Assembly (NCBI GenBank): GCA_046726375.1 | Contig: JBKPAJ010000045.1 | Location: 52-64,051 of the forward strand | DNA: 64,000 nt | From: Acidobacteriota bacterium | GTDB taxonomy: Bacteria > Acidobacteriota > Vicinamibacteria > Vicinamibacterales > UBA2999 | Direction: 5' to 3' | In this document: positions 1-64,000 of the stretch, one piece after another | Numbering within the stretch: the stretch's first letter is position 1 | Layout: each line of letters starts with the position of its first letter | Notes under the pieces: generated by a model | Told to the model about the DNA's origin: nothing | What the model saw: the letters and a program-made list of their open reading frames with translations, nothing else | The model's database searches: none | Translations under genes and position numbers: made by a program

Positions 1-163
1 TCCACCACGCAGGTTCACGGACGTTCCTCACGAACGGTCACGAAGGTTGACGATCCACGGCAGCGAGCCACCGTGAACTCGCGTGACGAAGCTACGTCGG
101 CGAACCTCCGTGAACGCCCGTGCGGAACCGACGCAAGGAACCCATGTTAGGAACCTCGGGAGC

Positions 164-1594
164 CTACGTCGTCTTCGGCAGTTCGAATCCCTTGCGGTAC
201 TCACGCGTGAGCAACGCGTTGGCTTTCTTGTCGTTCTCGAACGTTTCGGACTTTCCGTCGAACACGAGGCTGTGGCCAACGCGATACGCGATGTTGGCAA
301 GCTGCGACAACGAGGCGGAGATGTGGCCGCTGAGGATGTCGCTGTTGAGCAGTTTCGGATCGCCGGCGCGAATCGCGTCGACGAAGTTCTGATAGTGCGG
401 CGTCTCGGTGCTCGTCAGCACGAGCGGATCGCTGCCCCCGCTTTCGCGCGCCGGCACGTCCTCGCCCGGGCCCGGTTCGTTTTTCGGACCCAGGTAGGAC
501 TGCCACTTGCGGCCGTCGCCATCGATCCACACCCAGCCTTTGGATCCGTAAAACAAGTTGCCAATACGCTGCGTGCCTTCGTCGTTCGTAAACTCGCCGC
601 GCGTGGCGAACTCGAGCACGGTGCCATCGGCATATTCGAACAGCGTCGTGTGCGTGTCGGGCGTCTCCTGCGACGACTCGGGACCGAAGTATCCGCCTGA
701 AGACAGGATCTTCACCGGATGCTCGTTCTTGTTCAGTCCCCAGCGTGCGACATCGAACTGATGCGGCCCCTGGTTGCCGGTGTCGCCGTCGCCGTAATCC
801 CAATGCCAGTGCCAGTTATAGTGGAAGCGATTGCGATTGAACGGTCGCTTCGGCGCCGGTCCGAGCCACAGGTCGTAATCGACTTTCGAGAGGTACTGCT
901 CGTCGTAGGTTGGCTCGTAGTTCGTGGAGCCAACAGTCAGCGCGTACGTTTCACCGGGCGCCATCGGGCCGTCCGGGTATTTGCCGATCGGCGGCCGCGG
1001 CTTGAAGCACAAGCCGCGCGCCATGTAGACCTTGCCGATGCCGCCTTCGTGCAGGAACTTGATCGCGTTCTTCACGACCGCGCGGCTGCGGTTCATCGTC
1101 CCGACCTGCACGATCTTTTTGTAGCGCGCCGCGGCGACCACCATCTGCCGGCCTTCCCAGACCGTGTGCGAGGCCGGCTTCTCCACGAACACGTGCTTGC
1201 CCGCCTGCAGGCCCCAGATCGTGGCGAGCGCGTGCCAGTGATTCGGCGCCGCAATCACAATCGCGTCGATGTCCTTGTCGTCGAGCACGCGCCGGAGGTC
1301 CTGGACGAAGTTGGGCTTGAACGTGCTGACATCGGCGAGGCGCGCATCGTTGATTCTCTCGGGCGCGAGGTTGGCGTCGATGTCGCAGAGCGTTTTGACC
1401 TCGACGTTTTGAAGCCGGGCAAAGCCGCGTTTGAGCGCGTTGCCCTGGCCCCGAATGCCGATGCTGGCGACGACGACCCGATCGTTGGCGCCAAGGATGC
1501 GGCCACCGATCATCACACCGGCTGCAGCAGCTCCGACCGTCTTGCCGAAGTCGCGACGCGTCACCCCCAACGGATCAGTTCGATCGCTCACCAC
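164..1594 (-). CDS. Gfo/Idh/MocA-family NAD(P)-dependent oxidoreductase, Tat-exported
   Basis: 476-aa ORF. The N-terminus VTRRDFGKTVGAAAAGVMIGG is a twin-arginine signal. It has the Rossmann stretch VASIGIRGQG and the family-typical VFVEKP motif. A GTG start is preceded by a GAGGAGGG RBS. Confidence 0.8.
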   Translation of the reverse strand: MVSDRTDPLGVTRRDFGKTVGAAAAGVMIGGRILGANDRVVVASIGIRGQGNALKRGFARLQNVEVKTLCDIDANLAPERINDARLADVSTFKPNFVQDLRRVLDDKDIDAIVIAAPNHWHALATIWGLQAGKHVFVEKPASHTVWEGRQMVVAAARYKKIVQVGTMNRSRAVVKNAIKFLHEGGIGKVYMARGLCFKPRPPIGKYPDGPMAPGETYALTVGSTNYEPTYDEQYLSKVDYDLWLGPAPKRPFNRNRFHYNWHWHWDYGDGDTGNQGPHQFDVARWGLNKNEHPVKILSSGGYFGPESSQETPDTHTTLFEYADGTVLEFATRGEFTNDEGTQRIGNLFYGSKGWVWIDGDGRKWQSYLGPKNEPGPGEDVPARESGGSDPLVLTSTETPHYQNFVDAIRAGDPKLLNSDILSGHISASLSQLANIAYRVGHSLVFDGKSETFENDKKANALLTREYRKGFELPKTT

Positions 1595-1716
1595 GGTGCC
1601 CTCCTCTTTTCACGGATTGTGACCGATTCCCGACGCTCGCGCCAGCATTGCCGTTACTGTTTCGCGTGCAGGCGCATGGGCAAAGGCGTAGGATTGGCGC
1701 GAACAGGAGACCCCAA

Positions 1717-2562
1717 GTGCGTACTCACGTTTCTCGCCGCGCTTTTGTCGGTACCGGCGCCGCGGCTGCCGCGTGGATGCTGGTCGGCCGATCCGGCTCA
1801 GCCGCCGCCGTTGGCGCTCCGCACACCGCCTTGAAGCTTGGCCTCGCATCCTACTCGGCCCGCGAGTTTCCGCTCGATCGCGCACTCGAGTGGGCCAAGC
1901 AGATGGGCGTCACCCACATGACGTTCAAAGACGTCCACATCCCGCGCACCGATCCGCCCGAAACCACGCGTGCACTGGCGGCGAAGATTCGCGCCGCGGG
2001 CGTCACGGTGATGGGCGGCGGCACCATCAACCTTGCCAACGACCCGGCGCAGATCAAGAAGGACTTCGAATACGCGAAAAATGCCGGCTTCCCGTTGATC
2101 TACGTGTCGCCCGATCCTGCCGCGCTCGACACCATCGAGCAGATGGCGAAAGAGTACGACATCAGAGTGGCGATTCACAATCACGGCCCGGAGGACAAGT
2201 GGTGGCCGCGACCGCAGGATGCGTACGCGGCCGTGAAGGCGCGCGACAAGCGTCTCGGTTTGTGCATTGACGTGGGTCACACGCTGCGCACCGGCACCGA
2301 TCCCGCGCGCGCGTGCCGCGAGTGCCGCGATCGTCTCTACGACATGCACGTGAAAGATCTGAAAGTGAAGACCGACAAAGACAGTCAGGTGGCCGTCGGC
2401 CGCGGCGTCATCGACTTCCCCGGTCTGTTCCGAACTTTGCTCGACATCGGCTATCAGGGGCAGGTCGGACTCGAGTACGAGATCAACGCCAACGATCCAC
2501 TGCCCGGGATGATCGAGTCGATGGCGTATATGCGAGGAGTGTTGGCCGCGATCACCACGTGA
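1717..2562 (+). CDS. Sugar phosphate isomerase/epimerase (xylose isomerase-like TIM barrel), Tat-exported
   Basis: Tat motif SRRAFVGTGAAAAAW. Family-like stretches are RVAIHNHGPED and LGLCIDVGH. I chose the GTG at 1717 (AGGAGA RBS 6 nt upstream) over the longer 1648 ORF start. Confidence 0.75.
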   Translation: MRTHVSRRAFVGTGAAAAAWMLVGRSGSAAAVGAPHTALKLGLASYSAREFPLDRALEWAKQMGVTHMTFKDVHIPRTDPPETTRALAAKIRAAGVTVMGGGTINLANDPAQIKKDFEYAKNAGFPLIYVSPDPAALDTIEQMAKEYDIRVAIHNHGPEDKWWPRPQDAYAAVKARDKRLGLCIDVGHTLRTGTDPARACRECRDRLYDMHVKDLKVKTDKDSQVAVGRGVIDFPGLFRTLLDIGYQGQVGLEYEINANDPLPGMIESMAYMRGVLAAITT

Positions 2563-2607
2563 AACACGCCGGCATTCACTGCACGGGTCTTGAATTCGGC
2601 AGCGTTC

Positions 2608-2678
2608 GGCTTTCAGCCATCAGCTGTCAGCTCGCGGCAGGAGAACGAGCCGAAAGCTGACAGCCGATAGCCGAAAGC
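2608..2678. repeat. Imperfect 24-bp inverted repeat (long hairpin, REP-like) between the isomerase gene and the TonB receptor gene
   Basis: gctttcagccatcagctgtcagct (2608-2631) pairs with agctgacagccgatagccgaaagc (2655-2678) with 3 mismatches. The loop is 23 nt. Confidence 0.55.
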
Positions 2679-2724
2679 TTGACCGACACAAAGTGAACCA
2701 AGGTCGATAACTGGGAGGGTGGGC

Positions 2725-5700
2725 ATGGTGTCGTTGACTTCTCGTCCGTCCGGCGTGCTCGTCGTTATCTTCGCAGTGTTCATCGCACTCGCCCCACATC
2801 ACGCAAGTGCGCAAGCCGTTTCCGGCACACTCCTTGGCAGCGTGACCGACTCGGCCGGTCTGCCAATTCCGGGCGCTGTCGTCACCATCACCGAGGTCAA
2901 TACCAACATCAAATCGAGCACGACCGCCAATGAGAACGGCAATTACGTGTTCTCGAGCCTGCGGAACGGGTCGTACCGAGTCGAAGCCGAGCTCTCCGGA
3001 TTCAAGAAGGCGGTGCGTGACGGCGTCGAGGTGCAAGTCAACGCGACGATGCGGGCGGACCTCAAGCTCGAAGTCGGGACGGTCGAAGAGTCCATCACCG
3101 TGGTGGGCGCGAGCCCGCTGCTGCAAACCGATCGCGCCGACACCGGCCGGATCATCGAAAGCACGCTGCTGCAGGAAGTGCCGCTGGCGTGGAACCGCAA
3201 CTTCCAGGGTGCGCTCGTGACGGTGCCGGGCACCACGCGCCCGCACCGCGTGCACTCCGAGTTCTTCAACGCGCAGGACAGCCTGTCGACCGAAGTGAAC
3301 GGCCAGTCGCGGCTCGCCAACAACGTGGTCCTCGAAGGCATCGACAACAACCATAAAACCGGGTTGCTGACCGTGCTCATCCCGTCGGCGGAAGCCATTG
3401 AAACCGTGAGCGTGACGACCAGCAACTACGACGCCGAATTTGGCCGCGCAGGTGGCGCGGTGACTGCTGTGACGTTGAAGTCGGGCACGAACGACTTCAA
3501 AGGCAGCGGATTTGTTGGCGGGTACACGGATGCCACGGTCGCCAGCAACTTCTTCAGCCATACAAAGGCACCGACCAAGGTGGTCGGTTCCGGCTTCACA
3601 CTGGGCGGTCCGATTCAACGGGACAAGATCTTCTTTTTTGGCGATTATCAGCGCGCCATCGACAACGCCGGGCGCATCCAGCGCTCCATCATTCCACCTA
3701 TGGAATTCCGGCGCGGCGATTTCAGCCGTGCGGCCACTGTCGTCTACAACCCGCTCACCGGCAACCCCGACGGCACGGGACGCCAGCCGTTCGCCGGCAA
3801 CGTGATCCCGGACTCGATGATCAGTCCGATCGCGCGGCAGTTGCTCGCGCTGATTCCAGAACCGACCATCCCGGGCGCCGCGCTCGGCCAGATCAACTTC
3901 GAGCAGGCCTATCAGCGCAGGAAAACAACGGACGCGTACGACATCAAGATCAATCACCAGATGTCAGAGCGCAACGCGTTGTCGGCGCGGTTCAGTTACC
4001 AGCGGCCCGAGATCACCGATCCCGGTATTTACGGCGTCTACGGCGGCGGCGGAAAAGAGTTCGCGGGCGTCGGCACCAACCTGACGATCAGCACCGGCGC
4101 GACGTTCACCCGCACCTGGAGCAACACCCTCGTTCAGGAGATCCGCGGCGGCCTTGCCTATTACCACAACGAAGCGTTGACGGACGCGGCGGGACTGAAG
4201 ACGTCGGATGAAGTGGGCATCCGAGGCGTCAACATCAACGATTTTTCTGACGGTCTCACAAGCATTTTCATCGGCGGAACAACGGGCGGACAGGGATTGT
4301 ATACGGCGCCCGTGCTCGGTTTCGCTGCCAGCCTCCCGTGGGACCGATCGGAGCGCACGGTCGAATTCTCCACAACGGTTACGAAAATCACTGGCAACCA
4401 CACGGTGAAATTCGGCGGCAACCTGCGACACAACCGCGACTTCCTGCTGCAGGTTCAGGATCGCCTGGGTCCGCGCGGCGGGTTCGAGTTCAACGGCGCG
4501 CAAACCGCGATCCCGTCCGATAACGCCGCGGTCAACGGCTTCGCCAACGCCTTTGCCAGCTTCCTGCTCGACGTGCCAAGCCGCGTCGGCCGCGACTTGA
4601 CTGTCATCGATCCAGGCACACGCCACTGGGCGGTGTTCAGCTTTGTGCAGGACAAGTGGCAACTGACACCACAAATCACCATCGACCTCGGCCTGCGCCA
4701 TGAGTACTACACGCCGCTCGTTGGTCTCGAGAGTCAGGGCGGTTTGGCGAACTACGATCCGGTGACCAACGCACTGCTGGTGTCCGGCTACGGTGACGTG
4801 CCCACCGATCTCGGGGTCAAGAAATATTGGAAAAACTTCGTGCCGCGCGTGGGGCTTTCGTATCGCCTTACCGAGACGTCGGTCGTCCGTGCCGGGTACG
4901 GCATCAGCACGATCCCGTTCCCGGACAATAGCTACGCGTTCAACTTCCCCGTCAAACAGAACAACGATTTCAACGCGCCCAACACGTTCGCCTTCGCGCC
5001 GGTGCGGATGGCCGACGGCTTTCCCGCGCCCATCGTCGCCGAAATCCCTGCGAACGGGATCATTCCGGCGGACACCGCCCTGCTCAGAAATCAACGCTAC
5101 TTCGCGATTCCCGCCAACCTGCACGAAGGACGGCTGCAGTCGTGGAACGTCGCCTATCAGCGGCAATTGCCCGGCGGATTCACCGCCGAAGCCGCCTACG
5201 TCGGCAATCGCGGCAACGTCGTGAACACGATCAACCTCAACGCCGGCATGGTTGTGGGGGCAGACAACGCGGGCCGGCCGCAATTCGCGCCGTTCAATCG
5301 CACAGCCGAAACCACGGGCTGGATGCGATCGAACACGACCTACCACTCGCTGCAGACCAAGTTCGACAAGCGTTTCTCGCGCGGCTTCCTGCTCACCACG
5401 TCGTACACCCTCGGCCGCTCGATCAACTACTGGCAAGGCGACAGCAATGGCGGCATCGTCACACCCGCCGACATCGAACGCAGCCGCGGACGCGCCGAGT
5501 ACGATCGGCTGCACAGCTACGTTCAGAGCTTCGTCTATCAATTACCGGTTGGACCTGAAGGGCGATGGTTGCGGACCGGCCCGGCGAGCTGGATCCTCGG
5601 AGGCTGGCAGCTGTCGGGCATCTTCACCGCACAGTCGGGACTGCCCATCAATTTCACATACAGCGCCGCGACTCTGCGCGCCCCAGGCAACACGCAGCGG

Positions 5701-6048
5701 CCCGATGCGAGCGGTAAACCGAAAGTGCTGGGCGGCATCGGCCCGACGGAGCAGTGGTTCGACACGTCGGTCTTTTCGGCACCGCCGCCCAATACGTTCG
5801 GCAATGTCGGACGAAACGATCTGCTCGACGGGCCCGCTTACGTCAACCTCGACGCGAGCCTGGCCAAGTGGTTCCAGATCAAGGGCGACATCAAGGCCGA
5901 GTTCCGCATCGATGCCTTCAACGCGACCAATCGCCCGCAGTTCAGCAACCCGACGAGCGAGTTTGGCGCTCCGCGTTTTGGCCAGATCACGACGACGCAG
6001 GCGAATACGGAACGCATCATCCGCTTTGGCTTGCGCGTGTTGTTCTAG
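2725..6048 (+). CDS. TonB-dependent outer-membrane receptor with N-terminal carboxypeptidase-regulatory-like domain
   Basis: Signal peptide ending ASAQA. The stretch SGTLLGSVTDSAGLPIPGAVVTITEVNTNIKSSTTANENGNYVFSSLRNGSYRVEAELSGF is a typical CarboxypepD_reg fold. The remainder is a long beta-barrel-like sequence ending in the terminal aromatic RFGLRVLF. The ATG at 2725 follows a GGGAGGG RBS. Confidence 0.85.
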   Translation: MVSLTSRPSGVLVVIFAVFIALAPHHASAQAVSGTLLGSVTDSAGLPIPGAVVTITEVNTNIKSSTTANENGNYVFSSLRNGSYRVEAELSGFKKAVRDGVEVQVNATMRADLKLEVGTVEESITVVGASPLLQTDRADTGRIIESTLLQEVPLAWNRNFQGALVTVPGTTRPHRVHSEFFNAQDSLSTEVNGQSRLANNVVLEGIDNNHKTGLLTVLIPSAEAIETVSVTTSNYDAEFGRAGGAVTAVTLKSGTNDFKGSGFVGGYTDATVASNFFSHTKAPTKVVGSGFTLGGPIQRDKIFFFGDYQRAIDNAGRIQRSIIPPMEFRRGDFSRAATVVYNPLTGNPDGTGRQPFAGNVIPDSMISPIARQLLALIPEPTIPGAALGQINFEQAYQRRKTTDAYDIKINHQMSERNALSARFSYQRPEITDPGIYGVYGGGGKEFAGVGTNLTISTGATFTRTWSNTLVQEIRGGLAYYHNEALTDAAGLKTSDEVGIRGVNINDFSDGLTSIFIGGTTGGQGLYTAPVLGFAASLPWDRSERTVEFSTTVTKITGNHTVKFGGNLRHNRDFLLQVQDRLGPRGGFEFNGAQTAIPSDNAAVNGFANAFASFLLDVPSRVGRDLTVIDPGTRHWAVFSFVQDKWQLTPQITIDLGLRHEYYTPLVGLESQGGLANYDPVTNALLVSGYGDVPTDLGVKKYWKNFVPRVGLSYRLTETSVVRAGYGISTIPFPDNSYAFNFPVKQNNDFNAPNTFAFAPVRMADGFPAPIVAEIPANGIIPADTALLRNQRYFAIPANLHEGRLQSWNVAYQRQLPGGFTAEAAYVGNRGNVVNTINLNAGMVVGADNAGRPQFAPFNRTAETTGWMRSNTTYHSLQTKFDKRFSRGFLLTTSYTLGRSINYWQGDSNGGIVTPADIERSRGRAEYDRLHSYVQSFVYQLPVGPEGRWLRTGPASWILGGWQLSGIFTAQSGLPINFTYSAATLRAPGNTQRPDASGKPKVLGGIGPTEQWFDTSVFSAPPPNTFGNVGRNDLLDGPAYVNLDASLAKWFQIKGDIKAEFRIDAFNATNRPQFSNPTSEFGAPRFGQITTTQANTERIIRFGLRVLF

Positions 6049-6066
6049 AGCGTCGAACGCCGCGCG

Positions 6067-7611
6067 TTAGAGAGTCTTCAGGTACTCGATCAACGCGCGG
6101 CGATTCGCATCCGTCCGGATTCGCGACCAGAAGTCGTGACCGCCGTTTTCTGATCCGACCCGCGTGGTGTCGAACCAGTCGCGGCTCGATCCGAATCGTC
6201 GAAGAAGTTCGGCTTCGGAGAGCTCGGCGTCCTCTTGATTGCCAAAGAGCTGCTGGCCGACGCGCTCGCGATCGAACCGTCGCGCCGCCATCACTTGAAA
6301 GATCCTTGGCCGCTCCGACGCCGGACCGAGCAAGTGATGGAGCGTGGGCACGCTGCCATTGTGCAGGTACGGGTAGTTCGCCCACACGCCGGTGAGCGGT
6401 GTCGCGGCGTAACCCGTACTCTTGACCAGCGCCCCTTCCTTCGCAAGCGGGCTGTCGTCGAACGCCTCGATGAATCGGCGCGAGACAACGTCGAGCCGCG
6501 CGCGATCGGTACCCACATCGGCATGAATGCCCGGCCACACGACGTTGCCGTTGCCGTCGTATCGTCCGTGACACTGCGCGCAGCCGACGCGCATCGAGTA
6601 GAAGAGCTCCTTGCCTTGTTCGGCGAGCTTGTAGTCGATCGCATAGGGATAACGCGGCGGCCGCAGGTGGCGAATCACCGAGTCGAATTCCTGCTTGATC
6701 GTGGGGATCACGTGCTCGACCAGCGCGTCGAACGAGCGATCCTTCTCGAGCTCCATCGACGACGCCATCAACGGGAATTTGCCGTGAAAGCTGCCGTCGG
6801 CATACCAGCGCTGCGCCTGCATCTTGGCCGCGGTGTGCCAGAGCGGCGGGATTTTGACATCGCCGCGGCCAACCTCGGAAACCGCCGGCATCGCGCCGCC
6901 GTGCGGGCGCATGTAAAGTTCGACATGTGAGGCCGCGAACGCGGTGGAGCGCGCGCGGGTGAGGGAATCGATCTTGTCGTGATGGTGACTGCTGAGAATG
7001 CGATTGGCGTCGGCGGCAATCGCCCGCGAAGCAGGATCCCGCGTGACAAGTGGCAGCCACTTCTCGTTGGTCAACGTTTTCAACGACTCGCCCAGCCAGA
7101 GATCATCAAATACCTTCGTGCCTGCACCGAGATAGGCGACGCCGTCGATTTCCGCCATGTGACAAACAAGGCAATTGACGGTCCATTTGAGCGAGCTGCC
7201 GGGTTCCAGGCTGGGCGCCATGCCGAACGCGGGAATCAAGCGGTTCTCCGGCCACAGCACGAGCCCAACCTTGTCGCGCACGATCGTGTCGACGTCGCCG
7301 ACGACAGCCTGCGTCACGAGGTTGCCGTCGAAAACGGATTGCGGAATCCAGGCCGACGTGTCGTACGTCTGGTGCACGAAGGCAAAGAGCGCCGCGTGCC
7401 GTTCGCGCTGCGGGCGGCGATCGTTCGCGTCCCAGCGATACATCAAGTTGCGAATATCCGAGTCGAAGGACTCGAGAAGCGTTTCGCGGCTCACCGGCGG
7501 CGCAGAGGCCGACGCCCACCATCGCGCGGCGCCGTAGAACAGGACCGTTGCCGCCAGCACCGATCCACCGAGCACCCGTAATAAGCGTCCGGTCACCATT
7601 GGTTGCTCCAA
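6067..7611 (-). CDS. Di-haem cytochrome c, cytochrome-c-peroxidase/MauG-like
   Basis: Two CxxCH motifs (CLVCH, CAQCH). A C-terminal PYLHNGSVPTLHHLL stretch resembles the CCP/MauG PYxHDGS..TLE motif. An N-terminal hydrophobic anchor/signal is present. Confidence 0.6.
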   Translation of the reverse strand: MEQPMVTGRLLRVLGGSVLAATVLFYGAARWWASASAPPVSRETLLESFDSDIRNLMYRWDANDRRPQRERHAALFAFVHQTYDTSAWIPQSVFDGNLVTQAVVGDVDTIVRDKVGLVLWPENRLIPAFGMAPSLEPGSSLKWTVNCLVCHMAEIDGVAYLGAGTKVFDDLWLGESLKTLTNEKWLPLVTRDPASRAIAADANRILSSHHHDKIDSLTRARSTAFAASHVELYMRPHGGAMPAVSEVGRGDVKIPPLWHTAAKMQAQRWYADGSFHGKFPLMASSMELEKDRSFDALVEHVIPTIKQEFDSVIRHLRPPRYPYAIDYKLAEQGKELFYSMRVGCAQCHGRYDGNGNVVWPGIHADVGTDRARLDVVSRRFIEAFDDSPLAKEGALVKSTGYAATPLTGVWANYPYLHNGSVPTLHHLLGPASERPRIFQVMAARRFDRERVGQQLFGNQEDAELSEAELLRRFGSSRDWFDTTRVGSENGGHDFWSRIRTDANRRALIEYLKTL

Positions 7612-8571
7612 TCAGTGTTGTGAAGTCGCCAGCAGCTTCAAGGCACGGTCGCGAGCCGCGCGCCACTGGGCTTCTTCTCCAGTGGCCTTCGACCGCGGAT
7701 CTTTTTCGAATCGTGCCAAGCCGTCGTTGAGCTCGCGCACCGCTTCGCCGGCACGGCCGGCACGGAGCGCCGTATGCCCCGCTTCGAGCCAGAACAGCCG
7801 GTTGCGCGGATATCGCCGCTGCAGCTCACGGCTGATGCCGAGCGCCTCGTCGTAGCGCCCTTCGCGGTTCAGCATCAGCATCAAGGTCAGCATCGCGTTG
7901 GTCTGCGCATTGCTCGGATAACGCGCCGCGTTTTCCACCAGCGCCAGCCCCTCGTCGCGCCCGCCCTCAAAGCCGGCAAGGCGGGCCATCAGACGCTTAT
8001 GAAATGGAAGGCTCGCGATGGTGTAGCGATACAAACCAACAACGAGGCCGGCGTCTTTGCGCGTGGGGTCGAGCACAAGCGTGCGCTTGTGTTCGTTGTA
8101 CGCGCGCCGGCCAGTACCGACGCTGTCCATCACGCGGCCTTCGATGGTGGCGATATAGGAAGTGCGAAGCGCCGCGGCCGCGCCCAGCTGAAAGTGGGCA
8201 TCAGCGTCGTTGGGATGCGCACGTACGCGAGCTTCCGCGAGGGTCAGAGCACGATCGATGTGGTTGGTGAAGGACGTGGCGAGATCCGCCGGTGGCACCT
8301 TTCGCTCGACGCTGGCGCGCGCCTGGCCGAGATACTCTTCCACGGTGATCGCACCCTGGTGAAACAGCATGCGCATCCAGATCGTCGCGGCTGCCAGCCG
8401 GTGCGCCGTGGCGTCATTCGGGTCGGCTGCAATCGCGGCGTCGAATGCCGCGAGCGCCTCGGGATAATCGAGGTTGTAGCCGTACTCGAGGCCGCGGCGA
8501 TGGAGAGCCTCGTTGCTGCCGTTATGGGCGAGGCAGCAGGCGAAAGCAAAAGGGAGAAGAGCGCGTGACAT
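7612..8571 (-). CDS. TPR-repeat protein (exported), directly abutting the di-haem cytochrome gene
   Basis: Degenerate 34-aa TPR-like repeats (e.g. YDEALGISRELQRRYPRNRLFWLEAGHTALRAGRAGEA). The internal ATG at 8571 (MSRALLPFAFACC signal-like) is preferred to the 8820 start. The stop lies immediately next to the start of the 6067-7611 gene. Confidence 0.6.
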   Translation of the reverse strand: MSRALLPFAFACCLAHNGSNEALHRRGLEYGYNLDYPEALAAFDAAIAADPNDATAHRLAAATIWMRMLFHQGAITVEEYLGQARASVERKVPPADLATSFTNHIDRALTLAEARVRAHPNDADAHFQLGAAAALRTSYIATIEGRVMDSVGTGRRAYNEHKRTLVLDPTRKDAGLVVGLYRYTIASLPFHKRLMARLAGFEGGRDEGLALVENAARYPSNAQTNAMLTLMLMLNREGRYDEALGISRELQRRYPRNRLFWLEAGHTALRAGRAGEAVRELNDGLARFEKDPRSKATGEEAQWRAARDRALKLLATSQH

Positions 8572-8642
8572 CGCGTTGTGGGCAGCGTAAAGGGCGCCGC
8601 AGGGCGATGTCCTGACAGAACCATGAGAAAGGCTGATTCCTC

Positions 8643-9686
8643 GTGACCAGAGCGGTACGACTGACCGCCTGCGTGCTGACAGCAACTCTGCTGTGGCCTG
8701 CATGTCAACGACGTCCGCAAGCGCCGTCACCTGCGCTCGTCGAACGAGCCGCCGTGACGATGGGATCGGAGCTGCGGCTCGGGGCGTGGACCGCCGATGA
8801 ACCGGCCGCGGTCGCCGCATTCGCGGCGATCTTTCGTGAATTCGATCGCCTCGAGGCGCTGATGAGCGTCTGGCGGCCCGGGAGTGACGTGCAGCGGATC
8901 AATCAAGCCGCGGGTAAACAGGCGGTGAAGGTCAGCGACGACGTGCGAGCGGTGCTGAAGGAAGCGCGCCAGGCCAGCGAGTGGACCGGCGGGAAGTTCG
9001 ACATCACCGTTGGCGCCTTATCGGATCTTTGGAAGTTCGATCACGATCAGGACAACCGGGTTCCGAACGGCGACGACATTCGCAAACGCTTGGCACTGAT
9101 CGATTACACAGCTGTGGAGGTCGACGATCGTGCAGGCACCGTCTACTTGCCACGCGCAGGTATGCGAGTGCATCTCGGCGGAATCGGCAAAGGCTACGCG
9201 ATCGATCGCGCCGCCGCGCTTCTGCGCGACCGCGGCTTTCGTGATTTCATGATCCGTTCTGGCGGAGATCTCTATGTCGGCGGCCATCACGGCGATCGAC
9301 CGTGGCGCGTCGGCATCCGCGATCCCAGAGGCGCGGCGGATCAGATCGTTGCGTCGCTCGACCTTTCAGACGGAACGTTCAGCACGTCAGGCGACTACGA
9401 ACGGTTCTTCATGGAAGGCGGCCGTCGCTATCATCACATCCTCGATCCCGACCGCGGACTACCCGCGGGCGGCTGCCGCAGCGTGACGATCGTGACCAAC
9501 CGCGCCGTGACGGCTGACGCATTGTCTACCGGCGTGTTTGTTCTCGGCCCGTCAGACGGCATGGCGCTGATCGAGCGTCTGCCAGATGTCGAGGGCGTGA
9601 TCGTTTCGGATCGAAACGAAGTCTTGATCTCTTCGGGACTGAAAACCCGCCTGGCCGTACGTGCGCGCCCAACTGACGCACCGTAA
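8643..9686 (+). CDS. apbE: FAD:protein FMN transferase (ApbE family), lipoprotein-like
   Basis: Signal/lipobox-like LLWPAC. ApbE-typical stretches are FDITVGAL, HLGGIGKGYAIDRA, FSTSGDYERFF, YHHILDP and ADALSTGVFVLG. Confidence 0.85.
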   Translation: MTRAVRLTACVLTATLLWPACQRRPQAPSPALVERAAVTMGSELRLGAWTADEPAAVAAFAAIFREFDRLEALMSVWRPGSDVQRINQAAGKQAVKVSDDVRAVLKEARQASEWTGGKFDITVGALSDLWKFDHDQDNRVPNGDDIRKRLALIDYTAVEVDDRAGTVYLPRAGMRVHLGGIGKGYAIDRAAALLRDRGFRDFMIRSGGDLYVGGHHGDRPWRVGIRDPRGAADQIVASLDLSDGTFSTSGDYERFFMEGGRRYHHILDPDRGLPAGGCRSVTIVTNRAVTADALSTGVFVLGPSDGMALIERLPDVEGVIVSDRNEVLISSGLKTRLAVRARPTDAP

Positions 9687-9699
9687 AGGTCCCATGGTT

Positions 9700-9715
9700 G
9701 CCGGCTTCGGCCGGC
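9700..9715 (+). terminator. Candidate stem-loop after apbE (GCCGGC-UUCG-GCCGGC)
   Basis: Perfect 6-bp GC stem with a UUCG loop, 14 nt after the apbE stop. A T-rich gttcttcgttcttcgttct follows about 20 nt later, so it is not a canonical intrinsic terminator. Confidence 0.3.
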
Positions 9716-9762
9716 GCGTCCTATCGGCGGCGCGCGTTCTTCGTTCTTCGTTCTAAACCCAA

Positions 9763-9877
9763 GCTCACTTCAGTTCGCAGCGCCAACGGCGTTGAACGTT
9801 CGAACAAGGCCACTTTCGGCCCGAATCTTGCGGTCGGCTCCATGCCACGATCATCAACTCAAGTGAATTGAGGGGGG
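9763..9877 (+). repeat. Copy A of a 115-116 nt conserved structured intergenic element (possible ncRNA or miniature repeat)
   Basis: Shares blocks with copies B and C at the same offsets: GCTCRCT at offset 0, GCGCCAAC at offset 17, GCCWCGAT at about offset 75-84, and a 3' end (C)TCAAGTGAATTGAGGGG. The 5' tcacttcagtt pairs with the 3' aactcaagtga. Confidence 0.6.
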
Positions 9878-9909
9878 TAGTTCCCGCGCAGCGGGATAAT
9901 GCGGCTTCG

Positions 9910-11166
9910 ATGCCCTCCAACCACCGCGCTCGCCCTCGCGTCCTCGGCTTCGTGTTCGTCCTCGCCGTCATCACCTATCTCGATCGCATCTGCATTTCCG
10001 CCGCAGCGCCGTTCATCATGGCGGACCTCGGGATGAACGTGATCGAAATGAGCGTCGTGTTCAGCGCCTTCACGCTCGCCTACTCGCTCTTCGAAATCCC
10101 TTCGGGATGGCTTGGCGACGTCAGAGGGCCGCGCCGTGTGCTGACCCGCATTGTCATCTGGTGGTCGGCGTTCACCATGCTCACCGCGGCGGCGCAGGGC
10201 TTCCGCTCGCTCGTCGCCATTCGCTTTCTGTTCGGCGCGGGCGAAGCGGGCGCGTTTCCAAACATCGCGCGCAGCCTGTCGATGTGGTTTCCGCAGCGCG
10301 AGCGCGGCCGCGCCAATGGCGTGTTGTTCCTTGGATCGCGTCTGGGCGGCATGCTTTCTGCGCCGGCTGCCCTGTTTCTCATCTCTCGCTGGGACTGGCG
10401 CGTGAGCTTCATCGTGTTTGGCCTGCTCGGCCTCGTGTGGGCGGCCGCCTGGTTTGTGTGGTATCGCGACAGGCCGCAGGATCATCCGCGGATGACCAAG
10501 GAGGAGCTCGCCTGGATCGAACAGGATCGGGCGCCGGTCGCATCCGCTGCGCACGCCGCAACGCCGTGGCGGGTACTGCTCGCGAGCCGCAACCTCTACG
10601 CAATTTGCGCGATGTATTTCGCGTTCGGCTACGGGCTGTATTTCTACTTCACGTGGCTACCCACGTATTTGATCAAGGAGCTCGGGTTTTCGCTCCTAGG
10701 CGGTGGATTGTTTGCGGCACTTCCGTTTCTTCTGGCGGGGCTTGCAGATGTGAGCGGCGGGTGGCTCAGCGACCATCTCAGCCGCCGCTATGGGTTGCGC
10801 GCTGGCAGATGTTATCTGGGCTGTGGCGCGTTTCTGATGTGCGCGGTGCTGGTGTTTCTCTCCACCCTGGCGCTTCCTCCGGTCGGCAAAGCGCTGTTGC
10901 TCGCTTTCGCACTGGGCTCCGCCGATCTCGCCCTTGGCGCGTGTTGGGCGGTGCCCGTCGACATCGCGCCCGCCCATGCCGGAGTGGTAACCGGCTTCAT
11001 GAACACGCTGGGTAATCTCGGCGGCTTCGTCGGACCGATCGTCGTCGGCATTGCCGTCGAGCAATGGCATTCGTGGTCGTATCCGTTTTACATCACGGCG
11101 CTGGTCTACGCGGCGGGAGCGGCGGCGTGGCTGCTGATCGATCCGAAGCGGCCGATTGTCGCATGA
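9910..11166 (+). CDS. MFS transporter (anion:cation symporter-like)
   Basis: 12-TM-like profile. Typical MFS motifs are ITYLDRICIS and GWLGDVRGPRRVL (the loop 2-3 D-R-x-G-R-R signature). I chose the ATG at 9910. Confidence 0.8.
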   Translation: MPSNHRARPRVLGFVFVLAVITYLDRICISAAAPFIMADLGMNVIEMSVVFSAFTLAYSLFEIPSGWLGDVRGPRRVLTRIVIWWSAFTMLTAAAQGFRSLVAIRFLFGAGEAGAFPNIARSLSMWFPQRERGRANGVLFLGSRLGGMLSAPAALFLISRWDWRVSFIVFGLLGLVWAAAWFVWYRDRPQDHPRMTKEELAWIEQDRAPVASAAHAATPWRVLLASRNLYAICAMYFAFGYGLYFYFTWLPTYLIKELGFSLLGGGLFAALPFLLAGLADVSGGWLSDHLSRRYGLRAGRCYLGCGAFLMCAVLVFLSTLALPPVGKALLLAFALGSADLALGACWAVPVDIAPAHAGVVTGFMNTLGNLGGFVGPIVVGIAVEQWHSWSYPFYITALVYAAGAAAWLLIDPKRPIVA

Positions 11167-12007
11167 GAATCAGCCAGTGCGGGCACTTGCGGGTGTCCGC
11201 GTAGAGCCGCTCGCAGTCGTCGCAACGCACGCATTCGGTCATCACGATGCGCGGTCCGCGAATAGCACCCCACTCGCACTTCTTCTCGCAGATCCTGCAG
11301 GTATCGCACTCCGACCACCGCTTGATGCGAAATATCGTCACTGTCGAGAGCAAACCAAGCGCGGCGCCAAGAGGACAAAGAAAACGGCAATACAAATTGC
11401 GCACGAACACAGTTGCGGCCAGCAGCACACCAAGTCCGATCCACATGCCGGGAGTGGCCTGGCCGCCGAACATCCAGAACGGTTCGACGTAGCGGTAGAT
11501 CGAGGCGTCGCGCGTGGCGAAGAAATACAGGAGAGTGGCGCCAAGAATCGCATATTTGATCTTCGCGGCGCGCCGCTCGAGCGCGCCTGGCACTTCGATG
11601 CGCCATCGCGACGGCACCACGCGATCGATAAGCTGAGTGAGTGCGCCAAAGGCGCAGATGCGCCCGCAGTACAACCTTCCCCACAACACGGTCGTGACCA
11701 CGGCAAAGGCGGCAAAGCCATACCACGCGATGCTGTATTTAAAGACCGGGAGGCTCAACGTGAAGAGGCTGAACACGTTGACGATCGAAAGCAGCTGACT
11801 CTTGTAGAACCCCAGGTAGATCACCGAAAGCGCAAGCGTGACGTATTTCAGCCGCGTGCTCTTCCGATGAAAGCTGACGAGCACCAACGTGGCAAACGCC
11901 GCAAACATCGCGAGGTCCAGTCCCTGATCGCGAAGCAGCGTGCTCCAGCTGATCACGTCAGCGTCGTCCGGAGGAAAGGCCCAGGCGTCGGTGGGAGGTT
12001 GCATCAC
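11093..12007 (-). CDS. NapH/MauN/NosR-C-terminal-like membrane polyferredoxin (4Fe-4S binding)
   Basis: Several TM helices. Cys motifs are CGRICAFGA, CRFLCPLGA, CDTCRICEKKC and CVRCDDCERLY. The start overlaps the stop of the FMN_bind gene by 4 nt. Confidence 0.75.
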   Translation of the reverse strand: MMQPPTDAWAFPPDDADVISWSTLLRDQGLDLAMFAAFATLVLVSFHRKSTRLKYVTLALSVIYLGFYKSQLLSIVNVFSLFTLSLPVFKYSIAWYGFAAFAVVTTVLWGRLYCGRICAFGALTQLIDRVVPSRWRIEVPGALERRAAKIKYAILGATLLYFFATRDASIYRYVEPFWMFGGQATPGMWIGLGVLLAATVFVRNLYCRFLCPLGAALGLLSTVTIFRIKRWSECDTCRICEKKCEWGAIRGPRIVMTECVRCDDCERLYADTRKCPHWLILMRQSAASDRSAATPPLPPRRPAP

Positions 12008-12528
12008 TGAATTACCGGGGGCCCAAGCAGTTGCCGCGCAACACGCCGCGCGCTGTTTCTCACGGCGCGCGCTGCGCTCGACACCGTCATGGTCGCTCTC
12101 GAAACCGCGTCGATATCCGCGCCGACTTTGAACGCGTCGCGAATGTTCTTGTTGCGAAACTGGGCGGCAAACGCCGGTGGTTCGATGGAGAAATTTCCGT
12201 ATGGCTCGTTGTGCTGCGTCACGATGATGCCGGTGAGGATTCCTTTTGGATCCATGCCGACCAGAATCTTGATCGGTCCATCGAAACCGCGTTCCAGTGG
12301 CTCAAGCTCCGTCGTCCAGAACGCGTAACCTATCGGTGACGCGCCCGCCGCCGGCTCGTTCGCATAGACCTTGAAGTGCGGCGGATCGCCGCCCTTCGGC
12401 GAAAACGCCTTGGCCGCGGGAAAAAGCTGCGTGAGCTGCGTGTGCAGCTTTGGATCGATCGCCGTTTGCCGGCCCGACACCACGGCGGTCGTAGCGAGAA
12501 GCGCCGCGGTGAGGACGGGAACCTTCAT
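12004..12528 (-). CDS. Periplasmic FMN-binding (FMN_bind / NosR-N-terminal-like) protein
   Basis: Signal peptide MKVPVLTAALLATTAVVSG. The FMN_bind-like core is GPIKILVGMDPKGILTGIIVTQHNEPYG ... DIDAVSRATMTVSS (canonical D-x-x-S-G-A-T). The ATG at 12528 is preferred over the 12825 start. Confidence 0.75.
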   Translation of the reverse strand: MKVPVLTAALLATTAVVSGRQTAIDPKLHTQLTQLFPAAKAFSPKGGDPPHFKVYANEPAAGASPIGYAFWTTELEPLERGFDGPIKILVGMDPKGILTGIIVTQHNEPYGNFSIEPPAFAAQFRNKNIRDAFKVGADIDAVSRATMTVSSAARAVRNSARRVARQLLGPPVIQ

Positions 12529-12558
12529 GCGTGTAAAGTATCCACCCCGGAGGCGGAG

Positions 12559-13032
12559 ATGTCGAACACGCGGGTACGCACAACACTTGCATTGGCCTTG
12601 ATGCTGCTGACCGTTAACGCGTCGGCACAAGCGCCCAACGCGCCCTCTCCGCGGCTGAGCAAGGTGACGAGCCTGAAGTGCTCGTTCACGATGCAGGCAA
12701 CCGGCACCTGGAAAGGCGGAGAATCGCTGGCGTCGGTCAAAGCCGCGAAGCTTGCGACGGCGTTCAATGCGGTGAACATCGACGAGGGAACGGCGGAAGC
12801 CGTTGGCGACAGTGGCAAGTGGCACATCACCGTGCGTCTGCTTGGATCGTATTTACATTTCATGCAAATGGACCCGTACGGCGCGCTGCATGTTACGACC
12901 GTGATGGATACGGAAACGAGCGCGGGCAAGCTGCAAGCGGTCCATACGCGACACGAATACACGCCCGTGTCGCTGCCGGGACTGACGTCGCGGCCGGAGC
13001 AATATTACGGTGAGTGTGAAATCGGCAGGTGA
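12559..13032 (+). CDS. Hypothetical exported protein
   Basis: ATG at 12559 after a GGAGGCGGAG RBS. Signal peptide TLALALMLLTVNASAQA. I recognise no family. Confidence 0.5.
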   Translation: MSNTRVRTTLALALMLLTVNASAQAPNAPSPRLSKVTSLKCSFTMQATGTWKGGESLASVKAAKLATAFNAVNIDEGTAEAVGDSGKWHITVRLLGSYLHFMQMDPYGALHVTTVMDTETSAGKLQAVHTRHEYTPVSLPGLTSRPEQYYGECEIGR

Positions 13033-13124
13033 CGCGCGGGCTAAGCCGCGCCACTGCAGTCGCCGCGGAGGCGGGCCTAAGCCGACCGCGTGAGGGCGGC
13101 TAACGCCGCACCACCACGTTACCT

Positions 13125-14153
13125 TCAAGCGCGCTGCGAAAAGCGCCCGCGCCGCACTTTTGCGAGCGGTGAGGAGTCTCCGTTGAGAAACGCGCGAAGT
13201 TCCGCCGCAACCATGTCCGGCGCGTCCTCCTGCAAGTTGTGGCCGGCCGGCAGCGAGCGGCCGCTCACCGTCGTCGCCCGCTCTTTCCAGATCGACAGCA
13301 CGTCATAGAGGCGTCCCATCGGCGCCTTCGCGCCCCAAAGCGCCAGCAGCGGGCACGCAATCTTCTGGTCGAGATCGGCTCTGTCGTGATCGAGATCGAT
13401 GGATGCACCGGCCCGATAGTCTTCGCACATGCCGTGAATGTTTGCCGGGTCGCGTCGCACACGCAGGTACTCGGCATCGACCTCCGCCGTCATGCGGCTC
13501 GCCTGCCGCTCGATGTCTTCTTTCAGCTGGTTCTCGGGACCGGGCGCCGGACGGAGATAGTTGAACCAGTGGAAGTACGCCTGGACGAACTCGATGGTGA
13601 CGTGCGTATACAGGTAATACGTCGGCACGATGTCGAGCACCGCCAGCTTTGTGACCCGATCGGGATGATCGAGCGCCATCCGGTGGCCGACTCGGCCGCC
13701 GCGGTCGTGGCCTATGACCGCGAACTTTTCAAAGCCCAGTTTTCGCATCACCTCGACCTGGTCGAGCGCCATCGCACGCTTGGAGTAGTTGGCGTGGCGA
13801 TCGCCATCAGGCGGCTTGCTACTGTCGCCGTAGCCGCGAAGGTCGGTGACGACAACGGCGTGATCCGTTGCGAGCATCGGCGCCGCGAGCCGCCACGAAA
13901 TCATCGATTGCGGCGCGCCATGCAACAACAGCACGGGCGAGCCCTGGCCCGCCATCACCCCATTGATCGTGCCGCCGGTCACCTCGACGGTGATCGATTT
14001 GAATCCGGGAAAGAATTTCGCTGCGGGCGATGCCGGCGCCTGCGTGCCGGCCTGCGCATCGAGCGACCCGGCGTCGGCGGTGGGCAACGCGCTTGCGGTG
14101 ACGACCGCGCCCATCTGCAGGAGGACATCGCGCCGTGTCAGTCGTGTTGTCAT
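13125..14153 (-). CDS. Alpha/beta-fold hydrolase (epoxide hydrolase/haloacetate dehalogenase-like), Tat-exported
   Basis: The stretch TRLTRRDVLLQMGAVVTASALP is Tat-like. The motifs HGAPQS, the nucleophile elbow GHDRGG and a C-terminal GHNLQEDAP are present. Confidence 0.8.
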   Translation of the reverse strand: MTTRLTRRDVLLQMGAVVTASALPTADAGSLDAQAGTQAPASPAAKFFPGFKSITVEVTGGTINGVMAGQGSPVLLLHGAPQSMISWRLAAPMLATDHAVVVTDLRGYGDSSKPPDGDRHANYSKRAMALDQVEVMRKLGFEKFAVIGHDRGGRVGHRMALDHPDRVTKLAVLDIVPTYYLYTHVTIEFVQAYFHWFNYLRPAPGPENQLKEDIERQASRMTAEVDAEYLRVRRDPANIHGMCEDYRAGASIDLDHDRADLDQKIACPLLALWGAKAPMGRLYDVLSIWKERATTVSGRSLPAGHNLQEDAPDMVAAELRAFLNGDSSPLAKVRRGRFSQRA

Positions 14154-14226
14154 GGCCGTTGTTGAGCCTACTCCGCCTCTAGGTGCGCGCACAACCTCAG
14201 CCTCATTACGTCATTTTGTGTAACCG

Positions 14227-14244
14227 TTACGTATAATAACGTAA
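14227..14244. promoter_or_regulatory. AT-rich perfect palindrome TTACGT-ATAATA-ACGTAA containing TATAAT and ending on the A of the ATG
   Basis: Read directly from the sequence. A third ATTACGT half-site lies at 14205-14211. This is the only strongly AT-rich patch in this divergent intergenic region. Confidence 0.35.
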
Positions 14245-15383
14245 TGGAACCGGCCAATCCCTTCGTCTACGGCGAAATCGTCACCCAGCGCGCCTTCGCC
14301 GACCGCGAGGATGAACGGGAACGGCTGGCGTCCGACCTCGCCGCCGGGCAGAAGACCTTCCTCATCTCCCCGCGCCGCTACGGCAAATCATCGCTCATCC
14401 GCGACGTCATGCACGGCCTGGCGAAGCAGCGCATCCTGACGGTCGAAGTCACCGTTGCCGCATCGAGCTCGTACGTCGGCTTCCTCGAAGCGTACGCGCG
14501 AGCACTCGTCTCGGCGGAGACGCCGACAGGAAGCATTCGGCGCTGGGCTGGCGAGCTCCTCCAGTCGCTGCGGCCGGAGCTTCGCTTCGATAGCGAGCCG
14601 GGCTTCGCGCTGTCCTTTCCCACCGTGCGCAACGCGCGCGACGCCGCCAGACTGGCCACCGAAGTGTTCGCACTGCCCGGCCGCATTGCGGCCGTGCGTC
14701 GAAAGAACCTGGCGATCGCATTGGATGAGTTCCAGACCATTGCGTCATTCGACGGCGGGACGGTTGAACACGCGTTGCGGGCGGCCGTTCAGGAACAGCG
14801 CACCGTCGGGTACGTGTTTGCCGGCTCGGAACCCTCCCTGATGGAGCGGATGCTCGGGCCGCGCCGGCCGTTCTACAAGGCTGGTCCGGTGATGCGTCTG
14901 GAAAAGATCGACCCCGCCGTGTTCGCCTCGTTTCTCGAAGCACGATTTACGGCCAGCGGGATTCGGCCCGAGCCGGGGCTTGGTACCGCGATTGTCGAAC
15001 TCGGGGGCAACGTGCCTTACGATGTGCAGCGTCTCGCGCATGAAACGTGGGACGACGTGAGGGCGGCCGGGCGGAGGACGGCCGGACTCGAGGACCTGCA
15101 CGGCACTCTTACGCGGCTGCTCGGACAGCAGCACACCGTGTTCGAAGAATCATGGCAGCGCCTCACGCTTGCGCAGCGCGGCGTACTCCGCGCGCTGGTC
15201 TTGCAGGACGGCCGCGAGCTGCTCTCGGCCGACGTCCGCACCCGCCATCGTTTACCCGGAGCCTCGAGCGTCCAGGCCGCCCTCGCCGCGCTCGTGCGCG
15301 ACGATATCGTGATGAAAGAAGGCTCGCGCTACGTACTTGGCGATTCGCTCTACCGCGAGTGGGTCGCGCGCAAAACGTTTTAG
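14244..15383 (+). CDS. AAA-type ATPase (Arch_ATPase/ATPase_2-like) with C-terminal winged-helix-like region
   Basis: The N-terminus PFVYGEIVTQRAFADREDERERL and the Walker A-like ISPRRYGKSSL match the family. A Walker B-like LAIALDEFQ is present, and the C-terminal end is typical of the DUF234-type tail. Confidence 0.65.
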   Translation: MEPANPFVYGEIVTQRAFADREDERERLASDLAAGQKTFLISPRRYGKSSLIRDVMHGLAKQRILTVEVTVAASSSYVGFLEAYARALVSAETPTGSIRRWAGELLQSLRPELRFDSEPGFALSFPTVRNARDAARLATEVFALPGRIAAVRRKNLAIALDEFQTIASFDGGTVEHALRAAVQEQRTVGYVFAGSEPSLMERMLGPRRPFYKAGPVMRLEKIDPAVFASFLEARFTASGIRPEPGLGTAIVELGGNVPYDVQRLAHETWDDVRAAGRRTAGLEDLHGTLTRLLGQQHTVFEESWQRLTLAQRGVLRALVLQDGRELLSADVRTRHRLPGASSVQAALAALVRDDIVMKEGSRYVLGDSLYREWVARKTF

Positions 15384-15414
15384 CCACGAGCTCCACGCAA
15401 CGCGGAGATCGCAG

Positions 15415-16548
15415 TTATTCTTGCGCAAATTCCCGCAGTGCGCTCTCGACCACACGAACTGCACGCCAGTACTCATCGAGCAGTAAGTGCTCATTCGGCG
15501 TGTGATCGAGCGCGCTGTCTCCAGGACCGTACGCGAGGATCGGGCACCGCCAAATGGGCGCGACGACGTTCATGTCGCTCGTGCCCGACTTCAAGAGAAA
15601 GCCCGGTTGCGCCGAGGAGTCCACGCCTCGAATGGCGGCGAGGAAGCTTCGCACGAGCGGGTTCTGGCGATCCGCTCGCCACGCCTGTTCGACTCCACGG
15701 AACCGACACTCGATCGAAGTGCGCGTGGCGCCGATAGCGGAGGCTTGCTCAGCGATCTGCTTCATGAAGGCATCACTGTCGAATCCGACCGGAAGCCGCC
15801 AGGCAAACTGCGCCTCGACCACGTCGAGCATCTCTGGCGTGGTCGCGGTCACAAAGCGGCGAAGACTCGGGCTCAGTTGGTCGAACACCTTCTCGCGGCC
15901 CGTATTGACGCCGGCCGCGTGCGCCGTGACCCAGTTCCACAAATCGACAACCACTTGTGCGACGCTGGCGTCCGGACCTGCGGTATGTGCCATCGGTTGG
16001 TGCGCGGTGAGATCGAGCAGAAGGCGACCCTTGTAGCCGAGCGTCACGCGGTGCCAGTGGCTCGGTTCACCGATGACACATGCGCCAGGAATGGGCTCGC
16101 GGCTACCGTCGAAACGCGCAGCAATGAATCGCGCCCCCTTACTCGTTGCAGCTTCTTCCTCGACCGCTCCCACGACAACAATGCGGAGCCGATGCTGGCG
16201 CGCCCACGTCGACCCGAGTCGTGCAACGGCGGCGGCGAACGTTGCGAGCGGCCCCTTGGCGTCGACGCTGCCGCGTCCATACAACACGTCGCCACGGGGT
16301 GACGCTTCGACGCGGACCGGAATTACGCCGGGAACAGTATCGATGTGTCCGAGCAGAACGACCGTTCGGCCCGCGCCGCCCTCGCCCATCTCGCCGATGG
16401 CGTTGCCAGCCTCGTCCACGAAGGCGCGGTCATAACCCAACGTGGTCATCTGCTGCACCAGCCAGCGGGCCGCTTCCGATTCCTCTCGCGAGATCGATCG
16501 GATGGCGACGAGGTCGTGAAGGAGTTCGACCGCGCGTTTACGGTCCAT
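15415..16548 (-). CDS. lysK: [LysW]-lysine/ornithine hydrolase (M20 peptidase, ArgE/LysK family)
   Basis: M20 motifs LLGHIDTVP and GRGSVDAKG. It is the last gene of the lysW cluster. Its start shares one nucleotide with the lysJ stop (TGATG). Confidence 0.75.
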
Positions 16549-17732
16549 CAGGCGGCGAGACTCCGAATCGCGTTGGCGATCGCCGTCACGCCTATCGCAA
16601 TCTCTTCTTCGGAAATGACGAGCGGCGGCAGCAGTCGCAGCACAGTCGAGCCGGCGGGAAGCGCAATGACTCCGTGCTCGAGCATCAGCGTCTTCAACAC
16701 CGGTGCAACTTTGGTCCGCAGCTCGATGGCGAGCATCAGCCCCAGTCCTCGGACTTCGCGAACGATCGACACATCACCGAGCGCCGCGCGCAGCGCCGAC
16801 AACATCTGCTCGCCAAGTTTCGCGCTGCGCGTAATCAAATCCTCATCTCGATAGACGGCGAGCGCGGCAACGCCCGCCGCGCAGGCCAGCGGCGAACCAC
16901 CAAACGTGCTGCCGTGCGCGCCGGGCGAAAGCGCATCGCGCACCGCTTTTATATAGGCGAACGCGCCCATCGGAAAGCCGCCGCCGAGTCCTTTCGCCAT
17001 GCAGACGATGTCCGGCTCGATGCCCGCGTGCTCGAAGCCGAACCAACGGCCGGTGCGGCCGAAGCCGGTCTGAATTTCATCGAGGATGAGCAGCGCGCCA
17101 CGCTCGCGACAAAGGCGTTGCGCCGCGTGAAGGAAATCAGCGGCGCCGATGTTTACGCCGCTCTCGCCCTGCACGGCCTCGAGAATCACGGCTGCGGTGC
17201 GATCGCCGATGGCTTTGTCGAGCGCGGCCGCGTCGTTGAAAGGGACATGCGTCGTTTCGAGCAGCGGCAGAAACCCTTCGCGATACTTCGGCTCCCACGT
17301 CACCGACAGTGCACCGACGGTGCGGCCGTGGAAGCCCTTCGTGGTGGACACAAACGCGGCCCGTTTGGTGGTAAGCCGCGCGATTTTGAGCGCGCCGTCC
17401 ACTGCTTCGCCGCCGCTGTTTGCGAGAAACACGTGCGGCAGATGAGCGGGGAGTACACCGACGAGCGCGTGCGCGAATGCGGCCCGAACGTCGTTGTAAA
17501 GGTAATTGGGGCACAGCGTGAGCGTGCGCGCCTGACGCGCAATCGCGTCGGTCACACGCGGGTGACAATGCCCCAGCATTGCCACCCCTTGCGCCGAAGA
17601 GAGATCGAGATAGCGGCGGCCGTCGGAGTCGATCAGCCAGCAACCCTCGCCGCGAACGAAAACGGCGTCGCCGCGTCGCGCAGTGGTGCCGCCCAGGATG
17701 AGTTCTTCGATCGCCGCGCGAGGATCGGGCAT
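16548..17732 (-). CDS. lysJ: [LysW]-aminoadipate semialdehyde / acetylornithine aminotransferase (class III PLP)
   Basis: Class-III aminotransferase motifs: [28 protein letters not shown] and the PLP-lysine context [14 protein letters not shown]. Confidence 0.8.
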
Positions 17733-17741
17733 TGTCGGTCG

Positions 17742-18545
17742 TCAGGCGATGTGCGTCCCGGCGCCGGTGAGGGCGCGTGTAATCGGCTCGCTCACGCGAC
17801 CGTCGGCGAAGATCACTTTCCGCACCCCCTCGGCGATGGCCTCGACGGCGCCCATGACTTTCTTCTTCATGCGGCCCTCGGCCACTTCCATGAATCGAAT
17901 GGCCTCCGACTTTGAAATCTCCGGAATCAACGTCGACTCATCGGGAAAGGCGCGCAGCAGGCCGGGTGTATCGGTCAGGATGACCAACGCGTCGGCTTTG
18001 AACGCACCTGCCACCATCGCCGCGGCGCGATCGCCGTCGACGTTGATGGCTTCCCCGGCGGTGGACGCACCGGGCGGCGTGAGCACAGGGAAGTAGCCGG
18101 CGTCGATCAACAACCGCAAGAGCGCGGTGTTGACGCGTTCGACCGTACCCGTCCAATCATCGCGAAGCACCATGCGCCGGCCATCGACGCGGATGCGCAG
18201 CGTGTCTTTGCGAGTACCTTCGAACAGACGGCCATCGAGGCCAGACAGGCCGACGGCGTTGATGCCTTTCTGTTGCAGTTTTTCGACCCACATCTTATTG
18301 AGCTGACCACAGTAGACCATCTCGAAGATTTCGAGTGTACGGCGATCGGTGCGGCGGCTCACATGGCCGCTCTCGCTGGTGACGAACTGCGCTGGATGAC
18401 CGAGCGCTTCGGCCACCGCGTTGGTCGTTTGTGCACCGCCGTGAACGAGCAGCAGTTGGCCGCCCTGCGCCCGCAGCGCAGCCAGATCGGCCACAATCGC
18501 GTCGGTATCGAGAGAAGTTCCGCCGCCGACTTTTATGACGACCAT
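17742..18545 (-). CDS. lysZ: [LysW]-aminoadipate kinase / acetylglutamate kinase family
   Basis: The ATG at 18545 gives MVVIKVGGG, the amino-acid kinase N-terminal motif. LLLVHGGAQ and DGDRAAA motifs are present. Confidence 0.8.
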   Translation of the reverse strand: MVVIKVGGGTSLDTDAIVADLAALRAQGGQLLLVHGGAQTTNAVAEALGHPAQFVTSESGHVSRRTDRRTLEIFEMVYCGQLNKMWVEKLQQKGINAVGLSGLDGRLFEGTRKDTLRIRVDGRRMVLRDDWTGTVERVNTALLRLLIDAGYFPVLTPPGASTAGEAINVDGDRAAAMVAGAFKADALVILTDTPGLLRAFPDESTLIPEISKSEAIRFMEVAEGRMKKKVMGAVEAIAEGVRKVIFADGRVSEPITRALTGAGTHIA

Positions 18546-18660
18546 GTCTGTTGGCGGACCTAAGGGTCCGCGGCTCCTTACCTTGATACATGTCGCGGCG
18601 GACGTGAAAAGGCCCGCGCCAACCCACCCTGATCCATGTAGCGGCGGAGTTCCGCCATCC

Positions 18661-19716
18661 TTAAATCGGGTGCAGTCCGGGGAATTGCAATCCCACGGTC
18701 TCATCCCACCCCATCATCACGTTGAGGCACTGCACCGCTGTCCCAGCCGCGCCTTTCATCAGGTTGTCGATCGCACACATCGCGACCACACGGCCCGAAG
18801 AGGCGTCGAACTCGAACCCGACGTCGGCGTAGTTGCTGCCGGACAGAATCTTCGGCTCCGGGTAGCGATAAAGTCCCGCGCGCTCCTTCACGATGCGCAC
18901 GAACGGCTCTTGCCCATACGCCTCGCGGTAGGCCTTCCACAGATCTTTCTCAGCGACATCACGATTGACGAAAACGTGAGCAGTGGCAAGAACACCACGC
19001 ACGTTATCGATGGCCGTCGCGCTGAGATGCACGTCGGTTTCAATTCCTCGCAGCCGCAACGCTTGCAACACTTCGGCGGTGTGGCGGTGGCCTGTTGGCG
19101 CAAAACTGCGCATCACACCGGCGCGCTCGGGATGATGCGAGGCATCGCTCGACGTCGCACCCGCCTCGCTGCTCCCGACTTTCACCTCGCACACGATGCC
19201 ACGCTGCGGATTGATCAGCCCGGCGACCGCCAGCGGCCACACAGCGAGGGTTGTCGCCGTGGCGTTGCAGCCAACGCCGCTGACGAACCTTGCCGCCGCA
19301 ATTTCCGCACGAAGCAGCTCAGGCAGGCCGTACACAAAGCGTTCAAGCCACGACGGACTCGCGTGCGGCTTGCCATACCAGCGTACGTAGTCCTGGTCGC
19401 GTCGAAGTCGAAAATCGGCGCTCAGATCGACGATGCGCTGCGTCAGCGCCGCAAATTCGTCGATGCGTGACATCGCACTGCCATGCGGCAGACACAAAAA
19501 CACGACGTCCGCGTGCTCGAGCGCATCAGCTCGAACGAATTTGAGGGTTGTTCGGCGTCTGAGATTCGGATGCGTGAAGTAAACGAACTGCCCGTCGAGG
19601 CGTTCGCTCGTGACCTGCTTGACGTCGATATTGCGATGATCGAGCAGAAGCCGCAGCAGCTCGCCGCCCGTGTATCCAGATCCGCCGACGATGGCGGCAG
19701 TAAGGCGCTCGGCCAT
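18661..19716 (-). CDS. lysY: [LysW]-aminoadipyl-phosphate reductase / N-acetyl-gamma-glutamyl-phosphate reductase
   Basis: N-terminal AIVGGSGYTGGELLRLL. The active-site context is VSGVGCNATA, and the ArgC-like C-terminus is DNLMKGAAGTAVQCLN. Confidence 0.85.
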   Translation of the reverse strand: MAERLTAAIVGGSGYTGGELLRLLLDHRNIDVKQVTSERLDGQFVYFTHPNLRRRTTLKFVRADALEHADVVFLCLPHGSAMSRIDEFAALTQRIVDLSADFRLRRDQDYVRWYGKPHASPSWLERFVYGLPELLRAEIAAARFVSGVGCNATATTLAVWPLAVAGLINPQRGIVCEVKVGSSEAGATSSDASHHPERAGVMRSFAPTGHRHTAEVLQALRLRGIETDVHLSATAIDNVRGVLATAHVFVNRDVAEKDLWKAYREAYGQEPFVRIVKERAGLYRYPEPKILSGSNYADVGFEFDASSGRVVAMCAIDNLMKGAAGTAVQCLNVMMGWDETVGLQFPGLHPI

Positions 19717-19733
19717 CCGCTCCTAACCTCGGA

Positions 19734-19848
19734 GCTCGCTTGAGGTGGTGGCGCCAACCGCGCGAGAAACGCTCGGACAGTGCTCCTTGTGACCCATATC
19801 GCCGTATTGCCTCGATGCTGCGCTTGTCCACTCAAGTGAATTGAGGGG
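19734..19848 (+). repeat. Copy B of the 115-116 nt structured element, filling the lysX-lysY intergenic gap in antisense orientation to the operon
   Basis: It has the same conserved blocks and offsets as copies A and C. A 12-bp closing helix forms between tcgcttgaggtgg and ccactcaagtga, with one G.U pair and one bulge. Confidence 0.6.
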
Positions 19849-19849
19849 C

Positions 19850-20809
19850 TTAGACCGACGCGCCTTCCGCGAGCGAGATCGCCGTGACATGCGGGGCCGT
19901 TCCGGGAGGCCAACCGTTGGCCGCGTTCCAGCCGTCCTTCGCGACCGCCAGGCAGAAATCGACCATCCGCTCCGGGATGTTGACGTTGGTCGGCGCGATG
20001 CTGTTGCGAAACTCCATGGTGTAGTTGACTTCGTTGACCAGAAGACCACGATCGGGATCTTCAAAGAGATCCAGCGCCACCATGCCTCCGCCGACTGCTC
20101 TCGCCGCGCGCGTGCAGATGTCAGCGAGCTCCGGCGTGATTGGACAGTTGCTGGACGTGCCGCCCCGCGCCGTGTTGGTGATCCAGCTGGGGGAGGTGCG
20201 ATAGATCGCACAGATCGTCTCTGGGCCGACCTGAAATGCGCGAATATCGCGGCCGGGCTTCTTTACGTACTCCTGGATGTAGAAGATGCTGTGGTGATAG
20301 CTGCCGAGCGTTTCTTTGTGCTCGAGAATCGCTTCAGCCGCGTCGCGATCGTTCACCTTGCTCAACAACCGTCCCCACGAACCGACTGTCGGTTTGAGCA
20401 CCGCTGGATATCCGAGCTGTTCGATCGCTTCCAGCGCGCTCTCGGGCGTGTAAGCGATGAGCGCCTTCGGCTGCGGCACGCCTGCCGCAGCGAGTGCACT
20501 GGTGGTCATCAGCTTGTTGCCGCAAATATCCGCCACCAGCGCGGTGTTGACGGTGCGCACGCCTTGATCGTTCAGAATCTTGAGGCTGTACAGCGCGCGG
20601 CTGTGGTTGATGCAGCGTTCGATGATGACGTCGTAGTCGCGATAACGATGATTGACGACGTCGGTGATGTCGAAGATTAGTTTCTGGTCGTCGAGGAGAT
20701 CGAGCGTGACACCACGGCGATCGAACGCTTCGAAAAGGAGCTTCTCTTCGACGCGAACGCGACTGTACAGGACACCGACCCGCAGCGTGCCGGAGTGGCC
20801 GTTATTCAC
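19850..20809 (-). CDS. lysX: LysW-alpha-aminoadipate ligase (RimK/ATP-grasp family)
   Basis: ATP-grasp/RimK-like stretches: [20 protein letters not shown], and [18 protein letters not shown]. It overlaps lysW by 8 nt. Confidence 0.85.
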
Positions 20810-20987
20810 CCCAGTCCTCTTCCTCCTGTGGAGCCAGCGCCAGGGTCAAGGGCTCGATGGCGACAACTTCGAGTTCTGCGCCGCAGCCGGAACACTGCGT
20901 GATCTCGTGTTGCATGACGTTGGTAAGCGTCACTTCGGCAAAGCACTCCGGGCATTGAGCCTGCCCGCTGGCGGTCTGAACGGCCAT
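20802..20987 (-). CDS. lysW: Amino-group carrier protein LysW
   Basis: 61 aa. It has a zinc ribbon CPEC...CSGC and an acidic C-terminal tail ending EEEDWGE, the canonical EDWGE carrier terminus. Confidence 0.85.
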
Positions 20988-21037
20988 TTCAACTCCTGCG
21001 CGATCGTGTGAGGTGAAGATTTTATACGAGCGCGTCA

Positions 21038-21070
21038 GCGACCTCCGTCCCTGCTAACGACGGAGGTCGC
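21038..21070 (-). terminator. Perfect 12-bp hairpin downstream of the VOC gene and upstream of lysW
   Basis: gcgacctccgtc (21038-21049) pairs with gacggaggtcgc (21059-21070) around a 9-nt loop. A third gacggaggtc copy lies at 21078-21087. No U-run follows, so its terminator function is uncertain. Confidence 0.4.
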
Positions 21071-21086
21071 GAATGGTGACGGAGGT

Positions 21087-21686
21087 CTACTCGTTCTTCG
21101 TCTGGTTGCTGATCTGAAGGTCCCAGCCATCCGGATCGAACACGTGGTAGCTCTTGAAGTTGTCGCCCACCATGTCGGGCCGCGGGTTGAGGCCGCGCCG
21201 TTCGAGCTCCGCTTTCACTTTGTCGGTGTCCCACGGCTGCACACCGAACGAGATGTGGTTGATGACACCGGTGAGCGGTGGACGCGGGCGGCCGGATTGG
21301 CCAGCTGCCGGCGCTGCAGCTGGTGCGCCTTGAGCGGAGGGCGCCGCCGCCTCCTGTCCATCCCGTTGCGGGCGGTTGCGAATGATGATCTGTCCGACGT
21401 TCCCGATGTCGAGCGTCGCCTGCGTCTTGCCGTTGTCGTTGCGGATTTCCCATCCCATCAAACTCGAATAGAACGCGGCACTCTTTTTATAGTCCGTCAC
21501 TTGATAAGAGATGTGGTCCAACCACACGGTTTTCCACGGCGCCTTATCCACGGGCGCCGACTGAGCGCCCAGTGTCGTGGCCGTCGGCGCCGCCATCGCC
21601 GCCATCGCCAGACTTTGAATCAGCTGTCGGCGCGTCATCCTGCCGTCTTCAAATTCCTTGAGCAACCTGGCGATTTCGGTTTCCAT
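21087..21686 (-). CDS. VOC (glyoxalase/bleomycin-resistance/dioxygenase) family protein, Tat-like signal
   Basis: The ATG at 21686 follows a GGAGGC RBS. The N-terminus reads RMTRRQLIQSLAMAAMAAPTA. VOC-like stretches are LDHISYQVTDYKKSAAFY and INHISFGV. Confidence 0.7.
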   Translation of the reverse strand: METEIARLLKEFEDGRMTRRQLIQSLAMAAMAAPTATTLGAQSAPVDKAPWKTVWLDHISYQVTDYKKSAAFYSSLMGWEIRNDNGKTQATLDIGNVGQIIIRNRPQRDGQEAAAPSAQGAPAAAPAAGQSGRPRPPLTGVINHISFGVQPWDTDKVKAELERRGLNPRPDMVGDNFKSYHVFDPDGWDLQISNQTKNE

Positions 21687-21844
21687 GTCGGCCTCCTTGA
21701 ACGGGCGAAATATACCGTGAATTCGCGCCGACGAGCTGCTAGCTCGGCTATCGCCCGGAACCAATTGCTGTTAGTGACGGGCCGGTGCCGCGCCATAATG
21801 GTGCCTTGCGGCGTGGGTCGGGCGATTCGACCGAAGGAGAGTTC

Positions 21845-22051
21845 ATGGCATCGACGCAGGGCACGATCAAGCGATTGATTAGCGACAAGGGGTTTGGGTT
21901 CGTGGCCGCGCAGGATGGAAGCGAATACTTCTTTCATCAGTCGGCATGTGTGGATACCAGATTCGATCAGTTGCGCGAAGGACAGGCAGTCACATTTGAC
22001 AAAGGCCAGGGACCGAAAGGACCCCGGGCAGAAAACGTGCGTCCAGTGTAG
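21845..22051 (+). CDS. cspA: Cold-shock protein (CspA family)
   Basis: 68 aa. It has the RNP1 motif KGFGFV and the RNP2-like motif YFFHQS. A GAAGGAGAG RBS precedes the ATG at 21845. Confidence 0.9.
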   Translation: MASTQGTIKRLISDKGFGFVAAQDGSEYFFHQSACVDTRFDQLREGQAVTFDKGQGPKGPRAENVRPV

Positions 22052-22136
22052 GGCGATCAGGGAGTTTCGACGGGAAGATCTCCGAGATCGAGGAGCGATT
22101 GACAGAGAGATCAGGAGGATCAGGGAGAAGAATTAT

Positions 22137-22310
22137 CTCCCCGATCTCCCAAACTCCCTGTTAAGGTTCTCCCCGATCTCCCAAACTCCCTGTTAAGGTT
22201 CTCCCCGATCTCCCAAACTCCCTGTTAAGGTTCTCCCGATCTCCCCAATCTCTCGTTAAGGTTCTTCCCCGATCTCCCCAATCTCCCCGTTGAGGTTCTC
22301 CCGATCTCTC
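22137..22310. repeat. Tandem array of a ~32-bp unit (3 identical + 2 diverged + 1 partial copy)
   Basis: ctccccgatctcccaaactccctgttaaggtt occurs at 22137, 22169 and 22201. Diverged units lie at 22233 (31 bp) and 22264 (34 bp), with a partial unit at 22298. A partial inverted copy (cagggagttt...gggaagatctccgagatcgaggag) lies at about 22057-22100. Confidence 0.85.
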
Positions 22311-23122
22311 TACTTGCGCGTCGCCGTGAACGCGCCGTTCGTTCCACCCTTCACGGTTCCTTTGATGCTTTTGCCATCGACGCGGCCCGTGTAGCTCACG
22401 CCACCGGCCGAGAACGTGATTTCGTCGCCGCGCAGGCGACCGCTGACCGGCGTCGAACCAAGCATGCCCGACACCATCTGGAACTCCTGCTTTAGCGTGA
22501 GCGGATTCGAGCCGAGTTGCCACGTCCCCTCGACCTTCGCGGGCACGATCCACAGCAGCGCCGTACACCAGTTGGTGCAATCTCCGGAGATCTCCTGCTT
22601 GTCGTCCGCTTCCCAATCCTCCATCGTGAACGAGTTCGACACAATGCGCGTGCCCGGCTTGAGCTCGAGCAGCTTGGGCCGGAGTTTCATATTGATCGAG
22701 GGCAACAGGAACATGGTGATCACCTGCGCCTTCGACAGATCGGTCTCGAAGAGATCGGCTTTCTCGAACGTGGCGCGGGCACTCACGCCTGCAGCCGCGG
22801 CATTCTTCACCGACAACTCCACCATGTCGGGGTTGTACTCGATGCCGTGCGCGCGCGCGCCGCGCTTCGCCGCCGTAATCACCGTGCGGCCATCACCCGA
22901 TCCGAGATCGATCACATAGTCCTGCGGCGTCACCTTGGCCATGTCGAGCATCTTGTCGACGAGCGCCTGCGACGTCGGCACCCACACGACGTCCTTGCCC
23001 GCTTGACCCACCTGCGGCTCGAACGGTTTTTGAGGGGCGGGCTGCTGCGCGCGCCCCGCCGTAGCGGCCAACGCAATCGCCGCAATCAATGCAAACAAAC
23101 GAAAGACGTGCCGTGCTGTCAT
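22310..23122 (-). CDS. Class I SAM-dependent methyltransferase with N-terminal signal peptide and C-terminal beta-rich domain
   Basis: Signal peptide FRLFALIAAIALAATAGRAQQ. SAM motif I is VIDLGSGDGRTVITAAKRGA and the post-I motif is HGIEYNPD. Confidence 0.75.
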   Translation of the reverse strand: MTARHVFRLFALIAAIALAATAGRAQQPAPQKPFEPQVGQAGKDVVWVPTSQALVDKMLDMAKVTPQDYVIDLGSGDGRTVITAAKRGARAHGIEYNPDMVELSVKNAAAAGVSARATFEKADLFETDLSKAQVITMFLLPSINMKLRPKLLELKPGTRIVSNSFTMEDWEADDKQEISGDCTNWCTALLWIVPAKVEGTWQLGSNPLTLKQEFQMVSGMLGSTPVSGRLRGDEITFSAGGVSYTGRVDGKSIKGTVKGGTNGAFTATRK

Positions 23123-23197
23123 CGATAGCCTCTTTCAAATAGACCGGGTAGCTGGTGACCCGCGTCGCGACTGGCGATTATACGGCTGGAATGGAAC

Positions 23198-24037
23198 ATG
23201 CAACCCGAGCGTTTCGGTATGTCTCACGAGCTGGCTGGTTCGCCTGTCGCACAAGAGCTGCGGCCATGGGTCGCGCGCGCGGTGCGAGGGGGATACGTCG
23301 CCAAAGGTCTCATCTATTTACTGATTGGGGCACTTGCGCTGCGTCTGGCCGCAGGATTGAAAGGCGGCCGGTTGATGGATCCCGGCGGCGCATTGGTGAT
23401 GTTGATGCGCCAGCCATTCGGTCAGATCATCGTCGCGATCTTGGGGATCGCGATCCTCGCGTACTCCGCATGGCAATTTGTCGCTGCTATCTGGGACACC
23501 CGCCGCAAAGGCCGCGGGTGGAAGGGCTGGATGGGTCGTGCGTTGACAACGATCAAAGGCGCGGCGTACGGAGCCGTGGGCTGGCAGGCGCTGCGCCTGG
23601 TGATGGGCATGCGTTCGACATCGACCCGCCCCAGCGCGGTGGCCGCCGATGTGCTGACCGTCCCGCTCGGAGATATCTTTCTTTTTCTGGTCGGCGCGGG
23701 CGTGGCAGTGTACGGGGCCTTCGAGCTCCGGGACGCCGTGGGTTCGAGATTTGGTGACGATTTCGACGAACACCGATTCCGGCGCGAAACCGGATCATGG
23801 GCGGTGGCGATCGGCTGCTTCGGCAACGCGGCCCGTGCGGTGCTTCTGATGACGATCGGCGTGGCGCTGATCACAGCCGCAGTGCAGCGCGAACCGGGCG
23901 AAGCCGGCGGCGTCGCGCACGCTCTCGCAACGCTCTTCTCGCAACGATACGGAATCGTGCTCGCAGGAGCAGTGGCGGCTGGCCTGACGTGTTTTGGACT
24001 CTTTCAATTCATGCACGCACGCTACGCGCGGCTGTGA
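23198..24037 (+). CDS. DUF1206-type membrane protein
   Basis: Three repeats of paired TM helices with G(Y/A)xAKG-type heads (GYVAKGLIYLLIG, GAAYGAVGWQAL, NAARAVLLMTIG), as I recall for DUF1206. Confidence 0.6.
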   Translation: MQPERFGMSHELAGSPVAQELRPWVARAVRGGYVAKGLIYLLIGALALRLAAGLKGGRLMDPGGALVMLMRQPFGQIIVAILGIAILAYSAWQFVAAIWDTRRKGRGWKGWMGRALTTIKGAAYGAVGWQALRLVMGMRSTSTRPSAVAADVLTVPLGDIFLFLVGAGVAVYGAFELRDAVGSRFGDDFDEHRFRRETGSWAVAIGCFGNAARAVLLMTIGVALITAAVQREPGEAGGVAHALATLFSQRYGIVLAGAVAAGLTCFGLFQFMHARYARL

Positions 24038-24071
24038 GCGGCGGCCTTACACGCTCGAGGTCTGTGGCGGC

Positions 24072-24572
24072 TTATTCGTGCCGGCATCTGCGGCTCGTCC
24101 CAGCCGCCGCGGCAGGCCCCGCGTTTTCAAGACCAGCGGCCACCGTGGCGGCCACGGCGTCGGCGGTGATCGGCTTCGATCGATACGCGTCGAAGCCGGC
24201 CTCGAGCGCACGCCCTTGGCTTTCAGCTGTGGCGTAAGCCGTGACGGCAACGGCGCCGATTCGCCCGATTGCGCCATCGAGCGCACGGATGCGACGCATC
24301 AACGCGTATCCATCTTCGCCAGGCAGCCCGATGTCGGCGACCAGCACATCCGGACGACGCCGCGCGTCGCCCACAATTATGGCAAGCGCGTCCTGTGCGG
24401 TAGAAACGGCGATCACCTCCGCGCCGTCACGCATCAGCACCGTCTGGAGCAAGTCACGCCAATCGCCGTCATCGTCCACAATCATCACGCGACGTGGACC
24501 GAGCGAGACGCGCGGCGTCTCGACTTTGACATCGTCAGCGGCGGCCTCGGTGACGACCGACGGAAAGCTCAC
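24072..24572 (-). CDS. Stand-alone response-regulator receiver domain protein
   Basis: The stretch VMIVDDDGDWRDLL...PDVLVADIGLPGEDGY...AVTAY...YRSKP carries the phospho-acceptor Asp and conserved T/K positions. There is no output domain and no adjacent kinase. Confidence 0.8.
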   Translation of the reverse strand: MSFPSVVTEAAADDVKVETPRVSLGPRRVMIVDDDGDWRDLLQTVLMRDGAEVIAVSTAQDALAIIVGDARRRPDVLVADIGLPGEDGYALMRRIRALDGAIGRIGAVAVTAYATAESQGRALEAGFDAYRSKPITADAVAATVAAGLENAGPAAAAGTSRRCRHE

Positions 24573-24584
24573 AGTAAAGAGGAT

Positions 24585-25607
24585 TTATCGGCTGGTGTCT
24601 GTCCGATTGGCGACACGACGCCCGATTTCAATGGCTTTGAAGCCTGGTTCACCCCAATTCATCACAAAGACGCCGAAGCCTTGCTTCATCCGCATTTCGA
24701 TGTCGTCGGGTGTTGCGGGATAGCCACACGCTAGCTTGAACTCCTTGCACGCCGAGAGCACTTGCTGAATCGCGGCTTCCCACGCCGCTTGATCGACCTG
24801 CCGCTGACCGTTGGCGTCGGTCGTGGAGAACACCCCGCGCAGCGTGCCCGCGCCGGGCCACAGCACGCCGATGCCCTTCACGGCGGCGATCTCGCGCACA
24901 TGCGCGAGACCCTCCTTGCTCTCGACAATGGTCCAGTTCACGAGTTCGCCTTCGGGGTTGAGCGGCCAGAGATCGGCCTGGCGGCGATAATCTGCTTCGG
25001 ACATCCCCCAAAACGCGGGCGCCGACCCGACGTCTTCCGAACGCATGCCGCCCTTCGACTTGAAGCGCATCGCCGCGAGCCCTTGTTTGACCTCGGCGGC
25101 GCTCTCGACTTTCACGAACATGATGCCGCTCACGCCGAGATTGAGCTGCTTGCCGATGCCCTCCGCCGCCTTCGCAGGATCGGTTGCGATCTCCTGTGTC
25201 TTCACGACCAGCGGATGCGTCAGTCGCAGCAACGGTGATGTGCGCAGCGCGCCGGCTTGCTGCATGCCTTTCACGAAGTCCGCGTAGGCCGGAAGGGCGC
25301 GATCGACGCCGCCCTCCATGCTGCCGTCGAAGATGAAGTCGGCCGATTTGTAAGCGACCGCGTCGGTGGCGAGTTCGAGTGGCGTCTTCTGTGGCGGCGC
25401 TGGTGTGCTTGGTGCGCTCGCCGCCGCTCCGCCGGGTCCGCGTCCGCCGGATCGTCGATTGCTGGGAGCATACAGGCCGAAGACCGGCTTGTTCTGTTCG
25501 AGCAGATCGATCATCGAATTCAGGTGCGGCTTGCGCGACTGCGCGTCGAGAGTCAAATACCCGCCGACCAACACACCTGCCATGACGACAAATTTCAAAT
25601 GACGCAT
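24585..25607 (-). CDS. Exported HpcH/HpaI aldolase/citrate-lyase-like TIM-barrel protein (tentative)
   Basis: The ATG at 25607 follows a GGAGGCC RBS. Signal peptide MRHLKFVVMAGVLVGGYLTLDAQS. The stretches GVSGIMFVKVESAAEVKQGLAAMRF..GGMRS and IVESKEGLAHVREIAAVKGIGVLWPGAGTL resemble HpcH/HpaI motifs. Confidence 0.45.
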   Translation of the reverse strand: MRHLKFVVMAGVLVGGYLTLDAQSRKPHLNSMIDLLEQNKPVFGLYAPSNRRSGGRGPGGAAASAPSTPAPPQKTPLELATDAVAYKSADFIFDGSMEGGVDRALPAYADFVKGMQQAGALRTSPLLRLTHPLVVKTQEIATDPAKAAEGIGKQLNLGVSGIMFVKVESAAEVKQGLAAMRFKSKGGMRSEDVGSAPAFWGMSEADYRRQADLWPLNPEGELVNWTIVESKEGLAHVREIAAVKGIGVLWPGAGTLRGVFSTTDANGQRQVDQAAWEAAIQQVLSACKEFKLACGYPATPDDIEMRMKQGFGVFVMNWGEPGFKAIEIGRRVANRTDTSR

Positions 25608-25697
25608 AGGGCCTCCTTGCGCGAGCGAAACGCAGAGTATATCCGCTGTACGCAGCTCAGGCGGCACCGCGACTGGCGAATGCCGCCTGATTAACAA

Positions 25698-26354
25698 CTA
25701 GCGTCGGGAATTCCAATTCCCTTCGCGATAGCCCTCGTCGTAGCCGGCGCGGAAACCGTCGCGATACACATCCTTGTAACGGTTCTTGTCGCCGTACGAA
25801 TCGAGGTAGCCGCGGTCCGCTGCACGATACCGGCCGTGACGCGTGGCGTCGAACCGATCGTTGTCACGGCCATCTTCGAGGCCCTGCGCGCGACCGTCGC
25901 GATACCCGTTCTCGTACGCGGTGTCGCCGTAGCGGGAGCCGCGGTAATACGGGTCGTAGGTGCCGTTGGGTGTGCGATTGCGTCCAGGCACCCGGCCAAC
26001 GCCGCGGTCGTCATCAGGATATGGATACGTCCGCCATGTGCCGTTCGGATCGTAGCGGCCATTGCCATAGCGGCCATACGGGTCGTAGACGTTCTCGCCG
26101 TAAATCACTCGCGCGTTGCGGTTGCGCGCGGCGGTCGCCTCCGCTTGCCGGCAGGTCGTGGCACCGGGCTGGCGCCCATTCGGCACGCCGTCATACCAGA
26201 CGCGGCACATGTTGGCTGGGGGGAGCTGCCCGGGCGCGACGCCCTGGGCGCGCGCAATGTCGTTCCGGTTTCTTCCACGGCTCTGTGCATCTGCCGTGGA
26301 GGCCAGCGGCAGAAACGCGGTCAGAGCCACAATCACTGCGGTCGTTCGAAACAT
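25698..26354 (-). CDS. Exported low-complexity R/Y/G/D/N-rich protein
   Basis: Signal peptide ending ASTADAQS. The motif PPANMCRVWYDGVPNGRQPG is followed by repeated YDPYGRYGNGRYDP and GYRDG / YRDGFRAGYDEGYREG units. Confidence 0.55.
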   Translation of the reverse strand: MFRTTAVIVALTAFLPLASTADAQSRGRNRNDIARAQGVAPGQLPPANMCRVWYDGVPNGRQPGATTCRQAEATAARNRNARVIYGENVYDPYGRYGNGRYDPNGTWRTYPYPDDDRGVGRVPGRNRTPNGTYDPYYRGSRYGDTAYENGYRDGRAQGLEDGRDNDRFDATRHGRYRAADRGYLDSYGDKNRYKDVYRDGFRAGYDEGYREGNWNSRR

Positions 26355-26540
26355 TCGGTCACCTCGCGATTCCAGCCCGTCTGACGGGCCACCTCACCGT
26401 CGATACTGCACGACCGGTACCAACCTCGAGTAGAACGCGAATCCGGCAAAAATCGGGCGCATCGACGGTTCGTTTCGCGTGTCCGTCCTCTCGTCCGGAC
26501 GCGCCGCGAGTCATGTACCATGTGCGAGGGCCTGAACCCG

Positions 26541-26656
26541 GCTCACTCGAGTGAACAGCGCCAACGTCGCGAAGTGCGCGAACGCCGCCCGCGTTTTCGC
26601 CCGTCCACTCGGATTACCTCGACGGCCACGATGCGCAACGCAAGTGAATTGAGGGG
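26541..26656 (+). repeat. Copy C of the 115-116 nt structured element; its 3' GAGGGG lies 8 nt upstream of the rhomboid start codon
   Basis: It has the same blocks and offsets as copies A and B (GCTCACT, GCGCCAAC at +17, GCCACGAT, CAAGTGAATTGAGGGG). Confidence 0.6.
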
Positions 26657-26664
26657 CTGAACCG

Positions 26665-27426
26665 TTGATTCCCTACCACGACGAAAACGCGACCACGCGT
26701 GCCGCGGTCGTCACGATAGCCATCATTGCGATCTGCTCACTCACGTGGATTGTGGTCCAGGGCGCGGGCGCGACGCTTCCTCTCGCTCGATCGGTCTGTA
26801 ACCTGGGACTGATCCCTGGCGAGCTCACCGGCCTGCTCCGGCCGGGTACGAGCGTTCCGATCGGCGAAGGGCTGAGGTGCGTGATCGATCCGGGCGCGCA
26901 GCCTCTGAACATCTTCACGTCGATGTTTCTGCACGGCTCATGGATGCACCTCATTGGCAACATGTGGTTCCTGTGGCTGTTCGGGAACAACATCGAAGAT
27001 TCGATGACGCGACCGCGCTTCGTCGTGTTCTATCTGCTGTGCGGCATCGCGGCCGCGACGCTGCAGGTGATCGTGGAGCCCGATTCCAGCGCACCGATGG
27101 TGGGCGCGTCCGGCGCGATCAGCGGCGTGATGGGCGCATACCTGGTGCTCTATCCACGCGTTCGCGTCTACACATTGGTGCCGCTCGGCTTCGTCCTGAC
27201 CACCATGCGTCTGCCTGCGTGGGGAATGCTGATCTACTGGATGGTGCTGCAGCTCGCGGGAGGCGTGACCGGCATTTTCTCGGAAGAAAGCGGCGGCGTC
27301 GCGTTCTGGGCGCATGTCGGCGGGTTCCTCGCCGGAGTCATCCTGATCAAGTTGTTCGCCAAGCCCAATCACGTGATCATGCACCAGCAACAGCACTGGC
27401 AGCCTCGGGAAGTCGGATGGCGATGA
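26665..27426 (+). CDS. Rhomboid-family intramembrane serine protease
   Basis: The motifs HGSWMHLIGNMWFLWLFG (the HxxxN region), the catalytic GASGAISGVMGA, and AFWAHVGGFLAG (catalytic His) are present. The start codon is TTG. Confidence 0.85.
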   Translation: MIPYHDENATTRAAVVTIAIIAICSLTWIVVQGAGATLPLARSVCNLGLIPGELTGLLRPGTSVPIGEGLRCVIDPGAQPLNIFTSMFLHGSWMHLIGNMWFLWLFGNNIEDSMTRPRFVVFYLLCGIAAATLQVIVEPDSSAPMVGASGAISGVMGAYLVLYPRVRVYTLVPLGFVLTTMRLPAWGMLIYWMVLQLAGGVTGIFSEESGGVAFWAHVGGFLAGVILIKLFAKPNHVIMHQQQHWQPREVGWR

Positions 27427-27455
27427 TAAGGACCGCGTAGCACGCGACGGCCCGA

Positions 27456-29369
27456 ATGATGCTCACGAAGGCAAGGCGGCGACGGATTGGCCGCTGGCTG
27501 CACGAGCGACGCGAAACCGCCGGGGCCCATCCGCCAGTTGTGCATCGCTCGCCGTGGTGGCAGGTGATGTGCCTCACGGGCGTCGACTATTTTTCGACGC
27601 TCGGCTACCAGCCCGGTATCGCCTTTCTGGCGGCGGGTCTCCTGTCGCCGGTGGCCACGCTGATACTGGTGCTGCTCACGCTGTTCGGCGCGTTGCCAAT
27701 CTATCGCCGCATCGCCGAAGAGAGCCCGCACGGAGAAGGCAGCATCGCCGTACTGGAACATCTTCTTCCGCGCTGGCGCGGCAAGGTTTTCGTGCTAGTG
27801 CTGCTCGGATTTGCCGCGACCGACTTCGTCATCACCATCACGCTCTCGGCGGCGGACGCCACCGCGCACATCATCGAGAACCCGTTCTTCCCCGCGTCGT
27901 TCGGTCGCCCCATCGAAATCACGCTCGTGCTGCTCGCGCTCCTTGCCGCGATTTTTTTGAAAGGCTTCAAGGAAGCGATTGGCCTTGCCGTTGCGCTCGT
28001 CGCCATCTATCTCCTGCTCAACCTCATCGTGGTCGTGTGGGGCTTGAGTTACGTGTTCAGCCACACGGACCTGCTGCCGGCGTGGCAGATGTCGTTGACG
28101 CTCGAGTACGAGAATCCCGCACGCGCGCTGTTTGCCGCGGCCATTCTTTTTCCTCGACTCGCGCTCGGTCTCTCCGGATTCGAGACCGGCGTAGCGGTGA
28201 TGCCACTGGTCGAGGGCGGCAGTTCCAACTACGCGGAGGCCATCGCCGGCCGTATCCGTAACACCAAGAAGCTGCTGGTCACTGCCGCGGTGATCATGAG
28301 CATCATGCTGATGGCAAGCGCGCTGGTGACGACGTTGCTGATTCCGCCGGCGGAGTTTGCAGAAAGTGGTGAGGCCAATGGCCGCGCGCTCGCGTATCTC
28401 GCGCATGAGCATCTGGGCGAAGCGTTTGGCACCGCCTACGACCTGAGCACGATCTCGATCTTGTGGTTTGCCGGCGCGTCGGCCGTCGCCGGGCTTCTGA
28501 ACCTGGTGCCGAGATACCTGCCGCGCTACGGCATGGCGCCCGAGTGGGCGAAGTCGCGGCGGCCGCTCGTGCTCGTCATCGCCGGTATCACCTTCGCGAT
28601 CACGATTATCTTCAAGGCGAGCGTGGATGCCCAGGCCGGCGCCTACGCGACCGGTGTGCTCGTGCTGATGACGTCAGCCGCCGTGGCGGTGACGCTCAGC
28701 GCCCGCCGGGCCGGACGGATGTGGCGCCCGTACGCGTTGATTACCGCCGTTTTCCTTTATACGACCATCGCCAACATCGTGGAGCGGCCCGAAGGCATCA
28801 AAATCGCCTCGCTCTTCATCGTCTCGATCATTTTCGTATCCATGCTCTCGCGCGCGATGCGCGTTACCGAGCTGCGCGTCCACGCTGTGGAGCTCGATGA
28901 CACCGCGCAACGATTCGTCAAGGAGGCGTCGACTGCCCGGGCCCTTCGCATCATCGCGAACCGCCCCGATAGCGGATCCAAGGCCGAATACGACGGCAAG
29001 CTGCGCGAAGCGATGGACTCGCATCACCTCAGACGCGACGAGCCGGTGCTGTTTCTGGAGGTGCAACTTGGTGACGCGTCGGACTTCAGCGGCACGTTGA
29101 ATGTGGAAGGCGTCGAGGTTGGCGGCCATCGCGTCCTGCGCTGCGTTGGGCCGGCGGTGCCCAACGCCATTGCGGCGTTCCTGCTGCACGTCCGCGATCT
29201 CACGCGTCTCATCCCGCACGCGTATTTCGGGTGGACCGAGGGCAATCCCATCACCTACGTGCTGAAGTATCTGGCGCTCGGCGAAGGCGATACGGCGCCC
29301 GTCACTCGCGAAGTGCTGCGGCAGGCCGAACGTGACCCTGAACTGCGCCCGCGGATTCACCTCGGCTGA
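27456..29369 (+). CDS. APC-superfamily-like permease with a ~200-aa C-terminal soluble domain (tentative)
   Basis: About 12 hydrophobic helices are followed by a soluble tail. The N-terminal region [21 protein letters not shown] resembles a family usually annotated as amino-acid/APC permease. Confidence 0.45.
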
Positions 29370-29402
29370 AGAACCTCATTTGCGACATCGAGGTGGAATC
29401 GG

Positions 29403-30818
29403 CTACGCGCTCTTGTCGAGCACGAGACGACGCAGCTCAGCGAGGGTCGCTTCGACCATCTTCCGTGCATCGCCGAAAAGCATCTGCGTGTTGGGCTTAT
29501 AAAAGAGCGGATTCTCGACTCCCGCGTATCCCGTTGCCATTCCGCGTTTCGATACGATGCACGTCTTTGCCTTCCAGACCTCGAGCACCGGCATGCCGTA
29601 AATGGGACTCGACGGATCGTCCATCGCGCCGGGGTTGACGATGTCGTTGGCGCCGATCACGATGGCGACGTCGGTCTCAGGAAAATCGGGGTTGATCTCC
29701 TGCATCTCGTAGACGATGTCGTAGGGCACGCGTGCTTCCGCCAGCAAGACATTCATGTGACCCGGCAACCGTCCGGCAACGGGATGAATCGCGAACCGCA
29801 CCTTCGCGCCTCGCTGCTGCAGAAGCTGCGTGAGCTCGTAGAGCGGATACTGTGCTTGCGCGACCGCCATCCCGTAACCGGGAACGATCACGATGTTGCG
29901 CGCGTCGAGCAGCAACTGGGCCAGATCGGGAGCGCTGATGCTCCGCACTTCGCCGCTCACACTGGCGCCGGCAACGGCAGTGCCCTCCTCAGCACCGAAA
30001 CCGCCGAGAATGACGCTCAGGAACGAACGGTTCATCGCCTGGCACATGATGTAGCTCAGGATCGCGCCGCTGGATCCCACTAGGGCGCCGGTGATGATCA
30101 GCAGATCGTTCGACAGCATGAAGCCGGCCGCCGCCGCCGCCCACCCTGAGTAGCTGTTCAACATCGACACCACGACCGGCATATCGGCGCCGCCGATCGC
30201 CATCACGATGTGAATACCGATGAGGCCGGCGATGGCGGCGGTGGTGAGGAGTGGCCACACCGGCGGATGGTCACCCGCGCCGACGAACTGCGCCCCGAGC
30301 AAGACACACACGATCGCGGCGGCGAAATTGATGGCGTGACGCGCCGGCAGCAGGAGCGGCTTGCTTCGGATGGCGCCTTGAAGTTTCCCGAAGGCGACCA
30401 CAGAACCCGTGAACGTGACCGCACCGATGAAGACACCGAGAAATGTTTCGACGTCATGAATGCGGCGTTCCGCTCCCGTCAGCGCCACACGGGGACTGAG
30501 CGTGGCGGAGAGTCCGACGAGCACGGCCGCGAGCCCGACGAAGCTGTGCAGAATCGCGACGAGCTGCGGCATCGCGGTCATCTGCACGCGCGCCGCGAGT
30601 GCTGCGCCAATGCCGCCGCCGACCGCCAGCATTGCCAGCAGAATCGTGTAATCCGGACCCCGCGGTCCAAACGCCGTCACGGCGATCGCGATGAGCATCC
30701 CGACGATGCCGTAGGTGTTGCCGCGTCGAGCGGAGGCCTGAGCAGACAGGCCGCCGAGGCTCAGGATGAACAGCAATCCGGCGGTGAGATATGCCACCGT
30801 GACGAACGTCTCCGGCAT
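29403..30818 (-). CDS. pntB: NAD(P) transhydrogenase subunit beta
   Basis: Multi-TM N-terminus. The C-terminal dIII domain has the motifs [32 protein letters not shown] and [10 protein letters not shown]. Confidence 0.9.
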
Positions 30819-30827
30819 CTCTGCGTC

Positions 30828-32399
30828 CTATCGCCGAAACATCCGCAGCATCCGCTGCGTCACCAGAAAGCCGCCGGCGATGTTGATGGTCGAGAGGACA
30901 ACGGCGGCGGCTCCGAGCCATAACGCGGCGGATGTCGGCGGCCCGATCAACTGCAGCATCCCGCCGATGACGATGATGCCGCTGATGGCGTTGGTCACGC
31001 TCATGAGCGGCGTGTGCAGCGCCGGCGTGACGTTCCACACCACCTGCCAGCCGACGACACATGCGAGCGCGAACACGGTCAGATGGGACAGGAACGCAGG
31101 CGGCGCGACGAAGCCGAGCGCAATCGCCGCGGCCGCGCCCAGCGCAGCGAGCGCCGCCGCTAACGCGGGATTCTTTTGCGCCACGAGTGGCGGCGCCGGC
31201 ACGGCGGCAACAACAACCGGCTTCACAGCCGGCAAGGGCGGCGGTGCCTCGGCACGCGGCGGCGGCCATGTGATCTCGCCGTTGTGCACGACCAGCGCAT
31301 TTCGAATCACCGTGTCGTCGCGATCGATCTTGAAGTTCGCGGCGCCGCCCATATCGCTGAGGAGGTGAACAAGGTTGTTGCCGTACAGAAAGCTCGCCGT
31401 CGGCGCCAGGCGGCTGGGAAGATCGACGTAGCCGATGATGTGGACGCCGTAGCGTTCCACAACCTTGTTCGGAACCGTAAGTGCGCAATTTCCGCCGTTC
31501 TCGGCCGCAAGATCGACTACCACCGATCCCTTTTTCATCGAGCGCACCATGTCTTCGGTGATGAGCAAGGGAGCGGGCCGATTCGGAATCAGCGCAGTGG
31601 TGATGATGATGTCAACATCTCGCGCCTGTGCCGCAAACAACTCCATCTCGGCGCGGATGAATTCCGGCGTCATTTCCTTCGCGTACCCGCCCGCCGCCTC
31701 TCCTTCCTCGCGCACTTCCAGCTCGAGGAACTCGGCGCCCATACTCTTCACCTGTTCTTTGACGGCGCTGCGCGTGTCGAACGCGCGAACGATTGCGCCG
31801 AGACCGCGCGCGGCGCCGATGGCCGCCAGTCCCGCGACGCCTGCGCCGATCACCAGCACTTTTGCCGGTGGCACGCGGCCTGCCGCCGTCATTTGTCCGG
31901 TGAAGAATCGGCCGTAGAAGCTCGCGGCTTCGATGACGGCGCGATAGCCGGCAATATTGGCCATCGAGGAGAGCGCGTCCATCTTCTGGGCGCGGGTAAT
32001 ACGAGGGATCTGATCGACGGCCAGTGCCGTGACCTTGCGCGCCGCCAGACGCGACACCAGCGCTTCGTGCTTCGCCGGCCAGAGAAAGCTAATCAGCACC
32101 GCTTGGGGGCGCATCAAATCGACTTCGTGGGCGCCGAGCTCGGCGTATTCATCGGGCGGCTGGACCTTGAGAATGACGTCCGCGTCTCGCCAGAGCTGCT
32201 TGGTATTTTTCGTTACGACCGCACCACTCTGGCGAAAGTCCTCGTCGCCGAACGACGCGCCCGTGCCGGCGTCGGACTCGATGACCACGTCGAACCCAAG
32301 TTGCCGCAGGCTTCGAACCGTTTCCGGTGTCGCCGCGACACGGCGCTCACCCGCCCGCCGTTCTCGAGGCACCCCAATCCTCTTGGTCGCTTCCGTCAT
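30828..32399 (-). CDS. pntA: NAD(P) transhydrogenase subunit alpha (fused dI + membrane dII-alpha, 523 aa)
   Basis: It has the alanine-dehydrogenase-like dI domain ([22 protein letters not shown]). The C-terminal membrane helices end ...[16 protein letters not shown]. Confidence 0.9.
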
Positions 32400-32500
32400 G
32401 TCAACTCACCATCATAGGTGTGTTCGCAGTTCTACAGAAACCACACCCCTGCCCTGACATTGATCGAAAACCGGCTCCGCGCACCTACAATACGCGACGT

Positions 32501-33598
32501 ATGCGAGTCGTCGTCTTGAAGGAACGCGCCGAGCGCGAGCACCGGGTCGCGCTCGTCCCCGAATCGGTTGCCAAACTGATCAAAGCCGGCGCCCAGGTCG
32601 TAGTGGAGCAGCAGGCCGGCGATGCCGCCGGTTTTCCTGATCGCCTCTACATCGCCGCCGGCGCCACGATTGCCAGTTCCGCGTTGCAGGCGCTCACCGG
32701 CGCCAACGTCATCGTCACGGTCCAGCCGCCCATCGCGAATCTCAACGAGCTTCCGGCCGACGCTGTGCTCATCAGCCTGGTCCCGCCGGGAAGCGCCGTC
32801 GATCTCGTGCCGCGCATTGCGGCGCAGCACGTGACCGTGCTCGCTCTCGAGCGGGTGCCGCGCATCACGCGCGCGCAATCGATGGACGTTCTTTCGTCGC
32901 AGGCGACCGTGGCTGGCTACAAAGCCGTGCTGCTCGGCGCGACCCACATGCCGCGACTGATGCCGATGCTCACGACAGCGGCCGGATCGTTGACCCCGGC
33001 CAAGGCGTTTGTGCTCGGCGCCGGTGTCGCCGGACTGCAGGCGATCGCAACGGCGCGGCGCCTCGGCGCCGTGGTCTCGGCGTTCGACGTGCGCGCCGCA
33101 GTGAAAGAGCAAGTCCAGTCGCTCGGCGCAAGCTTCGTCGAGGCGGGTGTGACGGCGGAGGGCGCCGGCGGATACGCCCGCGAGCAGACGGCGGACGAGC
33201 AGGCGCTCATGCAACAGGCGTTGGCCAATCACATCAAGGATACGGATCTGGCGATCGCGACGGCGGCGATTCCCGGCAAACGCGCGCCGGTGCTCATCAG
33301 CGAGGCGATGGTCGCGTCGATGAAGCCGGGCGCGGTGATCGTGGACCTTGCGGCGGAGAGCGGCGGCAATTGCGCGCTGACCAAAGCGGGCGAAGTTTTC
33401 ACGACCTCCAATGGCGTCACCATTGTCGGGCCTCTGAACCTGGCGGCGTCGGTGCCGCTCCATGCGAGTCAGATGTTCAGCCGCAACGTCCTGACGCTCT
33501 TGCAACACCTGATGAAAGACGGGCAAGTCGTCATCGACTTGAACGACGAGATTACTGGGCCGATGTGCGTGGCACATCAAGGCCAGGTGCGGAGCTGA
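32501..33598 (+). CDS. pntAA: NAD(P) transhydrogenase subunit alpha part 1 (soluble dI only)
   Basis: The ATG at 32501 gives MRVVVLKERAEREHRVALVPESV. A Rossmann motif AFVLGAGVAGLQAIATARRLGA is present. No TM region. Confidence 0.9.
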   Translation: MRVVVLKERAEREHRVALVPESVAKLIKAGAQVVVEQQAGDAAGFPDRLYIAAGATIASSALQALTGANVIVTVQPPIANLNELPADAVLISLVPPGSAVDLVPRIAAQHVTVLALERVPRITRAQSMDVLSSQATVAGYKAVLLGATHMPRLMPMLTTAAGSLTPAKAFVLGAGVAGLQAIATARRLGAVVSAFDVRAAVKEQVQSLGASFVEAGVTAEGAGGYAREQTADEQALMQQALANHIKDTDLAIATAAIPGKRAPVLISEAMVASMKPGAVIVDLAAESGGNCALTKAGEVFTTSNGVTIVGPLNLAASVPLHASQMFSRNVLTLLQHLMKDGQVVIDLNDEITGPMCVAHQGQVRS

Positions 33599-33603
33599 TT
33601 GCC

Positions 33604-33903
33604 ATGTCCACCGAAGCGCTTGTCGTCGCCATTGTGATCTTTACGCTTGCCACTTTTCTTGGCGTCGAGCTGATCGGGCGCATTCCGCCCATGCTGCATA
33701 CGCCGCTGATGTCAGGGGCCAACGCCGTCAGCGGCATCACGATCGTCGGATCGCTGGTCATCGCCGGCAGCAATCTCGGTTGGATCTCGAACGTGTTTGG
33801 CTTTGTCGCCGTCGTGCTCGCGATGATGAACGTGGCCGGCGGCTACGCCGTGACCGATCGCATGCTAGGTATGTTCCGCGCCAAAGGCGAGGAGAAGAAG
33901 TGA
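33604..33903 (+). CDS. pntAB: NAD(P) transhydrogenase subunit alpha part 2 (membrane)
   Basis: 99 aa with 3 TM helices. The motifs HTPLMSGANAVSGI and NVAGGYAVTDRMLGMF are present. The stop overlaps the next start (ATGA). Confidence 0.85.
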   Translation: MSTEALVVAIVIFTLATFLGVELIGRIPPMLHTPLMSGANAVSGITIVGSLVIAGSNLGWISNVFGFVAVVLAMMNVAGGYAVTDRMLGMFRAKGEEKK

Positions 33904-35297
33904 TGCCGTATTGGGCGACACAGATCTTCTATCTCCTTTCCGCGATTCTCTTCATCGTCGGCCTCAAACGGATGAACAGCCCCGCGACGGCGCGGAGGGG
34001 CAACCTGATCTCGCTCGTCGGCATGCTGCTGGCAATGGCTGTGACGCTCCTCGATCAGACGATCGTGTCGTACTGGATCATCCTTGCCGGTGTCGCGGTC
34101 GGCACCACGCTTGGACTGTGGCAGGCCTACTCGGTACGAATGACGGCGATGCCGCAGATGGTTGCGCTCCTCAATGGATGGGGCGGCGGCGCGTCGATGG
34201 TGGTGAGCGCGGCGGAGTTCCTGCGCTCACATCAGGGCAACGCGCTCATTCCTACACAGACGGGCATCGTGATGCAGGCAGGTCTGCTGATTGGCGGCGT
34301 GACACTGACTGGGAGTCTTATCGCGTTCGCGAAGCTTCAGGAATGGATGACGGGCCGTCCGATCACGTTCCGCGGGCAGAACGCGTTCAACGCGCTGGTG
34401 TTTTTGACGCTCGTCGGACTCGCGTGGTGGCAGGTATCAACGGAAGTGCCGCTGCTGGTGCCTTTTTATCTGCTCTGCGCGTTGTCGCTGGTGCTCGGCG
34501 TGTTGCTGGTGATTCCGATCGGCGGCGCCGACATGCCCGTCGTCATCTCTCTGCTCAATTCGTACTCAGGCATCGCCGCGGGAATGACCGGGTTTGTGAT
34601 CAACAACGAAGTGTTGATCATCGCGGGCGCGCTGGTCGGAAGCTCCGGCATTATTCTGAGCCAGATCATGTGCAAGGCGATGAATCGTTCGTTGATGAAC
34701 GTGCTGTTCGGCGCCTTTGGGACGCATACGACGGCCGCCGGCGGCGCCAAATCCGCGGCCGGTCTCACGGTGAAATCGATCATGCCCGAGGATCTGGGTG
34801 TGCAGGTCGCGTACGCGCAAAAGATGATTGTCGTGCCCGGCTACGGGATGGCGGTGGCGCAGGCACAGCACCAGGTGCGTGAACTGGCCGATCTCGTCGA
34901 GAAACGTGGCGGCACCGTGAAGTACGCAATCCATCCCGTCGCCGGCCGCATGCCAGGTCACATGAACGTGCTGCTCGCGGAAGCGAACGTTCCTTACGAT
35001 CGCTTGTACGAGATGGACGAAATCAATCCCGAGTTCGATGAAACAGACGTCTGCCTCGTGATTGGCGCCAACGACGTGGTCAATCCGGCCGCGCGTCACG
35101 ACACCGGCTCGCCGATTTACGGCATGCCGATCATCAACGCCGACAAGGCGAAGATGTGTGTCGTGCTCAAACGGTCGATGGCCGCCGGGTTTGCCGGGAT
35201 TGAAAACGAGCTGTTCTACGCGCCGCGCACGTGGATGCTCTTTGGCGATGCCAAACAGAGCTTGCAGAAGTTGATCTCGGAAGTGAAACAGGCCTGA
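33903..35297 (+). CDS. pntB: NAD(P) transhydrogenase subunit beta (second copy)
   Basis: It has the same dIII motifs as the first copy ([42 protein letters not shown]). Confidence 0.9.
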   Translation: MPYWATQIFYLLSAILFIVGLKRMNSPATARRGNLISLVGMLLAMAVTLLDQTIVSYWIILAGVAVGTTLGLWQAYSVRMTAMPQMVALLNGWGGGASMVVSAAEFLRSHQGNALIPTQTGIVMQAGLLIGGVTLTGSLIAFAKLQEWMTGRPITFRGQNAFNALVFLTLVGLAWWQVSTEVPLLVPFYLLCALSLVLGVLLVIPIGGADMPVVISLLNSYSGIAAGMTGFVINNEVLIIAGALVGSSGIILSQIMCKAMNRSLMNVLFGAFGTHTTAAGGAKSAAGLTVKSIMPEDLGVQVAYAQKMIVVPGYGMAVAQAQHQVRELADLVEKRGGTVKYAIHPVAGRMPGHMNVLLAEANVPYDRLYEMDEINPEFDETDVCLVIGANDVVNPAARHDTGSPIYGMPIINADKAKMCVVLKRSMAAGFAGIENELFYAPRTWMLFGDAKQSLQKLISEVKQA

Positions 35298-35380
35298 CGG
35301 TCGACGCCTCCCCGGCTACGACCCACGGGACACATTCGGTTCAGCTTGAGGGCCACAGGTTGCGCATGCGAACGTGAGTT

Positions 35381-35944
35381 GTGCTGCGCATTGCGGTCCT
35401 CGGCGACAGTCTTGCCGTGTCGCCGTCACGTGATCTGGGCTTCCCTTCTATTCTGCAGTCTCGTATCGACGCGTCCGGCGTCCGCGCGGTGGTCATCAAC
35501 GCCGGCTCGCGGGGAGACACCACGAGTGGCGGGTTGCGCCGCTTGTTGGACGTCATGTCACAACAGCCGCGGATCCTCGTGGTGGCGCTCGGAGCCAACG
35601 ACGGCTTGCGCCGCGTTCCCGTGGCCGATGTGCAGCGCAACCTCGCCGCGATTATTCGCCAGGCGACGGGTCTCGGCGCACGCGTGCTTCTATGCGGGAT
35701 GGAGACACCGCCGATTCGAGGCTGGCAATACACGTTGGCGTTTCACAAAGTCTTTCCCTACCTCGCCGCCGAGTACAAGGTGCCGCTTGTCCCCTTCCTG
35801 CTGACCGGTGTCGCCCTCAATCCCGAGCTGAACGGCGAAGATCTCATCCATCCGAACGAAGCTGGCGCCCGGCAGATCGCGGCCACGGTTTGGCCCTATC
35901 TGCGGCCAATGATCGAGGAGGAAACGAAAGCCGCAGTCGGGTAG
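35381..35944 (+). CDS. SGNH/GDSL hydrolase (TesA/arylesterase-like)
   Basis: Block I is IAVLGDSL, block III is GANDGL, and block V is DLIHPN. The start codon is GTG. Confidence 0.8.
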   Translation: MLRIAVLGDSLAVSPSRDLGFPSILQSRIDASGVRAVVINAGSRGDTTSGGLRRLLDVMSQQPRILVVALGANDGLRRVPVADVQRNLAAIIRQATGLGARVLLCGMETPPIRGWQYTLAFHKVFPYLAAEYKVPLVPFLLTGVALNPELNGEDLIHPNEAGARQIAATVWPYLRPMIEEETKAAVG

Positions 35945-35954
35945 GATCGCGCGC

Positions 35955-36998
35955 ATGCGCCGCATAGCTCTGCTGCTCGTTGTTATCGCAACACCGTGTC
36001 TGGCTCAGTCCCACTCGCCGTCCGAGCAGGCCAGTTCTGATCCATGGTTCTCAACTTTTTCCATCATCGCGTTTGATCCAACGACGAAAGAACTCGGAGT
36101 GGGAGTGCAGTCGCGCGCGTTTGGCGCGGGCGCGGCCGTTCCGTTCGCCGAACCCGGAGTCGGAGCTGTTGCCACACAGGCGTCGGCAAATCGCCAATAT
36201 GGACCAAAGGCGATGGCGCTGCTCAAGCAGGGCCTGAGTCCGGCCGAGGTGATCAAGCGGATCACGGACGAGGATCCCGGACGCGATACGCGACAAGTGG
36301 CGGTGATCGACACACAAGGGCGATCGGCGGTGTACACCGGCAAGCGTGTGATCGATCGCAACTTCGACAAGAACGATCCGGTGCACTTCGGCGGCTACGC
36401 CGGCCACGTCACGGGAACGAATTTCTCGGCGCAGGGAAACACGCTCGCCAGCGAGGAAGTGGTCAAGGCCATGGCGGCGGCGTACGAAAACGGCAAGGGC
36501 GCGATGGCGGAGCGGCTGATGGATGCGCTCGACGCCGGTCAATCGAAAGGCGGCGACACGCGCGGCATGCAATCGGCCGGCCTTCTGGTCGTCCGCCCGC
36601 TCGCTCCGAATTCCGAGTCGACGGTCGAGCGCATCGTCGACATCCGCGTGGACGATGCGGAGAATCCGTTCAGGGAGTTGCGCCGGTTGATGAACATGAC
36701 GCTGGGCGTGCCGAATCGCCTGACCGAGAGCGCCGCGCAGCTCGCCAAGCAAGGCAAGTTCATCGAAGCGATTGCCGAGCAGAAGAAGGCGCTCGAGATC
36801 AATCCGCGTTCCGAACAGCTGCAGTACGCGCTCGCGCAGATTTATGCGCAGTCGGGCGACCAAAAGAACGCGATGGCTTTGCTCAATCAGGCAATCACGC
36901 GCCAGCCAAGCGTCTGGAAGCCACGGGCGGCACAGGATCCGGTATTCGCAAAGTTGCGGGACTCGGCCGAATTCAAGCGTCTGGTGGGCAGCAACTGA
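35955..36998 (+). CDS. DUF1028 (Ntn-hydrolase-like) protein with C-terminal TPR region, exported
   Basis: A signal peptide is followed by TFSIIAFDPTTKELGVGVQSRAFGAGAAVPFAEPGVGAVATQA, typical of DUF1028. The C-terminal stretch AEQKKALEINPRSEQLQYALAQIYAQSGDQKNA is TPR-like. Confidence 0.7.
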   Translation: MRRIALLLVVIATPCLAQSHSPSEQASSDPWFSTFSIIAFDPTTKELGVGVQSRAFGAGAAVPFAEPGVGAVATQASANRQYGPKAMALLKQGLSPAEVIKRITDEDPGRDTRQVAVIDTQGRSAVYTGKRVIDRNFDKNDPVHFGGYAGHVTGTNFSAQGNTLASEEVVKAMAAAYENGKGAMAERLMDALDAGQSKGGDTRGMQSAGLLVVRPLAPNSESTVERIVDIRVDDAENPFRELRRLMNMTLGVPNRLTESAAQLAKQGKFIEAIAEQKKALEINPRSEQLQYALAQIYAQSGDQKNAMALLNQAITRQPSVWKPRAAQDPVFAKLRDSAEFKRLVGSN

Positions 36999-38618
36999 CT
37001 AGGCCCAGTCGGGCGATTCGGCCAGTGCCTCGGCGCGTCTGCGCAGCGCGATATTCAAGAGCCCTGCCGCAGCCAGCAGGATCGCCGCAGCCACGATCAC
37101 TCCCGTCCCCGAACCGTAGGCAAATTCCTCGAGCATGAACAGCGCGAAGGTACCCCCCATCATCGACATCAGCATCCACGCGAACAAGGTCATGCTCGCG
37201 ACAGACTTTTGCGGCGCGCTGGCGAATGGCAGTCGCGGATCGACGAGCGTCGCGCCTTGCAGCATGATGTGACTCAGCAAGCCAAGGAACGCCGCGTGAA
37301 CGATTCCGTGGACGGCATGCTGGTACCGCCACGTCAAGACTGCGGCGAGAAACACCACGAACGGCGTGAGGAACAACCACACAATGACGTTCTTCATCGC
37401 AACGATCAAACGCGTGCGGGACGCCGGCGTCACAAAGTAGATCCAGGCGGCGCGGAAGGCGTCGGACATTGAAAGATGCTGAATGAGGATGGTGGGAAAA
37501 AACAGGACCGCCAGCGCCATGAGATTAAACGCTTCGCCATTCTGCTCGACGAGAAATGGATCGGCGCCCGACCCGTCGCTGGCGCCAATGAACATATAGA
37601 GCAGGGTAAGCGGGATCGTCGACAGAATGCCAAGTCGAACGCGAACGTCGTGGCGAAAATGCGCTCGCACGAGCAGCACAACCGCGCGCGGTTCGTCGCG
37701 CCTGAAAAACCACGCAGGGCGCCGCGAGCGGCCTCCGGCATTCGCCGGCGCGTCGGTGGATATGCGTGAAAGATGCTCGGCGTAGCCGGCCGCCAGCGGT
37801 CCGCGGAGAAGAACGGCCATCGCGCCCAGAAACACCACGGAAATCGCCGCGCGACCCCAAACACTGGCGTCGGTTATTCCGCTCGCGATCTCGAGATAGC
37901 TCGCGTACCACGCCGGAGGCAGGAAGTACAGCCACACGCCGCGCGGCATCGAGGCATCCGTCACCAGCGATCGATCAGTTAGCCCGAACAGCAGGAACGC
38001 TCCTCCGTAGGCAATCATGGCGACGAATATTTGCGTGTAGCCGAGAATTCGCTGTAACCGCGCGGGACCGACCGAACGGAGCACGGTGCCATAAACCGCA
38101 ACAATCGTGAACGTTGTGGCGAGGGAGCACGCCAACAACGAAACGACCGCCGCGAAACCGCGCGCCAGATGCAGGCCGCGGGCGAAAGTCTGAACGATCA
38201 CGACCGGCCAGCCCATGAACGCCGTGAGCAAGGTGGAGTGGAAGACGATGTTTGTGAGACGCACCGCGAAAAACGTGCGCGAGGAAATCGGCAGCGGCCC
38301 CAGGATTGAGTGATCGGTCGAGGCCACTATCGTCGGCAGATGTTGCGTGAGAAGCGCGGTGGTAACCAGCGTTGATATATACACGAGCGTCACCACGCCT
38401 GTGAGTAATACGTCTCGATTGATGAGTATGACGGCGGCGGCGCTGATGCCGAACGTGCCGTACACGATCGTCATGACCAGCCAGTTGCGCACGCTGCGGA
38501 GCGAGTAGGCTGTGCGGTCCTGTTGCAGCGGCGGCCGGAAGTCTGCGCGCAGCAGCGTGCGGCTGATCGCCTTCCACTGCATGTAGTCGATGCCGGCACG
38601 CTCGAGGAGCGCTCTCAT
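36999..38618 (-). CDS. Multi-pass membrane protein, putative permease partner of the adjacent ABC ATPase
   Basis: About 12 hydrophobic helices. The start overlaps the ATPase stop by 4 nt. I recognise no named family. Confidence 0.5.
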   Translation of the reverse strand: MRALLERAGIDYMQWKAISRTLLRADFRPPLQQDRTAYSLRSVRNWLVMTIVYGTFGISAAAVILINRDVLLTGVVTLVYISTLVTTALLTQHLPTIVASTDHSILGPLPISSRTFFAVRLTNIVFHSTLLTAFMGWPVVIVQTFARGLHLARGFAAVVSLLACSLATTFTIVAVYGTVLRSVGPARLQRILGYTQIFVAMIAYGGAFLLFGLTDRSLVTDASMPRGVWLYFLPPAWYASYLEIASGITDASVWGRAAISVVFLGAMAVLLRGPLAAGYAEHLSRISTDAPANAGGRSRRPAWFFRRDEPRAVVLLVRAHFRHDVRVRLGILSTIPLTLLYMFIGASDGSGADPFLVEQNGEAFNLMALAVLFFPTILIQHLSMSDAFRAAWIYFVTPASRTRLIVAMKNVIVWLFLTPFVVFLAAVLTWRYQHAVHGIVHAAFLGLLSHIMLQGATLVDPRLPFASAPQKSVASMTLFAWMLMSMMGGTFALFMLEEFAYGSGTGVIVAAAILLAAAGLLNIALRRRAEALAESPDWA

Positions 38619-39382
38619 GCCCGCTCGAGCGCGCGAAGGATGTCGCCGGTGATCTGGCCGACGTCGCGCACGCCTGTCAGCTTCGCGAACGCCTCATCGA
38701 GCGTCGACGTTCCCGTGGCGGCAGCGATTTCACCCGGCGTACCCGTCGCAATCTGGCGCCCTTTGTCGATGATGAGAAGACGGGTGCAGACCCGCTCGAC
38801 CACTTCGAGAATGTGCGAGCAAAACAGGATCGCGCAACCCTGGGCCGCGAGGGTGCGCAGCAATTCTTTGACCACTCTCGCGGCGTTCGCGTCGAGACCG
38901 TCGAGCGGTTCGTCGAGGATCAGCACCTGCGGCCGGTGAATCAGGGCGGCCGCAAGCACCACCTTTTGCTTCATGCCCTTCGAGAATCCGTTCAGCCGGA
39001 GATGGCGTGAGTCGCCCAGCCCGAGCAAATCGAGCAGCTCCTCGCGCCGGGGCGCAGTCGCGACCGGATCGAGATGGTGAAGACACGAGATCATCTCGAG
39101 GAATTCCGCGGCGGTGAGCGCTTCGTAGAGCACAGGCTGCTCCGGCACGTAGCCCAGTCGCTTCTTGGCTTCGAGCGGTTGTTCGACAATGTCGAACCCG
39201 GCCACACGTGCGCGTCCCGCCGTCGGGCGAATGAGGCCGGTGAGGATCTTGACGGTCGTTGATTTGCCGGCGCCGTTCGGGCCCAAGAAGCCGAGGATTT
39301 CGCCGGGCTCGACGCGAAGATTCAGCTCGATGACCGCCCACTTGGAATCGTAGGCGCGCGACAGCATCTCGGTTTCGATCAT
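38615..39382 (-). CDS. ABC transporter ATP-binding protein
   Basis: Walker A is GPNGAGKST, the signature is FSKGMKQKV, and Walker B is LILDEP. Confidence 0.9.
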   Translation of the reverse strand: MIETEMLSRAYDSKWAVIELNLRVEPGEILGFLGPNGAGKSTTVKILTGLIRPTAGRARVAGFDIVEQPLEAKKRLGYVPEQPVLYEALTAAEFLEMISCLHHLDPVATAPRREELLDLLGLGDSRHLRLNGFSKGMKQKVVLAAALIHRPQVLILDEPLDGLDANAARVVKELLRTLAAQGCAILFCSHILEVVERVCTRLLIIDKGRQIATGTPGEIAAATGTSTLDEAFAKLTGVRDVGQITGDILRALERA

Positions 39383-39476
39383 GCGTGCGTCAGATACGCG
39401 ATGGCCAGCCGCGCGAGCTCGTCAGGAACGTGTTCCCATGATAGTGCGGCCTTGCCGAATGACATAAAGTCGAAGC

Positions 39477-40808
39477 ATGGCGCAACTGCGCGGCGTTCGT
39501 GTCGTGGTCGTGGGTGGCGGGTTGTCGGGTCTCGCGGCGGCTCGCGAGTTGTCGCGCGAAGGCGCCGACGTTCATGTCATCGAAGCGCGCGAGCGGCTCG
39601 GCGGGCGCGTGTGGACGCTACGCGAGGACGACTTCTCGCCTGAGCCCGTGGAGCTTGGCGGCGAATTCATCGATGGCAGCCATTCCGCTATTCGAGATCT
39701 TGCGCGCGAGCTGGGACTGGAGCTCACGCGCGTGATCCGAGAGGGCTTCGCTCTCGCCCTCGACGTGGACGGGCGTCTACGGATCCACACCACGCTGCAG
39801 CCAATCTGGCGCGGTTTCCAAAGGACACTCGAGGACGCTGCACAAGCCGTTGAGGAAAGCCAACGCAACTGGCAGTCGTCCGTGGCGGCGGCGTTGGGAC
39901 GACGATCCTTGGACGACCTGCTCCGCGCACGGCGGGCATCGGCCGATGTCCGCGCTCTCGCCGCGGCGCTGCGCGGGTTCTTCGTCGCCGATTCGGATGC
40001 GTTGTCCGCCCTGGTTGGCGTGGAACTGACGATGGAAGAGACCGATCCCGGTCACGTGCCGCTTTTCCGCGTCAGAGGAGGCAACGACCTGCTCGTCAAC
40101 GCGTTGACCCGCACCAGGAATGTCCGCTATTCGCTGAGGCGTGCGGTAAAGCGCGTGCAGCAGAGCGCCACTGACGTGACGCTGTCCATCGTCGAGTCCG
40201 ACGGCCGCGTCGCCACCATGCGCGCCGATTATCTCGTCGTGACCGTGCCGCCAACGGTGCTGCGTACCTGGACGTTCTCACCGGCGATGCCGGCCGCTCA
40301 GCGTGGCGCGTTCGAAGCGCTGTCGTATGGACTGGCAACCAAAGCGCTCTTGCGATTCGAGCGGCGCTGGTGGCGGCGCTCCGGCCGGCCACGTGCGTTT
40401 GGCACGAATTTACCGGTCGGCGCCGTCTGGGAAGCCACAGAAGCGGGCAACGGGCCGGCAGTTCTCACGCTTCTTGCAGGTGGACGCGCCAGCGACGAAC
40501 TGCAGGAGATACTCGAGGGCGGCGGCGGCGACGCGGTGGTCGAGCGCCTTCGCTGGTTAGGCGATCCTGAACCGCTGCGCGAGATCCGCAGCGTCACCTG
40601 GGAGCGCGACCGCTGGGCGCGTGGAGGATACGCGTTTTTCGGCCCGAGCTTCGAGCCGGCATGGCGCGATCACTTGTCGCGCGCCTTCGGCCGCGTGTTC
40701 TTCGCCGGCGATCACACCAGCCGCCAGTATCAGGGCTACATGAACGGCGCGGTTGAGAGTGGCCAGCGGGTCGCGAAGGAGGTCGCCGCGATTCATACGC
40801 TGGTATAG
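39477..40808 (+). CDS. FAD-dependent amine oxidase (flavin monoamine oxidase family)
   Basis: The dinucleotide fold is VVVVGGGLSGLAAARELSREGADVHVIEARERLGGRV. The C-terminal stretch FFAGDHTS..GYMNGAVESG matches the family. Confidence 0.8.
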   Translation: MAQLRGVRVVVVGGGLSGLAAARELSREGADVHVIEARERLGGRVWTLREDDFSPEPVELGGEFIDGSHSAIRDLARELGLELTRVIREGFALALDVDGRLRIHTTLQPIWRGFQRTLEDAAQAVEESQRNWQSSVAAALGRRSLDDLLRARRASADVRALAAALRGFFVADSDALSALVGVELTMEETDPGHVPLFRVRGGNDLLVNALTRTRNVRYSLRRAVKRVQQSATDVTLSIVESDGRVATMRADYLVVTVPPTVLRTWTFSPAMPAAQRGAFEALSYGLATKALLRFERRWWRRSGRPRAFGTNLPVGAVWEATEAGNGPAVLTLLAGGRASDELQEILEGGGGDAVVERLRWLGDPEPLREIRSVTWERDRWARGGYAFFGPSFEPAWRDHLSRAFGRVFFAGDHTSRQYQGYMNGAVESGQRVAKEVAAIHTLV

Positions 40809-40811
40809 CCG

Positions 40812-40839
40812 TTGACAATATATCCATAGTGGCTATATC
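40812..40839 (+). promoter_or_regulatory. Candidate sigma70-type promoter (TTGACA-N16-TATATC) overlapping the palindrome ATATATCC-N5-GGCTATAT upstream of padR
   Basis: Read directly from the sequence. The half-sites match 7 of 8. The start codon lies about 10 nt downstream of the -10 element. Confidence 0.35.
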
Positions 40840-40849
40840 GTCGGTGGAT

Positions 40850-41209
40850 ATGGCCGCGGACGACGCCGAATCGCTGTTGCCGCTTCGGCCGGCGACGTTT
40901 CACATTCTGATGGCGCTTGCCGATGAAGATCGGCACGGCTACGCCATCATTCAGGAAATTGCGGCGCGTACCAACGACGAAATTCGGATGAGCGCCGGCA
41001 CGCTGTATCGATCCATCCAGCGCATGATCGAACAGGATCTGATCGTCGAGATCCACGAGCGCCCGGCGCCCGAATTCGACGATGAACGCCGCCGGTATTA
41101 TCGGATTACGAAGTTTGGCACCGCCGTGGCGCGCGCCGAGACGCGCCGCTTGCAGGATCTGGTGCGCCTCGCCCGCGCCAGTGGCTTCCTTCCAAGGAAC
41201 GCGTCGTGA
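40850..41209 (+). CDS. PadR-family transcriptional regulator
   Basis: The winged-helix core is FHILMALADEDRHGYAIIQEI....SAGTLYRSIQRMIEQDLI. The stop overlaps the ADOP permease start. Confidence 0.85.
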   Translation: MAADDAESLLPLRPATFHILMALADEDRHGYAIIQEIAARTNDEIRMSAGTLYRSIQRMIEQDLIVEIHERPAPEFDDERRRYYRITKFGTAVARAETRRLQDLVRLARASGFLPRNAS

Positions 41210-43800
41210 AGCTTTATCGCGCGCTCCTTTATCTCTACCCCGCCTCGTTCCGAGCCGAATACGGCCGCGAGATGGACGCGATTTTCACTCGCCGGCACAA
41301 CCACGCATCAGGCATTGCGGCGCGGCTGGCGCTGTGGGCCGAGGCCGCGCTCGACGTCCTCGGCAACGCGCCTGCGATTCATTGGGACATCCTGCGTCAG
41401 GACCTGCGGTTTTCGATGCGCACGGTTCGTCGCGCGCCGCTCTTCAGCGTGACGGTGGTGCTCGTGTCGGCGATCGGCATTGGCGCGACGACGGCCGCGT
41501 TCTCGCTCGCCGATCACGTCCTCATCCGCCCGCTGCCGTTCCCTGAATCCGAGCGCCTGGCCAAATTGTGGGAGAACCAGGCTTTTCGCGGTTACGGGCG
41601 CATGGAGGTGTCATTACCAAACTTTGTCGAGTGGAAGAAGCAGAGCTCGTCGTTCGAGAGAATGGCCGCGTATACGACCTTCGCCTCGAACCTTCTTACC
41701 TCGAGGGAGCCGGTGCGGGTCGATGGCGCCGGTATGATCGGCGATCTGTTCGGGGTGCTCGGCGTCGAGCCCGCCATCGGCCGTGGCCTTCGGGAAGAAG
41801 ACGGACAACCATCCGCTGCGCCGGTCATCGTGTTGAGCGATCCGTTGTGGCGCGCGCGCTTCAACGCCGACCCGCAGATTCTCGGCAAGACTCTGACGCT
41901 GGACGATCAGGTGTGGACGATCGTCGGCGTGATGCCGTCGTCGTTCGAATACCCCGATCGCAACACCGATTGCTGGATCGCGTTTAAATTCCCGCCCGCG
42001 ATCTACGAGCAACGCAACAACAACTTTCTGCAAGTGATCGGCAGGCTCAAGCCGGGTGTCACGGTGGAAGCGGCGCGCGCCGAGTTGACCGTCATCGTCA
42101 AGCGCCTCGCGGCGCAGTTTTCGGACATGAATCCGCAGACGGCGGCCACCGTGCTGCGTCTCCGCGACGAGCTCTCGCCGCAGACGCGGCTGATGCTCTG
42201 GGGCCTCGTGGGCGCAGCAGCCGCAGTGCTCCTCATCGCATGTGCCAATCTCGCCAATTTGTTTCTGACGCGGGCGCTGTCGCGACAACGAGAGCTCGCC
42301 GTGCGCGCGGCCCTCGGCGCCGGCCGGCACCGGCTGGTCCGCCAGATGTTTACGGAGGGAGTCCTTCTCGCTGCCGCCGGCGGTGTCGCCGGCATCGCGT
42401 TGGCTGTCGCCGCAATTCCATCCGCCGCGCGTCTGGTTCCGAACAGTTTGCCGGTCGCCGAAACTCCACCGCTGGATTGGCGGATGCTTGTCGGCGCGGC
42501 GGTGGCGACGCTGCTCACCGCCGTGGCATTCGCGCTTCTGCCCGCGCTTCGTTCGGGCCGCGACGCCGACGGCGCGGCGCTGCGCGAAGGCGTGCGCACC
42601 GGTGCGAGCCGCCGGACAGAGCGGCTTCGTTCTGCGCTGGTGGTCGCCGAAGTCACGGCGTCGGTCGCGCTCCTCATCTGCTCCGTTCTGCTCGTGCGCG
42701 CGCTCGTGAAGGTGAGCGAAACGGATCCGGGATTCCGCGCGGACGGCGTGCTGACGATGCGCACGGCCTTGCCGACACGCAAGTACGCGGCGACCGGGCT
42801 GCGTATGCAGTTCTACAATCGCGTGCTTTCCGAGATCCGCGCGCTGCCCGGCGTGACCGGCGCCAGTTACATCAGCTTCCTGCCGATGGTGATGCGCGGC
42901 GGCATTTGGCCGGTGGCCGTCGACGGACAACCAGAGGATCCGACAACCAAGAACACGGTCAGCCTGCGGCAAGTCACGCCCGGATTCTTCTCCGCCATGG
43001 GCATCCCCGTGTTGCGCGGTCGCGACGTGGGTGAAACGGACACGTCCAACACGCCACTCGTCGTCGTTGTCAGTGAGTCGTTCGTCCGTCGGCATTGGCC
43101 CTCTGTCGATCCGATCGGCCGTCGGGTGTTTGTCGGGTTTAACGACCGGACGGTCGTCGGTGTGGTTGGAGATATCCGCGTGCGCGGTCTCGAGCGCGAC
43201 AGCGAGCCGCAAGTGTACATCGCCGCGGCGCAATTGCCGGACGGCGCAATGGTGTTCTACGCGCCCAAGGACTTAGTGGTTCGCAGCTCCGTGCCGCCGG
43301 CATCGCTGACGGAGTCGATCCGCACGATCGTGTCGCGCGCGGATCCGCAACAGCCGATTTCCGCGATCCGCACGCTGAGCGACATCGTGGACGGCGAAAC
43401 CGCACCGCGCCGCGTCCAGGTGCGCGTGCTCACGACGTTCGCCGTCATCGCGTTCGTTCTGGCCTGCATCGGCTTGCACGGCGTGCTTGCCTTCTCGGTC
43501 TCGGCGCGTGCGCGTGAGATCGGCGTGCGCATCGCGCTCGGTGCGGAGCGGAGGACGATTCTTGCGATGGTCCTTCGCCGCGGATTCGTCCTTGGCCTCG
43601 CCGGCGTTGCGCTTGGCGGAATCCTGTCCGCGGCGGCTGGGCGAGGCATGCAAGCGCTGCTCGCGGGAATCAGCCCGACCGATGTCGCGACCTTCACGGC
43701 AACGGGGCTCGTCTCGCTGCTGATGGTCGCAGCGGGCAGTCTGCTGCCGGCGCTGCGCGCCGCGCGCGTCGATCCAATTACGGTCATTCGATCGGAATGA
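41206..43800 (+). CDS. ADOP-family ABC permease (duplicated MacB/FtsX-like, 864 aa)
   Basis: The N-terminus LYRALLYLYPASFRAEYGREM is characteristic of the family. Two MacB_PCD + FtsX modules are present. The PadR gene upstream is the usual pairing for this family. Confidence 0.85.
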   Translation: MKLYRALLYLYPASFRAEYGREMDAIFTRRHNHASGIAARLALWAEAALDVLGNAPAIHWDILRQDLRFSMRTVRRAPLFSVTVVLVSAIGIGATTAAFSLADHVLIRPLPFPESERLAKLWENQAFRGYGRMEVSLPNFVEWKKQSSSFERMAAYTTFASNLLTSREPVRVDGAGMIGDLFGVLGVEPAIGRGLREEDGQPSAAPVIVLSDPLWRARFNADPQILGKTLTLDDQVWTIVGVMPSSFEYPDRNTDCWIAFKFPPAIYEQRNNNFLQVIGRLKPGVTVEAARAELTVIVKRLAAQFSDMNPQTAATVLRLRDELSPQTRLMLWGLVGAAAAVLLIACANLANLFLTRALSRQRELAVRAALGAGRHRLVRQMFTEGVLLAAAGGVAGIALAVAAIPSAARLVPNSLPVAETPPLDWRMLVGAAVATLLTAVAFALLPALRSGRDADGAALREGVRTGASRRTERLRSALVVAEVTASVALLICSVLLVRALVKVSETDPGFRADGVLTMRTALPTRKYAATGLRMQFYNRVLSEIRALPGVTGASYISFLPMVMRGGIWPVAVDGQPEDPTTKNTVSLRQVTPGFFSAMGIPVLRGRDVGETDTSNTPLVVVVSESFVRRHWPSVDPIGRRVFVGFNDRTVVGVVGDIRVRGLERDSEPQVYIAAAQLPDGAMVFYAPKDLVVRSSVPPASLTESIRTIVSRADPQQPISAIRTLSDIVDGETAPRRVQVRVLTTFAVIAFVLACIGLHGVLAFSVSARAREIGVRIALGAERRTILAMVLRRGFVLGLAGVALGGILSAAAGRGMQALLAGISPTDVATFTATGLVSLLMVAAGSLLPALRAARVDPITVIRSE

Positions 43801-45727
43801 CGGCGATTCGATAGACCGCAACCGGCCAAAAAGGCTCGGCAGTGACCAGCGAGACGCGATTGAAGCCGTCGATCCACACGTCCCTCGGCACGGAGAAGAC
43901 GGCGGACGTGGGTTGCTCCGGCGCCGCGACAAAACTTCCAACGGCGCGATTGTTGACGAGCACCGTAATCGATGCGCGAACCTCCGGCGACGTCAGACGC
44001 GATCGGGCGTCGAGGGTGAGTCGCACGGCATGGTTCGAAGGAAGCCGTAACGGCAGCGTGAGCGTCGCGGGAGAGCTCCCCGTCCACCACGCGCTGCCGG
44101 TCGTGTCGCCGGTGGGCGACCCCCACCCATCGAGGAGAAACCGTCCCGCACGCCCTTCCATCTTCAGATCGACCGCCGGCTGCAGCGGCTCGACCCCAAG
44201 CAGATCGTAGCGATCAATCGGCAGTCCCGTTTGCCACGCAAAGACGGCATTGGCCGGAAATGCAAAGGGATAAAAATACGGTGGCCGCGTGTATACCTCC
44301 GCTTGCTGACGCGTCATCTCGGCAAAGCTCACCGCGCGATCGCGCGGCAGCATTCCGGCGCGATACTGCTCCATGAGCAGGTAATTCCAAGCAATTCCGA
44401 CGAGTGCCAGGATCGCGATCGCCGTGGTCGGCCGCGCCAGCAACGCTTGCGTGATCAAGGCGAGGCCCGGCGCGAGCACGACCAGGCAGCTCACGAAACG
44501 CCGGCCGCCGAATGACCAGCCCGATCCGAGATCGGGTGTTGCGCCGTTGATCCACGCGGCGGTAAACACGATCAGCACGGCCGCCACAGCCCACCACCAG
44601 CGGCGTCGGGCGTAGGCGATCGTGCCGAACAGCGCGAGATAGGCGACCGGCGTCCACGAGAAGAAGCCGTGCCAGGACGACCACAGTGTTTCCATCCACC
44701 TCGATTGCAACGGTGACAGAAACCCCTCTTCTCCTCCGACCAGTACGAGCTGCTCGCGGCTGAACAGGACGGCCGAGTGTGCGAGCTGCAACGCAAGCAA
44801 CGGGGCAAAGCCGATGAAGCCCCACAACGCGTAGCGCCCCGCTACCTTGAGACGCGCGGCCACCGCTTGCGGCAACGCCAGCACCTGCATCGCGGGAAGC
44901 AGGACAAAAACCGCTTCTTGCGGGCGCGTGATAAACGCGAGCCCAAGCAAAAAGCCGATCCACGCGAGCTGCCCGGCAGTTGCGTGCCTTAGATCACATT
45001 GCGTGGCGGCGGCGACAAAGAGCGCAACGAAACCAAAGGATGCGGCGTGCGTCATCGACGGCTCGTAGACCATGTACCAGAACAACGAGGTGCCGCCGAA
45101 TACGAGCAGCGTCGCGGCCAGAGCGGCGCGCCGACCGAACTCGCGGCGAAGAAGGCCGTGCACGACGAGAACGCCAACCGCGCCAATTACAAACGACGAA
45201 ACCAGAGCGGCGCGCACATATGACGTGGTCAACCCGATCGCCACGGGATCGGCTGGCGCGGGCCACCAGCCCGCGCTCCTTCCGATCGCGTCAGCGACAG
45301 CGACGATGAGATAGAGTGGCAACCACACGGGAACGGGTCCAATCGGAACGATATGGGCAGGCCGGGGCGGCTGTTGCAGGTACAGGAATTCGCGCGTGAC
45401 ATCGAGATCGCGATCGAAGATGACGCTGCGCAACTGCGTAAAGTAGATGACACCGTCAGTGGTTACTCCGTGTGCGTCCTCGATCTGTACGGCAAGCGCA
45501 AACAGGAGCACGAGCCAGACAAGGTGATAGTCCGCCGTGCGAAGCAGGAAAGTCCGCCACAGCTCCCGGCGCTCGGCGGCGAGCAGCCAGGAGCCAGCGG
45601 CAAGAAGAGGCGTGGCTGTGGCGAAAACGAGCCACGTGCTGGGTCGCGGCGGAAGCTGCAGCAACCAGCCGGCCCAGGCAACAACCAACGCGGCAAGAAG
45701 CAGCCCTCGACGGCTTCGGATCGACAT
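43784..45727 (-). CDS. Multi-pass membrane protein, possibly a GT-C-fold (ArnT/PMT-like) glycosyltransferase
   Basis: At least 10 hydrophobic helices, with an early loop YFTQLRSVIFDRDLDVTREF reminiscent of GT-C DxD-type loops, and a beta-rich C-terminal domain. The start at 45727 was chosen to avoid overlap with the divergent methyltransferase gene. Confidence 0.35.
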   Translation of the reverse strand: MSIRSRRGLLLAALVVAWAGWLLQLPPRPSTWLVFATATPLLAAGSWLLAAERRELWRTFLLRTADYHLVWLVLLFALAVQIEDAHGVTTDGVIYFTQLRSVIFDRDLDVTREFLYLQQPPRPAHIVPIGPVPVWLPLYLIVAVADAIGRSAGWWPAPADPVAIGLTTSYVRAALVSSFVIGAVGVLVVHGLLRREFGRRAALAATLLVFGGTSLFWYMVYEPSMTHAASFGFVALFVAAATQCDLRHATAGQLAWIGFLLGLAFITRPQEAVFVLLPAMQVLALPQAVAARLKVAGRYALWGFIGFAPLLALQLAHSAVLFSREQLVLVGGEEGFLSPLQSRWMETLWSSWHGFFSWTPVAYLALFGTIAYARRRWWWAVAAVLIVFTAAWINGATPDLGSGWSFGGRRFVSCLVVLAPGLALITQALLARPTTAIAILALVGIAWNYLLMEQYRAGMLPRDRAVSFAEMTRQQAEVYTRPPYFYPFAFPANAVFAWQTGLPIDRYDLLGVEPLQPAVDLKMEGRAGRFLLDGWGSPTGDTTGSAWWTGSSPATLTLPLRLPSNHAVRLTLDARSRLTSPEVRASITVLVNNRAVGSFVAAPEQPTSAVFSVPRDVWIDGFNRVSLVTAEPFWPVAVYRIAVIPIE

Positions 45728-45771
45728 CAACACGGACGCGTCATCGTATGTTCGTTGGTCGAGGCCACGTG

Positions 45772-46602
45772 ATGCAAGACGTGTCCGCACTCGCCACCGG
45801 TCTCACGGAGAATGAGGATGGCATCTGGCAGGCGCGCAGGTTGTCGCCAATTGATTACCCCGACGAGGCCAACGCGTTCTGCTTCGGCATGGAAGACGGC
45901 TCGTTCTGGTTTCAACATCGCAACGCCATGATCGTGGACGCCGTGCGCCGGTTTCCACCGGCGGGGTTCATCGCGGATATCGGGGCGGGCAACGGTTACG
46001 TGTCGCTCGGCCTTCGCCGCGCTGGATTCGAGACGCTCGTCCTCGAGCCGGGACCGCACGGGATCGCCAATGCGCGCGCGCGCGGCCTTGGTCCGCTGAT
46101 CCGCGCCACGTTGCACGATGCGGGATTTCTACCCGGTTCTCTTCCGGCAGCTGGTCTCTTCGACGTACTCGAACACATCAACGACGACAGCGGCGTGCTT
46201 GCGCTCCTCTACACGCTCATCACGCCCGGGGGCCGCGCGTATCTCACCGTGCCGGCCTTCGAGTCGCTCTGGTCGAGCGAAGATGAACTCGCCGGACACC
46301 ACAGGCGCTACACGATCCGAAGCTTGGGCGCTCGCCTGACGAATGCCGGCTTCGTGACCGAATTTGCCACGTACTTCTTTGCTCCCTTGCCGCTGCCGGT
46401 ATTTCTATTTCGCTCGATACCCTCGCGCCTCGGCTTCCGCAAAACGCTCGAGGCGGACCAGATCTCAGCGGAGTTGCACCCGCGCGAGAACCTTGCCGTC
46501 ACGGCGATCCGCACCATCCTGTCAGCCGAGCGCGCGTTCGTCAGTCGCGGGTTGCACATTCCCTTCGGCTCGAGCTGTCTCGTTGTCGCCCGTCGTGGAT
46601 AA
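45772..46602 (+). CDS. Class I SAM-dependent methyltransferase
   Basis: Motif I is IADIGAGNGYVSLGLRRAGF, and FDVLEHINDD is present. The ATG at 45772 was chosen over the 45472 start. Confidence 0.75.
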   Translation: MQDVSALATGLTENEDGIWQARRLSPIDYPDEANAFCFGMEDGSFWFQHRNAMIVDAVRRFPPAGFIADIGAGNGYVSLGLRRAGFETLVLEPGPHGIANARARGLGPLIRATLHDAGFLPGSLPAAGLFDVLEHINDDSGVLALLYTLITPGGRAYLTVPAFESLWSSEDELAGHHRRYTIRSLGARLTNAGFVTEFATYFFAPLPLPVFLFRSIPSRLGFRKTLEADQISAELHPRENLAVTAIRTILSAERAFVSRGLHIPFGSSCLVVARRG

Positions 46603-46618
46603 TCGCCAGGAGGCATTC

Positions 46619-47953
46619 GTGGCCGACGTTCCGTACCGGTTGTGGAGTGAGCTGGCTCCCGAACCCCCGCCGGCCGCGCGCACGATCGTGGCCAAGCTCA
46701 AACCAACGACGCGCGAGGGCCGGCGTGCCGCGTTCGGCACGCGCTTCGAGGCCGCTGTCGAACGGAATGACGCGGATAGCGACGAACGCGAATCACATGT
46801 TCGCCGCCTCATGGCCAACGCCCGCATCAAGACCGTAAAGCCGGTTCTTCCCGAAGAAGTGATTGCACCGCCGCTGGCGCCGCGCCGGGCACGTGGGTCA
46901 GGGCGGGCGGCGACGGCAAAGCCAGTGGTGGATCGTTCACGTGGGCTCGTGACGATCGAGGTTCCTCACGACGAGGATCCGAAGCAGATGGCGCGGCACC
47001 TCGCGGGCCTCGCCACCGAGGTCGAATACGCCTACGTACCGCGTCCGCGGCGCATGTTCGCGAAGAAAAAACCCAAGCAAGCGGACCCTTTGTTTTCGCG
47101 GCAATGGGGGCACGCTGCGGTGCACATTCTCGAGGCGCGCCGGTTGGCCTCCTTTGTCGAGGCGACCAAAGTCACGGTTGCCGTTGCCGACAGCGGCATA
47201 GACGAGGGCCACCCGGATTTGGCCGGCGTTGTCGGCGAGTACCGCACGTTTCTGAAGAACGAGGGCAAACGCGATTATGCCGGCCACGGCACGCACGTCG
47301 CCGGGATCATCGCGGCACGTCGCAACAACGGCATCGGCGTCGCGGGTCTTTGCGCAGCCAGGCTTCTGGTGCTGAAAGTGCTGCCCGGCCTGGTGGAATG
47401 GGATGCGGCGGCATATTACCGATCGCTCGCGTACTGCCTCGGGCGCGCACGCGTGCTCAATCTCAGCCTCGGCTCCGAATCGTTCGACCCCGGCGAGAGC
47501 GATGTGATGGCCGACCTCATCGCGGGCGGTGTGGTCGTGGTCGCGGCGATGGGCAATGAATACGAGGAAGGGAATCCAGTGGAGTACCCCGCGGCGCTCG
47601 AAGGTGTCTGTGCCGTCGGCGCGACCGATCACGCCGATCGACGCGGTGACTTTTCCAATACCGGCAAACACATTTCGATTTCCGCTCCCGGCGTCTCGAT
47701 CGTGTCGACGACGCCAACCTATAAGTACGCATACGGCAAAAGCGATTACGACACCTGGGATGGCACGTCCATGGCCGCACCGCACGTCGCCGCCGCGGCC
47801 GCCCTGGTGATTGCCGAGGAGCCGGATCTGAAGCCCGCGCAAGTGATCAAAAAGCTCGAGCGCAGCGCCGACAGGGTTCCGGCCATGAAGAAACGGCCCA
47901 GCACGAGCTTTGGCTGGGGACGTCTCAACATCGAAGCCGCGGTAAAGTCCTGA
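46619..47953 (+). CDS. S8 (subtilisin-family) serine peptidase with N-terminal pro-region and no obvious signal peptide
   Basis: The catalytic triad contexts are VAVADSGID (D), HGTHVAGIIAA (H) and GTSMAAPHVAAAAAL (S). A GTG at 46619 follows a CCAGGAGG RBS. Confidence 0.85.
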   Translation: MADVPYRLWSELAPEPPPAARTIVAKLKPTTREGRRAAFGTRFEAAVERNDADSDERESHVRRLMANARIKTVKPVLPEEVIAPPLAPRRARGSGRAATAKPVVDRSRGLVTIEVPHDEDPKQMARHLAGLATEVEYAYVPRPRRMFAKKKPKQADPLFSRQWGHAAVHILEARRLASFVEATKVTVAVADSGIDEGHPDLAGVVGEYRTFLKNEGKRDYAGHGTHVAGIIAARRNNGIGVAGLCAARLLVLKVLPGLVEWDAAAYYRSLAYCLGRARVLNLSLGSESFDPGESDVMADLIAGGVVVVAAMGNEYEEGNPVEYPAALEGVCAVGATDHADRRGDFSNTGKHISISAPGVSIVSTTPTYKYAYGKSDYDTWDGTSMAAPHVAAAAALVIAEEPDLKPAQVIKKLERSADRVPAMKKRPSTSFGWGRLNIEAAVKS

Positions 47954-48025
47954 GCCAGCGAGTGAAAAAAGCGACTCAAAGGACGCGTCCTGAGCGAGTC
48001 CAGTGAAAAAAGCGAGTCGAAGGAC
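47947..48025. repeat. Two tandem ~38-nt repeats (gtcctgagc..gtgaaaaaagcga.tc.aaggac), REP-like
   Basis: Unit 1 is 47947-47984 and contains the protease stop codon. Unit 2 is 47987-48025. Each unit is bounded by complementary GTCCT/AGGAC ends. Confidence 0.55.
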
Positions 48026-48037
48026 TACGATCCTGAA

Positions 48038-48286
48038 ATGGACATTACGGTCAAAGTCCGTCCGCGAGGCGGCAAAAAAGCAGCCGCTGTCGTGCGCAAT
48101 CGCTTGAAGGATGCGCATCCGAAGGCGAAGGTCGAAGAGGTGTTTCCCGGCGTTGAGACGGGACGACGCGCAGGTATGGTGGTGGTGAACGTGCCCGACG
48201 AAGACTGCGACGCCGCGCTCGCCTCGTTACGCAGTCACGACGACATCGAATATGCAGAGCCCGCGCACCCGCGCAAAGCCAGGTAG
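48038..48286 (+). CDS. Small protein resembling a subtilisin propeptide (inhibitor I9-like)
   Basis: 82 aa. The stretch GMVVVNVPDEDCDAALASLRSHDDIEYAEPAHPR parallels GLVTIEVPHDEDPKQMARHLAGLATEVEYAYVPRPR in the upstream protease's own pro-region. Confidence 0.5.
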   Translation: MDITVKVRPRGGKKAAAVVRNRLKDAHPKAKVEEVFPGVETGRRAGMVVVNVPDEDCDAALASLRSHDDIEYAEPAHPRKAR

Positions 48287-48308
48287 TGGCGCGGCTTCCG
48301 CTGTGCCA

Positions 48309-48578
48309 CTACTGCAGTCGCGGCGGGACTGGCAGCCATTCGCGGGACGCGTAATCGGCCATCGTGAGGCCCAGCAGGATAAACAGGAAGCAGAACCCTG
48401 AAACCACGACGAGCTTCGTCAGCCGGCTGCTGTACTTCACGTGCATGAAGTACAGAACCACCAGTGTCGCCTTGATCGACGCGATCCCGAGCGCCACTAT
48501 CTTGTTCAACTCTCCAAGGTTCACGTAGGCGACGAGCAGGTAATGGTCGTGAGGACCATCAGCGTGAGAAGATGACAA
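48309..48578 (-). CDS. Prokaryotic cytochrome c oxidase subunit IV-like small membrane protein (orphan, possibly N-terminally shortened)
   Basis: The stretch LNKIVALGIASIKATLVVLYFMHVKYSSRLTKLVVVSGFCFLFILLGLTMADY matches the COX4_pro pattern. The first helix appears short. Confidence 0.55.
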   Translation of the reverse strand: MSSSHADGPHDHYLLVAYVNLGELNKIVALGIASIKATLVVLYFMHVKYSSRLTKLVVVSGFCFLFILLGLTMADYASREWLPVPPRLQ

Positions 48579-48867
48579 CGTCGGACTTGACCGAGGCGAT
48601 GCACTCCAGTCCGTTCGTTGACGAGACGTCGACGTTGTGCATCTGGAACCTTGACGTGAAGCTGACCACAGGCGATGAGATGCGCGACCGCATCATCGAC
48701 GCGCTTGACCCTCGTCCGAGTTCGTGGATAAGATCGCAGCCTCAATCGACGGGATCTCGGTCCTCCCCTTCGGCAAATTCTTTGGGGGCGCGAAGGTGTG
48801 TCATCACAGTTCCATCGCGGACTCGCGGCCTGGGCAACTGTCCTCCAGCGCCCCGGAGTCCTAGCCG

Positions 48868-49515
48868 TTGGCCCAGATTTTTCCCCCTTGGTGGAACAAG
48901 CTGCCGATCGTCGCCGCCATCGCGGGCGTCCTCGCGCCGACGCTCGCCGTCGCGGGCGTCTGGTACTACTTTTCCCCGTGGTACACAGACGTTGGCTACC
49001 GTCCGGTTCAGCCCGTCCCGTACAGCCACAGGCTCCACGTCGGCGAGCTTGGTCTCGATTGCCGCTACTGTCACGCCTCGGTCGAGATTTCTAACGTCGC
49101 CAACGTTCCGCCCACACAGACGTGCTTGAACTGCCATCAGACCGTGAAGCGGGACAGCCCGCTGCTCGCACCGATTCGGGACAGCGCCCAGAGTGGCCGG
49201 CCGATGCACTGGATTCGCATTCACAAGCTTCCCGACTATGCCTATTTCACACACCGCGCGCACGTGTCGGCAGGAATCGGCTGCGTGACCTGCCACGGCC
49301 GCATCGACGAAATGGAAACGGTCACCCAGATGACGCCGCTCAGCATGAGCTGGTGCCTCGACTGCCACCGCAACCCGGGTCCGAATAGACGCCCGGTCTC
49401 GGAAGTCACCAACATGAAGTGGACGCCTCCGCGGGACATACAAGCGCTCACGGCGCAGCTCGACCGCGAACGACCGGTCAATCCGCCGACTGAGTGTTCG
49501 GGGTGCCACCGGTGA
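48868..49515 (+). CDS. actA: Alternative complex III subunit ActA-like pentahaem cytochrome c
   Basis: An N-terminal TM helix is followed by VGYRPVQPVPYSHRLHVGELGLDCRYCH. Five CxxCH motifs are present (CRYCH, CLNCH, CVTCH, CLDCH, CSGCH). The start codon is TTG. Confidence 0.85.
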   Translation: MAQIFPPWWNKLPIVAAIAGVLAPTLAVAGVWYYFSPWYTDVGYRPVQPVPYSHRLHVGELGLDCRYCHASVEISNVANVPPTQTCLNCHQTVKRDSPLLAPIRDSAQSGRPMHWIRIHKLPDYAYFTHRAHVSAGIGCVTCHGRIDEMETVTQMTPLSMSWCLDCHRNPGPNRRPVSEVTNMKWTPPRDIQALTAQLDRERPVNPPTECSGCHR

Positions 49516-52500
49516 GTCGGACCTACTGGCGAAGTCTCGCGCAGATCGAGGACCGCCCCGAATTCCGCGCCGCTCTCGAGCGCGAATTCCCGGAGGGTGC
49601 CTCGGAGCTTCCTGCAGGGATCACCCGGCGCGAAATGATGATGCTCGTGGGTGCCTCGCTGTCGCTCGCGGGGCTCGCGGGGTGCCGGCGCCCGGTCGAA
49701 GAGATTGTCCCCTTCGTCACCGCTCCCGAGGAGATCGTCCCCGGGATCCCGCGCTACTACGCCACGACAATGCCGTTCGGCCGGAGCGCCTACGGCCTGA
49801 TCGTCGAGAGCCACGAAGGGCGACCGACCAAGATCGAGGGAAACCCCGCGCACCCCTCGACCCTCGGAGCCTCCAGCTCGCGCGTCCAGGCATCCGTGCT
49901 CGGCCTCTACGATCCTGACCGCTCGCAAGCCGTCAGGTTGAAAGGGGAGCGGAAGGCCTGGAGCGATTTCGTGACCGCTTGGGGACCGCTGTCCGAGGCT
50001 CATGCAGCGGATGGGGGCGCCGGCCTTGCGGTCCTCTGCGAGTCCTTCTCCTCGCCAACTCTGGCGCGCTTGGGCGTCGAACTCCGTGCTCGCTATCCGA
50101 AAGTACAGTGGGCGACCTACGACGCCGTCAGCGACGAGAACCGGCTCGCTGGTCTGCGGTCCGCCACGGGGCGCGGCCTCGACCTCATGCTCCGGCTCGA
50201 TCAAGCGTCCGTCATCCTCACCCTCGACGCCGACCCGCTCCTGACCGACCCCGAGATGATCCGTCACACCCGGGACTTCGCGGCCGGAAGGCGTGCCGGA
50301 GCCTCGGGTGGCGCGATGAACCGACTCTACGCTGTGGAAGGGGTCTACTCGCTGACGGGAGCCATGGCGGATCATCGGCTTCGTCTCGAGAGCCGCCAGA
50401 TCGCGCCCTTCCTCGCCGCCCTCGCTGTACGCCTTGCTCCGCCCGCGGCTGGAGCCGCGATCCAAGCGGCAGCGAGCGTCCCGGGTGTCGACCCGCGCTG
50501 GATCGACGCGCTTGCCAAGGACCTTCTGGCGAACCGCGGCAAGGGGTTGATCGTGGCTGGGGAACGCCAGCCCGCCGCCGTCCATGCCGCCGTCTGCGCC
50601 CTGAACACGTATCTCGGCAATACCGGCAGGACGGTCACCTACTTCGAGACGAAGGACGCGGCGCTTCCGAGCGTGAGCTCGCTGGCCTCGCTCGCCTCCG
50701 CGATGAAAGCGGGATCGGTCCAGACGCTGGTCGTCCTCGGCGGCAATCCTGTGTTCGATGCCCCCGCCGATCTCGACTTCGCGTCGGCCATGGCGAAGGT
50801 CCCTCACTCGATCGCGCTCGGGCACACGGTCGACGAAACATCCTCCAACGCGGAGTGGCATATCCCTCGTGCTCACTACCTCGAATCGTGGGGAGACGCG
50901 CGCGCGATAGGAGGCGCGCTCAGCGTCGTGCAGCCGCTGATCCTCCCCCTGTTTGGCGGACGAAGTCCCGTTGAAGTGCTGGGGCTGATGGTCGGGGGCA
51001 AGGATAGTCCCGGCTACGACATCGTGCGCGAGACCTGGAAACCGATCCTCGGCGAGGGCGAGTTCGACAAGAAGTGGAACCGCGTCCTGCACGATGGATT
51101 CCTTGCCGGCAGCGAGCTTCCCGAAGTCCTTCCGGATCTCACCAAGGAGCCCTTTGCCGATCTCGCGCGCCTGATCGGAGGCGCGAGCGGAGCCGGATCC
51201 CGGGCCGATGCGGGATCTCCGGGTGGCCTGGAGATCGTGTTTCTCCCATCCCCGTGTCTTCACGACGGCCGATTCGCCAATAACGGGTGGCTGCAGGAGC
51301 TTCCCGATCCCCTCACCAAAATCACGTGGGACAACCCCGCGCTCGTGAGCCCCAAGACCGCCCAGTCACTCGGTCTTGCGAATGAGGAAGTAGTCCGTCT
51401 CGATTATGCGGGCCGCTCGCTCGAGCTCCCCATCTGGATCCTCCCCGGCATGGCCGACGGCGTGGTGGCCCTCACCCTCGGCTACGGTCGTCAGCGCGCA
51501 GGGCGGATTGGGTCCGGGGTCGGGTTCGACACGTTCATGGTCCGATCGTCCCGCGCAACTGGCTTCGACAACGGCGTCAAACTTACCAGGCTCGGACGCA
51601 AGTACCCGCTTTCACCGACGCAGGACCACGGCAGCATGGAGGGCCGTCCCCTCGTCCGCGAGTCGACGCTGGCCGAGCTTCGATCGGACCCGGCCTCGCA
51701 GTCAGCACGAGCCGAGAGCGCGCATGAGGGGAGTTCGCCACAGGCCCCCAAAGGAGGAGGAGTCCCCGGCACACTTGGCGTCTTCGAGGAGGAACCGCAT
51801 CACTTCTCACTCTGGAAGGAGCATACCTACGATCAGGGCCACCAGTGGGGGATGACCATCGACTTGAACGCCTGCATCGGCTGCAACGCGTGCATGACGG
51901 CGTGCCAGAGCGAGAATAACGTGCCGGTTGTCGGCAAGATCCAGGTTGCGAAACAGCGCGAGATGCACTGGCTGCGGGTCGACCGGTACTTCTCCGGCGA
52001 GCCCTCCGGCAGCCCGGAGGTCGTTTTCCAGCCAGTTCCCTGCATGCAGTGCGAGGATGCCCCTTGCGAGCAGGTCTGCCCCGTGGCCGCGACCGTCCAC
52101 GACAGGGAGGGCCTCAATGTGATGGTCTACAACCGGTGCATCGGGACCCGATACTGCTCGAACAACTGTCCCTACAAGGTTCGCCGCTTCAATTTTTTCA
52201 ACTTCACCAAGGACACGCCCGACATCCTCAAACTCGCGATGAACCCGGACGTCACGGTCCGCGCGAGGGGCGTCATGGAGAAGTGCACCTACTGCACGCA
52301 GAGGATCAGTCGGGCGAAGATCGATGCGAAGCTCGCGGGGCGCGCGCTCCGTGACGGCGACGTCAAGACGGCCTGCCAGCAGGCCTGCCCGGCCTCGGCC
52401 ATCGAGTTCGGAGATCTTCGGGACGCGTCGAGCCGGGTCGTGAAGGCGAAGGCCGACCCGCGCAACTACGCGCTCCTCGACGAGCTGAATACCAGGCCAA

Positions 52501-52607
52501 GGACGACCTATCTGGCCAAGGTGCGCAACCCGAATCCGGACCTCGAGGGCGCGCGGACCGACGCGGGAGCCTGGCCCGCAGAGAAGGAAGAAAGGCCCGT
52601 TTCATGA
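49512..52607 (+). CDS. actB: Alternative complex III subunit ActB-like (Tat-exported molybdopterin-oxidoreductase-like domain fused to a 4Fe-4S ferredoxin domain)
   Basis: The N-terminus is YWRSLAQIEDRPEF, the Tat signal is ITRREMMMLVGASLSLAG, and HEGRPTKIEGNPAHP is present. The ferredoxin half has CIGCNACMTAC, CMQCEDAPCEQVCP, CIGTRYCSNNCPYKVRRFNFF and CQQACP. A GTG start overlaps the actA stop. Confidence 0.9.
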   Translation: MSRTYWRSLAQIEDRPEFRAALEREFPEGASELPAGITRREMMMLVGASLSLAGLAGCRRPVEEIVPFVTAPEEIVPGIPRYYATTMPFGRSAYGLIVESHEGRPTKIEGNPAHPSTLGASSSRVQASVLGLYDPDRSQAVRLKGERKAWSDFVTAWGPLSEAHAADGGAGLAVLCESFSSPTLARLGVELRARYPKVQWATYDAVSDENRLAGLRSATGRGLDLMLRLDQASVILTLDADPLLTDPEMIRHTRDFAAGRRAGASGGAMNRLYAVEGVYSLTGAMADHRLRLESRQIAPFLAALAVRLAPPAAGAAIQAAASVPGVDPRWIDALAKDLLANRGKGLIVAGERQPAAVHAAVCALNTYLGNTGRTVTYFETKDAALPSVSSLASLASAMKAGSVQTLVVLGGNPVFDAPADLDFASAMAKVPHSIALGHTVDETSSNAEWHIPRAHYLESWGDARAIGGALSVVQPLILPLFGGRSPVEVLGLMVGGKDSPGYDIVRETWKPILGEGEFDKKWNRVLHDGFLAGSELPEVLPDLTKEPFADLARLIGGASGAGSRADAGSPGGLEIVFLPSPCLHDGRFANNGWLQELPDPLTKITWDNPALVSPKTAQSLGLANEEVVRLDYAGRSLELPIWILPGMADGVVALTLGYGRQRAGRIGSGVGFDTFMVRSSRATGFDNGVKLTRLGRKYPLSPTQDHGSMEGRPLVRESTLAELRSDPASQSARAESAHEGSSPQAPKGGGVPGTLGVFEEEPHHFSLWKEHTYDQGHQWGMTIDLNACIGCNACMTACQSENNVPVVGKIQVAKQREMHWLRVDRYFSGEPSGSPEVVFQPVPCMQCEDAPCEQVCPVAATVHDREGLNVMVYNRCIGTRYCSNNCPYKVRRFNFFNFTKDTPDILKLAMNPDVTVRARGVMEKCTYCTQRISRAKIDAKLAGRALRDGDVKTACQQACPASAIEFGDLRDASSRVVKAKADPRNYALLDELNTRPRTTYLAKVRNPNPDLEGARTDAGAWPAEKEERPVS

Positions 52608-53209
52608 ACGTCCGCACACGTCGCGTGCTGGGCGCGCTCGCGTTGACCTCTCTTTTCGCCCTCCCCGGCTGCGCGCGCGGCTGCACGTCGAGCCGTCCTC
52701 CCATCCATCTCAACCCGAGCATGGACGACCAGCCGAAGGTCCTCTCGCAGACGGCCAGCGATTTCTTCTTCAACGGTGCGTCCATGCGCGAGCCCGTTCC
52801 GGGAACGGTCCCGATCGGCGGGCTGAAGGAAGACACGGCCTTCTTCACCGGAAAGGGGGCGGACGGACAGTTCGTCGCGGCGATCCCCCATCCCGTGGAC
52901 GAAGCGCTTCTCGAGCGCGGCCGCCAGCGCTACGCGATCTACTGCCAGCCTTGCCACGACGCTCGAGGGGACGGCAAGGGGATCCTGTTCCAGCGAGGCA
53001 ACGTCCCCACCGCTACATTCCACCAGGACAAGATCCTGAACTACACGGACGGGCAGATCTTCGACGTCATCACGAACGGGGTAGGGCTGATGCCGGCGTA
53101 CCGCTGGCCGATCCCTCCTGCGGACAGGTGGGCGATCATCGCCCACGTGCGAGAGCTCCAGCGCAAGCGCCAGGCGAGCGCCACTGTCGCGCCCGCGGGT
53201 ATCAAGTGA
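52604..53209 (+). CDS. actE: ActE-like lipoprotein monohaem cytochrome c
   Basis: It has a lipobox-like FALPGC and a single CQPCH. The motifs GVGLMPAY and DRWAIIAHVRELQ are present. The start overlaps the actB stop (ATGA). Confidence 0.75.
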   Translation: MNVRTRRVLGALALTSLFALPGCARGCTSSRPPIHLNPSMDDQPKVLSQTASDFFFNGASMREPVPGTVPIGGLKEDTAFFTGKGADGQFVAAIPHPVDEALLERGRQRYAIYCQPCHDARGDGKGILFQRGNVPTATFHQDKILNYTDGQIFDVITNGVGLMPAYRWPIPPADRWAIIAHVRELQRKRQASATVAPAGIK

Positions 53210-53223
53210 GTGAGGGAGGCACC

Positions 53224-55158
53224 ATGTCCAATGGCGTGATGAACGGCGCGATGAACCGGAAGGTGTTGTTCCTTCTCGGTCCCGTCACCGTCCTGGTGAT
53301 GTTCGCCGCGGTAGTGTGGATGGCTTCGCAACTGGTGAGCCGCGAGTACAGGGAGCCTTACCGAGCCCCTGCCGCGACCGCGGACCCGACGCCACGCACG
53401 GAAGGACTGGTCGCCGAAAGGGCCGATGCGGAGGCGAAGGCGCGGGCGAAGCCATACGAAGAGGTCGAATACCGGACTGTTCCGGTTGTCGGAAGCCGCG
53501 TGGCCATCTGGGCGGTCGCGCAACTCCACCTGCTATTTGCGGCGTTCGTCCTTGCCGTCCCAATCTTCGCGTTCATCATCGAGGTGATTGGCTACAAGAC
53601 CGGAGATCTGCGATACGACCGGCTCGCGTACGAGTTCACAAAGCTGCTCTCCACCTCCTTCTCACTCACCGCAACCTTCGGAGCGTTCCTGACGTTCATG
53701 CTCATCATTCTGTATCCGAAGTTCACGAACTACCTGATGAGCGTGTTCTCCCCCACCTTTCTGCCGTACGTGCTGCTCTTCTTCGCCGAGGCCTTCTTCC
53801 TCTACACCTATTACTACGGCTGGGGGAAGTTCCATCCCTTGGTTCATCTTGGCCTGGGGCTCGGCCTCAACCTCGTGGGCACGGGGATCATGCTCATTGC
53901 CAACGCCTGGCTCACGTTCATGATGTCGCCGCGGGGGGTTTCGGACCAAGGGGCGGTTCTCTCCGTCTGGGACGCGGTCTACAACCACACGTGGATGCCG
54001 ATCAACGTCCATCGCGTCATCGCGAACATCGCGTTCGGCGGATCGGTCGCGGCCGCCTACGCCGCCTTCAAGTTCCTGCAGGCGGAAACCGACGAGGACC
54101 GGGCGCACTACGACTGGATGGGTTACATCGGTAACTTCGTCGCGATCAGCGCCTTCCTCCCGCTTCCCTTCGCCGGCTACTGGCTCGCGAAGGAGATCTA
54201 CGCGTTCTCGCAGACGCTCGGGCTTACGATGATGGGCGGGGCTTTCTCGTGGCTCTTCATCATCCAGGCCGTATTGATTGGGAACCTTTTCCTCGCCGCC
54301 AATTACTATCTCTGGCTCGGGATGGGGCGGGTCGAGGGGGTGCAGCCGCTTCAGAAGGTCATTAAGTACCTTCTCATCGGGATTGCGCTCTGCTTCGCGG
54401 TCTGGGCGACGCCGCGGTCGATCATCGCAACCGTTTCCGAACTCCGGGCAATGGGAGGGTCGACACACCCGATTCTCGGTTACCTCGGTGTCATGTCGGC
54501 CAAGAACACCGCCGTGAACATCCTGATCCTCACGACGTTCATGAGCTTCCTTCTATATCGCCGGACGGGAAAGGTCGCCACGGTCGCGTGGGCAAAGATG
54601 GGGCATGCGGCGCAGCTCACCATCTTCGCGGGTGCCGCGATCTTCGTCATCTTCCTCGGCATCTATGGGTACTTCGTCGAGGCAACGGTCCGGATCGGTC
54701 TGTCCGTGCCGCAAGTCAGCTCGGTTCTCGTCGCCATGGTGTCGATCACGGCCATCGACCTCTTCCTCTTCCGCGGGGCGAGGAAGACGGGCGAGGTACG
54801 GTGGGGAAGGATGCCCGCGGTCTCCCAGTACGTGCTGATCTTCATCGCGGTCACCTTCACCTGGCTCATGGGGCTCATGGGCTACGTTCGCTCCGGGCTC
54901 CGTCAGCATTGGCACGTGTACGGCGTCATTCGTGACAACTCGGCCGACGCGTTCACGCCCACCCTTGGGTTCGCGACGCGGGTTATCTCGGTGACCGTTC
55001 TCGCGTTCTTCCTCTTGATCGGGTTCGTGTTCTGGATCACGAGCCTGCATGACCGGCCCGATTTCAAGGCGGCCAAGGCCCGCCTCCGCCCACACTCTGA
55101 CGAGATGGAGCCGGAGTTCGCCATGGAAACGGCAGCCGAACATAGGCAGACGTCATGA
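53224..55158 (+). CDS. Cytochrome bd-like (CydA-family) ~14-TM membrane protein without a recognisable Q-loop
   Basis: By-eye alignment to E. coli CydA gives AVAQLHLLFAAFVLAVP ~ LTAMYHFLFVPLTLG, FFAEAFFLYTYYYGWGKF ~ FFLESTFVGLFFFGWDRL, LIANAWLTFMMSP ~ LVANGWMQNP, and INVHRVIANIAFGG ~ KFVHTVASGYVTG. A GAGGGAGG RBS precedes the ATG at 53224. Confidence 0.75.
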   Translation: MSNGVMNGAMNRKVLFLLGPVTVLVMFAAVVWMASQLVSREYREPYRAPAATADPTPRTEGLVAERADAEAKARAKPYEEVEYRTVPVVGSRVAIWAVAQLHLLFAAFVLAVPIFAFIIEVIGYKTGDLRYDRLAYEFTKLLSTSFSLTATFGAFLTFMLIILYPKFTNYLMSVFSPTFLPYVLLFFAEAFFLYTYYYGWGKFHPLVHLGLGLGLNLVGTGIMLIANAWLTFMMSPRGVSDQGAVLSVWDAVYNHTWMPINVHRVIANIAFGGSVAAAYAAFKFLQAETDEDRAHYDWMGYIGNFVAISAFLPLPFAGYWLAKEIYAFSQTLGLTMMGGAFSWLFIIQAVLIGNLFLAANYYLWLGMGRVEGVQPLQKVIKYLLIGIALCFAVWATPRSIIATVSELRAMGGSTHPILGYLGVMSAKNTAVNILILTTFMSFLLYRRTGKVATVAWAKMGHAAQLTIFAGAAIFVIFLGIYGYFVEATVRIGLSVPQVSSVLVAMVSITAIDLFLFRGARKTGEVRWGRMPAVSQYVLIFIAVTFTWLMGLMGYVRSGLRQHWHVYGVIRDNSADAFTPTLGFATRVISVTVLAFFLLIGFVFWITSLHDRPDFKAAKARLRPHSDEMEPEFAMETAAEHRQTS

Positions 55159-55778
55159 TGATCCCGCACACTGTCAGGGTCGGCGCTCTCGTTATCGCAG
55201 CGACTTCGTTCTATACATACGTCGGCCAGCTGGTACCGCAGAAGGAAGTTCTGCCTCCGCAGGAGACTGTGATCAGATCCGACCTGACCACAGCCGACAT
55301 GGTCAAGGTAGGCCGCGAGATCATGGACGGCAAAGGACTCTGCTTTACCTGCCATACGATCGGCAAGACGGGGGCGCTCCGGTTCCCCGACCTCGAGGGA
55401 GTCGATGCCCGTGCGCAGAGCCGCGTCCCCGGCCTGAGCGATGTCGAGTACTTCGCTCAATCGATCTACACACCTGACGCCTTCATCGTGCCGGGATTCA
55501 ATCCGGGCATGCCCGTCATCAACAAGCCGCCGATCGGCCTCACCGATCAGGAGATCCTCTGCGTGATCGCGTACCTCCAGAGTCTTGGCGGCACGCCGAC
55601 GGTCACGCTCCAGACGAGTCACCGCTTCTACACTGCCCCGGCCACAGCCGGCGCGGCGCCAGGTGCGCCTCCGACCGCGCCGGGCGAGAAGTTGCCCCTC
55701 GTCGCTCCTCCGGCCGAGAATGCCGCGCCGGGCGCGGCGACGGTACCCGCAGCCCCCGGGAAGGCAGTGAAACAATGA
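55155..55778 (+). CDS. Membrane-anchored monohaem class-I cytochrome c with Ala/Pro-rich tail
   Basis: It has an N-terminal TM helix, a CFTCH motif, and a distal GMPVINKPP region. The tail is AGAAPGAPPTAPGEKLPLVAPPAENAAPGAA. The start overlaps the previous stop (ATGA). Confidence 0.75.
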   Translation: MMIPHTVRVGALVIAATSFYTYVGQLVPQKEVLPPQETVIRSDLTTADMVKVGREIMDGKGLCFTCHTIGKTGALRFPDLEGVDARAQSRVPGLSDVEYFAQSIYTPDAFIVPGFNPGMPVINKPPIGLTDQEILCVIAYLQSLGGTPTVTLQTSHRFYTAPATAGAAPGAPPTAPGEKLPLVAPPAENAAPGAATVPAAPGKAVKQ

Positions 55779-56593
55779 ACCTCCTCGTCGTCCTCGCCGT
55801 GGCCGCCGCGTTCGTGCTCCTTCGCTTCCGTCGGGCCAATCTGCTGATATGGGCCTGCGCCTGGTGGGTGGGGATCTATGTCCTCCTTCGATTTGGATTC
55901 ACTGCCCCGATTCCCTCCTCTGTTGTCAAGATCTACATGGGAATCAGCTCGATTGCGATCCTGGCGTACATGTCCTCCAGCCAGGAGCGTCGCCAGGAAG
56001 TCTCCCGCCCGCTGATCCGGCTCATGACCGACAGGCGGTACACAGTGCTGCTCTTCGCAATGGTCGTCGCCCTTCCGGCGCTCGCGGCCGCGAACGTTTA
56101 CGTCACCATGAACGCGCCCCTCGAGCCTCCCTTCTTCCCGCGCACGATTCATCCTGCATCGCCTTCCGAAATCACGGTTCACGACAAGAAGATCGCGATC
56201 GACACCGGAGATAGCCCCTTCCGACATCTCGAAACGTCGAGTCCGGAAGAGTTCCGCAAACATCTCGAGAACGGCCGCCGGGTCTATTACCGGAACTGCG
56301 TCTTCTGCCACGGCGACAACATGGCCGGCAACGGCATGTTCGTGCACGGGCTGAACCCGATCCCGACCAACTTCGCCGATGGGGACACGATCGCGAACCT
56401 TCGAGAGACATTTCTGTTCTGGCGAGCCGCTAAGGGAGGCCCCGGGCTGCCCGACGAAGGCGGGCCTTGGGACACGGCCATGCCCGCCTGGGAGAACTTC
56501 CTGAAGGAAGACGAGATCTGGGATGTGATCCTCTTTATCTACGATTTCACGGGCGAGAGGCCGCGCGCCAGAGAGGAGGTCGCGCAGCAATGA
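55775..56593 (+). CDS. Membrane protein (3-4 TM helices) fused to a monohaem cytochrome c domain
   Basis: Hydrophobic helices span residues 1-110. These are followed by a CVFCHGDNMAGNG motif and a distal AMPAW. The start overlaps the previous stop (ATGA). Confidence 0.7.
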   Translation: MNLLVVLAVAAAFVLLRFRRANLLIWACAWWVGIYVLLRFGFTAPIPSSVVKIYMGISSIAILAYMSSSQERRQEVSRPLIRLMTDRRYTVLLFAMVVALPALAAANVYVTMNAPLEPPFFPRTIHPASPSEITVHDKKIAIDTGDSPFRHLETSSPEEFRKHLENGRRVYYRNCVFCHGDNMAGNGMFVHGLNPIPTNFADGDTIANLRETFLFWRAAKGGPGLPDEGGPWDTAMPAWENFLKEDEIWDVILFIYDFTGERPRAREEVAQQ

Positions 56594-58284
56594 TCTCTCG
56601 CCTGGTAGCCCACGGGTGCGTCGTCGTGGTGCTCGCTTTGTCGGGTGTCGCGCCGGCGGGATTGGTGCGCGCGCAGGGCCCCGACCTTGGCACCGAGGCG
56701 CAGCGGGAGTCGGGCAAGAACACCTATCTCAAAAACTGCTCGCAGTGTCACGGCGAAAAAGGGGACGGCGAAGGCTACGCCACGCCGCATCTCCTCCCCA
56801 AGCCGCGCAACTTCACAACGGGCAAGTTCAAGGTTCGCACGACGCCCAACGGAGCGCTTCCTACGCACCAGGACCTCGTCAACATCATCAGGCGCGGCAT
56901 GCCCTACACTTCGATGCCCGCCTGGCCCAACTTCTCCGACCAGGAAGTATCGGATCTTGCCTACTTCATAAAGACTTTCTCCGCCGACTTCTCCAACCCC
57001 GAGCTTGCCCCCCAACCGGTTTCGTTGCCGAGCGCGCCGAGCACCACGAAAGAGTCAATCGAGCTCGGGAAGAAATTGTACGAGGAGACCGGTTGCGTAA
57101 AGTGCCACGGCACGCTCGGTCGAGGCGACGGACCTTCGGCTTCAACGCTGGTGGACGAGTGGAACCATTTGATACGCGCGGCGGACCTCTCGCAAAGGTG
57201 GACCTTCCGGGGAGGTTCGACTCGCGAGGATATCTTCCGGACGATGACCACAGGACTCAACGGCACGCCGATGGCGTCCTTTTCCGACGCCCTTACGCCC
57301 GAGCAACGATGGGCGATCACAGACTTCATCGTCTCTCTCTCGGCGAGCGACGGGCCTGGCTATACCAACCTCGTCGTCGCCAAACACGTTCAGGATCCGA
57401 TCGATCTGACGAAGGGCGCCGCGAACTTCGAATCCGCGGCTGTCGCACGCTTTCCGATCATCGGACAGATCATGGAGCCCGGACGCGCGTTCCATCCTCC
57501 CGCCACCTCCGTGACCGTTCAGGCAATCTACGACGCGGAGTCGATCGCCCTCCTCGTTCGATGGCACGACATGAGCGCGCAGAGGACCGGAAAGAACGAG
57601 CCGTCGCTTCCCGTGCCGCCGGAGGAGGAGGAGGAGGAGGAAACCGTCGCTCCGAAGGGGGGCATCTTTGGCGAGGAGGAAGTCGCCCAGCCTCCGGCCC
57701 AGGACCCCTTTGCGGAACCCGCCGCCGCGGCGACCGCCGCGCCATCGGAGTTCTCCGACGCCGTCGCCATCCAGATCCCTTCGCAGGTGCCAACCGGCGC
57801 CCGCAAGCCCTACTTCATCTTCGGTGACGGCCAGAACTCAGTGGATCTCTGGTTCTTCGATTTGGCGCGCCCCGATCCGCTTCAGTTCACGGGCCGGGGA
57901 AGCGCGAACGTCGCGCCCAACGACACGGGGGATGTCACCGGCGTCGCGAGCTACGACCAGGGAGAATGGTCAGTCGTCTTCAAGCGGCCCCTTCGCGCAT
58001 CCGCGGGCGCCGCGTTTACCCCCGGAGAATTCATGCCCATCGCCTTCTCAGTCTGGGACGGGTTCTCGCGTGAGCGTGGCAATCGGCGAGGTCTCTCGTT
58101 GTGGTACTCCCTCTACGTCGAGCCCGAAAACGTCCCCTCGGCCATCGGCCCGATGGTTAGGACTGCGCTCTTGATCCTCGTCATCGAGTTGGCAGTCATC
58201 GGCTGGGGGCGATCGCGTTACGGTTCTCGGACCCGCGACGAGATTGGCGGTGAGGGGAGACAGCACCCGGCCACGAGCGTTTGA
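56590..58284 (+). CDS. Di-haem cytochrome c fused to an EB_dh/DOMON-type haem-binding domain, with a C-terminal TM anchor
   Basis: A signal peptide is followed by CSQCH and CVKCH with MPAW/GTPMA distal regions. The EB_dh-like stretches are AIYDAESIALLVRWHD, DAVAIQIPS...KPYFIFGDGQNSVDLWFF, GEWSVVFKRPL and IAFSVWDGFSRERGNRRGLSLW. There is an acidic insert PPEEEEEEE and a terminal helix TALLILVIELAVIGW. Confidence 0.7.
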   Translation: MISRLVAHGCVVVVLALSGVAPAGLVRAQGPDLGTEAQRESGKNTYLKNCSQCHGEKGDGEGYATPHLLPKPRNFTTGKFKVRTTPNGALPTHQDLVNIIRRGMPYTSMPAWPNFSDQEVSDLAYFIKTFSADFSNPELAPQPVSLPSAPSTTKESIELGKKLYEETGCVKCHGTLGRGDGPSASTLVDEWNHLIRAADLSQRWTFRGGSTREDIFRTMTTGLNGTPMASFSDALTPEQRWAITDFIVSLSASDGPGYTNLVVAKHVQDPIDLTKGAANFESAAVARFPIIGQIMEPGRAFHPPATSVTVQAIYDAESIALLVRWHDMSAQRTGKNEPSLPVPPEEEEEEETVAPKGGIFGEEEVAQPPAQDPFAEPAAAATAAPSEFSDAVAIQIPSQVPTGARKPYFIFGDGQNSVDLWFFDLARPDPLQFTGRGSANVAPNDTGDVTGVASYDQGEWSVVFKRPLRASAGAAFTPGEFMPIAFSVWDGFSRERGNRRGLSLWYSLYVEPENVPSAIGPMVRTALLILVIELAVIGWGRSRYGSRTRDEIGGEGRQHPATSV

Positions 58285-58310
58285 GCTGATTGGGCCATCC
58301 GGAGGATCCG

Positions 58311-60350
58311 ATGTACAAGAGCATTTACGTTCCCGTCGATAACTCAGACCACTCCAACCGCGCGGTCGCTTGCAGCGTGGCGTTGGGCAAGGCGTTCTCC
58401 GCAAAGCTGGTCGGCTGCCATGTCTACGCGGCAAAACTGCACGACTATCGCTTCAGGCAGATGGAGTACACCCTGCCGGAGGAGTACATCGACGAGGTTG
58501 AACTGGAGCGCCAGCGGAAGATCCACGACAGCCTCATCACGATGGGTCTTAAGCTCATCTCCGACAGCTATCTCGATGGCATGTCGCGTCTCTGCGGCGA
58601 GTCGGGCCTCAGGTTCGAGCCGCGGATGATGGACGGGAAGCATCACATCGAGATCCTCAAGGACCTCGCCGGCTCACAGCACGACTTGGTCGTGATCGGC
58701 GCCCTGGGAGTCGGTCGCGCACGCGACAGCGTGATCGGCTCGGTCTGCGAACGTGTCGCGCGCCAGTCCGACCGCGACGTCTGGGTAGTCAAGCACGTAC
58801 CCGAGCCAGGCGAGCCGGAGCGCGACACGATTCTGGTCGGCATCGACGGCAGCCCACAGTCATTCGGCGCGCTGATGACCGCCATCGAACTGGCACGCAC
58901 GTTCGGCAAGCAGATCGAAGCGATCGCCGTGTACGACCCCTATCTGCACTACTCCGTCTTCAACGGCATCGTCAACGTCCTCACCGAGCAGGCGGCCAAG
59001 GTCTTTCGCTTCGAGGAGCAGAATCAGCTTCACGAGGAGATCATCGACACCGGACTCGCGCAGATCTATCAGTCGCATCTCGAGGTGGGCGAGCGGATGG
59101 CGAGCGAGGACGGCGTCACGATCAAGAAGACGCTCCTCGACGGCAAACCTTTCCAAAAGATCCTCGACCACGCGCGCAAAACGAATCCGTGGCTGATCGT
59201 GGTAGGGCGCATCGGAGTCCACAGCCCGAAGGACGAGACGGGGCTCGGGAGCAACGCGGAGAACATTCTCCGCGCCGCACACTGTGATGTCCTCCTCTCG
59301 ACGCGACTGGAAGTGCCCCGGCTCGACGTGCGCGCCGAGGAGACCGTCCGATGGACGCCCGAAGCCGAGGCGCGCATGCAGAATGTGCCCGAGCAGGTCA
59401 AGGGGATCGCCCGTACCGGCGTTCTTCGTCTGGCGCTCGAGAAGGGGCATTCGGTGATCACGAGCGCCGTGATCGATGAAGCAATGGATCGGTTCATGCC
59501 GAAGAGCGCTTCGGCTGCGACGAAGGCGCTGGCCGAGGCAGTGGCGCTCGAGCGGGCGAAGTCCGGCCCCGTCTCGCTCTGCCGGTCGTGCGGCGTCGCC
59601 GCCACGCAAAGCGGCGCGGTCAAGTGCACCGTCTGCGGCGCCACGGATTTCGAGGTGATCTCGCAGGAGATGATCGAGAAGATCGCCGCGGTGGAGGGCG
59701 GGCTCGAGGAAGAGACGACCTATGACGGACGCAAGCTGCGCTGGTCTGAGGACGCACGGAAAGGCCTCTGGACCATGAAGAACGCGTATCAGCGCCGCCG
59801 CGTCAAGGCGCGTGTCGAAAAGCGCGCGCGCATGATGAAGCTCGACGCGATCACGCTCGATTTCGCACGACAGGTAATCGAGGAGGAGACCGGAGCGCCG
59901 CTCGAGGTCCAGGGTCGTGGCGCGCAAATCCCTGAGAGCGCTGCCGCTGCAGCGGGCGAGGCCCGGCTCGTGGCGCGCGACGACAAGAAGAATCCGCTGA
60001 TCTCCACGTTCGCGTGGACAGACGAGGCCGCGCAGAGGATCCTTCGGGTTCCGGCCGGTTTCATGCGCAACAAAACGCAGGAGAGGATCGAGGAGCTTGC
60101 GCGGGAGCGCGCCGCGACGACGATCGATCTTGGGCTCGTCGAAGAGGGAATCGAGATCGGCAAGCGGATGATGGCCGAGATGATCGCGAACTACCCGTCA
60201 CAGGGCAAGAGCCCTGGAGTCGCGACGGCGGCGCCGGATTCGGCAGCCAACTCCGCGACATCCAATGGCAACGGCTACCTCAATGAGGTAAGTGCGCGGC
60301 CGCCTGTGACGACCGAGCGACCTGCGTCCCGCGACCATCGGGAGACGTGA
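58311..60350 (+). CDS. Multidomain protein: 2 x universal stress protein domains + zinc ribbon + three PCP_red-like (protochlorophyllide-reductase-B C-terminal-like) domains
   Basis: The USP starts are MYKSIYVPVDNSDHS and ILVGIDGSPQS, each with a ...VVGRIG/VIGALG end. The zinc ribbon is CRSCG..CTVCG. The three PCP_red-like repeats are VRWTPEAEARMQNVPEQVKGIARTGV, LRWSEDARKGL and FAWTDEAAQRILRVPAGFMRNKTQERIE. A GGAGGA RBS is present. Confidence 0.6.
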   Translation: MYKSIYVPVDNSDHSNRAVACSVALGKAFSAKLVGCHVYAAKLHDYRFRQMEYTLPEEYIDEVELERQRKIHDSLITMGLKLISDSYLDGMSRLCGESGLRFEPRMMDGKHHIEILKDLAGSQHDLVVIGALGVGRARDSVIGSVCERVARQSDRDVWVVKHVPEPGEPERDTILVGIDGSPQSFGALMTAIELARTFGKQIEAIAVYDPYLHYSVFNGIVNVLTEQAAKVFRFEEQNQLHEEIIDTGLAQIYQSHLEVGERMASEDGVTIKKTLLDGKPFQKILDHARKTNPWLIVVGRIGVHSPKDETGLGSNAENILRAAHCDVLLSTRLEVPRLDVRAEETVRWTPEAEARMQNVPEQVKGIARTGVLRLALEKGHSVITSAVIDEAMDRFMPKSASAATKALAEAVALERAKSGPVSLCRSCGVAATQSGAVKCTVCGATDFEVISQEMIEKIAAVEGGLEEETTYDGRKLRWSEDARKGLWTMKNAYQRRRVKARVEKRARMMKLDAITLDFARQVIEEETGAPLEVQGRGAQIPESAAAAAGEARLVARDDKKNPLISTFAWTDEAAQRILRVPAGFMRNKTQERIEELARERAATTIDLGLVEEGIEIGKRMMAEMIANYPSQGKSPGVATAAPDSAANSATSNGNGYLNEVSARPPVTTERPASRDHRET

Positions 60351-61192
60351 GCGCCTACCGCTTCTGCCGCACGGATGACATCGCGCTTCTCGTTGACGCG
60401 CTGAATCGCTGCTGGGCTCCGTACTTTCCCGACGAGCCGCCCATGACGCCAGCCGCGTTCAAGCGGTCGATCCGCGACCTTCAGGTCTGGTGCAGCAGCT
60501 GCATGGTCGCCTTCTCCGGTTCCGACCCGATCGGCGTGCTCATCGGCGCCAAGCGGCCTTCCGGCACCCTCGTCTACAAGATTGCCGTCCATCCCGATCA
60601 TCGTCGACAGGGTCATGGGCGTCACCTGCTCGCCTCGCTGGGCTCGAAACTCGCGATTCTCGGCCCGCCGAGAATTGTTGCCGAGGTCCCCGAGACTCTC
60701 GCGCCTGCTCACGCGCTGTTCAGCGCAAGCGGATATGTCCAGGAAGCGCTCCTGACTGACTACGTCTTACAGTGTGAAGAGAAAGGCGGCGAACAAAGCG
60801 GATTCGTGATCCCTGTCACGATCGACGATCTCGCCGCCAATGATCTTCTTGGAGAGGCTCAGGTTTGCTGGAAGCGCTCCGTGGAGACTCTCACTGCAAC
60901 GAAGGACGACATCGCGGGACTCGCCGTCGTCGCCGACGAGCGAATCGAAGCCTACCTCCTGTACGTAAAGCGCGGAATGGAGGAGACGGAGATTCTATCG
61001 CTCCGCTGTTTCATCGATGATGGTGGAGCGCGTTTGAAGCAACTGCTGTCGCGACTCCGCGCGCGACACACGGAGACCTTCCGGTTCCCAAAGGTCCACC
61101 CGGCCGAGGTCTCGAAGGAGTGGCTGGAGAAGCTCGGTTTCAGCCCTGACGGTGGGCACTTACTCTACGCAACGAGAGCGCGGTCCGCTTGA
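60347..61192 (+). CDS. GNAT-family N-acetyltransferase (two-lobed)
   Basis: Acetyl-CoA motif A is IAVHPDHRRQGHGRHLL. A GTG start overlaps the previous stop (GTGA). Confidence 0.7.
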   Translation: MSAYRFCRTDDIALLVDALNRCWAPYFPDEPPMTPAAFKRSIRDLQVWCSSCMVAFSGSDPIGVLIGAKRPSGTLVYKIAVHPDHRRQGHGRHLLASLGSKLAILGPPRIVAEVPETLAPAHALFSASGYVQEALLTDYVLQCEEKGGEQSGFVIPVTIDDLAANDLLGEAQVCWKRSVETLTATKDDIAGLAVVADERIEAYLLYVKRGMEETEILSLRCFIDDGGARLKQLLSRLRARHTETFRFPKVHPAEVSKEWLEKLGFSPDGGHLLYATRARSA

Positions 61193-61193
61193 T

Positions 61194-61406
61194 TCAGTAA
61201 CGAGCTCCTCGCGCTTCGTCTGCACCCGGTCGAGTTTGTCGGGCCCCACCAACGTCAGGGCCAATGTCGGGGTGGCCACGCGGCTTCCACCATGTAAACC
61301 AAGTGTGTCCGTGCGCTCTCCCGCGACGGATGTACCAGATGTAGTACGGCACCCACAGCCCGATTAAGAGCACGAGCGCGATTGTGAGGCCAATCGAGAT
61401 GTCCAT
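61194..61406 (-). CDS. Small single-TM protein, unknown function
   Basis: 70 aa. A GGGAGGAG RBS lies 8 nt upstream of the ATG. The N-terminal helix is ISIGLTIALVLLIGLWVPYYIWYI. It is convergent with the GNAT gene. Confidence 0.45.
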   Translation of the reverse strand: MDISIGLTIALVLLIGLWVPYYIWYIRRGRAHGHTWFTWWKPRGHPDIGPDVGGARQTRPGADEARGARY

Positions 61407-61562
61407 TGCTCAGCTCCTCCCGTGCAAAGATCTCTGATGCAAGCGGCGATCCTGGCGGCGAGCTCGTCTTGCGCGGCTGCGACGGTGTAAGCTATCAACC
61501 CTCGCCCTTCACAAACTCAGGCCGAGGCTGAACAAGGTCGAAGGTCCGGAACATCGGCAAAG

Positions 61563-62471
61563 ATGAAGCGCTACCACGAGATCGTCGGCGACGGAGGGTC
61601 CAGAATTCTCGAGCAGGTTGCCGAGCAACGCACCCGCATCACCGATGGGCTCGCCGCCGTGCGTCATCTCGTGGCCGTGGGCTCCGGCAAAGGCGGAGTC
61701 GGCAAGAGCACTTTGACGCTACATCTCGCGAGCGCTCTGCGCGCCCGGGGGCTTCGGATTGCGATCCTGGACGCGGACCTCAACGGCCCTTCACTGGCGC
61801 GCATGGCGGGTGTCCAACGTGCGCTGTTCGTCCCCGGCAGCAACAAGGTCGCGCTCCCGCGCACCGGGACCGGAATTGGCGTCTTCTCGATGGGCTCGGT
61901 GATCCCCGAATCGGAGGCGCTCGAGTTCGAGAGTGCGGCGCACGGAGAGTCCCACACGTGGCGCGCCACGAGGGAGTTTGCTCTCCTGGGCGAGATCCTC
62001 GGGTCCTTCGAGTGGGGAACGCTCGATCTGCTGATGTTCGATCTGCCGCCGGGAGCCGAGCGGACCGTACAGTACGCCGATTTTCTTGGGCCGCGGACCT
62101 CGTTCCTGCTCGTGACCATCCCTTCCGAGGTGGCACGCGGCGTGGTCGCGCGCTCGGTGGCAGCTCTGTCGAAGGGACCTAATCGCCTCCTCGGTTACGT
62201 CGAGAATATGAGCGGCTACTACTGCCGCGACTGCGACGCCATCAAGCCGCTGTTCGTGTCACCCGAACCCTTCGACGACGCTCAGGACAGGCGATCGGGC
62301 TTGGGGATCCCCTGCCTCGGGACCGTCCCATTCGATCCCGAGCTTGCACGGCACTGCGATCGGGGGACCTCCCTCGCGGAACTGCCCAACACACCCGTTG
62401 GCCGCGCCCTGGAGCATGTTGCGCAGCAACTTCTGGGCAGCCTCGGATCCACAACGGAGCCTTCCCGATGA
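61563..62471 (+). CDS. Mrp/NBP35/ApbC-family P-loop ATPase (Fe-S cluster carrier)
   Basis: The deviant Walker A is VGSGKGGVGKST. The motifs DADLNGPS and DLPPG, and the CxxC motif YYCRDCD, are present. Confidence 0.85.
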   Translation: MKRYHEIVGDGGSRILEQVAEQRTRITDGLAAVRHLVAVGSGKGGVGKSTLTLHLASALRARGLRIAILDADLNGPSLARMAGVQRALFVPGSNKVALPRTGTGIGVFSMGSVIPESEALEFESAAHGESHTWRATREFALLGEILGSFEWGTLDLLMFDLPPGAERTVQYADFLGPRTSFLLVTIPSEVARGVVARSVAALSKGPNRLLGYVENMSGYYCRDCDAIKPLFVSPEPFDDAQDRRSGLGIPCLGTVPFDPELARHCDRGTSLAELPNTPVGRALEHVAQQLLGSLGSTTEPSR

Positions 62472-62935
62472 AGTTCCTCTGCATCCCCTGCGACAGCCCG
62501 ATGAAGCTCCAAACCATCGGTCCGCCCGAGCGCGGCTCGCTGTCGGTCGTCTACTCGTGTCCTGAGTGCGGATACGAAATCGCGATGCTCACCAATGCGT
62601 ACGAAACGCAGATCGTCCAGTCACTCGGCGTGCGGGTCGGCCCCGAGGGCGGCACAGCGGAGGAAGGCACGTCCGACAGCCGCTGCCCGTTCAACGCGAT
62701 GATTCCGGCGATGGATGATGCGCGACCCTTCGACGCTGCTCAGGGCAGGCCCGATCAGGCCGACGAGCCGATTACCGTTCGGTGGACTGCCGCCGCGGAA
62801 GCCCGTCTCGCAAAGGTTCCCGAGTTCGTCCGCCCAATGGCGAAGAGCGGCATCGAGAGATTCGCCCGAGAGCGGGGAGCACTGGAGGTTGACGAGAACG
62901 TCCTGGACGCTGCCCGTGAGTTCTTTGGTATGTAA
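62468..62935 (+). CDS. Zinc-ribbon + PCP_red-like domain protein
   Basis: The N-terminus has CIPC...CPEC. The C-terminal stretch VRWTAAAEARLAKVPEFVRPMAKSGIERFARERG resembles the PCP_red repeats of 58311-60350. The start overlaps the Mrp stop. Confidence 0.6.
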   Translation: MKFLCIPCDSPMKLQTIGPPERGSLSVVYSCPECGYEIAMLTNAYETQIVQSLGVRVGPEGGTAEEGTSDSRCPFNAMIPAMDDARPFDAAQGRPDQADEPITVRWTAAAEARLAKVPEFVRPMAKSGIERFARERGALEVDENVLDAAREFFGM

Positions 62936-64000
62936 TGAGCGATTTCGCCCGTCCCTACGTCGTCTCTTGGAACCTTACCTACCGCTGCAACCTCGCCTGC
63001 GAGCACTGCTATCTCGACGCCGGCGGCACGCCTCTGGTCACGACCGAGAACTTCGCCGATCGGAGCGAGCTCGGCACCGAGGAGTGCTTCAAGGTCATCG
63101 ATGAAATCGCCGCTTTCGCGCCTGAATGCCTTACGATCCTGACGGGGGGCGAGCCGCTCTTGCGGCGCGACATCCTCGAGATCGTCCAGCGCGCAGCGGA
63201 GCGTGGACTTTGGGTCGTCGTCGGCACCAACGGCGTGCGCATCACCGAGAACGTGGCGCGGCGCCTGGCGGAGGCCGGAGGACGGGGACTCTCTCTTTCC
63301 CTCGATGCTCTCGATCCCGATCGTCACGACCGCTTCAGAAGAGTACGTGGCGCCTGGCGAAACACAGTGGAGGGAGCGGAGATCCTCAACAGGGCCGGGC
63401 TTCCCTTCATCGTGCAGACAACCGCGGGCTCGCACAATCTCGACGAGCTCGAAGCGATCGCCGACTTCGCGCACGATCGCCTCGCCGCCAAGGTCTGGAA
63501 CCTCTACTTCCTGGTGCCGACGGGGCGCGGGCAGTTCGTGTCGGACATGACCCCCGAGCAGTACGACGACGTGCTCGCCTCTCTCTACCGGATCCAGCGG
63601 CAGTACGACCGCCGGATGCTCGTGAACGCGAAGTGCGCTCCGCATTACATCAAGACCGTTCTGGAGAATGCCGGCGCCGAGACCGATCCGATCCCGACAG
63701 ATGGCGAATCGGCGAGGGCGCCCTCGTGGCGCGGTCTGTCCCAGATCAGGACCTACTCCGGAGGGGCCGGCGGCTGTCCGGCGGGGACGCACTACATGGG
63801 GATACGGCCAAACGGCGATGTCACCCCTTGCCCCTACCTCCCGGTCTTCGCGGGGAATCTTCGCAGCTCGACTCTCGCAGACCTCTGGACGTCTTCGGGG
63901 CTGTTCGCCGACATTCGCCGTCGCTCCTCACTCGGGGGCCGGTGCGGAGCGTGCGAGATGAACGCCCATTGCGGGGGCTGCCGCGCCCGGGCCTACGGGA
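62935..64000 (+). CDS. Radical SAM/SPASM enzyme of the NirJ/AhbC/AhbD (tetrapyrrole-modifying) type, 3'-truncated by the window end
   Basis: My own translation gives MSDFARPYVVSWNLTYRCNLACEHCY (CxxxCxxC), LTGGEPLLRRD, VGTNG, SLDALDPDRHDRFR, YFLVPTGRG, and SPASM-like cysteines GGCPAG...PCPYLP...GRCGACEMNAHCGGCRARAY. The frame is open to the end of the window. This ORF is absent from the supplied ORF track because it has no stop. Confidence 0.85.
   Translation, partial: MSDFARPYVVSWNLTYRCNLACEHCYLDAGGTPLVTTENFADRSELGTEECFKVIDEIAAFAPECLTILTGGEPLLRRDILEIVQRAAERGLWVVVGTNGVRITENVARRLAEAGGRGLSLSLDALDPDRHDRFRRVRGAWRNTVEGAEILNRAGLPFIVQTTAGSHNLDELEAIADFAHDRLAAKVWNLYFLVPTGRGQFVSDMTPEQYDDVLASLYRIQRQYDRRMLVNAKCAPHYIKTVLENAGAETDPIPTDGESARAPSWRGLSQIRTYSGGAGGCPAGTHYMGIRPNGDVTPCPYLPVFAGNLRSSTLADLWTSSGLFADIRRRSSLGGRCGACEMNAHCGGCRARAYG

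Follow-up and report, generated by a model that had tools for sequence, protein, structure and literature searches.

RUP, the pneumococcal repeat unit, is a 107-bp MITE of Streptococcus pneumoniae whose proposed mover is IS630-Spn1 (Oggioni & Claverys 1999, reviewed in PMC2229807). The Correia elements (NEMIS) of Neisseria (PMC2229807) measure 100-155 bp, have inverted repeats of ~24-26 bp, duplicate a TA, and occur near genes in hundreds of copies, including internally deleted size variants; these traits recur in the element described here. Correia elements have no known transposase partner and bear an IHF site and promoter or RNase III functions, none of which was found in ours. Elements of the IS630/Tc1-mariner type (Pfam DDE_3, PF13358) likewise insert at, and duplicate, the TA of a palindromic NTAN/YTAR site, but in contrast to them our element encodes no transposase and has only its termini and short subterminal stretches in common with them. 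The window analysed, a stretch of 64,000 nucleotides of an acidobacterial contig, holds three copies of this element, which we regard, with a probability of about 0.9, as an IS630-derived MITE, that is a non-coding, non-autonomous DNA transposon of ~122 nt presumably moved by IS630-type transposases. No prior description of the family was found in the literature searched.

The initial annotation had described three same-strand copies of a structured intergenic element, interpreted either as an RNA, cis-regulatory or small, whose helices exclude each other, or as a miniature, MITE-like repeat inserting between genes, and it is the second proposal that proved correct. The three copies are present (Table 1), and their common 16-nt 3' motif, CAAGTGAATTGAGGGG, matches three times in the window against 0.02 matches expected by chance; GCTCRCT at position 0 and GCGCCAAC at +17 also hold for 3/3 copies. 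The extent of 115-116 nt originally given is too short, as the element spans from TA to TA and the noted start lies 7-8 nt inside the 5' end, and the GCC(A/T)CGAT block of copy B does not occupy a homologous position once properly aligned. The ends are imperfect terminal inverted repeats of ~25 nt (TA-ACCCC..TCACTTGAGTT ... AACTCAAGTGAATTGAGGGGN-TA), with symmetry limited to the terminal ~25 nt (CCCC..A..TCACTTG(AG)TT; 0.6-0.95 per position) and absent further in.

Table 1 Coordinates of the three MITE copies in the window, their terminal repeats and duplicated target dinucleotides.
Feature	Position	Strand	Description	Basis or context
MITE copy A	9756..9877	+	122 nt	sequence, nhmmer, clustering
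Left TA of copy A target-site duplication	9754..9755	.		sequence, flank logo
Right TA of copy A target-site duplication	9878..9879	.		sequence, flank logo
Copy A 5' terminal inverted repeat	9756..9781	+	AACCCAAGCTCACTTCAGTTCG...	TIR symmetry; homology to left end of G004 IS630-family elements
Copy A 3' terminal inverted repeat	9852..9877	+	...ATCAACTCAAGTGAATTGAGGGGGG	TIR symmetry; IS630 end alignment
MITE copy B	19726..19850	+	125 nt, divergent singleton	between lysY start and lysX stop
Left TA of copy B duplication	19724..19725	.		empty-site comparison; G001 single site CATCCGAGAT-TA-GACC
Right TA of copy B duplication	19851..19852	.		sequence, empty-site comparison
MITE copy C	26535..26657	+	123 nt, divergent singleton	directly upstream of rhomboid gene
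Left TG, non-canonical duplicated target dinucleotide of copy C	26533..26534	.		flank concordance
Right TG of copy C duplication	26658..26659	.		sequence, flank concordance

Gene identities beside the copies are supported by Pfam, and the three copies are ordinary insertions. Downstream of apbE, copy A sits within a repeat of the word GTTCTTC, ~32 nt from the ATG of the MFS gene as first described; the corresponding place in the ApbE-MFS spacer of the congener G001 had no R1-detectable copy or motif. Copy B was correctly placed in the lysX/lysY gap, beside the lysY start (CAT 19714-19716, minus strand), and the TAA stop of lysX, also on the minus strand, is formed by T19850 of the copy together with the right TA. 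The lysX-lysY junction is split by copy B landing in the lysX stop codon, and five related genomes have no insertion there. Copy C precedes the rhomboid TTG start at 26665.

An nhmmer search of the genome found 184 copies across 256 contigs (93 on the minus and 91 on the plus strand), only three of them in the window, making up 0.3% of the 6.8-Mb genome and occurring in every gene context. The typical copy measures ~122 nt and has no coding capacity, and the family is thus short (<300 bp), non-coding, high-copy and dispersed, as bacterial MITEs are, although it is GC-rich, unlike most of those described. At 85% identity, 147 full-length copies fell into four expanded clusters (56, 25, 14 and 7 copies) and 45 singletons, with identities between compared full-length copies of at most 97.7%. 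Copy A belongs to the 25-copy cluster, and the interior consensus of its subfamily is matched by 37 copies. Within the genus the count varies between 3 and 184: G001 has at least 42 copies, G003 at least 22 and G004 at least 73, and G002 gave three weak matches. No match was found in 55 of 59 other genomes sampled from the order; the remaining four comprise G020, with one strong copy, and three genomes with one marginal match each (E 2e-4 to 9e-4). Full copies also occur on soil metagenome contigs, and when reference genomes were scanned for the exact pattern, the only match was in one other Acidobacteriota MAG.

The flank logo of the copies reads Y-TA-A-N-CCC ... GGGG-N-TA-R. At four loci compared with congeneric genomes the TA is single where the site is empty and double where it is filled: TATTTC-TA-GGAC in G001 corresponds here to TATTTC-TA-(MITE)-TA-GGAC, and the other loci are the lysX/lysY junction, C124:2974 and C18:15457. 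Empty target sites read CTAG, TTAG and GTAG. In three copies, copy C and two further ones, the flanks are concordantly TG/TG, which supports a true duplication, and neighbouring copies in tandem arrays have one TA in common. By a composite flank search, some sites filled here proved empty in a congener (G001, G002 or G004), and other sites are occupied in both genomes. The target of the MITE is TA, with YTAR preferred, and the TA is duplicated. Terminal inverted repeats, target-site duplication and insertion polymorphism, all characteristic of bacterial MITEs, are each present, and the exact TA duplication at a palindromic NTAN is that of IS630/Tc1-mariner elements. The initial annotation had itself held that many copies with inverted repeats and target duplications would argue against its RNA proposal, and these were found.

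The genome of G004, a sister genome of the same genus, has 25 DDE_3 matches, with IS630-family insertion sequences of ~1 kb lying between TA dinucleotides. The ends of a four-copy element of this family (TA-ACCCCTAAAGGTACTTGAGTTGCCG ... GGCAACTCAAGTGCCGTTAGGGAT-TA) align with those of the MITE: ACTTGAGTTGCCG recurs exactly in one MITE copy, and GCAACTCAAGTG agrees letter for letter with the consensus of subfamily 2, the 14-copy cluster. Autonomous elements with matching ends, as expected for a MITE, were therefore found in G004, with none in the window's own genome. The common part consists of the termini plus ~10-15 subterminal nt and does not wholly include the interior, so deletion is only one option for the origin of the MITE; judged from these alignments, it appears to be a relative of the G004 insertion sequence that either arose from it by deletion or has its ends in common with it. 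The homologous ends in the sister genome support a probable IS630 derivation.

A cognate IS630 transposase was not found in the window's own genome, where the only DDE_3 gene, on contig C1, was rejected as a partner on account of ends unrelated to the MITE. IS630 loci taken from a further 25 genera of the family gave no matching ends, and a search of G000 and G004 for 5'-only and 3'-only MITE matches 0.5-5 kb apart, as a sign of a full-length element, found none. A longer element with a common 3' end (C10, C31, C201 and C209), considered as a parent, turned out to be an IS110-family insertion sequence inserted into the MITE, and a lone 3' end on the metagenome contig L102, considered as an IS end, is a remnant between two ordinary genes. 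As the genome lacks a cognate IS630 element, mobilisation would be historical or due to a lost or unassembled element. An IS630-type transposase is predicted to bind both inverted repeats of the MITE in trans, and would then cut it out and paste it into a TA, which would be duplicated. Because no cognate transposase was found and no compared full-length pair exceeds 97.7% identity, the family is probably dormant in this genome.

The two Y1_Tnp proteins encoded in the genome and the IS110-family insertions into the element, as known for REPs, would accord with a repeat of the REP/REPIN type that a RAYT (Y1 tyrosine transposase) mobilises in the form of single-stranded DNA. Y1 transposases, however, make no target duplication, whereas a TA duplication is seen at empty and filled sites; only the ~25 terminal nt are symmetric, with an asymmetric interior and no full hairpin; and at its ends the element matches an IS630 element of the DDE type. 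A better fit to the RAYTs is another repeat family of the genome, of the classical GTAG-tagged REP kind, and the combination typical of REP/REPIN sequences (no target duplication, a 20-40 nt palindrome or hairpin doublet, usually a GTAG or CGTC tag, and a linked RAYT) was not found. Since the TA duplication and the IS630 end homology already refute it, we give this interpretation next to no credence.

A further idea is that the repeat has been domesticated and is kept by selection rather than transposition, the whole family serving the host at the DNA level, for instance by binding a nucleoid or regulatory protein, as the IHF site of Correia elements does, or as a place of recombination or landing. 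The internal blocks GCGCCAACGGCGCG and TCGATGCCACGAT, which known IS ends do not explain, are conserved across subfamilies only 60-70% identical, and together with the 3' AAGTGAATTGAGGGG they are at least 75-90% conserved among singletons only ~61% identical overall. Three G000/G001 pairs at common sites have the core AGTGAATTGAGG without change while their interiors differ by 16-32%, and a stop codon directly adjoins 34% of copies, where 10-19% would be expected, by crude gene calls. The in-situ conservation of the 3' motif suggested by the three pairs was not confirmed by mismatch profiles within subfamilies: over 137 copies in three subfamilies, mismatch at the termini (0.07-0.15) is not below that of the interior (0.06-0.075). 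Site-sharing copies diverge at a roughly neutral rate, site occupancy is polymorphic between species, conserved ends are what a transposase demands of its source copies, and the stop-codon enrichment can stem from the YTAR preference combined with purifying selection against other sites. A host function of this kind is accordingly very improbable, and the blocks conserved between subfamilies of the MITE may instead represent cis-requirements of transposition.

A structured RNA of the kind proposed initially would switch between a helix of the paired ends and a 3' hairpin (CTCAA-GTGAA-TTGAG), mutually exclusive, and so control the downstream gene, for example by hiding or exposing a GAGGGG ribosome-binding site. 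The complementarity of the ends is real, 79% of cells being paired among 42 diverse copies, but the compensatory change was not supported: shuffled controls reached the observed percent-paired in 191/500 trials and the observed covariation in 364/500 for the end helix; for the 3' hairpin the corresponding counts were 369/500 and 378/500. RNAalifold gave a consensus of -0.59 kcal/mol with three trivial pairs and no compensatory changes, and no Rfam family, Acido-1 and Acido-Lenti-1 included, matched at the gathering threshold or even at E<=10, so that neither a covariance-model match nor a covariation-supported consensus was obtained. The top mutual-information pairs, considered as helices, reflect a split into two deep clades, and fixed asymmetries dominate the GU-versus-AC mismatch asymmetry as a test of RNA pairing. 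In copy C, GAGGGG does lie 8 nt upstream of the rhomboid TTG, as annotated, and in ~13 copies the 3' end has a start codon no more than 15 nt away, but start codons lie equally often within 15 nt of the 5' end (13 vs 13). Copies are equally distributed over both strands and occur in all four gene-orientation contexts (stop/stop 40, stop/start 36, start/stop 32, start/start 25), and the 3' motif is not shielded from in-situ mutation within subfamilies. Promoter-like or terminator-like sites were sought inside the three window copies and none was found. A role of the element as a mobile Shine-Dalgarno donor was also rejected, there being no orientation bias towards start codons. We consider a regulatory RNA highly improbable; any effects on neighbouring genes, such as the use of GAGGGG as the rhomboid ribosome-binding site, are local and incidental.

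Other mobile elements were observed within the MITE. In its 3' repeat an IS110-family element is found three times in full, twice as a remnant and possibly once more as a left junction at a contig end, in every case at the same dinucleotide; a group II intron lies in the 3' repeat 2 nt from the IS110-family insertion point, on the same strand. The 5' non-coding region of the IS110-family element contains ACTTGAGT, identical to the target across the insertion point, and the insertion site of both elements in other copies corresponds to 9852..9877 of copy A. The invariant CACTTGAG of the 3' inverted repeat could equally well be or not be a shared safe-harbour landing pad for two unrelated RNA-guided elements, an IS110-family element with a bridge-RNA-type recombinase and a group II intron. 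If it is, the MITE family would be the hub of a three-layer nested mobilome and supply natural guide-target pairs from Acidobacteriota, and the nested insertions would be a natural example of sequence-guided elements with a multicopy MITE as harmless target.

The conspicuous conserved intergenic element of this soil acidobacterium is best read as selfish DNA and not as a riboswitch-like regulator; the MITE is an ordinary kind of genomic parasite, and its annotation or pursuit as a novel RNA should cease. The analysis adds for Acidobacteriota a MITE/IS630 pair whose ends, target site, empty sites and subfamilies are well documented. The family accounts for part of the fragmentation of the draft assembly, and its insertions mark split operon junctions such as lysX-lysY.

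Like RUP, this MITE is non-coding, ~110-120 nt long, present in ~100-200 intergenic copies of several subfamilies, inserted at TA and bounded by terminal inverted repeats resembling IS630-family insertion sequences. The two have no sequence similarity, and ours is GC-rich and from a different phylum, with inverted repeats of ~25 nt against 9 contiguous bp in RUP. Its cognate insertion sequence is in a sister species, unlike that of RUP, which is in the same genome, and whereas RUP tends to land in IS elements, this MITE receives other mobile elements. In the latter respect it resembles the REP targets of IS110-family elements (PMC1525189; bridge RNA/seekRNA, PMC11208160, PMC11187229), which are also high-copy, intergenic, sequence-specific landing sites; the target here, however, is a DDE-type MITE and not a REP palindrome, and a group II intron uses nearly the same position.

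The initial annotation had offered two readings of three look-alike elements in the window (copies A, B and C), a structured RNA with mutually exclusive helices or a MITE-like repeat, and its observation was confirmed with the second reading: the elements belong to a MITE family related to IS630 in a genus of Acidobacteriota. The copies were aligned over their whole length at the places described, with true borders a few bases wider than first given, and the window has three occurrences of their 3' motif, CAAGTGAATTGAGGGG, where shuffles predict 0.02. GCTCRCT, and GCGCCAAC at +17, were likewise found in all three. Pfam searches backed the neighbouring genes, placing copy A between ApbE and an MFS transporter, copy B beside a LysY-like semialdehyde dehydrogenase and LysX, and copy C upstream of a rhomboid gene. 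Copy A is a member of a 25-copy subfamily and copies B and C are singletons; because the three are only 58-63% identical, their interior had appeared poorly conserved with conserved blocks.

Comparison of filled sites with their empty counterparts in congeneric genomes (G001, G002 and G004) revealed duplication of a TA target. At the lysY-lysX junction, where the TA is part of the lysX TAA stop codon, the MITE was absent from G001 (same genus, ~93% identical) and from four other relatives. Occupancy among congeners was mixed in a joined-flank composite search with 11 copies, sites being empty, filled in both species or filled only in the window's own genome (G000). Three copies, copy C included, have concordant TG/TG flanks, which would be unlikely had the ends mutated independently and supports real duplication of a non-canonical target. 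At one TA site, G000 and G001 each have a MITE, but the two differ by 32% and come from different deep clades (GAGAAACG..TCGAAC in one species and GAGCCGCGC..AAAGCC in the other), suggesting that either the insertions arose separately at a hot spot or one copy was replaced.

Table. Locations of MITE copies, insertion sites and associated elements (contigs of G000 unless another genome is named)
Feature	Location	Details
Copy A	window 9756-9877	bracketed by TA/TA
Copy B	window 19726-19850	bracketed by TA/TA
Copy C	window 26535-26657	bracketed by TG/TG
Copy B site	lysY-lysX junction	G001 empty, CATCCGAGAT-TA-GACC; filled here, CATCCGCTCC-TA-[element]-TA-GACC
MITE site	C25:2534	G001 empty, TATTTC-TA-GGAC; filled here, TATTTC-TA-[element]-TA-GGAC
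MITE site	C124:2974	G004 empty, GGCTG-TA-GCC; filled in G000 and G001
MITE site	C18:15457	G002 and G004 empty, CAT-CA-GAGCTC; filled here, CAT-TA-[element]-TA-GAGCTC
Site with MITEs of different clades	C76:39907-40025; G001 C202:14668-14795 (L029)	
Left flank of copy A	window 9736-9755	GTTCTTC/GTTCGTT words
MITE copies inside such word runs	C183:6061-6178, C138:17142, C88:15739, C5:36-80	
Spacer ahead of lysY start	window 19717-19725	
MITE array	C247:11204-11574	128-nt repeat unit
Internally deleted MITE	C240:3360-3410	34 nt
MITE copy in G020	C4:3018-3142 (L012/L067)	72.9 bits
IS630-family element (DDE_3)	C1:48480-49920 (L013)	
IS110 left junctions (BLAST)	C211:1-355 (reverse strand), C82:18537-18746, C244:1-129	
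IS110 right junctions (BLAST)	C209:1-1263, C201:21590-21709, C31:43155-43274	
1,477-bp IS110-family copy (L076)	C209:1-1263 joined to C211:1-355 (reverse strand)	
Truncated MITE	C203:40828-40931	contig end
IS110 end remnant	C10:3423-3509	87 nt
MITE with 17-nt insert	C31:34486-34621	insert GTGGCGCATGGGGCACT
Group II intron	C30, ~10114-12081	single copy, plus strand; L077 (C30:10000-12300)
REP-like palindromes (examples)	C17:41654, C22:161760, C62:24563	
REP-like copies at MITE ends (examples)	C100:4164, C246:14285	right flanks
Y1_Tnp proteins	C71:34824-35159, C183:10286-10618	

The host genome (6.79 Mb, 256 contigs, 62.9% GC), in which the window spans C45:52-64051, contains 170 matches to the 3' motif with up to two mismatches, and iterated nhmmer searches recovered 184 MITE copies, of which 93 lie on the minus strand and 91 on the plus; together they make up 0.3% of the genome (~20.4 kb). 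When 147 full-length copies were clustered at 85% identity, 45 remained singletons and the rest fell into four expanded subfamilies with 56, 25, 14 and 7 members, with mean pairwise identities of 0.87-0.95 within subfamilies and a maximum of 0.977. Flanks and ends follow the logo Y-T-A / A-N-CCC ... GGGG-N / T-A-R (slashes at the borders), in which A nearly always follows the left TA and the base ahead of the right TA is subfamily-specific (C, T or G); both bases are therefore part of the MITE and the flank is TA only. The 5' arm and the reverse complement of the 3' arm are symmetric over ~25 nt (CCCC, A, TCACTTG, (AG), TT), and an arm-by-arm comparison detected no symmetry further inward except in one subfamily, so the MITE, whose asymmetric body lies between terminal inverted repeats, is not a long hairpin. 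The repeat unit of the C247 array includes 14 nt of flank, and this array thus arose by tandem duplication, not transposition; in the C8 and C2 arrays a single TA is common to neighbouring copies, and an internally deleted MITE consists of the two ends only. Copy A and several further copies lie within runs of GTTCTTC/GTTCGTT words, with pre-insertion sequences such as ...cgttcC-TA-GTTCTTCGTTC.

The structured RNA alternative was not supported. Rfam gave no match at the gathering threshold in the window and none at E<=10 around copy A, and RNAalifold found no common structure among 42 diverse copies (-0.59 kcal/mol, three trivial pairs, 0 compensatory changes). The end-to-end helix and the local CTCAA/TTGAG hairpin, proposed initially as mutually exclusive, can pair in 79.1% and 78.8% of cells, respectively, but shuffles matched the pairing and covariation score of the former in 191/500 and 364/500 cases and those of the latter in 369/500 and 378/500. 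Neither helix beats shuffles, and the pairing potential therefore reflects the conserved inverted repeat alone. The top mutual-information column pairs were rejected as helices, since they reflect a deep two-clade split (GAAACGCTCGAAC vs GAGCCGCGCGAAAGC). Promoter-like or terminator-like sites were not found inside copies A, B and C.

All gene-context figures given here come from a crude GC3-based ORF caller. By its calls the MITE was found in each of the four flanking-gene contexts: 40 copies were stop/stop, 36 stop/start, 32 start/stop and 25 start/start. A start codon lay within 15 nt of the GAGGGG end in 13 cases and of the other end also in 13, and given this lack of bias we rejected the MITE as a family-wide donor of ribosome-binding sites; in copy C, GAGGGG may well have such a role locally for the rhomboid gene. 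One flanking TA fell within a neighbour's stop codon in 35 of the 102 cleanly flanked copies, whereas random TA or YTAR sites in non-coding sequence would give 10-19%. TAA or TAG is regenerated by the first base of the MITE (A), and by the last if C or T, making insertions at a stop-codon TA harmless, and YTAR sites concentrate at stop codons in this 63% GC genome; we interpret the enrichment as the joint outcome of target preference and purifying selection. In the spacer next to copy B, CCGCTCC (coding strand AGGAG) precedes the lysY start where G001 has CCGAGAT (alignment A3); once uncoupled from lysX by the insertion, lysY may have acquired a ribosome-binding site of its own.

Mismatch rates were compared in situ for 137 copies from the three large subfamilies, with membership decided from the interior sequence alone. 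They were not lower at the termini (0.07-0.15) than in the interior (0.06-0.075), indicating no protection of copies after insertion. The interiors of three G000/G001 site-sharing pairs, one of which has a different subfamily type in each genome at its shared TA, were 16-32% different, which fits neutral decay and repeated insertion at a favoured site. The ends, and internal blocks such as GCGCCAACGGCGCG and TCGATGCCACGAT, are conserved at the family level, for which the best explanation is a transposition requirement on source copies; for the internal blocks, the main unexplained residue, we infer this.

Searches with a sequence-only covariance model of 42 diverse copies detected at least 42 copies in G001, at least 22 in G003 and at least 73 in G004, and three weak hits in G002. 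Elsewhere in the order, one strong copy was found in G020, from another family, one marginal hit each in G043, G073 and G085 (E 2e-4 to 9e-4), and none in 55 other genomes; the lone G020 copy may have been transferred horizontally or misbinned. The 3' end was present on 33 soil metagenome contigs, nearly all holding full copies, and the only exact long match in outside reference records was to an Acidobacteriota MAG. This makes the family essentially restricted to the genus, in which it shows lineage-specific bursts, and the lack of both a cognate transposase and near-identical copies suggests that it is dormant in G000.

The single gene in G000 with the IS630-family transposase marker (Pfam DDE_3) was rejected as the MITE partner, its element having unlike ends (CTAGTGTGG...CACACTAG); AT-rich tandem words of the GAGATTTGAAAATCTG type surround this element on either side. 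The MITE motif was absent from IS630 loci of 25 other genera of the family. G004 has 25 DDE_3 hits, including a four-copy 1,013-bp element (gac-TA-ACCCCTAAAGGTACTTGAGTTGCCGT ... ACGGCAACTCAAGTGCCGTTAGGGAT-TA-gtc) and a second type (TA-ATCCCTTCACGCACTTGATGTGAC ... CATCAAGTGCGGAGTGGGAT-TA); a 1.0-kb IS630 element of G004 lies on its contig C3 at ~937 kb. The two types share with the MITE a left-end plan (TA, A(C/T)CCC, 5-6 nt, CACTTGAGTTGCCG) and a right-end plan (GCAACTCAAGTG, 6-7 nt, GGG-N-TA), with identical runs of 12-13 nt and similarity extending ~10-15 nt into the subterminal regions. TA duplication and homologous ends are the standard argument for trans-mobilisation, by which a G004-type IS630 transposase would move the MITE; the same reasoning was applied to RUP and IS630-Spn1 (PMC2229807).

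The MITE is itself a target of other elements, and this nested mobilome is somewhat more interesting than the MITE family proper. A 1,477-bp IS110-family copy, whose transposase matches DEDD_Tnp_IS110 (2.9e-26) and Transposase_20 (1.1e-20), lies in the MITE 3' repeat with the junctions ...AACT/CC AAAG...GGGACA CT/CAAGTG, implying a CT core, and insertions were always at the same MITE dinucleotide, AACT/CAAGTG. A possible fourth junction is a MITE cut short at that position, at the end of contig C203. The 17-nt insert of another MITE is identical to the IS110 right end, and together with the C10 remnant looks like a scar of IS loss or internal deletion. The 225-nt IS110 5' non-coding region, in which Rfam detected no bridge-RNA family, includes ACTTGAGT, which equals the target sequence on both sides of the insertion point; this may be a bridge-RNA guide (PMC11208160, PMC11187229), a candidate lead and not a demonstration. 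A group II intron (RF02003, 93.9 bits; RF00029, 41.7 bits) with a frameshift-split RT/maturase ORF (RVT_1 + GIIM) lies on the opposite strand to its host MITE, between CACTTG and AGTTGATG and 2 nt from the IS110 site. G000 also has a separate REP-like palindrome, CGCGGACCT-(G/A)AAG-GTCCGCG-CTAC, which bears a GTAG tag on its opposite strand (~93 hits) and of which six copies adjoin MITE ends, and two Y1_Tnp (RAYT/IS200-like) proteins. REPs are known high-copy repeat targets of IS110 (PMC1525189), whereas the IS110 target here is a DDE-type MITE.

Follow-up and report, generated by a model that had tools for sequence, protein, structure and literature searches.

The OR-N family of bd-like proteins is defined by the absence of a quinol site (Murali, Gennis and Hemp 2021), and its enzymes are regarded as the principal oxidases of bacteria that oxidize nitrite or manganese. 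One predicted group, OR-N2, consists of proteins with 14 helices, encoded in operons with several cytochromes c and a homologue of EbdC (Murali, Gennis and Hemp 2021). TO_1 of Manganitrophus is the most highly expressed oxidase candidate in that organism. A 14-helix bd-like protein has also been described beside the NXR alpha/beta module and an EbdC-like subunit, where a role resembling that of alternative complex III (ACIII) was proposed. ACIII itself is known to adjoin a bd-like oxidase in Nitrospirales and Manganitrophus, in published cases where the oxidase is of the OR-N5 type and ActC is present. No report was found of a purified OR-N enzyme, of a solved OR-N structure, or of oxygen reductase activity in any OR-N member.

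The locus considered here carries an ActA-ActB-ActE block directly 5' of an OR-N2 module, and it is this juxtaposition that is new. A gene of the CydA family follows actE, instead of the NrfD-type ActC/ActF and ActD of ACIII. Seven genes on the same strand (48868-58284, +) have stop and start codons that overlap or nearly touch (Table 1): the junctions are GTGA at 49512 and ATGA at 52604, 55155, 55775, and 56590, and only 14 nt lie between actE and the bd-like gene, whose ATG at 53224 is preceded by a GGGAGG ribosome-binding site. The reading frames and all five junctions are as the original prediction described them, and its tally of 10 CxxCH motifs in the operon (ActA, 5; ActE, 1; cyc5, 1; cyc6, 1; cycEB, 2) plus an EB_dh domain, found in the last gene, was also correct. 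A promoter-like site precedes actA, but a scan for the consensus gave 4 sites where 1.9 were expected, so the evidence for it is weak.

The conserved string of genes probably continues beyond 58284 to 62935, adding the last four genes of Table 1. The Usp+PCP_red gene lies 3' of the module in more than 50 loci, other phyla included, and the GNAT gene was found in at least 39. The NUBPL/Mrp-type ATPase gene is present in 35 loci, Calditrichia, Rhodothermaceae, and Bacteroidetes among them, and the small PCP_red gene in 30.

Table 1. Features of the locus, with coordinates in the window
Feature	Coordinates	Strand	Evidence and remarks
Promoter-like site TTGACC-18-TAAGAT	48705..48734	+	About 135 nt 5' of actA; consensus match only
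actA, pentaheme cytochrome c, N-terminal membrane helix	48868..49515	+	6F0K_A at 1.2e-76, full length
actB, molybdopterin-oxidoreductase-like + four-cluster Fe-S fusion, Tat-exported	49512..52607	+	6F0K_B at 5.7e-302
actE, monoheme cytochrome c lipoprotein	52604..53209	+	6F0K_E at 3e-55
bd-like, OR-N2-type CydA homologue, about 14 membrane helices	53224..55158	+	PF01654 Cyt_bd_oxida_I at 1.2e-23
cyc5, membrane-anchored monoheme cytochrome c	55155..55778	+	PF00034 at 9e-7; CFTCH motif
cyc6, membrane domain of about four helices + monoheme cytochrome c	55775..56593	+	PF13442 at 3.5e-9; CVFCH motif
cycEB, diheme cytochrome c + EbdC/NxrC-type (EB_dh) domain + C-terminal membrane helix	56590..58284	+	PF00034 at 5e-24; PF09459 at 5e-18
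Usp x2 + PCP_red x2 protein	58290..60350	+	Pfam Usp at 1.4e-38, PCP_red at 2.6e-22
GNAT acetyltransferase	60347..61192	+	Pfam; start overlaps stop of Usp+PCP_red gene
NUBPL/Mrp-type P-loop ATPase	61563..62471	+	PF10609 at 1e-50
Small PCP_red-domain protein	62468..62935	+	PF08369 at 1.3e-15; overlaps ATPase gene

The first three products had been read as ACIII subunits, and comparison with the corresponding chains of the solved Rhodothermus marinus complex (6F0K_A, _B, and _E; Table 1) bears this out: on the evidence of their sequences, ActA, ActB, and ActE are true ACIII subunits. ActA has one membrane segment and 5 CxxCH motifs, and each of its ligand positions, 10 Cys and 10 His, is shared by 98-100% of 44 orthologues. 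ActB, which starts at GTG 49512 or GTG 49494, matches the NCBIfam models TIGR04519 (TAT-variant signal, 2.4e-11), QrcB (5e-19), and QrcC (1e-63). Its 15 Fe-S cysteines (4+4+3+4) fit a pattern of three [4Fe-4S] clusters and one [3Fe-4S] cluster, and neither these nor Cys64 vary in any of 35 orthologues. Pfam matches to its molybdopterin domain are faint, under the cut-off, and no cysteine cluster (the N-terminal FS0 motif) occurs within its first 780 residues. In solved ACIII the molybdopterin-like half of ActB lacks the molybdenum cofactor. Having neither cysteine cluster nor cofactor, the alpha-like half of ActB presumably oxidizes no substrate. All ActE orthologues have the CQPCH motif, and 97% of them the lipobox Cys23. 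Conservation of cofactor ligands at 97-100% in 35-44 orthologues of the three proteins argues that the arm is functional.

The original prediction had assigned the fourth product to the CydA family and not to NrfD, and the assignment held. Pfam finds Cyt_bd_oxida_I and no NrfD match, sequence matches in the PDB are to CydA only, and Foldseek, given an AF2 model of the protein (pTM 0.80, about 14 helices), returned CydA in all of the top 10 places (E from 2e-9 to 4e-6) and no NrfD-type match. The idea of a fused NrfD/ActC-like domain in its C-terminal two-thirds is ruled out, as Pfam finds no NrfD there and Foldseek only CydA, then CydB, in the PDB. Going by residues, helix number, and operon content, with the signature taken from Supplementary Table 6 of Murali et al., the protein belongs to the predicted OR-N2 family, already described. 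Its signature residues, H102, Y182, E189, H208, H263, M424/N428, S557, and W563, are those of OR-N2 (Tyr at E99, Glu at E107, His at H126, Ser at E445, and Trp at W441), H102 and H263 being the equivalents of His19 and His186, and M424/N428 lying at the position of Met393. The pattern is identical to that of P0150, a cluster named Nitrospira sp./Manganitrophaceae, to which the protein is 39% identical.

Loss of the heme-ligand positions had been named beforehand as something that would tell against the prediction; these positions are kept in the alignment, with H102, E189, H208, H263, and M424 at least 95% conserved among 70 bd-like sequences. Three extra histidines, H295, H415, and H564, are also at least 95% conserved, beyond the needs of three bd hemes. 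The Pfam match ends at position 239 of the 418 in the profile, ahead of the Q-loop region, and no gene for a CydB partner (Cyt_bd_oxida_II) was found among the neighbors scanned with Pfam. The protein had been said to stand in the position of ActC/ActF. ActC, ActD, and ActF are indeed locally absent, but the claim was overstated: evidence for an adaptation specific to ActABE is unconvincing, consisting of some conservative substitutions and of an N-terminal periplasmic segment that varies apart from a conserved P77/Y78. That segment, residues 41-78, is poorly modeled.

The bd-like protein and the three cytochromes encoded after it make up a known module, not a new one. The cyc5 gene adjoins the bd-like gene in 76 loci, and the CxxCH motif of cyc6 is 100% conserved in 72 sequences. 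Besides its Pfam domains, cycEB matches TIGR03477 (1e-19) and the PDB chains 2IVF_C (1.8e-6), 7B04_C (7e-6), and 6H5L_B (5.9e-54); its candidate heme-b ligands, M328 and K406/K465, are retained by just 32-33 of the 40 sequences. The operon had been put forward as a new respiratory complex. As far as the bd-like protein, the c-type cytochromes, and the EbdC-like domain are concerned, it is the described OR-N2 module, which occurs also without ActABE; the linkage to ActABE, however, is conserved.

The linkage is in fact widespread in Acidobacteriota. In the survey of gene neighborhoods that had been proposed, actA-actB-actE directly precedes the bd-like gene in 56 of the 69 informative loci. Its recurrence in 56 independent assemblies means that the arrangement is due neither to chance nor to misassembly. 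All loci carrying ActABE group with acidobacterial sequences, those with the linkage being titled Vicinamibacteria, Thermoanaerobaculia, and Polarisedimenticolia. The linked genes never differ in strand, the median gap between them, as judged from the ends of tblastn matches, is about 90 nt, and the identities of ActB and of the bd-like protein co-vary across loci (Spearman 0.90). ActABE is absent from the versions of the OR-N2 module in Bacteroidota, Rhodothermales, and Calditrichia, and sporadically absent in Vicinamibacterales, where six close relatives have the OR-N2 module only. Since, in these six and in other phyla, the module has stayed highly conserved in the absence of ActABE, the latter must be dispensable for it. 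The bd-like protein itself is common: a motif scan of a collection with one genome per species gave at least 598 confirmed matches, and a protein search found more than 7,500 database proteins. No description of ActA/B/E next to a bd-like gene without ActC was found in the literature searched, whose coverage of journals is incomplete.

The absence of ActC, ActD, and ActF from the operon, also foreseen by the original prediction, extends to its surroundings. No operon product matches NrfD. Pfam found no NrfD-type gene among the ORFs of the 64-kb window (the whole stretch of DNA analyzed); its membrane ORFs are of MFS, DUF1206, PntA/B, rhomboid, FtsX, and similar types, with two lacking a Pfam match. 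Around 81 related loci, ORFs that reach 200 amino acids and have 5 or more predicted membrane segments were clustered and their representatives profiled with Pfam. None of the 81 had an NrfD-like or other unexplained polytopic gene within 10 kb; the representatives were of COX1, COX3, MFS, UbiA/CtaB, Wzy, MatE, and FtsX types, two again lacking a Pfam match.

Perhaps ActABE is a paralogous or partly relocated ACIII arm whose ActC/D/F lie elsewhere, or a free tethered wire, sharing only a transcript with an independent OR-N2, the adjacency being that of a donor and an acceptor in a "superoperon" like that of ACIII and caa3. Such superoperons of ACIII and oxidase are common, the OR-N2 module is autonomous elsewhere, and Calisto and Pereira found ActC/ActF in 86% of the Acidobacteria that they surveyed, which makes canonical ACIII common in this phylum. 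Furthermore, ActB is about as close to Rhodothermus ActB (1008 bits) as to its orthologues in Thermoanaerobaculia (about 50% identity), and thus there is no visible divergence following the loss of a partner. However, the order actA-actB-actE before the bd-like gene, without actC/D/F, is kept in loci whose titles name three classes, even as ActB identity to the protein of the window falls to about 50%; the stop and start codons overlap; and it would be unusual for one complex to be split over two loci in every lineage. A merely shared transcript is therefore judged quite unlikely.

The explanation tentatively favored, though at somewhat less than an even chance, is a single membrane complex made up of the operon's products, with electrons passing between the ACIII arm and the bd-like heme core in one direction or the other; physical association of the products is suggested by synteny. 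The assembly would have two modules. The first would be the OR-N2 unit, a putative oxygen reductase that lacks the quinol loop, made up of the 14-helix CydA homologue, two membrane-anchored monoheme c-type cytochromes, and the fusion of a diheme cytochrome to an EbdC/NxrC-type domain. The second would be the periplasmic arm of ACIII (pentaheme ActA, Fe-S ActB, and lipoprotein ActE), with ActC/ActF/ActD missing. The heme-b subunit of the EbdC/NxrC type is where the four-cluster Fe-S subunit docks in EBDH (2IVF) and in NXR (7B04). The four-cluster domain of ActB might likewise dock on the periplasmic face, most naturally on the EbdC-like domain of cycEB, as EbdB does on EbdC and NxrB on NxrC, or else directly over the low-spin heme of the bd-like protein (His263/Met424). 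In that position, ActABE, with its 6 c-hemes and 4 Fe-S clusters, would add a further wire into the bd-like heme center. Oxygen would be reduced at the high-spin heme site (His102), with protons coming from the cytoplasm via a Tyr182/Glu189 channel, and charge separation would build membrane potential. What the sequences establish is the gene content, the families of the products, the conservation of cofactor ligands, and a linkage of long standing; we infer, in this explanation, the physical association, the direction of electron flow, the electron donor, and oxygen as the acceptor. Counted in favor of a single assembly were synteny, the overlapping genes, the co-varying identities, the lack of a local ActC/F, and the precedents of Nitrospirales and NXR. 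Counted against it were the occurrence of the OR-N2 module without ActABE, the lack of a convincing ActABE-specific feature in the bd-like protein, the partial conservation of the heme-b ligands in the EB_dh domain, the retention of a bd-like protein in Kuenenia, and the apparent redundancy of another wire from the pool of cytochrome c beside three c-type cytochromes. Also counted against it, the only known input to ActB in ACIII is quinol held in ActC.

That ActB is known to take electrons from membrane-bound quinol raises the possibility, improbable but worth weighing, that the bd-like protein is the quinone-interacting subunit, replacing ActC/ActF in a quinol:cytochrome c oxidoreductase or a quinol oxidase. 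Menaquinol would be oxidized at a new site within the bd-like protein or beside it, and electrons would run through a b-heme of that protein to the [3Fe-4S] cluster of ActB, the hemes of ActA, ActE and the c-type cytochromes, and so to a heme-copper oxidase, perhaps with a branch to oxygen. The potentials of the Fe-S clusters and ActA hemes in Rhodothermus ACIII fit a donor at the level of quinol better than cytochrome c, and exchange of the membrane anchor beneath a four-cluster Fe-S subunit (NrfD-type versus heme-b type, as in NarI and FdnI) is an established theme in the superfamily. A co-directional caa3-type COX2-COX1-COX3 operon lies just 5' of actA in 7 of the 56 loci, acidobacterial superoperons place bc1 3' of A1 caa3 genes, and in Bacteroidetes and Rhodothermales COX1-COX3-COX4-COX2 leads straight to the bd-like gene. 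A passage in Lucker et al. was also counted in support. However, this COX adjacency is limited to a minority of loci, and the OR-N2 module works without ActABE in many lineages. Moreover, no quinone site was identified, the quinol-binding loop is absent, and none of the canonical quinol residues are reported for OR-N. Finally, the conserved oxygen-site histidine and glutamate channel would be needless in a plain quinol:cytochrome c enzyme.

The specific proposal that a CydA-like protein replaced the NrfD-type subunits as the partner of ActB, wiring in a quinone-level donor via its b-heme and the arm, is considered rather unlikely. If it were true, abundant soil Acidobacteriota would possess a previously unrecognized class of respiratory enzyme: a third kind of complex III if its output goes to cytochrome c and a heme-copper oxidase, or a new kind of quinol oxidase if its output goes directly to the bd-type oxygen site.

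Oxygen need not be the substrate. Kuenenia, which is described as a strict anaerobe, keeps a bd-like protein, and this leaves oxygen reduction uncertain for the bd-like family; canonical bd oxidases are reported to aid in the detoxification of O2 and nitric oxide. Perhaps the bd-like center handles nitric oxide, peroxide, or another oxidant, or works in reverse and feeds electrons from the periplasm into the quinone pool, with ActABE acting as a collector; H295, H415, and H564 could bind a further metal or heme. This is very unlikely, as the channel and the residues of the oxygen site are similar to those of relatives that reduce oxygen, and the carriers, with heme-copper oxidase genes nearby, appear to be aerobic.

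Whichever explanation holds, the OR-N2 module is widespread beyond nitrifiers, and in Acidobacteriota it is fixed to a well-understood electron-transfer arm. The operon thus offers a handle on the electron source of OR-N enzymes, on their binding of quinone, and on the recombination of respiratory modules. Annotation pipelines may label such operons "ACIII" or "cytochrome bd quinol oxidase", and neither name fits.

ActA, ActB, and ActE are full-length homologues of their counterparts in ACIII (6F0K of Rhodothermus marinus, 6BTM of Flavobacterium johnsoniae, 6LOD, and 8K9E). ActB shares with those of ACIII a Tat signal, a cofactor-less molybdopterin-like domain, and the motifs for three [4Fe-4S] and one [3Fe-4S] clusters; as with ACIII, a caa3 oxidase operon adjoins the cluster in some relatives. 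The best NCBIfam matches of ActA and ActB are to QrcA, QrcB, and QrcC of the Qrc complex of sulfate reducers (QrcABCD), at scores far below the family cut-offs. Qrc is made of ACIII-type building blocks, but unlike the present system it has the NrfD-type QrcD and no bd-like partner. Canonical cytochrome bd (CydAB, qOR) has a Q-loop quinol site and CydB, neither of which was found for the bd-like protein. The catalytic molybdopterin subunit with an N-terminal FS0 motif, found in the type II DMSO-reductase family (EbdABC, NxrABC), is lacking. A four-cluster Fe-S domain and an EB_dh domain are both encoded and may correspond to the Fe-S and heme-b gamma subunits of that family, although the Met/Lys candidates for heme-b ligands are only partly conserved.

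The OR-N2 modules known elsewhere (NIDE0901-like of Nitrospira and TO_1 of Ca. Manganitrophus) have in common with the one described here the N-terminal core of CydA, the signature, the number of helices, and the content of the operon. Their carriers, however, are nitrite or manganese oxidizers, whereas those of the present system are Acidobacteriota, presumably heterotrophic, the one considered here being a soil bacterium. The gene for an adjacent OR-N1 partner is lacking here, and the published operon descriptions that were compared make no mention of ActA/ActB/ActE. The NXR cluster of Nitrospira, Nitrospina, and Kuenenia comprises NxrABC, an alternative NxrC, mono- and diheme cytochromes c, and a 14-helix bd-like protein. 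It resembles the present locus in having a periplasmic alpha/beta module of the molybdoenzyme type, whose Fe-S subunit has four clusters, together with a heme-b domain of the EbdC/NxrC type, c-type cytochromes, and a bd-like protein of 14 helices, but here the hemes of ActA and ActE stand where the catalytic site would be. In the Nitrospirales superoperon of ACIII and OR-N5 CydAA', and in TO_3 of Ca. Manganitrophus, act genes are followed directly by bd-like genes, as they are here. The Nitrospirales superoperon, however, has actABCDE with ActC included, ActB split into B1 and B2, and pairs of 10-helix OR-N5a/b proteins, whereas the acidobacterial operon has neither ActC nor ActD and a single OR-N2 protein of 14 helices.

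The seven open reading frames predicted for 48868-58284 lie where they were placed, and the overlaps of stop and start codons that join them are real (GTGA at 49512; ATGA at 52604, 55155, 55775, and 56590). Between actE and the ATG at 53224, which begins the bd-like gene, lie 14 nt that include a GGGAGG ribosome-binding site. A motif count gave the ten CxxCH motifs claimed for the operon. On its 5' side are found a subtilase gene, a small reverse-strand ORF, and a spacer of about 290 nt containing a weak promoter-like site; no terminator-like site stood out. The G+C content is about 63% across the whole window. Elsewhere in the window there are two pntB genes (Table), hence the proton-translocating transhydrogenase is partly duplicated.

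The first three products are more than ACIII-like. They are subunits of alternative complex III (ACIII), as first proposed, matching the chains of the Rhodothermus marinus complex (ActA, 6F0K_A, 1.2e-76; ActB, 6F0K_B, 5.7e-302; ActE, 6F0K_E, 3e-55) as well as the solved structures 8K9E, 6LOD, and 6BTM. The Tat signal of ActB (TAT-variant signal TIGR04519) and the lack of a cysteine cluster in its molybdopterin-like half are likewise as claimed, and its 15 Fe-S cysteines, arranged 4+4+3+4, fit three [4Fe-4S] clusters and one [3Fe-4S] cluster. Since the haem and Fe-S ligands of ActABE are each 97-100% conserved (35-44 orthologues from related loci), the ACIII arm is under selection. With ActB taken as 49494-52607, the Tat signal ends at Cys64 (LAGLAGC); all 35 orthologues keep this residue, and a lipid anchor on ActB itself is therefore possible.

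The fourth product was predicted to belong to the CydA family rather than to NrfD, and so it does: a check of Pfam profiles matched it to Cyt_bd_oxida_I (1.2e-23, profile positions 2-239 of 418) with no NrfD match, and a PDB sequence search returned CydA chains only. AlphaFold, given an alignment of 20 diverse homologues, produced a model (pLDDT 78, pTM 0.80) with about 14 long helices, and its ten best Foldseek matches in the PDB are CydA (E from 2e-9 to 4e-6), followed by CydB. ActC, PsrC, and NrfD were absent from these matches, and the idea that the extra helices represent a fused NrfD-type domain was rejected on this account. By alignment to E. coli CydA, H102 is equivalent to His19, H263 to His186, E189 to Glu107, H208 to His126, and W563 to Trp441, while Y182 replaces Glu99, M424/N428 fall at Met393, and S557 falls at Glu445. 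The pattern is that of the OR-N2 row in Supplementary Table 6 of Murali et al., and it is identical in P0150, a protein from a cluster named Nitrospira sp./Candidatus Manganitrophaceae that shares 39% identity with the window protein along nearly its full length. An alignment of 70 sequences from related loci has 232 positions conserved at 95% or above; the proposed haem-ligand positions (H102, H263, M424) are kept among them, as are E189 and H208. H295, H415, and H564, conserved to the same degree across several phyla, lie outside the ligand set of the bd haems, and a role for them in binding a further haem or a metal is conceivable.

How might the two halves work together? Our preferred reading, held tentatively and at somewhat less than an even chance, is a single assembly in which electrons would pass through an ACIII arm wired to the OR-N2 haem core, where oxygen would be reduced; we give only a slim chance to an acceptor other than oxygen or to a reversed flow of electrons. 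Physical coupling of the arm to the bd-like half is what we infer. The claim that no NrfD-type gene lies nearby held up, in that a screen of membrane ORFs (at least 200 aa, at least five predicted membrane segments) in 81 loci gave no NrfD match: the representatives checked against Pfam were of COX1, COX3, MFS, UbiA/CtaB, Wzy, MatE, and FtsX types, with two having no Pfam match. The membrane ORFs of the 64-kb window also gave no NrfD match in Pfam. Perhaps the two units share a transcript and nothing more, with genes elsewhere supplying ActABE with its ActC/D/F partners. ActC/F were found in 86% of the Acidobacteria surveyed by Calisto and Pereira, which favors such an arrangement; we regard it nonetheless as distinctly improbable.

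The bd-like family is large. Of the 8,000 candidates scored in a word-index search, 7,559 reached an E value of 1e-5 or better; the top 120 share 85-100% identity with the window protein, and one of them is named Vicinamibacterales. Clustering at 50% identity leaves 1,415 representatives, and a motif scan of a one-genome-per-species collection gave at least 598 confirmed matches. Neighborhoods were surveyed by tblastn with the window proteins in 81 loci, of which 80 were the best matches and one was a long contig from ENA. Among the carriers of the cluster are the complete chromosomes OZ241363.1, OZ244786.1, OZ220688.1, OX638294.1, OZ242167.1, and OZ246956.1 and the contigs CAVVIH010000006.1 and CAVWLB010000001.1. 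The pairing recurs, with ActABE directly upstream of the bd-like gene in 56 of the 81 loci, and the layout, robust across many assemblies, is not an accident of one. Gene order and strand are constant in the linked loci, even in the most distant, whose ActB is about 49% identical to that of the window, and the identities of ActB and the bd-like protein co-vary (Spearman 0.90). All 56 group with Acidobacteriota (Vicinamibacteria, Thermoanaerobaculia, Polarisedimenticolia), a few under odd bin labels. Four bins (L010, L011, L019, L071), labeled Acidimicrobiia, cyanobacterium, Patescibacteria, and Gemmatimonadaceae, have Act genes upstream of a bd-like gene 80-89% identical to the window's; the labels are probably errors of binning or naming.

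Seven of the 13 ActABE-free loci come from other lineages (Calditrichia, Rhodothermaceae/Rhodothermales, Bacteroidetes, Spirochaetaceae, Myxococcota, and one unnamed). The remaining six (L012, L016, L020, L025, L026, L078) are of Vicinamibacterales type, nested among ActABE-linked relatives; their bd-like proteins are 80-90% identical to the window's, and unrelated genes stand where ActA/B/E would be expected. Such a pattern points to recent loss or movement of the ACIII arm, or else to two copies of the module in each genome. Since ActABE-free loci occur both in other lineages and in Vicinamibacterales, the OR-N2 unit is an autonomous core, and ActABE is an addition seen only in Acidobacteriota-type loci, one that can be lost or moved.

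Table. Features of the window and of related loci (L handles) carrying the bd-like gene
Feature	Location	Remark
ActA/B/E directly upstream of bd-like gene	56 loci	
At least 4.5 kb upstream sequence, no ActA/B/E	13 loci	
Contig end too near bd-like gene to tell	12 loci	
Co-directional COX + bd-like string	L076 5859-14894; L077 5798-12299	COX2 with intact CuA motif CAQLCGLSHYRM
Radical SAM + SPASM protein	L076 15044-16147	between cycEB and Usp/PCP_red gene, one Bacteroidetes locus
Second conserved block	window 58290-62935; also L057, L069, L073, L076	downstream of module
pntB	window 29403-30818 (-)	
pntB	window 33780-35297 (+)	
pntA-type gene	window 30828-32399 (-)	fused 4-TM region

In seven of the 56 linked loci, a co-directional caa3-type COX2-COX1-COX3 operon lies just upstream of actA. 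In the Bacteroidetes and Rhodothermales loci, COX1-COX3-COX4 and COX2 run straight into the bd-like gene, and from this co-directional string (Table) the haem-copper oxidase and the bd-like unit appear to share an operon. Such adjacency is among the considerations, along with the known job of ActB, redox logic, and the proposal of Lucker et al. that a bd-like protein beside an NXR module could act like alternative complex III, that would place a quinone site in the bd-like protein and make the unit a complex III or a quinol oxidase. The bd-like protein, however, is missing the quinol loop and conserves the residues of the oxygen site, and we consider a quinone site unlikely, while treating it as the main rival to the preferred reading.

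The single assembly that we prefer calls for contact between its parts. The EB_dh part of cycEB matches EbdC (2IVF_C, 1.8e-6) and NxrC (7B04_C, 7e-6), with its Met/Lys ligand candidates conserved in only 32-33 of 40 sequences. In established structures, EbdC/NxrC subunits are docking partners of four-cluster Fe-S subunits, themselves homologues of the C-terminal half of ActB. By analogy, ActB might dock on cycEB. The dihaem cytochrome c part of cycEB (residues 39-251) is far closer to chain B of 6H5L (5.9e-54) than to any other solved cytochrome; the entry is of Kuenenia stuttgartiensis HAO, and the depositors named the chain 'conserved hypothetical cytochrome protein'.

A second conserved block (Table) accompanies the bd-like module in different phyla, whether or not ActABE is present. 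It encodes a 2x Usp + 2x PCP_red protein, a GNAT protein, a NUBPL/Mrp-type P-loop ATPase, and, last, a small PCP_red protein. In protochlorophyllide reductase, PCP_red forms the C-terminal domain of subunit B and sits over the tetrapyrrole. The block could provide factors for maturation or insertion of haem or another cofactor in the bd-like enzyme. Also, the radical SAM + SPASM protein of L076 resembles in make-up certain radical SAM enzymes that modify tetrapyrroles (NirJ, AhbC/D), a likeness that hints at a modified haem.

The operon is of moderate to high interest because it is abundant among the bacteria of soils and sediments and because it opens a route to learning what feeds OR-N enzymes, for which neither a structure nor a purification was found in the PDB sequence search and the literature. 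The original interpretation stands in part: the parts were correctly named and their linkage is real, but the bd-like half belongs to a described family and similar pairings have been published. OR-N2, according to Murali et al., is a CydA homologue of 14 helices that lacks a quinol site, and its operons 'typically' encode an EbdC homologue along with several cytochromes c. This set corresponds exactly to the last four genes of the window operon. In Ca. Manganitrophus the unit goes by the name TO_1, and in Nitrospirales it is the NIDE0901-like oxidase candidate. Nitrospirales also have actABCDE followed by OR-N5 CydAA', an arrangement that TO_3 of Manganitrophus resembles, and ACIII beside a bd-like oxidase is thus already published. 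The NXR clusters found in Kuenenia, Nitrospira, and Nitrospina likewise conserve a 14-helix bd-like protein, in the company of NxrABC, an alternative NxrC, and mono- and dihaem cytochromes c (Lucker et al. 2013). Set beside these systems, what is new here is the linkage of ActABE to the OR-N2 unit, together with the missing subunits.

Follow-up and report, generated by a model that had tools for sequence, protein, structure and literature searches.

A bd-like (OR-N2-type) CydA homologue encoded with cytochromes c and ActA'-ActB'-ActE' in an acidobacterium

The "cytochrome bd-like oxidase" family was first described in Nitrospira, Nitrospina and anammox bacteria, with the same features as those reported here (Lücker et al. 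2010, 2013). The family has been known from 2010–2013 on, and none of its members is biochemically characterised. One member, in N. moscoviensis, is designated bd-like_3 with alt_NxrC_2 (Mundinger et al. 2019); another, in Ca. Manganitrophus, is designated TO_1, and its expression lies at the 98th percentile (Yu et al. 2022). Murali, Gennis & Hemp (2021) gave bd-like proteins the subfamily name OR-N2 and placed them outside the quinol-oxidising qOR family. Specifically, their Table S6 lists for OR-N2 14 transmembrane (TM) helices, Tyr at the position of E. coli Glu99, Glu at Glu107, His at His126 and His186, and Ser or Ala at Glu445, while OR-N2 operons contain several cytochromes c and an EbdC/NxrC-like subunit, usually with no second CydA. 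In Nitrospira, bd-like oxidases have been proposed to act as terminal oxidases, and the published hypothesis for the family is that its members are fed by cytochrome c and do not oxidise quinol (Murali et al. 2021; Lücker et al. 2013). The literature on the family also allows for a quinone-coupled role like that of alternative complex III.

We analysed a bd-like gene in a 64-kb stretch of DNA (hereinafter the window). Its product is a member of this described family and has the OR-N2 features of 14 TM helices, no quinol site, the residue signature and the operon content. Full-length identity to Nitrospira proteins is 31–46%. The Nitrospira protein P0389 is 45% identical and has the same gene order around it, and the likeness to OR-N2 extends to the equivalents of His19, His126 and His186, the replacement of the Q-loop by helices, the absence of CydB, and an operon with cytochromes c and a dihaem-c/EB_dh protein. 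The locus differs from described OR-N2 loci in its host, a Vicinamibacterales-like acidobacterium without NXR, and in that the module is joined in one operon with paralogous ActA'-ActB'-ActE'. Proteins 85–91% identical to the bd-like protein occur in Vicinamibacterales MAGs. Both membership of the bd-like family and a haem-binding electron-transfer role are nearly certain.

Fold and conserved residues of the bd-like protein

The gene and the membrane features of its product that depart from canonical CydA are as follows.

53224..55158, plus strand: bd-like (OR-N2-type) CydA homologue; 644 aa, 14 TM helices
53245..53346, plus strand: extra N-terminal helix TM0 (residues 8–41), from hydropathy scan and DSSP of the model
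54247..54675, plus strand: four inserted TM helices (residues 342–484) in the place of the Q-loop, from AF2 model and hhalign
54901..54915, plus strand: R560-Q-H-W-H564, probable degenerate GRQPW motif with family-conserved His564, from hhalign (E 0.016–0.09)

The start codon agrees with that of the homologues, which open with M[ST]NGVMNG. The Pfam profile PF01654 (Cyt_bd_oxida_I) matches residues 91–327 only (profile positions 2–239 of 418, E 1.2e-23, bit score 83.8, cutoff 26.2). With phmmer, the protein matches the solved CydA chains 9r2g_A (2.5e-14) and 5doq_A (2.6e-9) and, more weakly, 7ose_A (2.6e-5) and 6rko_A (6e-4). When the family profile was aligned with that of five canonical CydA proteins (hhalign, local mode), residues 91–327 paired with residues 8–247 of E. 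coli CydA at a probability of 96.5%, and the match of the family profile to PDB sequences is confined to the N-terminal half of CydA. The AF2 model (pLDDT 71.5, pTM 0.74) contains 14 TM helices, and CydA accounts for the ten best Foldseek matches of this model in the PDB (10/10, probability 1.0). Residues 91–327 are homologous to CydA helices 1–6 and keep the CydA fold. An earlier sequence-only reading had called the protein CydA-like with about 14 TM helices, without recognising it as one of a known family; the identity is upheld by Pfam, phmmer, profile-profile alignment and Foldseek, and the helix count by the model and by hydropathy.

TM0 is followed by a periplasmic linker of ~50 aa, modelled with low confidence (pLDDT); an N-terminal helix and a ~55-aa linker had been noted by eye. 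The periplasmic loop after helix 6 spans only ~30 aa (residues 312–341), and there is therefore no Q-loop. No KLAAIEA-type motif was found in the protein, and the quinol-binding residues Lys252 and Glu257 (E. coli numbering) are absent; model and alignment thus confirm that the loop and its motif are missing, as had been claimed. A [KR]323-E324 pair is conserved in the short loop. In the place of the Q-loop the model contains four helices (H342-367, H374-395, H421-447 and H455-484), in agreement with the replacement of the Q-loop by membrane helices described by Lücker et al. (2013). For the three C-terminal helices (residues 487–608) the best match is CydA TM7–9, and beyond the N-terminal half only residues 494–618 align with CydA TM7–9 (hhalign). 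About five extra helices had been placed at the C-terminus; in fact, one is N-terminal and four occupy the place of the Q-loop. An NrfD-like fold in the extra helices was considered and rejected, the Foldseek match to ActC (6btm_C) being at chance level (E 0.97, probability 0.10).

The GRQPW motif had not been seen by eye, but a degenerate version is likely there. R560-W563 aligns with R455-Q-P-W458 of E. coli CydA, albeit marginally (hhalign, E 0.016–0.09), and R560, W563 and H564 are conserved in the family. R560-Q-H-W563, ahead of the last helix, is probably a relic of the GRQPW loop.

Four residues of the N-terminal half correspond to haem-ligand or proton-path residues of E. coli CydA.

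53527..53529, plus strand: His102, equivalent to His19 (axial ligand of the active-site haem), from phmmer and profile alignments
53788..53790, plus strand: Glu189 (FFAEAFF), equivalent to Glu107 (proton channel), from profile alignment
53845..53847, plus strand: His208, equivalent to His126, from phmmer and profile alignments
54010..54012, plus strand: His263, equivalent to His186 (haem b558 ligand), from phmmer and profile alignments

His19 is the one ligand conserved across all bd families, and its equivalent His102 is kept in 29 of 32 diverse representatives and 50 of 59 Nitrospirota relatives. Conservation is even higher for His208 (31/32 and 59/59) and His263 (30/32 and 59/59). The histidines of AQLHLLF and INVHRV had been matched by eye to His19 and His186, and H102 and H263 take these positions in pairwise and profile alignments alike. 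The GW of YYYGWGKF, compared with FFFGWDRL, likewise holds, G199-W200 aligning with G117-W118. The pairing of ANAW with ANGW is equivocal: pairwise alignment places ANAW on ANGW or VNAW and needs a three-residue deletion, whereas in the gapless profile alignment the two motifs are offset by three.

When the His and Glu matches were checked for an offset, those to His19 and His186 proved homologous, while the glutamate proved to lie at Glu107 and not at Glu99. Specifically, FFAEAFF does match FFLESTF, but its Glu corresponds to E107; the Glu99 position is occupied by P181/Y182 in the profile alignment, and Glu99 is lost. The assignment of Glu189 to Glu107 agrees with the OR-N2 signature Y183/E190 (Murali et al. 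2021, Table S6), and Y182, Y196 and Y198 fit the OR-N2 tyrosines at the E99, F114 and F116 positions. Glu189 is kept in 23 of the 32 representatives; it is retained here, whereas the Nitrospirota paralogues mostly have Phe. Glu445, a ligand of haem b595, is not kept and maps to T544 (hhalign) or, on the mapping of Murali et al., to S557. The position of Met393, with His186 a ligand of haem b558, falls on V498 in the marginal hhalign alignment, under which it is not conserved, or on M424/N428 by analogy with Table S6 of Murali et al.

Intramembrane His pairs (FHPLVH, NHTWMPINVH and RQHWH) had been suggested as an additional metal or haem site. We rejected this site because H204, H255 and H562 are unconserved; only their partners H208, H263 and H564, one His per pair, are conserved in the family. 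His415 is also a conserved residue of the family.

In summary, helices 1–6 of the protein match canonical CydA (E. coli 6RKO, Geobacillus 5DOQ, M. smegmatis bd-II 9R2G) in fold and sequence, and the protein also has the equivalents of His19, Glu107, His126 and His186 and the probable GRQPW relic. Unlike canonical CydA, it has no Q-loop, carries five additional helices and does not keep the Glu99 and Glu445 positions nor, under the marginal hhalign alignment, that of Met393.

The operon and its conservation

Four genes with cytochrome c domains flank the bd-like gene (Pfam), and the locus comprises the following genes.

48868..49515, plus strand: ActA', pentahaem cytochrome c with N-terminal TM anchor; five CxxCH (6f0k_A, E 1.2e-76)
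49494..52607, plus strand: ActB', TAT-exported, with molybdopterin-like and four-cluster Fe-S domains (6f0k_B, E 5.7e-302)
52604..53209, plus strand: ActE', monohaem cytochrome c lipoprotein with lipobox LPGC (6f0k_E, E 3e-55)
55155..55778, plus strand: monohaem cytochrome c with N-terminal TM anchor, module partner (Pfam Cytochrom_C)
55775..56593, plus strand: monohaem cytochrome c with ~3 N-terminal TM helices, module partner (Pfam)
56590..58284, plus strand: dihaem cytochrome c fused to EB_dh, an EbdC/NxrC-like haem b domain (Pfam Cytochrom_C x2, EB_dh)
58290..60350, plus strand: protein with Usp x2 and PCP_red x2, recurrent neighbour of the module (Pfam)

ActB' also has a TIGR04519 TAT signal, Fer4 domains and matches to QrcB/QrcC. 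ActE' is 50% identical to the product of the gene at the ActE position of a related locus (L061), and its gene is separated from the bd-like gene by only 14 nt. On the other side, the first monohaem cytochrome c gene overlaps the bd-like stop by 4 nt. The dihaem-c/EB_dh protein carries a signal peptide and a C-terminal TM helix, its EB_dh part matches PDB 2ivf_C and 7b04_C (NxrC), and AGGAGG lies 5' of its ATG at 56590. Joined by 4-nt overlaps, the bd-like gene, the two monohaem cytochrome c genes and the gene for the dihaem-c/EB_dh protein are co-transcribed, and in this acidobacterium their operon also includes the duplicated ActA'-ActB'-ActE' electron wire of alternative complex III (ACIII).

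One promoter-like site lies 5' of ActA', at 48705–48734, and counts as weak evidence only. A terminator scan of the locus returned terminator-like sites at chance level.

The window encodes ten other polytopic membrane proteins, and Pfam found no CydB (PF02322) or NrfD match in any of them; eight match unrelated families and two match nothing, and this bears out the earlier statement that the window holds no CydB-like gene. There is also no second CydA-like match in the window, and cydB follows the bd-like gene in 0 of 61 related loci. Where canonical CydA is accompanied by CydB and CydX and by cydB and cydDC genes, at this locus CydB and CydX are missing and the neighbours are cytochromes c. 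ActC, ActD and ActF are absent from the window as well (tblastn with ActC, ActD and ActF of L061; no NrfD Pfam match).

Across relatives, two cytochrome c genes and a dihaem-c/EB_dh gene lie 3' of the bd-like gene in every related locus with enough downstream sequence (61/61), and some bd-like relatives carry C-terminal cytochrome c fusions. The Usp/PCP_red gene adjoins the module in most loci across phyla, and a PCP_red gene is also found near the Nitrospira module. What had been read from this one sequence therefore stands and applies family-wide: the protein belongs to the bd superfamily but has neither a Q-loop nor a CydB partner, and its gene lies among those of c-type cytochromes.

Of the 59 loci whose upstream sequence is long enough, 33 have ActA'-ActB'-ActE' directly 5' of the module, and these 33 are all Acidobacteriota-type (identity to the query of at least 62%). 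In Rhodothermales, Rokubacteria, Nitrospinae and Nitrospira the module itself has no Act genes; in Rhodothermales it is placed after a complete ACIII. In one related locus (L028), a complete canonical ActB-C-D-E-F set lies directly 5', and ActA'B'E' are therefore a dedicated paralogous set. In related genomes the cluster is part of an aerobic-respiration island that also contains the genes of ACIII and of caa3 oxidase, the caa3 genes adjoining the cluster in many relatives.

ActA', ActB' and ActE' are close homologues of solved ACIII subunits (R. marinus 6F0K, F. johnsoniae 6BTM), and adjacency to caa3 oxidase genes, as in the relatives, is usual for ACIII. In contrast to ACIII, the operon encodes neither the quinol-binding NrfD-type ActC and ActF nor ActD, the bd-like subunit is its sole polytopic membrane protein, and complete canonical ACIII is separate in related genomes. 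Act genes likewise adjoin bd-like oxidases in the ACIII and OR-N5 clusters of Nitrospirales and in TO_3 of Ca. Manganitrophus. However, those clusters keep ActC (actABCDE) and encode paired OR-N5a/b (clade V) subunits with 10 helices, whereas the present operon lacks ActC and encodes one OR-N2 subunit of 14 helices. We found no description of ActA'B'E' with an OR-N2 module in Acidobacteriota in the open-access literature searched, and the placement of ActA'-ActB'-ActE' directly 5' of the bd-like module in this phylum, without ActC, ActD and ActF, appears to be undescribed. A search for the bd-like module protein returned >7,500 clusters at 90% identity, and the module is very common in abundant soil Acidobacteriota.

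Candidate functions of the module

The leading, as yet unproven, reading of the module is that of a terminal oxidase reducing O2, and we consider its chances to be even. Electrons would enter from the periplasmic side via c-type haems, with ActA'B'E' feeding or extending the wire, and would move first to a low-spin haem b ligated by His263 and from there to the haem ligated by His102 within the first four-helix bundle. O2 would be reduced at the latter haem with protons from the cytoplasm, delivered via Glu189 and His208, and the charge separation would build the proton motive force. With electron entry through c haems, transfer through haem b and O2 reduction with cytoplasmic protons, the module would therefore be a cytochrome c-dependent, non-quinol terminal oxidase. 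Such an oxidase is consistent with the CydA homology, the fold match, the family-wide H102, H208 and H263 and the fit to the OR-N2 signature. The three downstream genes in 61/61 loci, the cytochrome c fusions, the identical gene order at P0389 and the aerobic-respiration island of related genomes argue in the same direction, as do the proposed role of bd-like proteins as Nitrospira terminal oxidases and the 98th-percentile expression of TO_1. Against it stand the lack of a biochemically characterised member in the family literature, the loss of Glu445 and Glu99, the unconserved Met393 position under the hhalign alignment, and the Phe that replaces Glu189 in most Nitrospirota paralogues. In addition, the module has been reported from anammox bacteria, strict anaerobes in which O2 reduction is not an obvious role, and ActA'B'E' without ActC and ActF are explained more simply by a bd-like subunit that takes over from the quinol-binding NrfD-type ones.

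The main rival is a quinone-coupled ACIII-like complex in which the bd-like protein is the haem-b membrane subunit and not an oxidase; we regard this as possible but rather unlikely. At a new site close to the His263 haem, this subunit would exchange electrons with the pool of quinones, in replacement of the NrfD-type ActC and ActF. The Fe-S clusters of ActB', the haems of ActA' and ActE' and the other cytochromes would connect it with periplasmic acceptors such as the caa3 oxidase, electrons flowing towards these or, in reverse, away from them. ActA', ActB' and ActE' are genuine ACIII subunits by their 6f0k matches, they form a dedicated paralogous set (L028, with the full ActB-C-D-E-F 5'), and their placement directly 5' fits the quinone-coupled alternative at least as well as it fits a cytochrome c donor. 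The absence of ActC, ActD and ActF from operon and window, the restriction of the arrangement to Acidobacteriota-type loci (33/59), the adjacent caa3 genes in many relatives, the occurrence in anaerobic anammox bacteria and the conserved [KR]323-E324 after helix 6 also favour it, and an ACIII-like or reverse-electron-transport role was proposed by Lücker (2013) and Mundinger (2019). However, the Q-loop and all known quinol-binding residues are missing, while the His19 equivalent and the cytoplasmic proton-path residues, which a pure quinone site would not need, are retained. Moreover, Rhodothermales, Rokubacteria, Nitrospinae and Nitrospira have the module without Act genes in it, and an ACIII-like role would be redundant in Rhodothermales because a complete ACIII precedes the module.

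A third, improbable reading is that the module serves as a membrane docking and wiring platform for periplasmic Fe-S/molybdoenzyme-type partners, NxrAB in nitrite oxidisers and ActB' here, with a haem that is non-catalytic or that reduces other oxidants such as NO, H2O2 or chlorite-type compounds. EB_dh (NxrC/EbdC-like) subunits usually partner four-cluster Fe-S beta subunits, anchoring of NXR by the module is suggested in the literature, the active-site residues Glu99 and Glu445 are lost, and the His19 equivalent is lost in ~15% of Nitrospirota paralogues. Nevertheless, conservation of His102, His208 and His263 is strong within this protein's clade, and genes of aerobic respiration accompany the cluster. 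The locus encodes no catalytic partner enzyme; in the solved structures of ACIII, ActB is an electron wire of the cofactor-less kind.

Finally, an ordinary cytochrome bd quinol oxidase with cydB/cydX elsewhere in the genome, as the public annotation of relatives ('cytochrome bd ubiquinol oxidase subunit I') and the Pfam family match would have it, is effectively refuted by the restriction of the Pfam match to the N-terminal half, the absent Q-loop, the 14 helices instead of 9, the loss of the Glu99 and Glu445 positions, the cytochrome c and EB_dh genes that always follow where cydB never does (61 loci), and the placement of such proteins outside qOR by Murali et al.

Implications for respiration in Acidobacteriota and the bd-like family

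In Nitrospira, Nitrospina and Mn-oxidising Nitrospirota, bd-like oxidases presumably act as the terminal oxidases; their genes also belong to NXR clusters of anammox bacteria, and their chemistry has been in question since 2010. Because bd-like genes routinely receive the label 'cytochrome bd ubiquinol oxidase subunit I', high-affinity quinol oxidases are miscounted in soil metagenomes. For isolation of the complex, heterotrophic Acidobacteriota, and Rhodothermales that carry the module, may prove easier to work with than nitrite oxidisers.

The acidobacterial module is coupled to a paralogous electron wire of ACIII, with ACIII and caa3 genes adjacent in related genomes. We tentatively propose, with more doubt than confidence, that in this phylum (Vicinamibacteria, Polarisedimenticolia and Thermoanaerobaculia) the duplicated ActA'B'E', parted from its NrfD-type partners, forms one complex with the bd-like/cytochrome c/NxrC-like module. 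If so, this would be a hitherto undescribed hybrid 'ACIII-bd' respiratory complex, and the CydA-like subunit would be the membrane partner of a four-cluster Fe-S protein across the bd-like family, acting either as a new haem-b type of quinol site or as a hard-wired oxidase.

Fold of the bd-like protein and its relation to CydA

The product of the bd-like gene (window 53224-55158, + strand) matches Pfam Cyt_bd_oxida_I with E 1.2e-23, residues 91-327 aligning with profile positions 2-239 of 418 only, and phmmer matches it to four solved CydA chains. Judged from sequence, it resembles CydA far more closely than chance would allow. We compared a family alignment of 112 sequences, profile against profile, with a canonical CydA alignment made from verified PDB sequences. 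Residues 91-327 align with residues 8-247 of E. coli CydA (probability 96.5%), with the following correspondences.

Residues of the bd-like protein and their E. coli CydA counterparts
H102: His19
P181/Y182: position of Glu99; the Glu is not kept
E189: Glu107
G199-W200: G117-W118
H208: His126
H263: His186

A previous sequence-only reading had matched His19, His186 and the GW pair by eye; phmmer and profile-profile alignments uphold these matches and the homology of the His positions. The same reading took the Glu of FFAEAFF for Glu99. Instead, this residue is E189, the counterpart of Glu107; in E. coli CydA, FFLESTF holds E107 and E99 sits in AIEGL. The proposed match of ANAW to ANGW is probable and alignment-dependent: pairwise alignments pair ANAW with ANGW/VNAW by assuming a 3-residue deletion, and the gapless profile alignment is shifted by three residues. 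In the C-terminal half, the sole detectable alignment covers the final three helices, pairing residues 494-618 with E. coli residues 389-506 (TM7-9). There, R560-Q-H-W563 falls on R455-Q-P-W458 of GRQPW and T544 on Glu445, with marginal E-values of 0.09 and 0.016; a remnant of GRQPW, a motif not noticed in the sequence-only reading, probably exists here. Conservation was assessed in 32 diverse representatives and 59 relatives from Nitrospirota. H102, H208, H263, H415 and H564 are kept, and conservation does not extend to H204, H255 or H562; the suggestion that intramembrane His pairs bind an additional metal or haem is therefore unsupported.

An AlphaFold2 model computed from 48 homologues (pLDDT 71.5, pTM 0.74, TM core mostly 80-94) predicts 14 TM helices.

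Segments of the predicted structure
Residues 8-41: TM0
Residues 89-311: six helices equivalent to CydA TM1-6
Residues 312-341: periplasmic connection of ~30 residues at the place of the Q-loop
After residue 341: seven further TM helices

The ten best Foldseek matches in the PDB are all CydA chains (probability 1.0, 500-570 aligned columns). The model agrees with the initial count of ~14 helices and with the lack of a long Q-loop. Of the extra helices proposed initially, the N-terminal one stands and the five C-terminal ones do not. Because the last three helices align with CydA TM7-9, one of the five extra helices lies at the N-terminus and the other four (residues 342-484) take the place of the Q-loop, with no C-terminal extension. 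Specifically, the protein is homologous to CydA in helices 1-6, keeps two haem-ligand His and two proton-path residues, and has lost the Q-loop.

Operon layout and the four-gene module

The bd-like gene lies within nine + strand genes (48868-61192) that overlap by 4 or 22 nt or are separated by at most 14 nt.

Genes of the operon (window coordinates)
48868-49515, +: pentahaem cytochrome c (ActA'), five CxxCH; PDB 6f0k_A (ActA), E 1.2e-76
49494-52607, +: TAT-exported molybdopterin-like/4Fe-4S protein (ActB'), 1037 aa; PDB 6f0k_B (ActB), E 5.7e-302
52604-53209, +: monohaem lipoprotein cytochrome c (ActE'); 6f0k_E (ActE), E 3e-55
53224-55158, +: CydA-like protein, 644 aa, no internal stops, rich in hydrophobic segments
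55155-55778, +: TM-anchored monohaem cytochrome c (Pfam)
55775-56593, +: second TM-anchored monohaem cytochrome c (Pfam)
56590-58284, +: dihaem cytochrome c fused to an EB_dh (EbdC/NxrC-type haem b) domain and a C-terminal TM helix
58290-60350, +: Usp/PCP_red protein (Pfam)
60347-61192, +: GNAT acetyltransferase (Pfam)

Taken as its longest ORF, the dihaem-c/EB_dh gene would begin at TTG 56467. ATG 56590 is likely the true start, given the upstream AGGAGG, the 4-nt overlap with the preceding stop and a clean signal peptide. The dihaem domain has a striking match in PDB 6h5l_B (E 6.7e-54), whose deposited name is "conserved hypothetical cytochrome protein"; for the EB_dh part, the matches to EbdC (2ivf_C) and NxrC (7b04_C) are only weak.

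The operon contains no NrfD-type (ActC/ActF) or CydB gene. The ten other polytopic ORFs across the 64-kb window have no match to NrfD-type or CydB families, bearing out the previous remark on a missing cydB, and tblastn with ActC, ActD and ActF of a related locus found nothing in the window. Two large polytopic membrane proteins, at 27456-29369 (+; 637 aa, ~11 TM) and 36999-38618 (-; 539 aa, ~12 TM), match no Pfam family at E <= 0.001. Elsewhere in the window are a 514-aa ORF with two CxxCH motifs (6067-7611, -) and a proton-translocating NAD(P) transhydrogenase with two PntB and one PntA (29403-30818, -; 30828-32399, -; 33780-35297, +), the beta subunit (PntB) being duplicated on opposite strands.

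We surveyed 81 fetched loci, counting downstream genes where at least 5.5 kb follow the bd-like gene and upstream genes where at least 4.5 kb precede it. Two cytochrome c genes and a dihaem-c/EB_dh gene directly follow the bd-like gene in 61/61 loci, and this four-gene module is an invariant unit in Acidobacteriota, Rhodothermales, Myxococcota, Methylomirabilota/Rokubacteria and Nitrospinae. Co-encoding with periplasmic c-type and b-type cytochromes is obligatory. A second bd-like paralogue lies near the module in one Myxococcota locus (L045, 6747-8720, -) and in the Nitrospira locus (L082, 2383-4284, +), against a single copy in the window and in the Acidobacteriota loci.

Genes for PCP_red, known as the C-terminal domain of protochlorophyllide reductase BchB, adjoin the module in Acidobacteriota, Rhodothermales, Rokubacteria and Nitrospira (window 58290-60350, +, fused to two Usp domains, and 62468-62935, +; L001 15291-17362; L082 825-1286) and could have a role in tetrapyrrole handling or regulation. 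Between the GNAT and second PCP_red genes lies a NUBPL/Mrp/ApbC-type Fe-S cluster carrier P-loop NTPase (61563-62471, +), which may help to mature the operon's Fe-S and haem proteins.

Origin of the ActA'B'E' genes

ActA'-ActB'-ActE' (48868-53209, +) are close homologues of the solved subunits of alternative complex III (ACIII), without ActC, ActD or ActF. They are a paralogous duplicate of canonical ACIII and not ACIII itself, because in locus L028 (1-9936) a complete canonical set precedes them: ActB (64% identical to ActB'), ActC, ActD, ActE (48% to ActE') and ActF, followed immediately by ActA'-ActB'-ActE' and the bd-like gene. ActB' and ActE' are directly upstream in 33/59 loci, all Acidobacteriota-type (at least 62% identical to the query); L073 has them too and was left out of the count because its gene is frameshifted. 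Neither occurs upstream in the Rhodothermales, Rokubacteria or Nitrospinae loci examined. Among the loci surveyed, the operon fusion is confined to those of Acidobacteriota type.

In five loci (L001, L013, L014, L040 and L073), a caa3 oxidase (COX2-1-3, with COX4 called in L001) precedes ActA'B'E' and the module, and L013 and L073 retain an ActF remnant upstream. Rhodothermales L061 and one Vicinamibacteria genome (L081) have ActC-D-E-F, caa3 and the module in this order, without a second Act set. In the window the caa3 genes are gone, and an orphan COX4_pro (48309-48578, -; E 9e-11) lies just upstream of ActA', where relatives have COX2-1-3-4 on the same strand, as if left behind by a rearrangement that removed the caa3 genes.

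Family membership and a proposed route of electrons

The 644-aa protein is a new member of an already known family, the published "cytochrome bd-like oxidases", to which it is tied by 31-46% full-length identity to Nitrospira proteins and by shared downstream genes. Two cytochrome c-type genes and then a dihaem-c/EB_dh gene come after the gene for the nearest Nitrospira protein (P0389, Nitrospira sp. Kam-Ns4a; 45%). Lücker et al. 2013 described a protein with 14 TM helices and a CydA-aligning N-terminal part in which the haem b ligands are kept, the Q-loop is replaced by membrane helices and the quinol-binding residues are all absent, within a conserved cluster that also encodes an alternative NxrC and two cytochromes c, one monohaem and one dihaem. 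The same cluster is bd-like_3 with two cytochromes c and alt_NxrC_2 in N. moscoviensis (Mundinger et al. 2019) and TO_1 in Ca. Manganitrophus (Yu et al. 2022). Murali, Gennis & Hemp 2021 described subfamily OR-N2 as having 14 TM helices and an operon that combines multiple cytochromes c with an EbdC homologue, a second CydA often being absent, and already recorded OR-N proteins in Acidobacteriota, including Vicinamibacteria. Their OR-N2 residues H99, Y183, E190, H213, H269, S563 and W569 correspond to H102, Y182, E189, H208, H263, S557 and W563. The sequence-only observation was essentially correct, but the family had already been described in 2010-2013 and classified in 2021. The family exceeds 7,500 clusters at 90% identity, with 255 representatives at 50% identity with E below 1e-30 and at least 596 genome loci; the nearest members (85-91% identical) are from Vicinamibacterales MAGs. 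In some family members (P0121, P0124 and P0136), one or two CxxCH cytochrome c domains extend the C-terminus.

The subunit would bind two or more b-type haems, the first at His263, close to the periplasmic surface, and the second at His102 within the first four-helix bundle, and would receive electrons from a periplasmic haem wire, not from quinol at a Q-loop. In the leading reading, a published hypothesis, O2 would be reduced at the His102 haem with cytoplasmic protons supplied via Glu189 and His208. This is consistent with the proton-path residues having been kept, with cytochrome c being fused to some relatives, with the gene's place in an aerobic-respiration island and with the high expression of homologues in organisms without other suitable oxidases. 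We give the composite reading an even chance of being right; a physical hybrid ACIII-bd complex is a more tentative proposal.

An ACIII-like, quinone-coupled function of the module is the main rival and less likely. It is favoured by a dedicated ActA'B'E' set without ActC or ActF, by the loss of the Glu99 and Glu445 positions and apparently of Met393, and by the module reported in anaerobic anammox bacteria (Lücker et al. 2013); against it, the quinol residues are missing and such a function would be redundant beside the full ACIII of Rhodothermales. It is less probable still that the subunit is a docking and wiring platform, or that it reduces another oxidant. The idea of an ordinary quinol bd oxidase whose cydB lies elsewhere can effectively be dismissed.

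We could not find a description of paralogous ActA'B'E' fused to the bd-like module in Acidobacteriota in the searchable literature. By comparison across lineages, the fusion offers a useful hint as to what the bd-like family does, and it points to experimentally more tractable hosts.
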